Source of the DNA: Deferrisomatales bacterium
GTDB taxonomy: Bacteria > Desulfobacterota > Deferrisomatia > Deferrisomatales > JACRMM01
Direction: 5' to 3'
NCBI GenBank assembly: GCA_033551855.1
Contig: JAWSUI010000046.1
Location: 1 to 29,038 of the forward strand
Length of the DNA stretch: 29,038 nt
Below are positions 1 through 29,038 of this stretch, in pieces. Made by a program: the position numbers and the translations under genes. Below the pieces are notes generated by a model, which did no database searches, had not been told where the DNA came from, and was given only the letters and a program-made list of their open reading frames with translations. Within the stretch, counting starts at the first letter, position 1, and each line of letters begins with the position of its first letter.

Positions 1-92
1 TCGAGTCGGTGGATGCGGTGCGGGGCTGCACTCCTGGGCTCCCGGACTCCGCCCCCCCGCCTCCCCCACCCGGCCGTTTCCGCGATGGGCCT

Positions 93-1184
93 CTAATCCG
101 GGCGCAGGAGACAGAAGCTCCAGGGCCGGACGTGGAACCACACCTCCGTGCCCTCCTCCATCGGGTACTCCCGGGCGGCCCGGATGTTGAGCCAGGCGTC
201 GAGCCTGAGCCCGCCGACCCGGAGGCGCACCAGGCGGTAGTGACCGAGGTCCGCCCAGCCCTCCACGACCCCCAGGAGAAGGTTCCGCTGGCGCGCGGTG
301 TCCGGCGGGCGGGTGGGGCGCAGCAGGATCACTTCCTCGGGCCGGATTCCGGCGACCACGGGGCTTCCCTCGGCGAATTCCGGGTGCGGCGTGACCTCGA
401 AGGCGATCCCGGTCCCGTCGAGGGTGAGGCGGTGGTACCCCTTCGGGTCCCGGGGGCCGAGCCGGCCCGGGTAGAGGTTCTGGAGCATCAGGAACCGCGC
501 CACCCGGAGGTTGACCGGCCGGTTGTAGAGCTCGCCCGGGCGGCCCCGTTGCTCGATCCGCCCCGCCATCAGGATGGCCATGTGGTCGGCCATCAGGAAC
601 GCCTCTTCGGGGTCGTGGGTCACCTGGATGAGGGTGAGGCCCAGGCGGCGCTGCAGGTCCCGGAACTCCACCTGCAGGCGGCGGCGCAACGCGGCATCCA
701 GGGCCGAAAACGGCTCGTCCATGAAGAGAACCCGGGGCTCGGTCACGAGGGCGCGGGCGAGGGCGACCCGCTGGCGCTCGCCGCCCGAGAGGGTGCGCAC
801 GTCCCGGCGGTCGATCACCGGCCCGAGGTCGAGGAGCTCCGCCCACCGCGCGAGCCGGCGCGCGGCGTCCGCCGGGGGGCGGCCCCGGGCCCGGAGCCCG
901 AAGAGCACGTTGTCCCGCACGGAGAGGTGCGGGAAGAGCGCGAGGTCCTGGGGCACGTAGGCCACCTGCCGCTCCTCGGGGGGCAGCCGGGTGGCATCCC
1001 GGCCGCCGAGGAGCACCCGGCCCGCCTCGGGCCGGCGGATGCCGAGAAGCCCCTCGAGGAGCAGCGTCTTGCCGGCCCCGGAGGGCCCCAGCACGAAGTA
1101 GCTCTCCCCGGGCTCCACGGCGAGGTCGATGTCCTCCAGGAGGAACGAGCCGAAACGGAGGGAGAGGCCCTCGCAGCGGATCAA
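93..1184 (-). CDS. modC: Molybdate/tungstate ABC transporter ATP-binding subunit (ModC/WtpC-like) with C-terminal TOBE-like domain
   Basis: C-terminal part of ORF 93..2798. TTG start at 1184 overlaps the modB stop (TTGA). Walker A GPSGAGKT, signature LSGGERQRVALARAL, Walker B LFMDEP, H-loop VTHD. Confidence 0.9.
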   Translation of the reverse strand: MIRCEGLSLRFGSFLLEDIDLAVEPGESYFVLGPSGAGKTLLLEGLLGIRRPEAGRVLLGGRDATRLPPEERQVAYVPQDLALFPHLSVRDNVLFGLRARGRPPADAARRLARWAELLDLGPVIDRRDVRTLSGGERQRVALARALVTEPRVLFMDEPFSALDAALRRRLQVEFRDLQRRLGLTLIQVTHDPEEAFLMADHMAILMAGRIEQRGRPGELYNRPVNLRVARFLMLQNLYPGRLGPRDPKGYHRLTLDGTGIAFEVTPHPEFAEGSPVVAGIRPEEVILLRPTRPPDTARQRNLLLGVVEGWADLGHYRLVRLRVGGLRLDAWLNIRAAREYPMEEGTEVWFHVRPWSFCLLRPD

Positions 1185-1957
1185 CGGAATCCCCCGAGCA
1201 GACGGACCGCGGCGAGGGCGAGGAGCCCGATGGCGGAGAGGAGGAGCATGAGGGCTACCGCCCCCCCCACGTCCACGGAGGCCAGCCGGAGGTAGATGGC
1301 CACCGGCACGGTCTCGGTCTTCCCCGGCACGGCGCCGGCCAGCGTAACCGTGGCGCCGAACTCCCCCACCGACCGGGCCCAGCCCAGGATGAAGGCGGCC
1401 ACGAGACCCCGGCGGGCCAGGGGCAGGGTGACCCTGCGGAAGGCGCCCCAAGGGGTGCAGCCCAGGAACCGGGCGACCTGCTCGTAGCGGACGTCCACGT
1501 CCTGGTAGGAGGCCTTGAGCACCCGGGTGGCGAGGGCCAGGGCCACGGTGAACTGGGCCAGCACGATGCCGGGCACCTCGAAGACGAAGCGCAGCAGGTG
1601 CTCTTCGACCCACTGGCCGCCGGACGTCCGGAAGAAGAGGAGCCACGAGACGCCGACCGCCACCGGCGAGAGGACCATGGGCAGGTCCAGGAGCACGTCC
1701 ACGACGGCCGCTCCCGGGAATCGGTACCGCGCCAGGCCGTAGGCGGCGGGCACCGCCAGGCAGAGGGCGAGGCAGGTGGCGACCGTCGCGGTCCCGAGGC
1801 TCAGGGCCACCGCCTGGCGCACGTGGGGTTGCCCCAGGGCCGCCAGCGGTTTCCGCAGACCTGCCCAGCCCACCTGAGAGGCGAGGATGAGCCCCACCAC
1901 CAGGAGCGAGGCGAGCACCGCCGCGGCGAGAAGCGCCGGGAAGGCCTTCCGCCCCAA
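1181..1957 (-). CDS. modB: Molybdate/tungstate ABC transporter permease
   Basis: Hydrophobic helices, LDLPMVLSP, EAA-like loop YEQVARFLG, ARSVGEFGAT motif. TTG start with GGAGGTAGGAG upstream. Confidence 0.9.
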   Translation of the reverse strand: MGRKAFPALLAAAVLASLLVVGLILASQVGWAGLRKPLAALGQPHVRQAVALSLGTATVATCLALCLAVPAAYGLARYRFPGAAVVDVLLDLPMVLSPVAVGVSWLLFFRTSGGQWVEEHLLRFVFEVPGIVLAQFTVALALATRVLKASYQDVDVRYEQVARFLGCTPWGAFRRVTLPLARRGLVAAFILGWARSVGEFGATVTLAGAVPGKTETVPVAIYLRLASVDVGGAVALMLLLSAIGLLALAAVRLLGGFR

Positions 1958-1960
1958 CTC

Positions 1961-2812
1961 CTACCTCCAGGAAGCGGGCAGCGGCCACTCGCCCCCGACG
2001 GGGGTGTCCGGGCGGGCCCGCTTCCGAGCCTCGGCCAGATCCGTCAAGTAGCCGTGAGCCCGAAAGATCTTCTGCCCCTCCGCACTGACCAGGTACGCGA
2101 GGAAGGCCCGGGCGAGCTCCGGCTCCCGGGGGAAGGCCGAGACGGCGGCCGGGATGTAGCCGATGCGGGTCACCTCGTCGGGCGGGTAGTAGACCGTCTC
2201 GACGCGGTCCGGGTCCCACTCCTCGAAGACGTCCCACCCGATCACCGCATCCACCAGGCCCATGGAGATCATCTGGGCGGTCTTCTCGCAGGACTCGGCC
2301 TGGTTCACCACGTTCTTGAGGACGGCCTCCGTGAGCCCGCGGGCCTCCAGGGCCTCCACGGCGTAGAGGCCCACGCACACGGTCTCCGGCCGGGCGATCC
2401 CCACACGGAGGCCCGGGCGGGCCAGATCCTCGAGGTCGTGGATCTTCTTGGGGTTTCCCCGCTGCACGTTGATCGCCGGGATGAGGTAGACCACCCGGAC
2501 CTCGGTCGGCGCGTCCACCAGCCCCTTGCGCTTGGCCAGCTCCATGTAGTCCGAGGAGCCGGGGAAGTACACGTCCCCGCGGCGCAGGAGCTCCATCTGG
2601 GAGAGCACCGTCCCCGACCCCCCGAGGTGCAGGAAGACGCGTGCCCCGGTCTCCCCCTCGAAACGCCGGGCGGCGGCCTCCAGGGCCGGCTTCGAGGCCG
2701 AGCCCGCGAAGACCTCGAGGGACCGGCCCGACCACTGCCCGGCCTGGACCGGCGCGCCGAGCGCCAGGGCCGCCAGTACCGCAAGGACCGTGCCACACCC
2801 GCCTTGCCGCAT
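1961..2812 (-). CDS. modA: Molybdate/tungstate ABC transporter periplasmic binding protein
   Basis: Signal peptide (MRQGGCGTVLAVLAALALGAPVQAG), FAGSASKP and GGSG anion-binding motifs, GNPKKIHDLEDL. ATG at 2812 with GGAGGAGG RBS. Confidence 0.88.
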   Translation of the reverse strand: MRQGGCGTVLAVLAALALGAPVQAGQWSGRSLEVFAGSASKPALEAAARRFEGETGARVFLHLGGSGTVLSQMELLRRGDVYFPGSSDYMELAKRKGLVDAPTEVRVVYLIPAINVQRGNPKKIHDLEDLARPGLRVGIARPETVCVGLYAVEALEARGLTEAVLKNVVNQAESCEKTAQMISMGLVDAVIGWDVFEEWDPDRVETVYYPPDEVTRIGYIPAAVSAFPREPELARAFLAYLVSAEGQKIFRAHGYLTDLAEARKRARPDTPVGGEWPLPASWR

Positions 2813-2890
2813 GAGACCTCCTCCTTCATCCCCCTCCGTCGGTGCCGCCCGCACCCCGGCCCTGTCCCTCCCCGCTGCGCACCTCCCCCT

Positions 2891-3721
2891 TCAAGGGGGA
2901 GGCCGGGAGGGGGATGGGTCACCGGAGCCCGAGGCGGCCGCGGGGAGCTCCAGAATCACCCCCCCCGGCGGCACGACGACCGTCACCTCGGAGCCGGCCC
3001 CCAGGGTCAACGCGTCGGCGCTCTCCCGGGGGAGCAGGAGGGACAGCAGGCCGCCCGGGGTCTCGACGTCCACCCGGGCCACGGCCCCGCCGGCCCCGAC
3101 ACCCAGCACCCGGCCCGGCAGGCGGTTCGGTCTCGGCCCGTGCCGGGCCGAGAGGGACGCCGCAGGGGGTGCGCTCGCACCGGAGGGCCGCAGCACCCTC
3201 TCCCGCCACGCGGCGAGCCACCCCAGCCCCGCTTCCACGAAGCCCTCCTGCAGGGCCAGGACCCACGCCCCGATCCCCGGCGAGGCTCCGGCGCGGGCCC
3301 GTAGATGCTCGAGGCGCCGCCGGAGGACCTCGGCCTGGGCGTCCATGAGGTCGGCCTGCCCCGGCAGCCCGAGGCGGTGCAGGAAGTGGAGCTTCAGGAG
3401 GAGCTCCACCCGAAGCCCCCGCACCGAACCCGCCGGCCGCCGCACCCAGGCCGAGAACCGCTCCCGGCCGCGGTCCGTCACCTCGAAGACCCTCCGGGCG
3501 GGGCCCCCCGCCCCCTCCCTCAGGGTCCCGCGGACGAGGCCCTGGGCCTCCAGCGACTTGAGCAGGGCGTAGAGCTGGCTCTTCGCCAAGCGCCCGACCG
3601 CGGCCAGGTCCCCCCCTTCCCCGAAGTGCGCGGCCAGCTCGTAGCCGTGGCAGGGCCCTTCGTGGAGCAGCCCGAGGAGCGTGTGCTCGAAGACCCGTCG
3701 TTCCCTCACCGGCGGTCTCAT
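2891..3721 (-). CDS. PadR-family transcriptional regulator fused to a C-terminal TOBE/Mop (molybdate-binding-type) domain
   Basis: N-terminal LLGLLHEGPCHGYEL...QLYALLKSLEAQGLV...PARRVFEVTDRGR is a PadR wHTH followed by a helical dimerisation region. C-terminal SAR..NRLPGRVLGV..VARVDVETPGG..RESADALTLGAGSEVTVVV resembles Mop/TOBE. Lies directly upstream of modABC. Confidence 0.8.
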   Translation of the reverse strand: MRPPVRERRVFEHTLLGLLHEGPCHGYELAAHFGEGGDLAAVGRLAKSQLYALLKSLEAQGLVRGTLREGAGGPARRVFEVTDRGRERFSAWVRRPAGSVRGLRVELLLKLHFLHRLGLPGQADLMDAQAEVLRRRLEHLRARAGASPGIGAWVLALQEGFVEAGLGWLAAWRERVLRPSGASAPPAASLSARHGPRPNRLPGRVLGVGAGGAVARVDVETPGGLLSLLLPRESADALTLGAGSEVTVVVPPGGVILELPAAASGSGDPSPSRPPP

Positions 3722-3732
3722 CCAGGTTGAAC

Positions 3733-3783
3733 TAGTCTGAATCGGACTACCGGGAGGCTACCGGACCGTTCCCCCTGCCGCAA
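3733..3783 (-). promoter_or_regulatory. Sigma70-like promoter with overlapping palindromic operator for the PadR-TOBE/modABC operon
   Basis: Minus strand TTGCGG (3783-3778), 17-nt spacer, TAGCCT (3760-3755). The inverted repeat TAGTCTGA-A-TCGGACTA (3733-3749, one mismatch) covers the expected transcription start. Confidence 0.6.
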
Positions 3784-3816
3784 GCGGAAATCGGGGGGAG
3801 CGAAACGGATCTCTAC

Positions 3817-3849
3817 GACCGGGGGGGAAGGTCCGGCCTCTCCCCGGTC
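3817..3849 (-). terminator. GC-rich hairpin downstream of the CMD gene (possible terminator or stabiliser)
   Basis: GACCGGGG (3817-3824) pairs with CCCCGGTC (3842-3849). No clear U-tract. Confidence 0.35.
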
Positions 3850-3853
3850 CGGC

Positions 3854-4183
3854 TCACGGCCCCTGGCGGCCCTCCAGGACGTCCGACACCCACGAGAAGG
3901 CGGCGGCCGCCGTGGGGAACCCCACGGTGCTCACCAGGAGGTTGATGACCTGGTAGAGCTCCTCCCGGGTGGCCCCTGCCTCCAGGGCGCGGCGGGCGTG
4001 GGAGTGGGTGGAACCCTCGCTGCGCCGGGCGATGGCCGCCGCGAGTTGGACGAGGTGGGTGGACTTCTCGTCCAGCGGGCCGCTCTCCCGGGCCAGGCGC
4101 GCGGCCTTCTCCAGGGCCTCGAACATCTCCGGGAAGAGGGTTCGGAAGTCGCGGAAGTTCTTGGGGTACGTCGGCGCTGCCAT
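3854..4183 (-). CDS. Carboxymuconolactone decarboxylase (CMD/AhpD-like) family protein without cysteine
   Basis: GPLDEKSTHLVQLAAAIA...HSHARRALEAGATREEL...VGFP. ATG at 4183 with GGAGGTG RBS. Confidence 0.85.
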   Translation of the reverse strand: MAAPTYPKNFRDFRTLFPEMFEALEKAARLARESGPLDEKSTHLVQLAAAIARRSEGSTHSHARRALEAGATREELYQVINLLVSTVGFPTAAAAFSWVSDVLEGRQGP

Positions 4184-4337
4184 GGGGCACCTCCACGTCT
4201 CGGGCCGCGACCTGGCACGGTCGGCTGGGGGGATGGGAAGGTCCCAGTATTCCGAACCCCCCTGGAATCGCAAGGACCCGCGACGCTCTGGGTCCCCCGA
4301 AAAGCGCCAGAGTAACTGACGGCGGATACCGGGCGCT

Positions 4338-5444
4338 TCAGGCTCCGCCGAGGAACTGCTCCTCCAGGAAGTCGCACACCGGGCCCGGGTGGTCCAGGGG
4401 GAAGAGCGGCACGGGCAGCGGCAGGGCCTCGTCGCTCACCACGGCGATCAGGCGGTGATCCAGGAGCCTCCCGTCCCGCGCGGCGCACAGGAGCTCCGGG
4501 CTGCGCGCGGCGCGGTGGAGCTCGATCTTGGGGAGGTTGCCGGTCTTGTACCCCTCGGTCACCACCAGGTCCACCTCGGTCATGAACCGGTAGATGATCT
4601 CGTCCAGGGTCATCTCGCCCCGGGCGTTGGGGTGCACCATGGCGAGCTTCTCCGCCGAGGAGACCACCATGGGGGAGGCGCCGGCCCGGGTGAGCCTCCA
4701 GGAGTCCTTGCCCTCGTGGTCTATCTCGAACCGGTGGGCGTCGTGCTTGATGGTGCCCACCCGGTAGCCCCGGCGGGTGAGCTCGGCGATCGCCTTCTCG
4801 AGGAAGGTGGTCTTGCCCGTGCCCGACTTGGCCACGAAGGAGACCGCGGGGGGGCCGTAGCTGCGAAGCCGCGCCAGGTGGAGCCGGCACTCGTCGAGAT
4901 CCGCGTGGGAGTGGACGTTGCGAAAGGTCAGCCCCGAGGGGTCGAGGGCCGTGAGGTCCTCGCCGTTCACGATCCGGGTGCGCACGTCGGAGATGAAGTC
5001 CAGGACCTTGAGGTTCCCCCGCCGGATCCGCTCCTCCATGGGGGCCACGCACGCCTTCGAGTAGACCGCGCACAGGGGTTCGAAGCCGCCCCGGCTGCGG
5101 GGCACCACCACGTCCCACCCCTGGCGCTGAGCGTAGAGGTGCCGGATCACCCGGGGGTGGAGGAAGGGCATGTCGGCGCCTACCACGAACGCATACCGGC
5201 TCGACACGTGCTTGAGGCCCGTGGTGATGGCCCCCAGGAGCGCCGCCCCGGGGTACTCGTCGTCCACCGCCCGCAGACCGATCGTCGTGAAGGGGGCCGG
5301 GTCCTCGGCGACCACCACGACCTGGTCGAAGAACCCCTCGAGGATCCGATGGGTCCGGTGGATGAGGCTCTCCCCCTGGAGCTCCCAGCTCCAGCGGTCG
5401 TCCCGGCCGTCGGCGATGAGAAGGGCAGTTCGGATGTCTCTCAT
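4338..5444 (-). CDS. mobB: Fused molybdenum cofactor guanylyltransferase-like domain (MobA, degenerate N-terminus) and MobB
   Basis: MobA-like GAITTGL, VVGADMPF, EPLCAVY. MobB has P-loop AKSGTGKTT, IKHDAHRFEIDHEGKDSWR and VTEGYK. ATG at 5444 with GGAGG RBS. Confidence 0.85.
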   Translation of the reverse strand: MRDIRTALLIADGRDDRWSWELQGESLIHRTHRILEGFFDQVVVVAEDPAPFTTIGLRAVDDEYPGAALLGAITTGLKHVSSRYAFVVGADMPFLHPRVIRHLYAQRQGWDVVVPRSRGGFEPLCAVYSKACVAPMEERIRRGNLKVLDFISDVRTRIVNGEDLTALDPSGLTFRNVHSHADLDECRLHLARLRSYGPPAVSFVAKSGTGKTTFLEKAIAELTRRGYRVGTIKHDAHRFEIDHEGKDSWRLTRAGASPMVVSSAEKLAMVHPNARGEMTLDEIIYRFMTEVDLVVTEGYKTGNLPKIELHRAARSPELLCAARDGRLLDHRLIAVVSDEALPLPVPLFPLDHPGPVCDFLEEQFLGGA

Positions 5445-5617
5445 GGGGCCTCCGCGGCTACGCCTTCTGGAAAGCAGGGTCCCGAAAAGGATGCTGTCCC
5501 CTTTTGCGTCAGAACTCTCCGGGCAATTGTCGCGACCCGGGTGAGGCACCTACGCCGGCCCCCCAGGTTCTGAATCGGCCCGGGTCCTCGCAGCACCCTC
5601 TCCCGATAACCCGTGCT

Positions 5618-6421
5618 TCAGGCCAGCAGTTTCAGGATGTTTTCCCGGGTGAGGAATGCCGCCTCCGCCGGGGTCTCGAGAAACGGCCTCACATCCGCGA
5701 CGACCTGCTCCCAGGGGAGTTGGCCGATCCGGTCGCCGATCACCGCGCGCCAGGAACGGGGAGTGAGCACTTCCCCATCCCAGCCCGTCTGGGCCAGCGC
5801 GTTGTTGAGGAGCACGAGATTGGGTTCGGGCCAGGAGGGATCGCTCCGGTACCACAGCAGGTCGTAGAGGTCGCGTCCTTTGGCGTAAGGGCGGCACAGG
5901 ACGGCGTGGAGCTTGCCCGCAAGGAGCGAGGCGCGGTCGTGGTGCTGGAGGTGGAGCAGCACGTGGCGCCGGACCACGGTGGTGGTGAGTCCTGCCCCCT
6001 CGGGAGGGCGCGTGTCCACCTCGAGCTTCACCGCAAGGGCCTCCCCAGGGTGCGCAGACAATCCAAGCTCCCACAGGAGCCCGGGAAAGCGCACGAAGGC
6101 GTTGTGCACGGTCCGGCGGTCGCTCACCTTTGCCCCCGTCTCGTAGCCCTCGGCTCCCAACTCCCTGCGGATCGCGGTCAGGTAGCCCCGAAGATTGTAG
6201 CGCTCGGGCGACCGCTCCAGCGCGAAATCCAGGTCCTCCGAGTACCGCGGCAGCCCGAAGAGAATACGCAGGGCGGTCCCCCCGTGGAACGCCAGGGGGA
6301 TCATGGCCCCCGCGCGCTGCAAGGTGCCCAGGATGCGGGCCTGGAGGTACTCCCGCACGAGGTTTCGGGCCTCCAGAGCGGAGCGAGTGCCTCGGATGCC
6401 GTGGCGCAGGACGTCCTTCAC
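5618..6421 (-). CDS. Type IV TA toxin, AbiEii/AbiGii-family nucleotidyltransferase
   Basis: FHGGTALR...RYSEDLDF, KLHAVLCR...KGRDLYDL. GTG start overlaps the antitoxin stop (GTGA). Confidence 0.9.
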   Translation of the reverse strand: MKDVLRHGIRGTRSALEARNLVREYLQARILGTLQRAGAMIPLAFHGGTALRILFGLPRYSEDLDFALERSPERYNLRGYLTAIRRELGAEGYETGAKVSDRRTVHNAFVRFPGLLWELGLSAHPGEALAVKLEVDTRPPEGAGLTTTVVRRHVLLHLQHHDRASLLAGKLHAVLCRPYAKGRDLYDLLWYRSDPSWPEPNLVLLNNALAQTGWDGEVLTPRSWRAVIGDRIGQLPWEQVVADVRPFLETPAEAAFLTRENILKLLA

Positions 6422-7059
6422 AGTTCTTCGTACTCCTCCGCTTCCCGCTCGGTGAGGCGCTGCAAGACCACTGCGGCCCGGCGGAGCTTGGGGCTGCGGG
6501 CCTCGGCAGCGAAACGGGCTAGGCGGTCGCGATCCAGGCGCTCCAGGTTCTGGAGCCGCAGGCCCTCCAGGAAGCCGGCCTCGTCTCCCCCGGGCGTGAG
6601 GGCGGCGAGGTCGAGGAGCGCTTTTTCCGGGAAGGCCACGAGCGCCACCTGCTCGGCAACCACTTCGATCGGCCGGAACCCAAAAAACAGCCCGAAACGC
6701 AGGTGCCGGAAATCAAACTCGCCCAAGGGGGTCGTGCGCCTCCCCGGCCGGGCGCGGGCCACGCTGGTGACTACCGCCACGTGCTCGGGGATGAGCCCGT
6801 GGTAAGCGAGCGCGGACTGGAGGCTCACGTAGGAGGGGCGGACCAAGGAATTTGCGATCAGGAAGGGATGCGGCTCCACCCGCCGATACGGCCGCGAAAG
6901 GGTGTACACGCTCCGCCGCAGCTGCACGATCTTGCCGGATCGGGTCCACCGGGAGAGCTGCCGGCGGGCATCCGCCGGGTCAAGGTCCCCTGCCAGCAGG
7001 AAGCCGGTCTCGAACAGGGGCTGGTCGGAAACGAGGCGTAAGAGATCAGAAAAAGTCAT
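6418..7059 (-). CDS. Type IV TA antitoxin, AbiEi-family transcriptional regulator
   Basis: QLSRW..GKIVQLRRSVY, PSYVSLQSALAYHGLIPE, AFPEKALLD. Start placed at MTFSDLL (7059), although the ORF extends further upstream. Confidence 0.85.
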   Translation of the reverse strand: MTFSDLLRLVSDQPLFETGFLLAGDLDPADARRQLSRWTRSGKIVQLRRSVYTLSRPYRRVEPHPFLIANSLVRPSYVSLQSALAYHGLIPEHVAVVTSVARARPGRRTTPLGEFDFRHLRFGLFFGFRPIEVVAEQVALVAFPEKALLDLAALTPGGDEAGFLEGLRLQNLERLDRDRLARFAAEARSPKLRRAAVVLQRLTEREAEEYEEL

Positions 7060-7252
7060 GGCACAAAGATGCCATGAGTGGCGAGTTGCTGCAATACAAT
7101 CGCCCGCCTTGATGGACCTGAAAGAACTCCTTCTTGGGGGATCGGACCACCATGTATAGCCGTACATATGTCAAGATAGCACTATATGTTGTGGCTCTCT
7201 TGCCCGCAGGGGAATTCTTTCCGTCACGTCCCCTTTCTCGGACCGCGAAGGG

Positions 7253-7568
7253 TCAGGTGCCGGATTGTCTCCTTTCCATGACATAACCTTTGGGGGTTTC
7301 GAACAACAGGTGTGCGTACTCTCGGTGGACGACACTCGAGGAGGGGATGTAATTCTTCCAAAATCTCCAGTCGTCTCATGATCTCTTCCGCAGTGTCCGG
7401 GCCGGGCGGCCTCCCCTCGCAGTACACCGCGGCCATGATCTCGTTCAGGCCGGTCACCGTCACCTTCGCCCCGTCTTGGAATCTCAATGTACGCCGGCTA
7501 ACTGCCGGCTGCCCGTCCTCGGCTCAAGTCGCTAAGCCGATGGATTGCAGCAGCGACGGGATGTTCAT
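7253..7568 (-). pseudogene. Putative selenoprotein gene (Sec15) with a 1-nt frameshift near 7358-7363; last gene of the ars operon
   Basis: ATG at 7568 overlaps the arsA stop (ATGA) and has a GGAGG RBS. It reads MNIPSLLQSIGLAT-TGA(7526-7524)-AEDGQPAVSRRTLRFQDGAKVTVTGLNEIMAAVY...EEIMRRLEI in frame. A one-base shift then gives KNYIPSSSVVHREYAHLLFETPKGYVMERRQSGT-stop (7253). Confidence 0.6.
7493..7526 (-). promoter_or_regulatory. Candidate bacterial SECIS element
   Basis: UGA, 14 nt, then a GCCGGC-AGUUA-GCCGGC stem-loop (7509-7493) with GU at the 5' side of the apical loop. Confidence 0.55.
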
Positions 7569-9316
7569 GTGATCCGTCCTCCGTTCGATTCCAGACCCAA
7601 GCCGGGCTCCGCATGCCATGGCAGTACCACGACCCGCGGATGGCTCTCGGTGACTTCCCTCAGGTACCGGGCTTCGGCCCGGCGGCGGGCCCGCAGCAGA
7701 GGGTCGGTCAGGGTCAGGGGAGTTAGGCTCTGATTCAGAACCCAGGCGTAGGGCTCGATGCCCGCCCGCCGCAGGTCCGCCTCCAGGGCGGCGGCCTCGT
7801 GCACCGGCGTTGCCTCGGGGAGCGCCACCAGGAGGACGCGGGTGAGCTTCGGATCCCGAAGGCGCGGCAGCAGATGGCGTACCGCCTCGGGCAGCGCCCC
7901 CGTGGACCGGGAGACCTCCCGGTGGTAGGCCTCGGCCGCATCGAGCAGGAGCAGGGTGTGACCGGTGGGGGCCGTGTCGATCACCACGAACGACTCTTCC
8001 GCGCGGGCCACCTCCCGGGCGAACGCCCGGAAAACGGCGATCTCCTCGGTGCAGGGGGAGCGCAGGTCCTCCTCCAGCAGGGCCCGGCCGGCGTCGTCCA
8101 GGTCCTTGCCCGCGGTCGCCATGACCTCCGCTGCGTAATCCCGGGTCTCGACCTTTGGGTCGATGCGGCTGACCGTGAGGTTGGGCGGAGTGTCCCCGGC
8201 GGCCGCCGCCACGTGGGCCGCCGGATCGGTGGTGGTGAGGTGTACGGCCCCCCCGCCGCGGGCAAGTGCCCGGGCCAGGGCGGCCGCTACCGTGGTCTTG
8301 CCCACCCCCCCCTTGCCCATGGTCATCACGACCCCCTTGCCGGCCTGCAGGAGGGGCGCGAGGAGGTCCTCGAAGCCAAGCCAGTCCCCCTGCACGGCGT
8401 CCTCGGCGGCGCCCGTCGCGATACCGTCGCCGTTGGGGCTCCAGAAGCGGCGCAGTGCGGGGAGGCCCAGCATCTCGAAAGGCTTCAAGGGAATCTCGCT
8501 CCGCGGCAGCCTTGCGAGCCCTGGCGGCAGATTCGCCAAAGCGGTCTCGACCCGCGCCTGCCACGCCGCCGCCACGGAATCCGCGGGGTCCTGGGCGACG
8601 AAGACGCCGTTGAGCACCAGGCTCTGGTTGGCCAGGCCGAGCGCGGCGAGCTCCCGGCCCGAGCGCTCGGCCTCGGCGAGGGACTCGGGATCCGGCCGGG
8701 CCACCAGGACCACAGCCGTCTGCGCCCCGTCCGAGAGCCGGGCCAGAGTGGCACGGAAGAGCACCTCCTGTTCCCGGAGCCCCGAGAGCGGGCCGAGGCA
8801 CGACGTGCCGCCGGCGTTGGCGTCGATGAACTGGGTCCAGGCGGCCGGCAGCTCCAGCAGGCGCAGGGTGTGGCCGGTGGGCGCCGTGTCGAACACCACG
8901 TGGCCGTAGCCGGCAGTGGCCGAGGGCTCGCCCAGGAGGCGCGCGAACTCGCCGAAGGCGGCGATCTCCACGGTGCACGCCCCGGAGAGCTGCTCTTCGA
9001 TGCTCTGGACCGCGGCGTCGGGGAGCACCCCCCGGTAGGGACCGACCACCTTCTCCCGGTAGGCGCGCGCCGCGGCCTCGGGATCGACGTTGAGCGCCTC
9101 GAGGCCCGAGGCGCCGGGAATCATGCAAGGCGCGGAACCCAGTGGCGTGCCCAGCACCTCGTCGAGGTTCGAGGCGGGATCGGTGCTGACCAGGAGCACC
9201 CGCTCGCCGCGCTCGGCCAGGGCGAGCGCCGTGGCGCAGGCGGTGGTGGTCTTGCCCACGCCGCCCTTGCCCGTGAAGAAGAGGTGGCGCGGCGCCTGCT
9301 TCAGAAACGAGTCCAT
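7565..9316 (-). CDS. arsA: Arsenical pump-driving ATPase
   Basis: Two GKGGVGKTT P-loops, two DTAPTGHT signatures, metalloid-binding cysteines (SGACT, SCLGP, SPCTEE). Confidence 0.97.
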   Translation of the reverse strand: MDSFLKQAPRHLFFTGKGGVGKTTTACATALALAERGERVLLVSTDPASNLDEVLGTPLGSAPCMIPGASGLEALNVDPEAAARAYREKVVGPYRGVLPDAAVQSIEEQLSGACTVEIAAFGEFARLLGEPSATAGYGHVVFDTAPTGHTLRLLELPAAWTQFIDANAGGTSCLGPLSGLREQEVLFRATLARLSDGAQTAVVLVARPDPESLAEAERSGRELAALGLANQSLVLNGVFVAQDPADSVAAAWQARVETALANLPPGLARLPRSEIPLKPFEMLGLPALRRFWSPNGDGIATGAAEDAVQGDWLGFEDLLAPLLQAGKGVVMTMGKGGVGKTTVAAALARALARGGGAVHLTTTDPAAHVAAAAGDTPPNLTVSRIDPKVETRDYAAEVMATAGKDLDDAGRALLEEDLRSPCTEEIAVFRAFAREVARAEESFVVIDTAPTGHTLLLLDAAEAYHREVSRSTGALPEAVRHLLPRLRDPKLTRVLLVALPEATPVHEAAALEADLRRAGIEPYAWVLNQSLTPLTLTDPLLRARRRAEARYLREVTESHPRVVVLPWHAEPGLGLESNGGRIT

Positions 9317-9320
9317 TTTC

Positions 9321-10022
9321 TCAGGCTCCGCAGCAGCCGGTGGACGGGTCGCACGCCGGCGGGGCGACGGCCAGATCGGGCTTGGCCGAGGCCGGCCCCG
9401 CCGGGGCGCAGCAAGACGGCGCGCCTCCCGCGGCCGGCTCCTCGCCGCAGCAGGCCTTCGGCGCCTCTTCCTCGGCAGCGCCCGCGACCTCCTCCTGCAG
9501 GTATCGCCCCGCGAGCTCCAGCATCGCCTTGGCTGGCGCGTTCTTCACCATCTGTGCCGTTCGCACCGCCCGAGCCATGTCCTCCCGGCTCACGCCCAGC
9601 TTGAGCGCCCGGCCGTAGTGTTGCTTGAAGCACGGCTCGCAGTTGGCGGCGATGGCCGCCCCGATGGCCACGAGCTCCTGCACGGCGCCGGAATAGAGCC
9701 CGGACTCTTCCCCCGAGCTGCCCAGGATCAGGCGGTCCAACTGCTCGCAGGTGGGGTAGGAGCAACGGCTCACGATCTTCCCGTTCACCAGGACCAGGGG
9801 CAGGCACTTCGGGCCTTCTACGGACAAAGCGTGCTTCACGACGTCGTTCCCGGCGAACGCCCCGGGATCCTGGGCGAGGTTGTAGCGCTCGACGCGCACT
9901 CCCTGCTCTTGCAGGCGCTCGAGGTCGGCGGCGAAGCGGGCCAGCACCGGGTCCACGCCGGGGCCGCACACGCCGGTGGAGCAGCACATGGGGGGGTCGA
10001 AGATCTGTAACGTCAGGGACAT
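9321..10022 (-). CDS. arsD: Arsenite metallochaperone ArsD fused to a CMD/AhpD-like CxxC domain and a Cys-Cys-rich tail
   Basis: IFDPPMCCSTGVCGPGVDPVL..RYNLAQDP is ArsD. It is followed by ELVAIGAAIAANCEPCFKQH..ALKLGVSREDM (CMD/AhpD) and a tail with ACC, SCC, AC, GCC. ATG at 10022 with GGAGAGGAG RBS. Confidence 0.9.
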   Translation of the reverse strand: MSLTLQIFDPPMCCSTGVCGPGVDPVLARFAADLERLQEQGVRVERYNLAQDPGAFAGNDVVKHALSVEGPKCLPLVLVNGKIVSRCSYPTCEQLDRLILGSSGEESGLYSGAVQELVAIGAAIAANCEPCFKQHYGRALKLGVSREDMARAVRTAQMVKNAPAKAMLELAGRYLQEEVAGAAEEEAPKACCGEEPAAGGAPSCCAPAGPASAKPDLAVAPPACDPSTGCCGA

Positions 10023-10060
10023 CGAAGATTCTCCTCTCCGTGTTGGGTATCGTCGCTGGT

Positions 10061-11413
10061 TCAGGACAGACAGTGGAAGACTCCCTTGCACCACAGGCAG
10101 TCGCCGCAGGGCTCCGTGTTGAGGAAGCAGTCCTGCTCGAACTCCTCGGCGGTCACGTAATCGCAGCACTTGGCCAGGTTGCAGTCCGAGCAGAAGGGGT
10201 AGTCGTAGCGGGTGACTCCCTCGCGGAAGGCGCGGTAGGCGGGGTCGTTCCAGATGTCGAGGATGCCGCGCTGCGCCACCTTCCCGAACACCCGGGGGCG
10301 CACGAACTTCTCGCGGCCGTTGATCAGGCACCGGTAGCCGTGCCAGAGAAAATAGCAGGGGTGGACGTTCCCGTCCCAGGAGACGAAGGCGCCGCCCTCC
10401 TCGACGAAGGCGCAGCGCCGGTCGCCGTGGGGGACGACCTCGGGCAGCCGGAGCTCGATCCCCTCCTCCCGGGCCGCTGCCTCGGCCGCGAGGAAGACCT
10501 CTCGGACACGGGAGATCCACGCCTCGTCCCTCTCGAGGATCTTCTGGACGTTGACGAAGACGTCGCGGGCGTGGGCCTCGGCCTTCATCGACTCGACGAA
10601 GGCGACGATCCGCTCCTCCTCCGCGGTCTTCGTGTACTTCCACAGAACCTCGAAGTAGCGCCCCAGGTCCACCCCCTCGGCCCGGGCCCGCTTCCTCCAG
10701 GGCTCGAAGAACCCGACGGCCACGTCGGTGTTGGGGTCGTAGGCGGCCTGGGAAACGAGGCGCTCGTCGTAGGGCATCACCTGGGTGACCAAGGCGAAGG
10801 TGGCACCCCGCCGGGCCGCCCAGCGTACGACCTCGGGAAGCTCGCCCACGTTGTCGCGCATGGCGACGAACTCGATGCCCTTGGCGATCCGGCGGCCGGT
10901 GGCGGCCTCGGCTCGGGCCAAAGCGGAGAGGCCCCGGTCTACCGCGCCCACCTCGCCCCCCTCCCGCAGGCGTCGGAAGGTGGCAGGAGAGACCGCGTCC
11001 AGGGAGAGGCAGATGCGGTCCAGGCCGGCCCGGGCCAATGACAGGGCCCGGGCGTCGTCGAGGAGGAGCCCATTGGACTGGAACCCGATCCAAGACGATT
11101 CCGGCATCGCCCGCCGGGCCAGGCGAATGAACCCCTCGAGCCCCGGGTGCAGGAGCGGCTCGCCGATGCCCGAGAGCACCAACGTCTGCAGGTGGGGAAA
11201 CGCAGGACCCAGGGCGTCGAAGGTGGACAGCGAGAGGTCTCCCTCCGCGATCCCGTTGCCCGCCGTCTGCTTCACGCACATGGTGCAGCGCAGGTTGCAC
11301 CGGGTCGTCGTCTCGACGAAGAGCTTCGATGGGTGGGATTGCTGCGCCGGCAACCGACGGGTGTCTGGGCAACGGGGTTCTTCCTGCGTCGCTGCGCTCC
11401 CTTCGAGGTACAT
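10061..11413 (-). CDS. Radical SAM/SPASM protein resembling the deltaproteobacterial putative metalloenzyme maturase family
   Basis: HPSKLFVETTTRCNLRCTMC (CxxxCxxC), GIGEPLLHP, and a Cys-rich SPASM C-terminus (CAFV..PCYF..FCSDC..CCD..DC..PCGDCLWCKGVFHCLS). Start at 11413 has better RBS spacing than 11422. Confidence 0.88.
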   Translation of the reverse strand: MYLEGSAATQEEPRCPDTRRLPAQQSHPSKLFVETTTRCNLRCTMCVKQTAGNGIAEGDLSLSTFDALGPAFPHLQTLVLSGIGEPLLHPGLEGFIRLARRAMPESSWIGFQSNGLLLDDARALSLARAGLDRICLSLDAVSPATFRRLREGGEVGAVDRGLSALARAEAATGRRIAKGIEFVAMRDNVGELPEVVRWAARRGATFALVTQVMPYDERLVSQAAYDPNTDVAVGFFEPWRKRARAEGVDLGRYFEVLWKYTKTAEEERIVAFVESMKAEAHARDVFVNVQKILERDEAWISRVREVFLAAEAAAREEGIELRLPEVVPHGDRRCAFVEEGGAFVSWDGNVHPCYFLWHGYRCLINGREKFVRPRVFGKVAQRGILDIWNDPAYRAFREGVTRYDYPFCSDCNLAKCCDYVTAEEFEQDCFLNTEPCGDCLWCKGVFHCLS

Positions 11414-11441
11414 GCGAGGCATTCTCCGAAAGGCGGCGGCC

Positions 11442-12305
11442 TCAGCCGTGGACCAGGAGCACCGGCGCCCTGGCGCGGCGAACCAGGCTGTAGGCCGTGC
11501 TCCCCAGGAGCATCCCGGGCAGCTGCCCCCAGCCTCGGGTCGCCATGAGAACGAGGCCCACGCCCTCCCGTGCGGCGTGCTCGAGGAGGACCTTGCGCGG
11601 GTCGCCCTGGGTGATCACCGATTCCACTCGGTCGCATCCGGAACCCCTGAGCACCTCGGTCATGTCCGCGAGCCGCCGGGCGTCGTCCTCCGTGTAGCTT
11701 GCCGCGATCTCCGGGGACAGATGCTCCCACGCCACTCGCTGATTCACGTGGACGAGGGAGATCTGTCCAATCCGGCCGGCCAGCCCCTGGAGCGCCTCGA
11801 GGGCTTTCCGAGAGGCCTCGGAGAAATCGGTGGGGAAGAGCACGTGGTCGAGGGCCCTGGAGAAGCGGAGCGGGCAGTACCGGCCTCCGTCCTGCCCCAT
11901 CAGGCTCATCCGCAGCACCAGCACCGGGCAGGGGGAGTACTCCACGATCCGCGCGGCGGTGCCCCCCAGGAGCGAGCTCAGCACGGCGCCCCGGCCGTGG
12001 GAGGCGGTGACGACGAGATCCGCCCCGGCTTGCCGAGCGGCCTCCACCACCTCGTACCAGGCGACCCCCTTGGCAAGCCGAATCTCCACTTCGTAGCCCT
12101 GCCCGCGAAGGGTTTCTGCTTGCATTTCGAGGTCGGGGAGGTGGTCCGCCGCGAGGGCGTCGTCGAGGCCCACCGAGTACCGCGTCTCGGCCACGTGGGC
12201 CAGCGTGACCCGCTGGGTGCCGAGACCCTGGAGTTGAGCGGTACACTCCAAGAGGGGGCCGGAGCCGGCGGAGAGGTCGGTGGCGATCAAGGCGTGGGGG
12301 AACAT
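11442..12305 (-). CDS. Tandem universal stress protein (two USP domains)
   Basis: ALIATDLS..LVVTASHGRG..LLGGTA, then VLFPTDFSEAS..LMATRGWG..LLGSTAYSLVRRARAPVLLV. Confidence 0.9.
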   Translation of the reverse strand: MFPHALIATDLSAGSGPLLECTAQLQGLGTQRVTLAHVAETRYSVGLDDALAADHLPDLEMQAETLRGQGYEVEIRLAKGVAWYEVVEAARQAGADLVVTASHGRGAVLSSLLGGTAARIVEYSPCPVLVLRMSLMGQDGGRYCPLRFSRALDHVLFPTDFSEASRKALEALQGLAGRIGQISLVHVNQRVAWEHLSPEIAASYTEDDARRLADMTEVLRGSGCDRVESVITQGDPRKVLLEHAAREGVGLVLMATRGWGQLPGMLLGSTAYSLVRRARAPVLLVHG

Positions 12306-12358
12306 GGGGTGCTCCTCGCATCGGGTGCTGTGGGGAACGGCATTCGCCGCCGAGCAGG

Positions 12359-12384
12359 GTAGGTCGGGGCAAGCCCCGACCTAC
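12359..12384. repeat. Perfect 12-bp inverted repeat, GTAG-type REP-like palindrome
   Basis: GTAGGTCGGGGC-AA-GCCCCGACCTAC in the acr3-usp intergenic region. Confidence 0.65.
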
Positions 12385-12414
12385 GCAAGGTCCATCCGCA
12401 GGCGAGACCTCATG

Positions 12415-13482
12415 CTATGCCCGCACGGGCAGGCCTTCCGGTCCGAAGTGCTTGAGCTTCAGCCTCAAGGCCACGTTCACCAGGCTGATGAGCACCGGCA
12501 CCTCCACCAGGGGGCCGATGACCGCCGCGAAGGCCTCTCCCGAGTGGAGCCCGAAGACGGCCACGGCGACGGCGATGGCCAGCTCGAAATTGTTGGAGGC
12601 GGCCGTGAAGGAGAGCGTGACCGTGTGACCGTAGGGGGCGCCGACCTTCCGGCTCATCCAGAAGGACACGAAGAACATGGCGAAGAAGTAGATCGTCAGC
12701 GGGATCGCGATCCGGACCACGTCGAAGGGGAGCTGGATGATCATCTCGCCCTTCAGGCTGAACATCACGACGATGGTGAAGAGCAGCGCGATGAGCGTGA
12801 TGGGGCTGATGCGGGGGATGAACTCCTTCTCGTACCACTCCCGGCCCTTGGTCTTGAGACCGATGACCCGGGAGAGGATGCCGGCGATGAAGGGGATGCC
12901 GAGGTAGATGAAGACGCTCTCGGCGATCTCGGCCATGGTGATGTCCACCACGATCGCGTCCCCCAGGCCCAGGACCGACGGGAGCCACGTGATGAAGAAC
13001 CAGGCGTACACGGAGAAGAAGAGCACCTGGAAGACCGAGTTGAACGCCACCAGGCCCGCGCAGTATTCCGTGTTGCCCTTGGCCAGGTCGTTCCAGACGA
13101 TCACCATGGCGATGCAGCGGGCGAGCCCGATGAGGATGAGGCCGACCATGTACTCCGGGTAGCCCCGAAGGAAGATGATCGCGAGCAGGAACATGAGGAC
13201 CGGCCCCACGACCCAGTTCTGGAGGAGTGAGAGCGCGAGCACCTTCTTGTTCTGAAAGACCCGGGGGAGCTCCTCGTACTTCACCTTGGCCAGGGGCGGG
13301 TACATCATGAGGATGAGGCCGATGGCGATGGGGATGTTGGTGGTCCCCACCGTGAAGAACTCGATGACCTCGGTCACGCCCGGGAAGAGCCAGCCGCCCC
13401 CTACCCCCACGAACATGGCCAGGAAGATCCACAGGGTCAGGTACCGGTCGAGGAACGAGAGGTTCTTGGCGACTCCGGACAT
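12415..13482 (-). CDS. acr3: ACR3-family arsenite efflux transporter
   Basis: [34 protein letters not shown] (catalytic Cys), [21 protein letters not shown] at 13482 with GGAGGAG RBS. Confidence 0.96.
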
Positions 13483-13484
13483 GC

Positions 13485-13901
13485 TCACTCCTCCTTCAAG
13501 AAAGACGCGACCCGGTTGCCGATCTCGTCTCGCACCCGGCGAAACACTGCCAGGACCTCGTCCTGGGTTCCTCGGGCCTCCGCCGGGTCGTCGAAGGGCC
13601 AGTGCTGTCTCGCCTTCACCTTCCCGAGGAAGACGGGGCAGGACTCCCGCGCCCCGCCGCACACGGTGACGAGGAGATCCAGGTCGTCCCCCAGCACTTC
13701 GTCCACGGACTTCGAGCGTTGGTCCGAGATGTCCACCCCGGCCTCGGCCATGACCCGGACGGCCAGGGGGTTGACCCCCTGGGGCCGGGTCCCGGCGGAC
13801 AGGGCGTCGTACCGGTAACCCCCCAGGTGCCGGAGCCAGCCCTCGGCCATCTGGCTGCGGCAGGAATTGCCGGTGCAGAGGAATAACACTCGCTTCTTCA
13901 T
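13485..13901 (-). CDS. arsC: Arsenate reductase, thioredoxin-coupled LMW-PTP type
   Basis: [18 protein letters not shown]-loop, resolving cysteines [18 protein letters not shown]. Confidence 0.93.
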
Positions 13902-13923
13902 GGTCTTCTTCTTCCCGGATGCC

Positions 13924-14274
13924 TCAGGCGACCGAACGGCCGCAGAGCTCTTCCCGACACACGCCGCGGGCCCTCGCTCGCAGCTCCCCTGCCTCAGCGA
14001 AAGACTCGGCCGCCGAACGAAGGTGGGCCAGGAGCCCCTGGACCAGCGGAGGCGGGAGCGGGTTCTGTCGGTAGTTCTTCCAGGGCCCAACCCGCTCCGA
14101 CACCACGAACCCCGAGTCCTCGAGCACCTGGAGGTGCCGGGACACCGTGGACTGGGCCAGGCCCAGGATTGCCTGGATTTCGCACACGCAGAGCTCCCGT
14201 TCCTCGAGCATCCACAGGATGCGCAGGCGAGACTCGTCAGAGAGGGCTTTGAAGCGGGCGAGCACCGAGTCCAT
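13924..14274 (-). CDS. arsR: ArsR/SmtB-family As(III)-responsive repressor
   Basis: FKALSDESRLRIL..ELCVCEI..QSTVSRHL, plus C-terminal CREELC. Heads the ars operon. Confidence 0.92.
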   Translation of the reverse strand: MDSVLARFKALSDESRLRILWMLEERELCVCEIQAILGLAQSTVSRHLQVLEDSGFVVSERVGPWKNYRQNPLPPPLVQGLLAHLRSAAESFAEAGELRARARGVCREELCGRSVA

Positions 14275-14285
14275 GTTCCCCTCAT

Positions 14286-14334
14286 ATCGTTCCGAGGCGA
14301 TCCAGACCCTACCCGGATGACCCCCGCCTGTCAA
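14286..14334 (-). promoter_or_regulatory. ars operon sigma70 promoter and candidate ArsR operator
   Basis: Minus strand TTGACA (14334-14329), 17-nt spacer, TAGGGT (14311-14306). ATCG-N8-CGAT inverted repeat at 14286-14301 lies at or after the start site. Confidence 0.6.
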
Positions 14335-14423
14335 GCCAGTTTCCTAGGCTGATCGGCGCATGCGTCCAACCCTGCGCTCCGAGCCATCCTCGAGTGCCAT
14401 GCATTTCGGAAAAATTATCCCCC

Positions 14424-14452
14424 TTGACGCCGGTCACTCATGCCACTACCAT
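14424..14452 (+). promoter_or_regulatory. Sigma70-like promoter of the second ArsR operon
   Basis: TTGACG (14424-14429), 17-nt spacer, TACCAT (14447-14452). Confidence 0.6.
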
Positions 14453-14480
14453 TCTGTTATGTTTCTTGCGGAGGAGGACG

Positions 14481-14789
14481 ATGAGTCGAACACACTCGCG
14501 CCGAGCCGAGATCCTCAAGGCCCTGGGTCACCCTTCCCGCATCGCGATCCTGGAGATCCTGCGACGGGGAGAGGAGTGCGTGTGCCGGATCTGCCCCCAG
14601 CTGGACGGCACCCAGCCCAACACCTCGAAACACTTGGCGGTTCTCAAGAAGGCCGGGATCCTCGGCTCCCGCCAGGAGGGCACCATGACCTTCTACTGGG
14701 TGGTGGACACCCGCGTGTACGAGATCCTCGAGCTCGCCGACGAGATGATCCGCCGCGAGGGCCGGGGGAGGCTGCGGGAGGTGGGTTGA
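14481..14789 (+). CDS. Second ArsR/SmtB-family regulator
   Basis: AEILKALGHPSRIAILEIL..EECVCRIC..NTSKHLAVLKKAGIL. ATG at 14481 with GAGGAGG RBS. Confidence 0.9.
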   Translation: MSRTHSRRAEILKALGHPSRIAILEILRRGEECVCRICPQLDGTQPNTSKHLAVLKKAGILGSRQEGTMTFYWVVDTRVYEILELADEMIRREGRGRLREVG

Positions 14790-14805
14790 GCGCCTTTCGT
14801 TTGCT

Positions 14806-14824
14806 CAAGAATATAACTTTCTTG
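14806..14824. promoter_or_regulatory. AT-rich inverted repeat, candidate operator
   Basis: CAAGAA-TATAACT-TTCTTG between arsR2 and the first thioredoxin-like gene. Confidence 0.4.
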
Positions 14825-14840
14825 TTTTGAAGCGGGGCGC

Positions 14841-15236
14841 ATGACAATGGCCGAGCGGATTTCACGATGGACGAGGTGTGGTCTGGCCGTAGCGGCGGCG
14901 CTCGCCCTCTCCTCGACAGCCCTCGCGGGGGCGGCGCCCACCCTCGTGTTCCTCACCAAGAGCGATGAGTGCGAGTGTGTGCTGAACGTCAGCGTGGCGG
15001 GTGAGCAGGAGGTGGTGAACTTCATCGCGGACAACCCTTACGGCTTCCAATACGAGAGAATCGACCTGGCGGAGGACCCGGCTGCCGGGCGGGCATACCG
15101 CGTGTTCGCGGTCCCCGTCGTCGTGCTCCAGGACGAGGAAGGCCGGACCGTGGCCCGTTTCGATTCCTTCTTCACCGAGGCGGATTTCTACAAGGCTTGG
15201 GGGGCGTACGAGAAGAAGCGGGGAGGGCAACAGTGA
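14841..15236 (+). CDS. Exported thioredoxin-fold protein with CxC motif
   Basis: Signal peptide (..ALSSTALAGAA), LVFLTKSDECEC, ERIDLAED..YRVFAVPVVVLQDEEG (cis-Pro loop). Start at 14841 or 14847. Confidence 0.7.
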   Translation: MTMAERISRWTRCGLAVAAALALSSTALAGAAPTLVFLTKSDECECVLNVSVAGEQEVVNFIADNPYGFQYERIDLAEDPAAGRAYRVFAVPVVVLQDEEGRTVARFDSFFTEADFYKAWGAYEKKRGGQQ

Positions 15237-15691
15237 AGAAGCTCCTTGTCCCGGCAGCGTTTGTCATCCTACTGGGGGCAGTGGGTTTCGGCGTGACCCA
15301 GTACGGCGCCCGCTGGGCCCAGGGACGGGGCCTCCCGGCCTCCGACGCCGCCCTGCCCGCCCCTGCCGCGGCGCCTCTGGCCCCGGGAGAGAGGGTCGCC
15401 TTCCTGGATCTCGGCAGCGCGGGGTGCGTGCCGTGCGAGGCGATGAAGCCGGTCCTGGAGGCTGTGACCCGGGAGTACGGGGATCTCGTGGAGGTCGTCT
15501 ATCACGACGTCCGAAAGGATCCCGCCCCCGCCCGAGAGCACCGGATCCGCCTGATTCCCACCCAGGTGTTCCTGCTCCCGGACGGGGCCGAGTTCTTCCG
15601 CCACGAGGGGTACCTCCCCCTGGAGCGGGTCGAAGAAGTCCTTTACCGCATGGGGGTCCGCCGCCCGGGCAGCCAGGAGGGGCCGTCGTGA
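15233..15691 (+). CDS. Membrane-anchored/exported thioredoxin-family protein
   Basis: GTG at 15233 (GTGA overlap), N-terminal hydrophobic helix, FLDLGSAGCVPCEAM, IRLIPTQVF..RHEGY. Confidence 0.88.
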   Translation: MKKLLVPAAFVILLGAVGFGVTQYGARWAQGRGLPASDAALPAPAAAPLAPGERVAFLDLGSAGCVPCEAMKPVLEAVTREYGDLVEVVYHDVRKDPAPAREHRIRLIPTQVFLLPDGAEFFRHEGYLPLERVEEVLYRMGVRRPGSQEGPS

Positions 15692-15852
15692 GCCACGTCG
15701 TCACCCTGACCGACGAAGACGTCGCCCGGCTCCGGGTCATCTTGATGGACCGGGACGGGGGCGCCGCCCTCGAGTTTCTGAAGGAGCGGGTCGCCAAGCC
15801 CCTGGACCTCGCCGGCCGGAAGGCTCTCGACGTGAGCCGGGGCCGGCCGTGA
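15688..15852 (+). CDS. Small hypothetical protein (54 aa), paralog of the 19189..19380 candidate selenoprotein
   Basis: GTG overlaps the upstream stop and has a GGAGG RBS. Sequence MSHVVTLTDEDVARLRVILMDRDGGAALEFLKERVAKPLDLAGRKALDVSRGRP. Confidence 0.7.
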   Translation: MSHVVTLTDEDVARLRVILMDRDGGAALEFLKERVAKPLDLAGRKALDVSRGRP

Positions 15853-15904
15853 CCGTGACGCGCCGCCGGCGCGCGCTTCTCCGACGGCAGAACAGGACGA
15901 AGCC

Positions 15905-17095
15905 GTGAAGGAGCGAGAAAAGCTCCTCTTGATCGTGGGGGTGTTCCTGGCGGCGTACTACGTGCCCGTGGAGCACGCGAGGGTGCAGGGGGCGCTCCTG
16001 GAGTCCTTCCGGATGCTCCAGGACTACGCCCGGGCCCACGTGCTCACCTGCCTGGTGCCGGCGTTCTTCATCGCCGGGGCGATCGCGGTGTTCGTGAGCC
16101 AGGGGGCGGTACTCCGGTACCTGGGCGCAGGGGCGCAGCGAGTGCTCGCCTACTCCGTGGCCTCGGTCTCGGGCGGGGTGCTGGCGGTGTGCTCGTGCAC
16201 GGTGCTCCCCCTCTTCGCCGGAATCTACAACCGCGGGGCGGGTATCGGGCCGGCAGCCGCCTTTCTCTACTCGGGGCCGGCGATCAACGTGCTGGCGATC
16301 GTGATGACCGCCAAGGTCCTGGGTCCCCATCTCGGGGTCGCCCGGGCCGTGGGGGCCGTCGTCTTTGCCGTCGTGGTGGGGCTCCTCATGGCGGTCACGT
16401 TCCGCCGCTCAGAGGCCGAGCGCCAGGCCGGGTTCGCGGCGCTCCCCGAGGAGGAGCCGGCACGGCCCCTCTGGAAGAATGCCCTCTACATGCTCGCCAT
16501 GGTGGCGGTGCTCGTCTTCGGGGCCTGGGGTGAGCCGCGTCAGCCTGTGGGCTGGGCCATGGCGGTCTTCGACCTCAAGTGGTATCTGTCGGGTGCCGGC
16601 CTCGTCGCGACTCTCGCCATGGTCTGGGTGTGGTTCTCCCGGGACGAGCGCGTGGAGTGGGTGGAGGCCACCTGGGGGTTCGCGAAGCAGATCCTGCCGC
16701 TGCTCCTGGCCGGGGTCCTCATTGCGGGCTTCCTGCTCGGCATGCCCGGAAGCGATGCCGGGCTCATCCCCAGCGAGTGGGTGGCGAAGCTCGTGGGGGG
16801 GAACTCCCTGGGCGCCAATCTCTTCGCGTCGGTGGCCGGGGCGCTCATGTACTTCGCAACGCTCACCGAGGTGCCGATCCTCCAGGGCCTGCTGGGCAGC
16901 GGGATGGGCAGCGGCCCCGCTCTGGCGCTGCTGCTGGCCGGCCCGGCGCTCTCCCTGCCCAATATGCTGGTCATCCAGAGCGTCCTGGGAACCCGGAAGA
17001 CTGCGGTGTTCATCGGGTACGTAGTGCTCCTCTCCACGGCGGCCGGGATGATTTTCGGCAACCTCTTCCCCCACCTGACCCTGCCGGGAGTCTGA
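15905..17095 (+). CDS. DUF318/ArsP-family permease
   Basis: Polytopic membrane protein with HVLTCLVPAFFIAG, LAVCSCTVLP, FLYSGPAIN, MYFATLTEVPI, LLAGPALSLP. Confidence 0.88.
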   Translation: MKEREKLLLIVGVFLAAYYVPVEHARVQGALLESFRMLQDYARAHVLTCLVPAFFIAGAIAVFVSQGAVLRYLGAGAQRVLAYSVASVSGGVLAVCSCTVLPLFAGIYNRGAGIGPAAAFLYSGPAINVLAIVMTAKVLGPHLGVARAVGAVVFAVVVGLLMAVTFRRSEAERQAGFAALPEEEPARPLWKNALYMLAMVAVLVFGAWGEPRQPVGWAMAVFDLKWYLSGAGLVATLAMVWVWFSRDERVEWVEATWGFAKQILPLLLAGVLIAGFLLGMPGSDAGLIPSEWVAKLVGGNSLGANLFASVAGALMYFATLTEVPILQGLLGSGMGSGPALALLLAGPALSLPNMLVIQSVLGTRKTAVFIGYVVLLSTAAGMIFGNLFPHLTLPGV

Positions 17096-17096
17096 C

Positions 17097-17801
17097 ATGG
17101 CCGGTCTCGAAGCGTTCCTCGCCAACGCCCAGCTCACCATCCAGACCAACCCCTGGCTCGCCTTCGCGGCGGTCTTCGCCGGGGGGGCGCTGACTGCCTC
17201 GAACCCCTGCGTGCTCGCCATGATTCCCCTGGTCATCGGGTTCGTGGGGGGGTACGACGGGATCACCGGGTGGCGCAGGTCCTTCGGCTTCTCGCTGGTC
17301 TTCGTGTTCGGCCTCGCGGTGAGCTTCACGGCCATGGGGGTGATTGCGGTGACCGTGGGCCGTCTCTTCGGCGACGTGGGCGGCTTCTGGCCGTGGGTCA
17401 TCGCCGCCGTGTGTCTGGCCATGGCGGCCCACCTCTGGGACCTCTGGACCTTTTCCCTGCCCGAGGGCCTGGCCCGCTACAAGCCCAAACACGCCGGGGC
17501 TCTCGGGGCCTTCACCCTGGGGCTTCTCTTCGGTCTGGTCTCGGCGCCGTGTGCCGCCCCGATCCTGGTCGTGGTGCTGGCCTACATCGCGTCCCAGGGG
17601 AGCCTGCCCTACGGCCTGGCGCTTTTGTGGACCTACGCCGTGGGCCACTGCGTCCTGATCGTGGTCGCCGGGACCAGCATGGGGGTCGCCAAGCACCTGA
17701 TCCAGTCACGGGGCTTCGGGAGGGCAAACCTGGTCTTCAAGCGCCTCGCGGGGGCGCTCATCGGCCTGGTGGGCGTGTTCATCCTGTGGAAGGGTGTGTG
17801 A
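17097..17801 (+). CDS. ccdA: CcdA/DsbD-type transmembrane thiol-disulfide transporter
   Basis: About six TM helices with the catalytic pair SNPCVLAMIP and SAPCAAP. Confidence 0.85.
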   Translation: MAGLEAFLANAQLTIQTNPWLAFAAVFAGGALTASNPCVLAMIPLVIGFVGGYDGITGWRRSFGFSLVFVFGLAVSFTAMGVIAVTVGRLFGDVGGFWPWVIAAVCLAMAAHLWDLWTFSLPEGLARYKPKHAGALGAFTLGLLFGLVSAPCAAPILVVVLAYIASQGSLPYGLALLWTYAVGHCVLIVVAGTSMGVAKHLIQSRGFGRANLVFKRLAGALIGLVGVFILWKGV

Positions 17802-17835
17802 GGCGGGAGGAGATCCAACCGTGGTGGAGGACATC

Positions 17836-18219
17836 ATGAAGAGGCTCGTGATCGAGTGGCGGCACCTGGAAAGCGAGGGCCGCACCTGTGACCGCTGCTC
17901 GGACACGGGGGAGGCGGTGCGGAAGGCATTTGCCGATCTGGAGAAAGACCTCGCCCCGGAGGGCGTCCGCGTGTCCCTGGTGGAGACGGTGCTCGGGGAG
18001 GACCGCGTCCGGGAGTCGAACGAGATCCGATTCAACGGGGTGCTGCTGGAGGACCTGCTCCCCGCCGCGCGCGCGGGAGAGAATGCTTGCTGCTCCTGCA
18101 CGGAGCTCCTGGCCGTGGAGACCTCGTGCCGAACCGTGGAGATCGGGGAGCAGAGCCTCGAAGCAATCCCCGCCGAGCTGATTCGCCAGGCGGCCCGCAG
18201 GGCTGCGGGCCTCGAGTGA
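17836..18219 (+). CDS. DUF2703-like Cys-rich protein
   Basis: MKRLVIEWRHLESEGRTCDRCSDTG..ESNEIRFNGVLLEDLL..CCSC..CRT..EAIPAELIRQA. ATG at 17836 with GGAGG RBS. Confidence 0.75.
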   Translation: MKRLVIEWRHLESEGRTCDRCSDTGEAVRKAFADLEKDLAPEGVRVSLVETVLGEDRVRESNEIRFNGVLLEDLLPAARAGENACCSCTELLAVETSCRTVEIGEQSLEAIPAELIRQAARRAAGLE

Positions 18220-18281
18220 CGGGCTGCGACGTCAAATGATCTTTTGACAGGCGTTAACCACACCAAGACAGGAGATGCCCC

Positions 18282-18512
18282 GTGAAAATCGAAGTGCTCG
18301 GAACCGGCTGCCCGAAGTGCCAGAAGCTCTACGAGGCGGCCAAGGAAGCAGTGTCCAGGACCGGCGCCGACGCCCAGGTGAGCAAGGTGGAGGACCTCGG
18401 CGAGATCATGAAGCGGGGGATCATGGTCACCCCGGCCCTCGCGGTGGACGGGCAGATCAAGTCCGCGGGCAAGGTGCTCAAAGCCGATGACATCGCGAAA
18501 TTCTTGGGGTGA
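18282..18512 (+). CDS. Small redox-active disulfide protein (MTH895/thioredoxin_3 family)
   Basis: KIEVLGTGCPKCQKL..IMVTPALAVDG..GKV. Confidence 0.92.
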   Translation: MKIEVLGTGCPKCQKLYEAAKEAVSRTGADAQVSKVEDLGEIMKRGIMVTPALAVDGQIKSAGKVLKADDIAKFLG

Positions 18513-18521
18513 GCGACGTTC

Positions 18522-18893
18522 TCACCTGGCGATGAAGCGCACCCCGGGCAGCCCTTCGAGTTCGGAGTCAGAGGTGGCGAGCTCGGCCCGGTAACGCACC
18601 GCGGTCGCGTACACGATGGCGTCGGCCATGGCGAGGCGCTTCTTGGTCGAGAGGTCTGCGGCTTCGAGAGCCAGAGGAGCGTCCAGCGGTACGATACGGG
18701 CTTGCTGCATGAACCCGGAGCAGCGCAGGGCCGCCTCCTCCCCCGCGGTCCTCGCGAGGAGCTTGTATACCTCGTAGAGTACCACGGTGGGCACGAGCAA
18801 CTCCTCCGGATGAGCAAGAAGAGTCGAGTACGTGCCGGCGGCGGGGCCGTCGGTGAAGACCTCGAGCCAGCCGCACGAGTCTACGAGGATCAC
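18522..18893 (-). CDS. vapC: Type II TA toxin, VapC/PIN domain
   Basis: ILVDSCGWLE..VPTVVLYEV..LAMADAIVYATA..LATSD acidic PIN motif. GTGA overlap with the antitoxin. Confidence 0.9.
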   Translation of the reverse strand: MILVDSCGWLEVFTDGPAAGTYSTLLAHPEELLVPTVVLYEVYKLLARTAGEEAALRCSGFMQQARIVPLDAPLALEAADLSTKKRLAMADAIVYATAVRYRAELATSDSELEGLPGVRFIAR

Positions 18894-19099
18894 GGGAGCC
18901 GCTCGGTCTTCTCACGGAAGCCGCGGACGTCGATTCCCCTCGCGATGCCGCGCAGATCCTCGAGGGAGGGCACGGGCACCAGATAGACGATGCCCCCTTT
19001 CTCGAAGACCTGGAGCTTCTGCCTGGGACGCAGCCCGGCGGCCTCACGGACCGGTCGAGGAATGACTACCTGGTACTTGGAGGATACCGTGGTTTCCAT
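18890..19099 (-). CDS. vapB: AbrB/MazE/SpoVT-family antitoxin
   Basis: METTVSSKYQVVIPRPVREAAGLRP. ATG at 19099 with GGAG RBS. Confidence 0.88.
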   Translation of the reverse strand: METTVSSKYQVVIPRPVREAAGLRPRQKLQVFEKGGIVYLVPVPSLEDLRGIARGIDVRGFREKTERLP

Positions 19100-19142
19100 G
19101 CGGGTCTCCATCATGTTGCACTGATTTGGTATCGTTCACGAA

Positions 19143-19171
19143 ACTGTAAAACGGCGCGGCGCGAAGGTCAA
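19143..19171 (-). promoter_or_regulatory. Sigma70-like promoter for vapBC
   Basis: Minus strand TTGACC (19171-19166), 17-nt spacer, TACAGT (19148-19143). Confidence 0.55.
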
Positions 19172-19188
19172 GCCGAAGGGAGCCGGCG

Positions 19189-19380
19189 ATGAAGAAGGAA
19201 GTGACCGTCCGACTGGACACCGAGGAAGTGATTTCGCTGGAGCGCTGCCTCTCGGACCGGAATGCCGAGGAGGCCTTCCAGCTGTTGAAGCAACTCGCCG
19301 AGAAGGTCCGCCACGCACAGTTCACGGCGTGACGCCCCTACTTCGAGATGCGCGGCGCGCATCCGATTCCGCCGGGGTGA
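19189..19380 (+). CDS. Small putative selenoprotein (63 aa, Sec48), absent from the ORF track
   Basis: ATG at 19189 with AAGGGAG RBS. Sequence MKKEVTVRLDTEEVISLERCLSDRNAEEAFQLLKQLAEKVRHAQFTA-TGA(19330-19332)-RPYFEMRGAHPIPPG-stop. A SECIS-like hairpin follows the TGA, and read-through ends 16 nt before nifS. Confidence 0.7.
19330..19379 (+). promoter_or_regulatory. Candidate bacterial SECIS element
   Basis: UGA, 14 nt, GAUGCGC-GGC-GCGCAUC (19347-19363), extendable by UCG/CGA. Lower stem CGCCCC (19333-19338) pairs with GGGGUG (19374-19379). Confidence 0.6.
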
Positions 19381-19396
19381 CCCGGCGAGGGGTCCG

Positions 19397-20524
19397 GTGA
19401 TCTACCTCGACCACAACGCCACCACGCGGCCGGACCCGGCCGTGGTGGATGCCCTCTCCTGGGCCACGGAGCACGCGTGGGGCAACCCGTCCACGCTGTA
19501 CCGCGCCGGGCGTGAGGCCAAGGGCGTGCTCGACGCCGCGCGGGGGAAGGTGGCCCGGTTGATCGGTGCCAGGGACCCGGCCCAGGTGGTCTTCACCTCG
19601 GGCGGGACCGAGGCCGACGCGCTGGCCCTCTTCGGGGTGCTCCGCCGGCCGGGACAGGGAGGGCGCCATCTCGTCACCTCGCTGGCCGAGCACAAAGCGG
19701 TACTTCGGACCGGGGTCCGTTTGGAGGCCGAGGGGTTTCCGGTTACGTTCCTGCCCGTGGACGGCCTAGGCCGAGTCGACCCGGAGATGGTTGCCCGAGC
19801 CCTGCGGCCGGACACGGCCCTGGTATCGTTCCTGCTCGCGAACAACGAGGTGGGCACCGTGAACCTTGTGGGAGAGATCGCGTCCGTCTGCCGAGAGGAG
19901 GGGGTGCCCGTTCATACCGACGCCGTGCAGGCCTGCGGAAAGATCCCCGTGGACGTGGAGGAACTGGGCGTCGACCTCGTGAGCCTCTCGGGCCACAAGT
20001 TCCACGGGCCGCGAGGGATCGGGGCCCTCTGGGTGCGGCCGGGAACGGTGCTCCAGCCCCTCCTGGTCGGAGGAACCCAGGAGCGCGGGCTCCGGGCCGG
20101 CACCGAGCCCGTTGCTTTGGCCCACGCCCTGGGCGTGGCGGCCGAGCTCGCAAGGTCTCGCCTCGAAACGGATGGGGCACGAATCCGGGCGCTGCGGGAC
20201 CGCCTCTGGGAGGGGCTTCGCGAGGCGGTCCCGGGCGTCCGGGCCCACGGCGACCGGGATCGGGGCCTCCCGAACACCCTCAACGTCTCGATCCCGGGGC
20301 GGGAGGCCGAGGCCCTCGTGCTGGCCCTCGACGAGGCGGGAATCGCCGTGGGCACCGGATCCGCCTGCAGCACCGGCGACACCCGCCCCTCCCACGTGCT
20401 CCTGGCCATGGGTGTGCCGCCGGCCGAAGCCCGCGCGTCGATCCGATTCAGCCTGGGGAGGGCGAATACCGACGCGGAGGTGGGCGCCGCCGTGGAGGCG
20501 CTGGGGCGGATCGCCCTGGCGTAG
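19397..20524 (+). CDS. Group I cysteine desulfurase (NifS/IscS family; possible selenocysteine lyase activity)
   Basis: IYLDHNATT, FTSGGTEAD, HTDAVQ, SGHKFHGP (PLP lysine), GTGSACS (catalytic Cys). Confidence 0.93.
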   Translation: MIYLDHNATTRPDPAVVDALSWATEHAWGNPSTLYRAGREAKGVLDAARGKVARLIGARDPAQVVFTSGGTEADALALFGVLRRPGQGGRHLVTSLAEHKAVLRTGVRLEAEGFPVTFLPVDGLGRVDPEMVARALRPDTALVSFLLANNEVGTVNLVGEIASVCREEGVPVHTDAVQACGKIPVDVEELGVDLVSLSGHKFHGPRGIGALWVRPGTVLQPLLVGGTQERGLRAGTEPVALAHALGVAAELARSRLETDGARIRALRDRLWEGLREAVPGVRAHGDRDRGLPNTLNVSIPGREAEALVLALDEAGIAVGTGSACSTGDTRPSHVLLAMGVPPAEARASIRFSLGRANTDAEVGAAVEALGRIALA

Positions 20525-20592
20525 AGCGGGGCGCGTCCCGCAGGCACACTTTTCCGATGGGCGGCGAGCCCCGCCCCCCGAAGGAGGGTTCC

Positions 20593-21150
20593 ATGCCTCT
20601 GGTCAACCGTTACGAGATCGTCAAGGTCCTGCCTTGCATCGCCGACACCGCTCTAATCCGGGTGGTGGCGACCCTCGACGCAGACATCGGCGAGGCTCTG
20701 CCCTACCTGAACGCGACCCTGAAGAAAGTGGTCTTCAATCCCGGGGGCAAGACCCTGACCTACAAGGTAGAGGGGATGTGCTTCACCTTCCACCAGAACG
20801 GCATCACAGCCACCAAGCTCCGGGACGTGGAGCACGCCCACCAGGAACTGCAGGCCATGGTGGACCGGGTGAACGACGTCTGGGAGCGGCGGGCCGAGAT
20901 CACGCCGAGCTTCGAGCGGGGGGTCCAGCTCACGGCGCTCCAGATCTACAAAGGGCTCCCGGCCACCAACTGCAAGGAGTGCGGCGAGCCTTCCTGCCTC
21001 GCCTTCGCGGCCAAGCTCCTCTCGGGCACGATCAGTGTGCTCGCGTGCAAGCCCCTCTTTACCCCGGAGTTTCGGGAGAAGCGGGGAAAGCTCTTGGAGC
21101 TCCTGGAGGAAACGGGCTACGAAGTGCCGCCCGAGTTTCTTTCAGCGTGA
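20593..21150 (+). CDS. (Fe-S)-binding protein with C-terminal putative Fe-S cluster domain
   Basis: N-terminal LPCIAD..ALPYLNA, C-terminal IYKGLPATNCKECGEPSCLAFAAKL..CKPL. ATG at 20593 with AAGGAGG RBS. Confidence 0.85.
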   Translation: MPLVNRYEIVKVLPCIADTALIRVVATLDADIGEALPYLNATLKKVVFNPGGKTLTYKVEGMCFTFHQNGITATKLRDVEHAHQELQAMVDRVNDVWERRAEITPSFERGVQLTALQIYKGLPATNCKECGEPSCLAFAAKLLSGTISVLACKPLFTPEFREKRGKLLELLEETGYEVPPEFLSA

Positions 21151-21211
21151 CCCGCGACGACACAGCCGCAAAAGCCGGCGATGGGGACCGGCAGCGAAGA
21201 GGAGGTGACCC

Positions 21212-21421
21212 ATGCAGTTCTGGCAATCCAGAGCCTGTCGCGTGTCGTCGGGGTTGGCCGTGCTCGCGGCCTTCGTGCTTCTCTTCACGGCCCTGGCCTT
21301 CGACTACACCGTGGGCCGATGGGGCGCGGCCACTTGGGTGGCGGTGGTGCTCCTGGTCGGGTGCCTCCTGGCCTCGTGCTGCTTCGGCGGCGGCTCCGGA
21401 CGGAACCACACCCCAACGTAG
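21212..21421 (+). CDS. Small two-TM membrane protein with Cys cluster
   Basis: GAGGAGGTG RBS, two hydrophobic segments, GCLLASCC motif. Fits the gap between the Fe-S gene and usp. Confidence 0.65.
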   Translation: MQFWQSRACRVSSGLAVLAAFVLLFTALAFDYTVGRWGAATWVAVVLLVGCLLASCCFGGGSGRNHTPT

Positions 21422-21457
21422 TCCACGGCCGGGGCGGCGGCCCCGGGGGAGAACGCC

Positions 21458-22318
21458 ATGTTCCGGACGATCCTGATCCCTTCCGACCTGTTCGGCGCGA
21501 CACCCGACTTTCCTCACTGCTTCCGGGGCGCGGGTGCGGTTGGGGTAAAAGAGGCGCACCTGGTGCAGCCGATCCCGCCCGTCGCGCTCGGGCGGGCCGC
21601 AAGCCTGCTCCAGGGCCTGGCCCGGCCGGTTCTCGAGGAGCAGCGGACCCAGCTCGAGGCGTTGGGGTTGCGGGTCACGACCCACACACCCCAGGGAGAG
21701 CCGGTGGCGGCCATCCTGGGAGTGGCCGCGCGCCAAAAGGCCGAGGTGATCGCCGTCTCGTCCTTCGCGGAGAACCTCTTCGTCGAAGCCCTCGTGCACC
21801 CACTCGCCGACGCCCTCCTGAACCAGTCGGCGCTTCCCCTGCTGGGGCTCGGTTGCGGGCGCAGCGCCGAGGTCTGCCTCCCCTTGGACCAGGTGTTCGG
21901 CGGCCGCGTTCTCTTCGCGACGGACTTCTCGGGTTGCGCGGCCAGCGCCCGCACCCGCGTGCGGGGGATCGTGGCCCGAACCGGCGCCGAGGTGGTCGCC
22001 CTTCACGTGCAGGAGAAACGCCGAATCTTCCCCCACCTGGCCGACCGATTGGAGGAGTTCGACCGCACCGACCGGGAGCGGCTGGAAACCCTGGCCCGAG
22101 ACCTTCGGGAGGCCGGCGCCCGGGCGGTGCAGGCAGAGGTGGAGCTCGGCCACGCCGGGCCTGCGATCTGCGACGCCGCCCGAAGGCTCTTCGCGACCCT
22201 CGTCGTCCTCGGCACCCGGGGACGGGGCTGGGGCGAGGAGCTCTTCGTGGGCAGCGTGGCCCGCCACGTGGCCCGCCACAGTCCGGTGCCCGTGCTTCTC
22301 ATCCCCCAGCCCCGGTGA
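21458..22318 (+). CDS. Tandem universal stress protein, paralog of 11442..12305
   Basis: MFRTILIPSDL, VLFATDFSGCA, LVVLGTRGRG..LFVGSVARHVARHSPVPVLLIP. Confidence 0.88.
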   Translation: MFRTILIPSDLFGATPDFPHCFRGAGAVGVKEAHLVQPIPPVALGRAASLLQGLARPVLEEQRTQLEALGLRVTTHTPQGEPVAAILGVAARQKAEVIAVSSFAENLFVEALVHPLADALLNQSALPLLGLGCGRSAEVCLPLDQVFGGRVLFATDFSGCAASARTRVRGIVARTGAEVVALHVQEKRRIFPHLADRLEEFDRTDRERLETLARDLREAGARAVQAEVELGHAGPAICDAARRLFATLVVLGTRGRGWGEELFVGSVARHVARHSPVPVLLIPQPR

Positions 22319-22545
22319 GGGGAAAGGCAACCCTGGTTTGTCCCCGAGCGATTCCCCGCGATATGAGCCACCGGCCGATTGATCTTGCCGGACGGTCTTC
22401 GGGTCGATCATCCTTACGTCGAAGACACGACGGCGAGAGACGGGAAAGCCGGCGCTGTGTTCGAAGGCTGTACTCGAAGGGGATCGGTCTGCACGGGCCA
22501 AGTGCGTGGATCGTCCGCTACGGGGAGGCCGGATTGCCGTTCCGG

Positions 22546-22761
22546 CCGGGGACCGCGACATCATTGGGAGTGGTGGGCAGGCGCAGGAACCCCGTAGAGC
22601 CCCGGGCGACGGCCAATGCGCCGAAAGCGGTTCGGCAGCCGGTACACCGGCGCCCGTGCTTCAGCGCAGCCCGCAACCGTCCGAACAAGAGCATCGGACC
22701 CATCCGGGGACCGCGAGCAAGCTTTCGTGAGATCCCGACACGGCATCCCGGGGGACCGCGA
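22546..22761 (+). repeat. Three direct copies of CCGGGG(G)ACCGCGA in a long intergenic region
   Basis: Copies at 22546-22558, 22704-22716 and 22748-22761. The last two are both preceded by CAT(C). Confidence 0.45.
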
Positions 22762-22794
22762 ACCGACCCGGTCCCCCGACAGAAGATAGGGCGA

Positions 22795-24762
22795 ATGATT
22801 CGAGCCATTTCCTGCGCCGTGTTCCTCGGCCTGCTCCTGTCCGCCGCCGTCGCAGCGCCCGGGGCCGTCGCGGCCGCCCCTGAACCCGTGCGTGTCCATT
22901 TCTTCTGGGCGTTCGGTTGCCCCTACTGCGAGCAGGAAAAGGTCTTTCTGGACGACCTGCTCCAGCGGCACACCTCCGCCGTGGAGATCGTCGGCTACGA
23001 AATCTCCCGGGATCCGGACAACCAGCGGCTGCTGCAGGACATGGGCGCGGCCCACGGCTTCACCCCGACCACGATACCGGTCACCTTCATCGGCGGCGCC
23101 TACTGGCAGGGGTACCGCCCGTCGTTGGCCGGGGAGATGGAGGCGCACGTCCTGCGCTGCCTCGGGGGCGAGTGCCCGGACGTCGGGGGAGAGGTGCTCG
23201 CCCGCCGCGCCCCGGGGGGAGGAGCGCTCGCGTCGCCGGGGGACCCGGGCGGGGAAGGGGCCCCTCCCGTTGCCGGGGGAGCCCGGGGCAACGCGACCAT
23301 CGACGTGCCCTTTTGGGGTACGTTCGACCTCGGTGCCGGCTCGCTGGTCTACGCCACGGCCGTGATCGCCTTCGTGGACGGGTTCAACCCCTGCTCCCTG
23401 TGGGTGCTCTCGATGCTGCTGGCCATCGTGATCCACACGAGCTCCCGAAGGAAGATCTTCATCGTGGGGGGGACCTTCCTCCTGGTCACCGCGACCGTCT
23501 ACGGGGCCTTCGTCGCGGGGATGTTCAACGTGCTCGCGTACCTCATGTACATCGGTTGGGTGACGTACCTCGTGGCGGCGATCGCCATCGCGTTCGCCGC
23601 GATCAACATCAAGGACTACTTCTTCTTCCGGCAGGGCGTCTCCCTGACGATCTCCGACAAGCACAAGCCGGGGATCTTCAAGCAGATGCGGGGGACGGTC
23701 GCGGGGGACAAGTCCGTCCTGGCCATGATCGGGACCACCGCCGTCATGGCAGCGGGCATCACCGTCATCGAGCTTCCGTGCACGGCCGGCTTCCCCCTGG
23801 TCTGGAGCGGCCTCGTGGCTTCCCATCAGGTGGGGCTCGTGTCGTTCGCCGCGCTCCTCGTGCTCTACATCGCGGTCTACCTCTCGGTGGAGATCGTGAT
23901 CTTCGCGGCGGCGCTCACCACCCTGAAGATGGGCAAGCTCCAGGAAGCGCAAGGGCGCGTGCTCAAGCTCGTCGGCGGCACCGTCATGCTGTTCCTGGGG
24001 ATTGCGCTCGTCGCCGACAAGGAGATCCTGTCGAGCCTGTCGGGGACTCTGTTGGTCTTCGGGCTCGCAGCCGGCACCTCGCTGCTCGTCCTGGTGCTGC
24101 ACCGCCTCGTGCTGCCCCGCTGGGGCGTCTTCCTGGGAAGCGAGAAGCCGGCGGCGGACGTCGGGCCGAAGCCCGGGGAAGGGCGACGGGGATTCGCGCT
24201 GCTGCGCGCACCCAAGGCGGTGGCCCTCGCCCTGGCGGCCCTGGTACTGCTGGGCCTGGCCTACTTCCCGGCCCTCCTGGGAGCCCGCCCGGACCCCGAG
24301 GCGAAACCCCTTCACGAGGGGACGGCGGCGACCCGGGTGGGAAACCGCAGCCTGGAGACCGAGTTGACGCTGGTCTTCTCTCCGGAAGACCCCGCCGGCA
24401 ACGAAGTGCTGGCGGCGCTGCTGGCCCACCCCGGCTGCACCGTGCACCTGAACCCCACCGGGCCGGTGGCGTCCCCGGCGTCCGCCGCGTGGGCGGGGCT
24501 CCCCAGGAGGGACTACGATCCCCTGGTCAACGCCTCCGTCGCGCGCCTCTTCGGTTTCGGCAACCTGCCCATCCTCATCGTGACCACCGGGGACGAGCGG
24601 CAGATCCTCGGCGAGCCCTCCAGGATCGTCTCGACGATCAGCAGCTTGTGCAGGGCCCCCGAAACCCCCCTGCCTTCGCTGGCGCCCACCTGGGGGTCCG
24701 GCAGCCTCCTGCTGCCCCCGGAGCCCGGTTGCGGGATCGCGGCGGAGTCGGATTGCGACTGA
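22795..24762 (+). CDS. Exported glutaredoxin/thioredoxin domain fused to a CcdA-like membrane domain and a C-terminal degenerate thioredoxin-like domain
   Basis: Signal peptide from MIRAISCAV, FFWAFGCPYC, IPVTFIGG, membrane region with DGFNPCSLWVL and IELPCTAGFP, then an extra TM and a C-terminal domain. The true start is likely 22795 within ORF 21181..24762. Confidence 0.8.
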   Translation: MIRAISCAVFLGLLLSAAVAAPGAVAAAPEPVRVHFFWAFGCPYCEQEKVFLDDLLQRHTSAVEIVGYEISRDPDNQRLLQDMGAAHGFTPTTIPVTFIGGAYWQGYRPSLAGEMEAHVLRCLGGECPDVGGEVLARRAPGGGALASPGDPGGEGAPPVAGGARGNATIDVPFWGTFDLGAGSLVYATAVIAFVDGFNPCSLWVLSMLLAIVIHTSSRRKIFIVGGTFLLVTATVYGAFVAGMFNVLAYLMYIGWVTYLVAAIAIAFAAINIKDYFFFRQGVSLTISDKHKPGIFKQMRGTVAGDKSVLAMIGTTAVMAAGITVIELPCTAGFPLVWSGLVASHQVGLVSFAALLVLYIAVYLSVEIVIFAAALTTLKMGKLQEAQGRVLKLVGGTVMLFLGIALVADKEILSSLSGTLLVFGLAAGTSLLVLVLHRLVLPRWGVFLGSEKPAADVGPKPGEGRRGFALLRAPKAVALALAALVLLGLAYFPALLGARPDPEAKPLHEGTAATRVGNRSLETELTLVFSPEDPAGNEVLAALLAHPGCTVHLNPTGPVASPASAAWAGLPRRDYDPLVNASVARLFGFGNLPILIVTTGDERQILGEPSRIVSTISSLCRAPETPLPSLAPTWGSGSLLLPPEPGCGIAAESDCD

Positions 24763-24843
24763 CGGGGATGAAACCGCCGCTCCACCGGCGGCGGCCCGGA
24801 CTGCGCAAGTCGTGTGCTTCGCCGAAGCACCCGGTCAGCGGCC

Positions 24844-25833
24844 TCAGGTGGCGCCCGGGGCGTGGGGCGCCGCGGCGGTATCCGGGCTCGCCGACGGCGA
24901 GCCGCCGGGACCCCTCATCCTCTCGAACATGAGCCGGGTCTTGTAGGCTACCACGCTCATCGAGATGGCTGCCGCCGCATCCATCTCGTCGTCGCTTGCG
25001 CCGTTCTCCCTCGCGACCGCGAGGCTCCAGTCGGTTCAGAGCTCGCAGCCGCCGGCGAGGGAAGCGGCCAGGAACAGAAGCCCCTTGGTCTTCCCGTCGA
25101 GCACCGCGCTCTGGTGGGTGGCGTCGAAGAACTCCTGGAATTTGTCCATGGGCCGGACCATGCGTTCCTCCTCTGAAGATCGGGAAACCACGTTCCCGCT
25201 GCGCCGCAGGGCCACCAGGTAGAGGTCTCGCGGCAGGCTCCCCTCCGCCGCGCGATCGATGGCCAGGACCTCGTAGCCCCGCGCGAGTCGGCGGATCCTC
25301 TCCTCGCTGAAGAAGTGGACGACGAACCCGCCCACCTCGTAGAGATCCTCCCGGAGGTGGGTTCCCGCCCGGTAGTGCTTGTCGAAACGGCTCCGCACCG
25401 AGTACAGGTTGAGTCCCCCCGGACGAAGGACGCGGCGGATCTCGCCGAGGAGGAAGGCAACCTCCTCCGTGCCGAGCTCCATGCAGAGAAGCATGTGGGA
25501 AAAGCAGCCGTCGAAGGAGCCGTCCGGGAAGGGAAGGGGCTGCCGAAGGTCCTGGACGTGCGCGGACACGAGTTCGGAAACCCCGCCCCGCTTCGCCGCC
25601 TCCGTGACCTCCTCGACCGCCCTGGGCGAGTAGTCGAGCGCGGTGACCCGCATCCCGGCGTTCGCGAAAAGAAGGGTGTCCCGCCCCTGGCCGCAGCCGA
25701 GCTCGAGAACGTCCCGAACCCCGGCGTCCCGGAAGCGCTCCAGGGCGAGCTTGGCGAAGTCGCTCGGGCCCTCCCCGAAGAAACTCGGGCTCGCCGTGTA
25801 GACCTCGGTCCAGTGGGTCCGCTGGTCTGCCAT
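24844..25833 (-). CDS. Class I SAM-dependent methyltransferase fused to a CMD/AhpD-like selenoprotein domain (CxxU, Sec266; 329 aa with read-through)
   Basis: Methyltransferase motifs VLELGCGQGRD, ALDYS, LPFPDGSFD, RVLRPGG. These are followed by AVLDGKTKGLLFLAASLAGGCEL-TGA(25038-25036)-TDWSLAVARENGASDDEMDAAAAISMSV.., which completes the CMD fold. Next stop at 24846-24844. Confidence 0.85.
25009..25038 (-). promoter_or_regulatory. Bacterial SECIS element
   Basis: UGA, exactly 11 nt (ACCGACUGGAG), then CCUCGC-GGUC-GCGAGG. Same spacing and GGUC loop as the E. coli fdhF SECIS. Confidence 0.8.
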
Positions 25834-25857
25834 GGGTTCCTCCGGCGGGTCAAGGAA

Positions 25858-25983
25858 TCACAGGAGGGTGCGCCTGATCTCTTCGAATTCTTCCTTCGAG
25901 ATCTAGCCCTTGGCGTAGCGCCGCTTGGCGATGTCCAGGGGCGATCTGGCGTGTGCCGTTCCGCCGCCCGGCGAGCAGGGCAT
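25858..25983 (-). pseudogene. SHOCT-domain gene remnant with nonsense codon
   Basis: SPLDIAKRRYAKG-TAG(25905-25903)-ISKEEFEEIRRTLL-stop. The TAG sits at the conserved Glu of RYAKGEI, and no N-terminal TM segment is present in frame. Confidence 0.7.
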
Positions 25984-26270
25984 CCCGGCCCGTCCACGGT
26001 CTCACCCCGGGGAGTGGTTTCTCGTGGGCAGCACGGTCCTGCGGACACGAACGAATGTACCGGTGAGCGGACGGCAGGTCAAAGCCGGGTCCCGGTGTGG
26101 GGGCGGCGGCCTCGTGGAACGGTTTTCCTTCCGCAGGCCCCTTCCTTGACGGGTGCCCGTTCCCGGGCTGTACTGGGCCCGGTATGGTCTCTTCTGCCCG
26201 TTGAGCGACCCCGGGCGAGAGGCGGGAAACAGAGTGGGGACCGTGCCCCGCCGGACGAAAGGAGCACGCC

Positions 26271-27902
26271 GTGGCCAACAGCATCGTGAACGTGCCCCAA
26301 CCCCGCAACGAACCCACGCTCTCCTACGCCCCCGGTTCGCCGGAGCGGGCCGACCTGAAGGGGCGGCTCACCGAGATGGGGGGGCAGGAGGTCGACATTC
26401 CGCTCGTCATCGGCGGCCGCGAGGTCCGCACCGGGCGGCTGTCGGACTGCCGGGTGCCCCACCGGCACCGGCAGCGGCTGGGGGTGGTGCACCAGGCGTC
26501 GGCCCAGGACGTGAACGCCGCCGTCGAGGCGGCCCTGGCAGCCCGCCGCGAGTGGGCGGGGATGGCCTGGTACGACCGGGCGGCCATCTTTCTCAAGGCC
26601 GCGGACCTCCTGGCGGGCCCCTGGCGGCAGCGCCTGAACGGGTCCACGATGCTGGGCCAGAGCAAGACCCCCTTCCAGGCCGAGATCGACGCCGCCTGCG
26701 AGCTCATCGACTTCTGGCGGTTCAACGCCTACTTCATGCAGGAGATGTTCGCCCACCAGCCCCGGTCCGCGCCGGGCATCTGGGACCGGATCGAGCACCG
26801 GGCCCTGGAGGGGTTCGTGCTCGCCGTGACCCCGTTCAACTTCACGTCCATCGCGGGCAACCTGCCCACCGCGCCGGCCCTGTTCGGCAACGTGGTGGTG
26901 TGGAAGCCTTCCCCCAAGGCGATGCTCTCCGCCCACTACCTGATGGAGCTCCTGCGGGCGGCGGGTCTGCCGCCCGGCGTCGTGAACTTCGTGCCCGGGC
27001 CGGCGGAGGAGGTGGTCGGGGCCGCCCTGGACCGTCCCGAGCTCGCGGGGGTCCACTACACCGGGAGCACGGCGGTGTTCCGGGGCCTCTGGCGCAAAGT
27101 CGGGGAGAACATCGGGCGATACCGGACGTATCCCCGGCTCGTGGGGGAGACGGGCGGCAAGGACTTCGTGTTCGCCCACGCCTCCGCCGACGTCGAGGCC
27201 CTGGTCACGGCCCTGGTCCGAGGCGCCTTTGAGCTCCAGGGTCAGAAGTGCTCGGCCGCCTCCCGCGCCTACGTGCCCGAGAGCCTGTGGCCGGAGGTGC
27301 AGCGCCGGCTTCTGGAGGAGGTCGGGCGCATCCGGATGGGCGACGTCGCCGACTTCCGAACCTTCATGGGCGCGCTGATCGACGCCGAGGCCTTCGCCAA
27401 GGTCAAGGGCTACCTGGACCACGCCGCGGCGTCGGACGACCTGACGATTCTGGTCGGAGGGGGGTGCGACGACAGGGAGGGGTACTTCGTGGAGCCCACG
27501 GTCGTGCTCTCGGGGAGCCCCCGCTCCCGGCTCATGGAGGAGGAGATCTTCGGGCCGGTCCTCACGGTCTACGTGTACGGCGACCGGGAGCTCGACCAGG
27601 CGGTCGAGCTGTGCGACACGACGTCCCCCTACGCCCTGACGGGGTCCCTCTTCGCCTCGGACCGCCGGGTGATCGCCGACCTCTCCCGCAGGCTCCGGGA
27701 CGCGGCCGGGAACTTCTACATCAACGACAAGCCCACGGGGGCCGTGGTGGGGCAGCAGCCGTTCGGGGGCTCGCGGGCCTCGGGAACCAACGACAAGGCC
27801 GGCAGCATCCTGAACCTGCAGCGGTGGGTCTCCCAGCGGACGATCAAGGAGACCTTCTGCCCCCCGACCCGGTTCGAGTACCCACACATGGCGGAGGCCT
27901 GA
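26271..27902 (+). CDS. pruA: L-glutamate gamma-semialdehyde (delta-1-pyrroline-5-carboxylate) dehydrogenase
   Basis: NEPTLSYAPGSPER, EIDAACELIDFWRFN, TPFNFTSI, GETGGKDF, GQKCSA, EEIFGP, GNFYINDKPTGAVVGQQPFGG. Confidence 0.96.
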   Translation: MANSIVNVPQPRNEPTLSYAPGSPERADLKGRLTEMGGQEVDIPLVIGGREVRTGRLSDCRVPHRHRQRLGVVHQASAQDVNAAVEAALAARREWAGMAWYDRAAIFLKAADLLAGPWRQRLNGSTMLGQSKTPFQAEIDAACELIDFWRFNAYFMQEMFAHQPRSAPGIWDRIEHRALEGFVLAVTPFNFTSIAGNLPTAPALFGNVVVWKPSPKAMLSAHYLMELLRAAGLPPGVVNFVPGPAEEVVGAALDRPELAGVHYTGSTAVFRGLWRKVGENIGRYRTYPRLVGETGGKDFVFAHASADVEALVTALVRGAFELQGQKCSAASRAYVPESLWPEVQRRLLEEVGRIRMGDVADFRTFMGALIDAEAFAKVKGYLDHAAASDDLTILVGGGCDDREGYFVEPTVVLSGSPRSRLMEEEIFGPVLTVYVYGDRELDQAVELCDTTSPYALTGSLFASDRRVIADLSRRLRDAAGNFYINDKPTGAVVGQQPFGGSRASGTNDKAGSILNLQRWVSQRTIKETFCPPTRFEYPHMAEA

Positions 27903-27954
27903 GGGCGGTATTGGGGCCCGCGCACACGGGGGACGAGCCTCGACGGTCGGGCCC

Positions 27955-28269
27955 TCAGGACCGGAAGAGGGCGGTGTCGAGGAGGCGTGCTCCGTGCACC
28001 ACGCGCAGGATGACCACCTTGGGGCCGGCGACGCGAAAGACGGTGCGGTAGGAGCCGTGGGTCAGGTGACGGTAGGGGGTTCCGAGCACTTCGTTCTCGG
28101 GGATGCGCGGGCAGCGCTCCGGGTGCCGTTCGAGGGAAGCGATCTGTTCCTCCAGCGCGAGAACGAAGGCCGTGGCCTGCTCGGGACTGTCCTGGGCTAT
28201 GTAGTCCCAGATCTCGGCGATGTCGGCCTCGGCCGTGGGCGTGATGTGGACCTCAAAGGTCGCGGGCAC
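27955..28269 (-). CDS. Type II TA toxin, RelE/ParE family
   Basis: VHITPTAEADIAEIWDYIAQDSPEQA..YRHL..YRTVFRV..VVILRVVHGAR. Confidence 0.9.
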   Translation of the reverse strand: MPATFEVHITPTAEADIAEIWDYIAQDSPEQATAFVLALEEQIASLERHPERCPRIPENEVLGTPYRHLTHGSYRTVFRVAGPKVVILRVVHGARLLDTALFRS

Positions 28270-28525
28270 GCCGGAACTCGCTTAGGAACTCGCGGGCGGG
28301 CCGGCTGCGTCCCTCTGCCGCTTCGGCCTCGGCGGGGGCCAACAACCGCACGAGGTTCGCCGCCTGCAGATGCTTCTGGTAGACGGCCGCATCCAGGATG
28401 ACGGAGTCGGGCCGGCCGTTCACCGTGAGCACAACGGGGCGCCCGGTGGCGTGGACGTGGTCGAGGATTTCGCGGGTATGGCGCTTGAGGTCGGTCACAG
28501 AGCGGATGTCTTCGGTAACGTTCAT
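28253..28525 (-). CDS. Type II TA antitoxin, Phd/YefM family
   Basis: IRSVTDLKRHTREILDHVHATGRPVVLTVNGRP. GGGAG RBS; overlaps the toxin start. Confidence 0.9.
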   Translation of the reverse strand: MNVTEDIRSVTDLKRHTREILDHVHATGRPVVLTVNGRPDSVILDAAVYQKHLQAANLVRLLAPAEAEAAEGRSRPAREFLSEFRRARDL

Positions 28526-28656
28526 CTGGGCACTCCCTATGATGCCTCATTTGGTGCTCAGTCTGGCTCAGAGACGTTCTTGGTGTCAAGTGCGGCCCCG
28601 GCGGCGAGCCGTTCAAGCGGTGAGCTTCCCTCGGCCATCTCTCCGGCGGGAGGCGA

Positions 28657-29038
28657 TTACCGGATCTTTCGGACAATGCGGGTGCCGGCGCGGCCCTGCA
28701 TGGCCTCGACGGCGAGCTCGGGGCTGGTGATGACCACTTCGCGGCCGCCGCCTTCGAGGAACTCGAGGGCGGCGTCGATCTTGGGGCCCATGCTGCCGGG
28801 GGGAAAGTGGCCCCGGGCCCGGTGCTCCCGGAGCTCGGCGGGCCCGACCTCATCCAGGCCGCGCTGGTGGGGGGTGCCGAAGTCCAGGTAGACCCGGTCC
28901 ACGTCGGTGAGGATGAGGACCGCCTCGGCGCCGAGCTCTTGGGCGAGCACGGCGGTGGCGAGGTCCTTGTCCACCACGGCCTCCACCCCCCGGAGCTCTC
29001 CCCCGGGCCCCTCCGCCACCGGCACCCCCCCGCCCCCC
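28657..29038 (-). CDS. arcC: Carbamate kinase, C-terminal part (runs off the window)
   Basis: GGGGVPV..GVEAVVDKDLA..LILTDVDRVYLDFG..GHFPPGSMGPKIDAALEF. Confidence 0.92.
   Translation of the reverse strand, partial: GGGGVPVAEGPGGELRGVEAVVDKDLATAVLAQELGAEAVLILTDVDRVYLDFGTPHQRGLDEVGPAELREHRARGHFPPGSMGPKIDAALEFLEGGGREVVITSPELAVEAMQGRAGTRIVRKIR

Follow-up and report, generated by a model that had tools for sequence, protein, structure and literature searches.

Within the window, i.e. the whole 29,038-nucleotide stretch of DNA that was analysed, which comes from an uncultured anaerobe, two divergent operons that each begin with an ArsR gene were distinguished, together with a convergent gene of the MduS family (Table 1). 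Judged from sequence, four UGA codons of the window are selenocysteine (Sec) codons: two in the MduS gene and one in each of two small-protein genes, referred to as Fam1 and Fam2. MduS is known and the two small families are uncatalogued in Pfam and NCBIfam; one or both may already be in print. We regard it as reasonably probable that the region as a whole is to be read as two ArsR operons plus MduS, with four Sec codons and with arsenic- or redox-linked roles of Fam1 and Fam2. The initial annotation, which proposed an undescribed selenoprotein-rich system for metalloid handling, was confirmed in part of its observations and is partly supported in its interpretation.

Table 1. Features distinguished in the window (positions are those of the window).
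Feature	Position	Strand	Remarks
Fam1 gene	7253-7568	-	small protein, last gene after arsA; ATG overlaps the arsA stop codon (ATGA)
One-base insertion in Fam1	7358-7359	-	GG, single G in relatives; conserved C-terminal part (KNYIP...) out of frame
Fam1 SECIS hairpin	7493-7509	-	GCCGGC-AGUUA-GCCGGC; kept and covarying across the family
Fam1 Sec codon (TGA)	7524-7526	-	second U of the family motif U-x-x-U
TTA (Leu) codon in Fam1	7533-7535	-	place of the first TGA in 28 of 30 Fam1 loci
arsA	7565-9316	-	arsenical pump-driving ATPase; TIGR04291, 744.7 bits (cut-off 650)
arsD-ahpD	9321-10022	-	ArsD metallochaperone and AhpD/CMD-type domain, then Cys-rich tail; NF033727, 116.2 bits (cut-off 90); CMD E 8.4e-9
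rSAM	10061-11422	-	radical SAM/SPASM protein (rSAM_Geo_metal); TIGR04311, 630.3 bits (cut-off 400)
usp (USP1)	11442-12305	-	tandem universal stress protein
acr3	12415-13662	-	ACR3 arsenite efflux transporter; TIGR00832, 463.2 bits (cut-off 282.8)
arsR1	13924-14334	-	ArsR/SmtB regulator 1, head of minus-strand operon
arsR2	14394-14789	+	ArsR/SmtB regulator 2, head of plus-strand operon
Thioredoxin-like gene	14841-15236	+	secreted, CxC motif; weak Thioredoxin_2 match
Thioredoxin gene	15197-15691	+	CxxC motif; hydrophobic N-terminal stretch (from sequence)
ArsP_1-family permease gene	15905-17095	+	Cys form (CSC)
DsbD gene	17097-17801	+	DsbD/CcdA-type transmembrane thiol-electron conduit
DUF2703 gene	17794-18219	+	
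ArsE-type thioredoxin gene	18282-18512	+	MTH895/ArsE family, thioredoxin-like; TIGR00412, 101.7 bits (cut-off 62)
Fam2 gene	19189-19380	+	63 residues, Sec at residue 48, motif U-R-P-Y-F-E; stop codon 19378-19380 included
Fam2 Sec codon	19330-19332	+	
Fam2 SECIS-like hairpin	19347-19363	+	GAUGCGC-GGC-GCGCAUC
nifS	19397-20524	+	NifS/IscS-type cysteine desulfurase
Fe-S protein gene	20557-21150	+	PF04060 Fe-S cluster domain; adjoins Fam2 in other genomes
usp (USP2)	21458-22318	+	tandem universal stress protein
Membrane thioredoxin-like gene	22789-24762	+	657 residues; thioredoxin/glutaredoxin-like CPYC N-terminal part; no family match
MduS gene	24835-25833	-	SAM-methyltransferase and AhpD/CMD domain, double selenoprotein; stop codon 24835-24837 included
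MduS second Sec codon	24844-24846	-	C-terminal end ...A-T-U-G-R, residue 330; hairpin 24814-24830, past the stop codon
MduS first Sec codon	25036-25038	-	motif C-E-L-U, residue 266; hairpin 25009-25024

The minus-strand operon has the gene order arsR, acr3, usp, rSAM, arsD-ahpD, arsA and Fam1. That of the plus strand begins with arsR, two thioredoxin genes, the genes of an ArsP-type permease, DsbD, the DUF2703 protein and the ArsE-type thioredoxin, Fam2 and nifS, and ends with genes for the Fe-S protein, a universal stress protein (USP) and a membrane thioredoxin-like protein. With ArsR (85.9 bits; cut-off 55), ACR3, ArsD and ArsA encoded on one strand, the former is an arsRDA/acr3 resistance operon; neither an arsenate reductase (ArsC) nor a bona fide ArsM was found among the window ORFs scanned. 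The ArsP_1-family permease is distant kin of the SO_0444 and SaoE transporters. The selenoprotein genes lie within these ArsR/ACR3/ArsA/ArsD/ArsP/thioredoxin surroundings, and the neighbours initially listed were mostly recovered (two ArsR, the ArsP_1 permease, thioredoxin-fold proteins, the radical SAM/SPASM protein, two USPs, NifS and one DsbD/CcdA-type conduit). The exception is a second "CcdA-type" protein (22789-24762), whose similarity to the DsbD gene is not significant (E 0.31); its long hydrophobic stretches are membrane-spanning in appearance. Toxin-antitoxin cassettes (AbiE, PIN/MazE, ParE/Phd) interrupt the region, and the PIN/MazE pair, located between the thioredoxin gene and Fam2, is absent in a relative. 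Fam2 had been taken for the head of a separate nifS operon, which it is not; in a relative it comes immediately after the gene of the ArsE-type thioredoxin, in the same orientation.

The three in-frame TGA codons flagged initially, 7524-7526 (minus strand, site 1), 19330-19332 (plus strand, site 2) and 25036-25038 (minus strand, site 3), were each found where claimed, with local hairpins beginning 14, 14 and 11 nt past them and carrying the loops AGUUA, GGC and GGUC, respectively. The hairpin alone is weak evidence and within chance, because a crude rule ("hairpin with G in the loop") is passed by 38 of the 516 TGA triplets (7.4%) of the window, whose G+C content is 69%. When the folds were compared with shuffled sequences, only site 2 stood out (z -3.2; -1.1 and -0.5 for the other two sites). 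The Sec reading is supported by homologues instead: in all three genes they stay conserved beyond the UGA, and Cys forms exist for Fam1 and for Fam2. The genome also encodes a complete Sec machinery, composed of SelA (573 bits), SelB (307 bits), SelD (367 bits; one in-frame TGA, i.e. itself Sec-containing) and tRNA-Sec (70.9 bits; gathering score 47). All three flagged TGAs are best read as Sec codons and, with the second codon of the MduS gene included, a SECIS-type hairpin, a putative one in Fam2, is present 3' of each of the four.

With both UGAs read through, the MduS protein scores 510.8 bits against NF045649 (cut-off 380), covers profile positions 5-338 of 338, and shows two Sec residues (one in a CxxU motif, one near the C-terminus) with a SECIS for each UGA. 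Rather than being new, the methyltransferase fusion belongs to a catalogued NCBIfam family, from which it does not differ materially. The available text of a 2026 review (PMC13188914) gives MduS as NF045649 "2X_seleno_MduS", with motif CxxU and two Sec, and credits Haft & Tolstoy 2025. The TGA at 25036-25038 had been recognized correctly, and the second Sec codon and its hairpin had been overlooked. Two relatives (G010 and G014) likewise have two TGA codons in the match. Across the three genes the 34 nt past the first UGA are identical, the proteins being only about 61% identical, and the 3'-UTR hairpin past the second UGA is kept even though the protein sequence of the linker has diverged. 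Of 301 genomes of the phylum, only 3 yielded a full-length MduS with two Sec. The ArsM/AhpD and ArsM/DUF2284 families (NF041537 and NF041536), which are double or triple selenoproteins, similarly combine a methyltransferase with a CxxU domain of AhpD type and likewise have an arsenic-related context. The window protein scores far below both (107.9 vs. cut-off 510 and 19.7 vs. 575, respectively), and its methyltransferase domain is closer to TehB- and CpaM-type models than to ArsM. A metalloid or a thiol is the probable substrate of MduS, which would act on it by methylation or redox processing.

Fam1 proteins carry an N-terminal G-U-x-x-U double-selenocysteine motif, for which Cys-cluster variants also occur. 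At E<=1e-3 the family profile matched 1332 proteins, all of them devoid of Pfam domains, and neither Pfam nor NCBIfam holds a model for the family. In 28 of 30 loci the conserved domain comes after U-x(2-5)-U; Cys forms (CC, CCC, CCCC) occur in P0008 (YCCTP), P0052 (GSCCC), P0074 (GSCCCC) and L053 (GGACCAP). The 6-bp stem of the hairpin is paired in 88.1% of cells, a share that does not exceed 44.6% once the pairing partner is shifted, and two of its pairs covary (GC17/AU6/GU2 and AU18/GC4; both-side changes in 10 cells). A UGA kept with downstream conservation, Cys homologues and a covarying SECIS at a fixed distance together mark Fam1 as a selenoprotein family. ACR3 is encoded no more than 1.5 kb from Fam1 in 12 of the 30 loci, and homologues of other island genes in 7 more; the neighbours are only loosely related in 5, and unrelated, or the locus is too short to judge, in the remaining 6. 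Fusion proteins of about 166 residues also exist in which the core domain is N-terminal to an ArsE-type thioredoxin.

The ArsD metallochaperone hands As(III) to ArsA via Cys12/Cys13/Cys18. Like ArsD, Fam1 is small, soluble, encoded in ars operons and equipped with a short cluster of chalcogen ligands (U-x-x-U or CC/CCC/CCCC). It differs from ArsD in sequence, in its use of selenocysteine and in its own predicted fold, a disordered N-terminal arm followed by a beta-hairpin and three helices, for which the search of solved folds gave no match (Foldseek E>=0.38; best VIA Z 5.6). Fam1 is moreover found beside ACR3 more often than beside ArsA, its members match no family, the ArsD models (PF06953, NF033727) included, and a true, AhpD-fused ArsD is already encoded separately in the window (9321-10022). 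Known bacterial UxxU selenoproteins, as far as given in the available text of PMC13188914, are a Prx-like oxidoreductase, the metal-binding protein NF041115 and the FmdB-family TIGR02605. They share with Fam1 two Sec three positions apart, presumably decoded via one downstream SECIS, and Fam1 matched none of their models even at E<=1. Fam1 may be pictured as a small helical domain from whose N-terminus extends a flexible arm with a diselenol (or a Cys cluster). It would most likely bind trivalent arsenic and deliver it to the efflux system, a task that ArsD performs with cysteines; this function is deduced solely from the gene neighbourhood.

The Fam1 copy of the window itself appears degenerate or decaying. 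The gene has the in-frame TGA, the hairpin and the position at the end of the ars operon initially described, and is damaged: its reading frame is broken by the frameshift at 7358/7359, the first Sec position is occupied by TTA, a codon rare in the window (22 genes use it for 3 of their 800 Leu residues), and T-P stands where the family has E-Y at two nearly invariant positions. It is possible, though doubtful, that the gene is intact in the cell, the frameshift having arisen in the assembly of a metagenome bin of low coverage and the single-Sec protein (L-A-T-U) being functional. No damage is seen in the first 69 residues, the Sec codon or the SECIS hairpin, and the sole contig matching the strain exactly (depth 3.5) spans only 7559-7650, so the frameshift lacks an independent check. 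An intact copy would, however, have to be reconciled with three independent lesions and with the contigs of relatives (approximately 88-91% identical), from which the extra base is absent in 4 of 4 runs. In G001, of the same genus, both Fam1 Sec codons are kept but arsA is in fragments, which suggests decay of the ars operon in this lineage.

Fam2 (family motif U-x-P-x-F-E) likewise has no Pfam or NCBIfam model. Sec forms of it are encoded by 13 genomes, which belong to several families; of 21 genomes of the window's class, only 3 were found to have Fam2. In the family alignment (A9) an invariant column contains 13 U and 2 C and is followed by an invariant Pro. The minimum-energy fold (+7 to +45) places a stem-loop soon after the UGA in 11 of the 13 sequences, which differ from one another; the whole-segment folds of two distant members do not stand out from shuffled sequences (z -0.19 and -0.14, vs. 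-3.2 in the window). Non-Sec relatives have Leu, not Cys, aligned to the Sec position. The order ArsE-type thioredoxin, Fam2, NifS and Fe-S protein is common to the window and G012; thioredoxin, DsbD, Fam2 and Fe-S protein are found in G217, and ACR3, Fe-S protein and Fam2 in G085. Fam2 may have two helices and a flexible tail that carries U/C-x-P-x-F-E; most likely it would serve as a selenol/thiol carrier or as redox partner of the adjoining ArsE-type thioredoxin and Fe-S-domain protein.

We consider it highly improbable that translation simply terminates at the TGA at 19330, yielding a 47-residue peptide, with the downstream conservation reflecting a regulatory RNA leader for nifS. Products of 47 residues are annotated by gene callers in about 18 protein clusters, the 35 nt past the TGA are nearly invariant, as expected of an RNA element, and the read-through tail adds nothing to the score against the profile of the non-Sec forms (26.6 bits for the whole protein, 27.5 without the tail, about 26.4 when the tail is shuffled). 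Yet U-x-P-x-F-E (or U-D-P-F) is kept in 13 genomes despite differing DNA past the UGA, two homologues have Cys at exactly the Sec column with the same Pro after it, no nifS follows Fam2 in G217 and G085, and every read-through frame closes 10-21 codons past the UGA. Third-position changes dominate in the codons beyond the hairpin, and 5 of the 6 changes past the UGA between the window and G012 are at third codon positions.

The selenol-based chemistry of reduction, transfer, methylation and export proposed for the region is suggested by gene neighbourhood only, and it is fairly unlikely, but conceivable, that the genes are merely adjacent: an ordinary arsRDA/acr3 operon, a Fam2-NifS-Fe-S group that serves sulfur, selenium or Fe-S trafficking and not arsenic, and MduS as an unrelated redox methyltransferase. 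The toxin-antitoxin cassettes that break the region fit such a patchwork, as does the absence of other island genes near the MduS relatives in G010 and G014, save an ArsR-like gene in G010. Outside the window's own lineage no NifS gene separates Fam2 from the gene of the Fe-S protein, and, while parts of the gene set recur across genomes, the complete set was not found together in any other. Against mere adjacency, G012 encodes two thioredoxins, ArsP, DsbD, the ArsE-type thioredoxin, Fam2, NifS and the Fe-S protein on one strand with short gaps, and one G021 contig groups within about 9 kb an MduS methyltransferase-domain homologue, ArsR, ACR3, three Fam1, DsbD, a thioredoxin, an ArsE-type thioredoxin and ArsP. 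Non-Sec Fam2 relatives directly follow ACR3 in 3 loci, and in G085 Fam2 stands beside ACR3 and the Fe-S protein. Both profiles were matched in 24 genomes vs. about 12 expected if independent (two 401-genome phylum scans, assumed to be the same sample), a comparison that is only rough because the genomes are related.

The arrangement resembles the Sec-assisted organometallic (SAO) and three selenoprotein operon (Tso) neighbourhoods, as described in the available text of PMC13188914, in that, in a context of metals or metalloids, several selenoprotein genes are clustered with genes of a permease, of an ArsR-type regulator and of thioredoxin-like and DsbD-like proteins; the selenoproteins of the window belong to families other than those of SAO and Tso. 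The distinction from the SAO cluster drawn initially holds: the SaoE score is 105.4 bits (cut-off 325), and no other Sao family was matched, SaoL, SaoC, SaoB, SaoX, SaoP and SaoT being absent among the 21 window proteins scanned. Tso families remained below cut-off as well (TsoB, 77.4 vs. 805; TsoR, 42.9 for arsR1 and 40.9 for arsR2 vs. 115), and TsoA, TsoC and TrsS had no match above cut-off in the window.

We tentatively propose that Fam1, with its diselenol arm, and Fam2, with its selenol tail, may be dedicated selenium carriers for trivalent arsenic or thio-/organoarsenicals. They would act within an undescribed Sec-dependent pathway of arsenic handling that is widespread among the anaerobic bacteria of sediments; their putative partners in it are the ArsE-type thioredoxins, the DsbD conduit, the Fe-S-domain protein and permeases of the ACR3 or ArsP type. 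If this is true, arsenic tolerance in these organisms would be directly set by selenium availability.

Three genes of the window (29,038 bases, 69% G+C; contig C46 in a genome bin of 132 contigs) contain an in-frame TGA followed by a hairpin. All three are truncated by gene callers. The initial annotation had placed these TGAs in a selenoprotein-rich arsenic/thiol-redox island (7253..25833), each 11-14 nt upstream of a hairpin; TGAs and hairpins both hold, while corrections are needed for a second selenocysteine (Sec, U) codon in the methyltransferase gene mduS, a damaged copy of the small family Fam1 and a supposed second CcdA-type protein. A crude hairpin rule, which asks for a stem of 6-7 bp beginning 8-20 nt 3' of the TGA and for a G at the first or second base of the loop, picks out 38 of the 516 TGA triplets of the window. 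Compared with shuffled sequence, only the fold of site 2 is exceptional, with a z of -3.2 as against -1.1 and -0.5 at the other two sites, and an Rfam scan of the window gave no family at the gathering score. In DNA this rich in G+C, a hairpin alone is little proof of a Sec codon; since such hairpins are common here by chance, the case for Sec rests on homologues. These establish four UGA codons in three genes as Sec codons, inside ars-type operons.

The genome carries the Sec machinery: the genome search found selA (573 bits), selB (307 bits; cut-off 242) and selD (367 bits), and aragorn called a tRNA-Sec that scores 70.9 bits in Rfam (gathering score 47). As selD (G000:C50:3310-4233; locus L010 of the window's own genome) contains one in-frame TGA, SelD is itself a selenoprotein here. 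A second aragorn tRNA-SeC candidate (G000:C8:65254-65343) was discarded, being absent among the Rfam tRNA-Sec matches.

Positions of the TGA codons, genes and neighbouring cassettes in the window
Feature	Position	Strand	Description
Molybdate-related block	1181-5549	-	left of the island; ABC permease, ModA-like binding protein, PadR-TOBE regulator, MobA-MobB fusion
CMD-family protein	3854-4273		without Cys motif; in the region of the molybdate-related block
AbiEii/AbiEi toxin-antitoxin cassette	5621-7170	-	directly downstream of Fam1
Fam1	7253-7568	-	small G-U-x-x-U family
Site 1 TGA	7524-7526	-	in frame; small gene, its ATG overlapping the stop codon of arsA; hairpin GCCGGC-AGUUA-GCCGGC starts 14 nt after TGA
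ArsD-AhpD/CMD fusion	9321-10022	-	C-E-P-C motif; Cys-rich tail (CC...CC...CC)
Minus-strand operon		-	arsR, acr3, usp, radical SAM/SPASM (TIGR04311), arsD + AhpD/CMD fusion, arsA, Fam1
Plus-strand operon, first part		+	arsR, secreted CxC thioredoxin-like, CxxC thioredoxin, ArsP_1 permease, DsbD, DUF2703
Plus-strand operon, remainder		+	ArsE-type thioredoxin, Fam2, nifS, PF04060 Fe-S protein, usp, 657-residue thioredoxin-like membrane protein
PIN toxin / MazE-AbrB antitoxin pair	18522-19114	-	between ArsE-type thioredoxin gene and Fam2
Fam2	19189-19380	+	small U-x-P-x-F-E family
Site 2 TGA	19330-19332	+	in frame; 63-codon gene directly 5' of nifS; hairpin GAUGCGC-GGC-GCGCAUC starts 14 nt after TGA
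657-residue protein	22789-24762	+	signal/anchor sequence, CPYC thioredoxin/glutaredoxin-like domain, long hydrophobic segments containing NPC and PCT motifs
MduS	24835-25833	-	opposite strand, converges on plus-strand operon
Second MduS TGA	24844-24846	-	hairpin GUGCUUC-GGC-GAAGCAC, 3' of the stop codon
Site 3 TGA	25036-25038	-	in frame; methyltransferase gene; hairpin CCUCGC-GGUC-GCGAGG starts 11 nt after TGA
ParE/Phd-YefM toxin-antitoxin cassette	27955-28525	-	near the right end

Read through its first UGA, the gene of site 3 encodes a SAM-methyltransferase fused to an AhpD/CMD domain with the redox motif C-E-L-U, and the Pfam CMD match extends across the UGA. The product scores 502 bits against NF045649 ('methyltransferase domain-containing selenoprotein MduS'); with the second TGA, overlooked by the initial annotation, also taken as Sec, the score is 510.8 bits (profile positions 5-338 of 338; cut-off 380) and the protein ends in ...A-T-U-G-R. 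Proteins above this cut-off occur in 3 of 301 phylum genomes (the window genome, G010 and G014), each gene with two TGAs. The three proteins are only about 61% identical, yet the 34 nt 3' of the first UGA are the same in all of them, and they also share a conserved hairpin 3' of the second UGA. The Sec codon at site 3 is real, but the family is already known and catalogued: the relevant entry of a review (PMC13188914, 2026) lists MduS with the motif CxxU and two Sec residues, credited to Haft & Tolstoy 2025.

The 63-residue read-through product of site 2 (Fam2) and its intact homologues gave no meaningful Pfam or NCBIfam match in scans at E<=1. The TGA and the following R-P-Y-F-E-M-R-G-A-H-P-V/I-P-P-G are kept in genomes G002 (89% identical) and G012 (67% identical), and in the DNA the 35 nt behind the TGA hardly vary. 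When the window genome is compared with G012, six changes lie in the codons behind the hairpin; five of them are at third positions, a bias that fits translation. The phylum-wide scan, with matches in 50 of 401 genomes, was decisive for Fam2. Thirteen match rows contained one TGA, which in 12 lies at the same position and is followed by x-P-x-F-E or D-P-F-P; the thirteenth (G222) was rejected as a Sec form, its TGA being an ordinary terminal stop. Together with G002 this gives 13 Sec forms. When 15 sequences were finally aligned, the Sec column proved invariant, with 13 U and, in G085 and G150, 2 C; so did the Pro next to it. The Fam2 hairpins differ in sequence; the minimum-energy fold places a stem-loop shortly 3' of the UGA in 11 of the 13. 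Whole-segment folds of two distant members were no better than shuffles; like the Leu and profile results that follow, this speaks against the Sec reading or is neutral to it.

The commoner non-Sec forms of Fam2 are 68-76 residues long, with Leu at the Sec column. To a profile built from them the read-through tail contributes nothing (26.6 bits for the full product, 27.5 truncated, about 26.4 with a shuffled tail). The family is present in 3 of the 21 genomes of the window's class; a search for related loci returned only the three already known from genome contigs and, from metagenome contigs, five non-Sec forms. An ESM Atlas search with the Cys form matched only 'hypothetical protein' clusters sharing no Pfam family, and the structure model comprises two helices and a disordered tail bearing Sec. 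In a 57-residue relative (protein P0161), a Cys-rich tail, Q-C-G-C-S-E-S-C-C-S, replaces the U-x-P-x-F-E or S-H-L-D tail.

Fam1 (site 1), in its window copy and intact homologues, likewise has no meaningful Pfam or NCBIfam family (scans at E<=1), and six-frame searches revealed relatives with in-frame TGAs. A profile of five members matched 1332 proteins at E<=1e-3 in a large protein collection, all of them uninformatively named and lacking Pfam domains. The majority have 76-83 residues, the start codon having been called downstream of the UGAs; some gene calls read W at the TGA positions (e.g. G-W-V-T-W), and a few proteins are true Cys forms (YCCTP, GSCCC, GSCCCC). Matches occur in 96 of 401 phylum genomes, and G/N/Q-U-x(2-5)-U precedes the conserved core in 28 of the 30 loci inspected. 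Behind the second UGA lies a hairpin that is conserved and covaries, with stem variants CCGAC/GUCGG, CCAAC/GUUGG, CCGGC/GCCGG, CCACC/GGUGG and CCAGC/GCUGG. Across 29 sequences 88.1% of cells pair; sliding the 3' partner lowers this to 44.6% or less. At two of the pairs both bases change (GC17/AU6/GU2 and AU18/GC4). Fam1 and Fam2 both alternate Sec and Cys at key positions.

In the Fam1 structure model (pLDDT 73), a disordered N-terminal arm with U-x-x-U precedes a beta-hairpin and three helices. The best Foldseek hit in PDB had an E of 0.38, and the best hit of a wide VIA search a Z of 5.6, below the tool's meaningful level; the top VIA matches were generic three-helix/homeodomain-like bundles, and no fold was assigned. 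The ESM Atlas search with the Cys form yielded no usable result. A complex prediction, run with standard-code proteins only on ACR3 of genome G021 and the neighbouring Cys-form Fam1 paralogue, scored 0.01 and gave no answer, speaking neither for nor against an interaction.

The window's own Fam1 copy departs from the family. TTA (Leu), one base from TGA, stands at its first Sec position, a codon used for only 3 of 800 Leu residues across 22 window genes; T-P takes the place of E-Y, a nearly invariant pair; and an extra G at 7358/7359 shifts the frame of the conserved C-terminal part (KNYIPSSSVVHREY...), the new frame ending at 7253-55. The copy is probably decaying, although the frameshift may be an assembly error. 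In Logan contigs of relatives about 88-91% identical the extra base is missing in four of four runs; those of the window's own strain covered 7559-7650 only (depth 3.5), which does not reach the frameshift. The same-genus genome G001 has a Fam1 with both Sec codons and arsA in fragments; at L075:2987-3310 of that genome arsA is reduced to two short pieces (residues 48-83 and 507-582) between arsD-ahpD and the intact two-Sec Fam1.

Parts of the operon setting recur in other genomes. Among 30 non-window Fam1 loci surveyed within 1.5 kb, 12 have ACR3 nearby and seven more have other island homologues (ArsA/ArsD/rSAM, ArsP, DsbD, Trx, DUF2703, Fe-S protein, NifS). Of the remaining 11, three adjoin a Methyltransf_31 methyltransferase, one lies with a CDF transporter and an FMN reductase, one with TauE and a Thioredoxin_3 protein, and six have unrelated neighbours or are too short to judge. 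The order ArsE-type thioredoxin, Fam2, NifS, Fe-S protein is common to the window and G012, where the operon (L024) is otherwise collinear and uninterrupted, the PIN/MazE pair being missing. Other orders are Trx, DsbD, Fam2, Fe-S protein (G217) and ACR3, Fe-S protein, Fam2 in its Cys form (G085); non-Sec Fam2 forms directly follow ACR3 in three loci. G002 keeps the same divergent arrangement up to its contig end, and on a single contig of G021 a relative of the MduS methyltransferase domain lies with ArsR, ACR3, three copies of Fam1, DsbD, Trx, ArsP and a thioredoxin of the ArsE type.

The Fam1 core also forms the N-terminal half of fusions (about 166 residues) that continue into an MTH895/ArsE-type thioredoxin as their C-terminal half; most of the weaker Fam1 matches, spread over many genomes, are probably of this kind. 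The two fusions sequenced (L039:1859-2356 in genome G270, and one at locus L042) are without Sec. By match coordinates, seven genomes have, on the same contig and strand, a gap of 258-308 nt between the match to the Fam1-like domain and a Fam2-like match beyond it; as this gap is about the length of the fusion's thioredoxin half, it suggests that the Fam2-like gene directly follows the fusion.

As to the remaining genes, the second CcdA-type electron conduit seen by the initial annotation is not borne out: the 657-residue protein matches no Pfam or NCBIfam family, its likeness to the DsbD gene is not significant (E 0.31), and the assignment was rejected as unproven. The claim that the island is distinct from SAO clusters was correct, as none of the window proteins scanned reaches the cut-off of a Sao family, nor of a Tso family. 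The AhpD domain of the ArsD fusion, a fusion also present in G001, weakly resembles that of MduS (22 bits).

In the mechanism we propose, the flexible arm of Fam1, with its diselenol or Cys cluster, would bind trivalent arsenic and hand it on to the efflux proteins, in a mode like that of ArsD, although Fam1 lies outside the ArsD family. Fam2 would offer a single selenol/thiol on its flexible tail to the adjoining ArsE-type thioredoxin and Fe-S protein, serving as a metalloid carrier or a redox relay, and MduS may methylate or redox-process a metalloid or thiol substrate. The integrated selenol arsenic pathway envisaged by the initial annotation is plausible as a hypothesis.

Models of Fam1 and Fam2 are absent from Pfam and NCBIfam release 20.0, and the literature searched contained no description of either; one likely overlapping paper lay outside it, and absence from print is not established. 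The island is a further case of selenoprotein-rich neighbourhoods for metals and metalloids. Through truncated gene calls, current annotation conceals these selenoproteins: Fam1 has more than 1000 members in public data, beside arsenite pumps, and no family model, and U-aware models would mend the annotation of hundreds of genomes. If these small proteins bind arsenic via selenium, they would tie together, directly and at the molecular level, the arsenic and selenium cycles of anoxic sediments and would represent a selenium counterpart of the cysteine-based chaperone ArsD.

Follow-up and report, generated by a model that had tools for sequence, protein, structure and literature searches.

MduS is listed as a methyltransferase domain-containing selenoprotein with a CxxU motif and two selenocysteine (Sec) residues in a 2026 review, which attributes it to Haft & Tolstoy 2025 (PMC13188914). 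That review was the only source in our literature search that mentions MduS; the available portion of the main text of PMC13326102 does not name it, and no function for MduS was found in the texts searched, the defining paper excepted. In ArsM, as described in PMC6138428, one cysteine pair binds arsenic and another re-reduces, with thioredoxin as the proposed reductant, and CmArsM has four conserved arsenic-binding or redox cysteines. For AhpD-like peroxidases, PMC3141380 describes an invariant relay His, located four residues past the second Cys.

Here we analysed a window of 29,038 nucleotides (the whole stretch of DNA under study). A 332-aa protein encoded in it scored 510.8 bits against NCBIfam NF045649.1 (2X_seleno_MduS; cut-off 380), covering positions 5-338 of the 338-position profile, and it contains C263-x-x-U266 together with U330. 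The gene is therefore almost certainly a member of the MduS double-selenoprotein family. Because the protein matches NF045649 and the review lists the family, existing catalogues already cover the protein, its fusion architecture and its two Sec residues, and the novelty implied by an earlier, sequence-only reading of this DNA is not supported. Only 5 of 401 genomes in a sample of the phylum, including the present one, passed the NF045649 cut-off. Neither an internal start, nor forms lacking the AhpD domain, nor a fusion to DUF2284 was found in the MduS literature searched, the defining paper and its supplements excepted; the Haft & Tolstoy paper or its supplements may already describe the internal start.

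The gene is carried on the minus strand, which the sequence-only reading had left unstated (Table 1). Translation from 25833 to 24844 gives the methyltransferase and then GGCEL-TGA-TDWSLAVARENGASDDEM. That reading had taken the TGA at the end of this frame as the stop codon of a 329-aa product, but the codon is instead read as a second Sec, followed by two more codons and the true stop at 24835-24837. The fusion itself is genuine: eight full-length copies, 61-68% identical, were found in 7 of 20 same-order genomes, and further copies at 48-56% identity occur in other deltaproteobacterial and metagenome contigs. The closest named relatives carry the label Deferrisomatales. The presence of a Shine-Dalgarno (SD) site and an ATG inside the gene had raised the suspicion of an apparent fusion created by a lost stop codon or an assembly error, and this was rejected on the finding of an uninterrupted frame at 34 loci that carry the CxxU domain. 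The 17 entries retrieved from databases all end at the first TGA; thus, both Sec residues escape standard gene calling. Copies of mduS that are broken or frameshifted were also seen at L068, L085, L108 and L114, for which real decay and assembly error are both possible.

Table 1. Positions in the window of the mduS gene and its associated features.
Feature	Position	Strand	Basis or detail
mduS-family gene	24835..25833	-	332 aa (U266, U330) and a stop codon; NF045649 match over residues 2-332
Shine-Dalgarno site, full-length gene	25839..25843	-	read from sequence
Class I SAM methyltransferase domain, ~residues 1-212	25198..25833	-	Pfam, alignment, fold
Internal Shine-Dalgarno site	25167..25173	-	anti-SD duplex -10.1
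Internal start codon M225, inferred 108-aa AhpD-only product 24835-25161	25159..25161	-	conserved in 25/25 (related homologs)
CMD/AhpD-like domain, residues 232-295, C263-E-L-U266	24949..25140	-	PF02627, helical confident model
TGA read as Sec266	25036..25038	-	C263-E-L-U266; read-through homologs
SECIS 1, 6-bp stem, GGUC loop, 11 nt after UGA	25009..25024	-	conservation, covariation, genome scan
Variable Pro/Ala/Gly linker, ~residues 306-329	24847..24918	-	predicted disordered
TGA read as Sec330, terminal T-U-G-R-stop	24844..24846	-	homolog frames, stop variation
SECIS 2, 7-bp hairpin, 3′ of stop codon	24814..24830	-	covariation
Upstream SHOCT-domain remnant, in-frame TAG 25903-25905	25858..25983	-	profile search, sequence
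Sigma70-like promoter match upstream of SHOCT remnant	26054..26082	-	consensus match only

The Sec predicted earlier at the CxxU motif is supported by homologous DNA, which continues past this point with a TGA in the same column, and Cys occupies the column in the domain relatives P0168, P0170 and P0171. The PF02627 match likewise runs across the TGA, scoring 35.3 bits (cut-off 23) for the read-through product vs 14.3 bits for the TGA-stopped piece. None of the three outcomes that would have refuted the sequence-only reading was seen. The GGUC-loop hairpin proposed in the sequence-only reading was recovered as SECIS 1. Its stability alone is unremarkable (z 0.06 to 0.74 by single-sequence folding), the minimum-energy fold departs from it in two of three windows, and Rfam gave no SECIS match at E up to 5. 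Across 25 homologs, 99.2% of its cells are paired and two of six pairs have changed on both sides. In the same genome, 56 of 2261 coding-like TGA ends (2.5%) are followed by a hairpin with this shape and spacing, and the best-scoring of these read as selenoprotein-like motifs, including one that we take to be formate dehydrogenase-like. The selA, tRNA-Sec (selC), selB and selD genes were all detected above their cut-offs in this genome. The genome-wide scan also gave further selenoprotein candidates with a SECIS-like hairpin and a coding-like continuation, four of them on contig C3 (TGA at 3108, 33915, 38427 and 42690, all minus strand) and others at C9:85966, C21:50429, C69:9415, C122:1237 and C126:1286.

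The sequence-only reading counted a single Sec, whereas there are two, U266 and U330. A U-X-X-stop motif was reportedly recognised as a second Sec site by Haft & Tolstoy in 2025. In all nine of the first copies examined, two codons and a further stop come after the TGA at 24844-24846. Across 33 loci the final stop after U-G-x is TGA in 25, TAA in 5 and TAG in 3, in a count whose tail pattern itself required U; unfiltered homolog translations, of which the second set lacks 20 of 80 loci, contain no intact fusion with a residue other than U at the 330 column. The two intervening codons vary synonymously. In SECIS 2, 94.2% of cells are paired and four of seven pairs have changed on both sides, at a place where coding constraint is absent; its covariation score was reached by none of 500 shuffles, although relatedness of the sequences inflates such counts. 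Given the constant TGA, the variable final stop and the covarying 3′ hairpin, the product as read from these alignments is a 332-aa protein with U266 and U330. A conserved SECIS hairpin thus lies just after each UGA, as expected of a bacterial selenoprotein. Two other candidates were rejected. A tandem stop at the second TGA, with the hairpin as a terminator, fails because no terminator-like site was found and the TGA is constant although the final stop varies, together with the synonymous variation of the intervening codons; a third TGA was discarded as a Sec codon because the frame is unconserved beyond it and no hairpin lies at the right distance. The structure model gives pLDDT values under 50 for residues 310-332 and leaves the tail unplaced.

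The AhpD-like domain has a CxxC-type motif in a CMD fold; it is confidently predicted to be helical, and its sequence matches in the PDB are 3bey, 1vke, 7y4r, 5dik and 2cwq. The relay His position is never His in the 25 homologs, being Ser, Cys, Gly or Thr in all of them, and the AhpD peroxidase model TIGR00778 scored 19.7 bits vs a cut-off of 27.8. The absence of the relay His argues against a plain peroxidase. Other members of this fold were also seen. The window does contain the ArsD fusion with an NCEPC motif mentioned in the sequence-only reading, at 9321-10022 on the minus strand; it combines ArsD, an AhpD/CMD domain (CxxC) and a Cys-rich tail, an all-Cys counterpart of the domain-plus-arm design. 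Elsewhere in the genome, a stand-alone CMD selenoprotein gene with CxHU and the relay His (G000:C38:10933-11178, minus strand; L035/L037) directly follows selA and precedes a MobA-like gene, and genes like it occur in several same-order genomes.

The tail can persist without this domain. Seven relatives (L069, L071, L105, L109, L111, L112 and L113) consist of the methyltransferase, a linker, T-U-G-x-stop and an intact hairpin, so an always-required AhpD domain is not supported. On a tree built without L096, L119, L109, L111 and L121, the five AhpD-less forms included require five changes and fall in four separate subclades within the fusion clade. Two of the seven are clean deletions, which may be recent or assembly events, and the other five have diverged linkers. 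Because the tail is kept when AhpD is lost, these alignments indicate that the Sec tail probably serves the methyltransferase (METHYLTRANSFERASE). The AhpD-less forms also offer a ready natural minimal construct for the terminal U-x-x-stop Sec as a putative substrate-carrying arm.

A conserved putative second initiation site lies at the junction of the two domains. The 34 loci that have the CxxU domain were reduced to 25 representatives sharing less than 90% identity. The M225 position is ATG in 17, GTG in 7 and TTG in 1, a start-type codon exactly 38 codons before the first Cys in 25 of 25, which are related homologs and not 25 independent events. All seven Val residues at this position are encoded by GTG, vs 174 of 489 other Val codons, and the sole Leu is encoded by TTG, vs 88 of 785 other Leu codons; on the tree, the GTG and TTG variants fall in separate clades. 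The mean anti-SD duplex energy was -9.4 for the 25 representatives vs -2.3 for 425 control in-frame start-type codons, and an energy of -6 or lower was found for every representative vs 14% of the controls. A Glu-rich linker alone can yield purine-rich DNA, and the internal signals could in principle be an EE-x-x-M linker by-product or the relic of a once-separate ahpD gene, with a single protein being made whose domains act independently, as stress functions under common regulation, and whose AhpD part is an antioxidant. Both halves do occur as stand-alone proteins, the selenium module is absent from most methyltransferase relatives (67 of 116 loci were classed as 'other', with 11 of the 116 unclassified), and AhpD has been lost repeatedly. 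We nevertheless consider this one-protein account improbable: the amino acids over the internal SD site vary (EE, KGG, EV, EG) while the purine motif and the start-type codon stay; a non-start codon is found in none of the 25 intact representatives, yet it is found after AhpD loss; the relay His expected of an AhpD peroxidase is missing throughout; and a tail without AhpD implies a link to the methyltransferase. The internal start has decayed in five of the seven AhpD-less relatives (L071, L105, L109, L111 and L113) and is left only in the clean deletions L069 and L112. In ArsM-AhpD fusions, an SD site and an ATG are present at the same junction in four of five, three of them from one genus, and one fusion has no internal SD. 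Short module-like proteins are present in databases as gene calls (P0159, P0161, P0163 and P0165). Taking up again the two-product reading, we judge it likely from these sequence comparisons that the gene produces the 332-aa fusion together with an AhpD-only double selenoprotein of 108 aa. Use of the internal start would let a single gene supply two selenoproteins and fix the subunit ratio of a redox enzyme, and MduS would have to be expressed and assayed differently.

The N-terminal half matched Pfam Methyltransf_11 over residues 43-141 with 73.2 bits. The sequence-only reading had seen no ArsM cysteine pattern in it, and this was confirmed: the ArsM model NF008823 scored 20.1 bits vs a cut-off of 263, and alignment to the ArsM-AhpD protein L214 placed no Cys or Sec at the matching positions, C110 and C117 sitting away from the ArsM cysteines. 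No match to NF008823 or NF043040 over the cut-off was found in the same genome. H113, C117 and M118, in the helix H113-M-L-L-C117-M118, show no variation among the 15 aligned family members; of 73 close stand-alone relatives, 72 retain H113 and 51 retain C117. Fold searches returned only generic class I methyltransferases, tied at Z 18-23, and no specific characterised relative was found by PDB sequence, fold or Atlas searches. Fusions to other domains occur among MduS-type methyltransferases, namely to DUF2284 (P0009, L118 and L125, with an in-frame TGA after GAG inside the DUF2284 domain of L118) and, in P0020, to a DF-family (seleno)protein-like domain.

Some of the better generic matches are to TehB models and structures, which is consistent with a chalcogen methyltransferase that would turn sulfide, selenide, telluride or small thiols into volatile products, with a persulfide or perselenide borne on Sec330 and recycled by CxxU. 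Several neighbours and fusions point the same way. L028 adjoins a Cys/Met PLP lyase and an OsmC-like gene, YeeE-type sulfur transport is found at L029 and TauE at L066, genes for rhodanese, DsrE, TusA and an aminotransferase-V protein adjoin stand-alone relatives, the relative P0013 is fused to rhodanese, and the window itself has a NifS-like gene at 19397-20524. Of the 15 full-length loci, 3 have a TsoA-like gene upstream, seen as partial ORFs that score below the cut-off, and a TsoA search of the same genome gave no match, with controls likewise giving none. The TehB score is 38.6 bits vs a cut-off of 219.5, the sulfur neighbours vary by locus, and the module set is common specifically to ArsM, so that we regard chalcogen methylation as unlikely.

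Neighbours were surveyed with ORFs from a crude caller, in a profile search of neighbours and fusions for which reference L035 was out of frame. Upstream of the 15 full-length loci (120 of 129 ORFs and 19 other proteins scanned), ArsR-family genes were found in four, SHOCT genes in five, and an MtrA gene with PterinBD in two. The last arrangement recurs just upstream of the broken copies L068 and L108 and of stand-alone L122, and would suit a Sec330 that acts as methyl acceptor and carrier, the arm being self-methylated and the methyl group passed to a corrinoid (MtrA-like) protein or a metal. In addition, among methyltransferase-only NCBIfam models the corrinoid-associated CpaM gives the best match (58.5 bits), the tail outlives AhpD loss, and a nucleoside phosphorylase-family gene, possibly for SAH/MTA turnover, is nearby in 3 of 15 loci. 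We hold this carrier role to be very unlikely, as the CpaM match falls below the cut-off of 180, MtrA-like genes make up a minority of the neighbours, with none in the window, and the selenoether Se-methyl-Sec is, by general chemistry, a poor methyl donor.

The SHOCT gene just upstream of mduS is interrupted by a TAG, which may mark a pseudogene or an assembly error; intact SHOCT genes precede the five other full-length loci mentioned above. An ars cluster at 7565-18512 encodes ArsA, ArsD-AhpD, an Acr3-like and an ArsC-like protein and an ArsP-type permease, along with two ArsR-like ORFs read by eye, and mduS lies 6 kb beyond it (the cluster being 6 to 17 kb away). The cluster further includes a gene for a radical SAM metalloenzyme maturase (TIGR04311, over the cut-off). 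Stand-alone relatives (87 of 126 neighbouring ORFs scanned, from the crude caller) adjoin an ArsC-like gene at two loci, an SBF/Acr3-family transporter gene at one, DUF2284 at three, and sulfur-transfer genes. Overall, the context loosely fits metal or chalcogen stress and names no substrate.

Several other features of the window were recorded. A small ORF at 19189-19380 (plus strand), directly upstream of the NifS-like gene, is probably a 63-aa selenoprotein gene. Its frame contains a TGA at 19330-19332, after which comes a 7-bp hairpin; the two relatives found among the 20 same-order genomes match it exactly at the TGA and over the ten residues that follow, and 8 of 10 database matches (fetched sequences or the window's own) end at the same point. 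This ORF gave no NCBIfam match at 1e-5 and no significant Pfam match, and a search for Cys homologs returned none; a distant look-alike may exist at 15688-15852. At 22795-24762 (plus strand), a gene converging on mduS encodes a membrane protein of 655 aa that has a glutaredoxin-like CPYC motif at its N terminus and only weak Pfam matches. Three toxin-antitoxin modules in and around the metal-resistance region (AbiE at 5618-7167, MazE/PIN at 18522-19114 and Phd/ParE at 27955-28525) suggest a mobile island.

MduS-type methyltransferases were seen in four architectures: stand-alone, with a Sec tail added, with both AhpD and the tail, and as a fusion to DUF2284 (P0009 scored 208.6 bits to NF041536). 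ArsM-type enzymes occur in the same four forms, including AhpD-less tailed L219, L222 and L224 and the DUF2284 fusion L216. The model for ArsM/AhpD selenoproteins, NF041537, matched the present protein with 107.8 bits (cut-off 510), best in the AhpD part; the AhpD module scored 78 bits and the methyltransferase alone 28.6 bits. As the same add-on modules are found on ArsM-type enzymes, a metalloid substrate is favoured, and the coupled reduction and methylation of a metalloid suggested earlier is a reasonable inference by analogy. The best explanation of the whole, which we hold tentatively and somewhat short of even confidence, is that MduS is a metalloid-detoxifying methyltransferase with ArsM-like logic on a different scaffold. 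The ars cluster in the window and the ArsR-family genes upstream of four full-length loci speak in its favour. Several results weigh against it: C117 is not kept in all close stand-alone relatives, the methyltransferase is far below the ArsM cut-off and has no cysteines at the ArsM positions, arsC, acr3 and arsA are absent among the nearest scanned ORFs in all 15 full-length loci, and the commonest context of the stand-alone relatives, a Zn-dehydrogenase and/or a dienelactone hydrolase gene, is non-metalloid.

In the mechanism that we propose, one mRNA would give the 332-aa fusion and the M225-started AhpD-only chain. AhpD domains would oligomerise, as in the hexameric or trimeric structures of the CMD/AhpD family, so the short chains could fill a ring bearing a few methyltransferase heads. 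Sec330 on its flexible arm would capture a soft electrophile, with As(III) or a methyl-As species as the first guess, and bring it to the SAM site, next to His113, Cys117 and Met118, where SAM would methylate it. C263/U266 would then re-reduce the arm or an oxidised intermediate, the job proposed for thioredoxin in ArsM; where AhpD is lost, a cellular reductant would stand in. That all parts hold together, with the short AhpD co-assembling with the full-length protein into a ring whose Sec arms feed a non-ArsM metalloid methyltransferase, and with the design having arisen independently on ArsM, is rather doubtful. If a non-ArsM metalloid methyltransferase does operate in anaerobes, it would add an As/Se methylation route that arsM surveys miss.

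Compared with known systems, the present gene is no different from MduS (NF045649) in membership. With TehB and the halide/thiol methyltransferases it shares a small class I fold (Z about 18-19), but identity is ~20%, scores are far below the cut-off, and those enzymes are without the selenium module. The AhpD/CMD family (M. tuberculosis AhpD, P. aeruginosa PA0269, TTHA0727 and the GSU3128 family NF041047) has the same helical CMD fold and CxxC-type motif, whereas here the second Cys is Sec and the relay His is absent. ArsM/AhpD selenoproteins (NF041537) share the homologous CxxU AhpD module, the flexible Sec-ended tail, the add-on module set and, in most of the fusions, the internal SD and ATG; their methyltransferase, which has Cys and Sec residues of its own, is of the ArsM type, whereas that of MduS belongs to another class I family.
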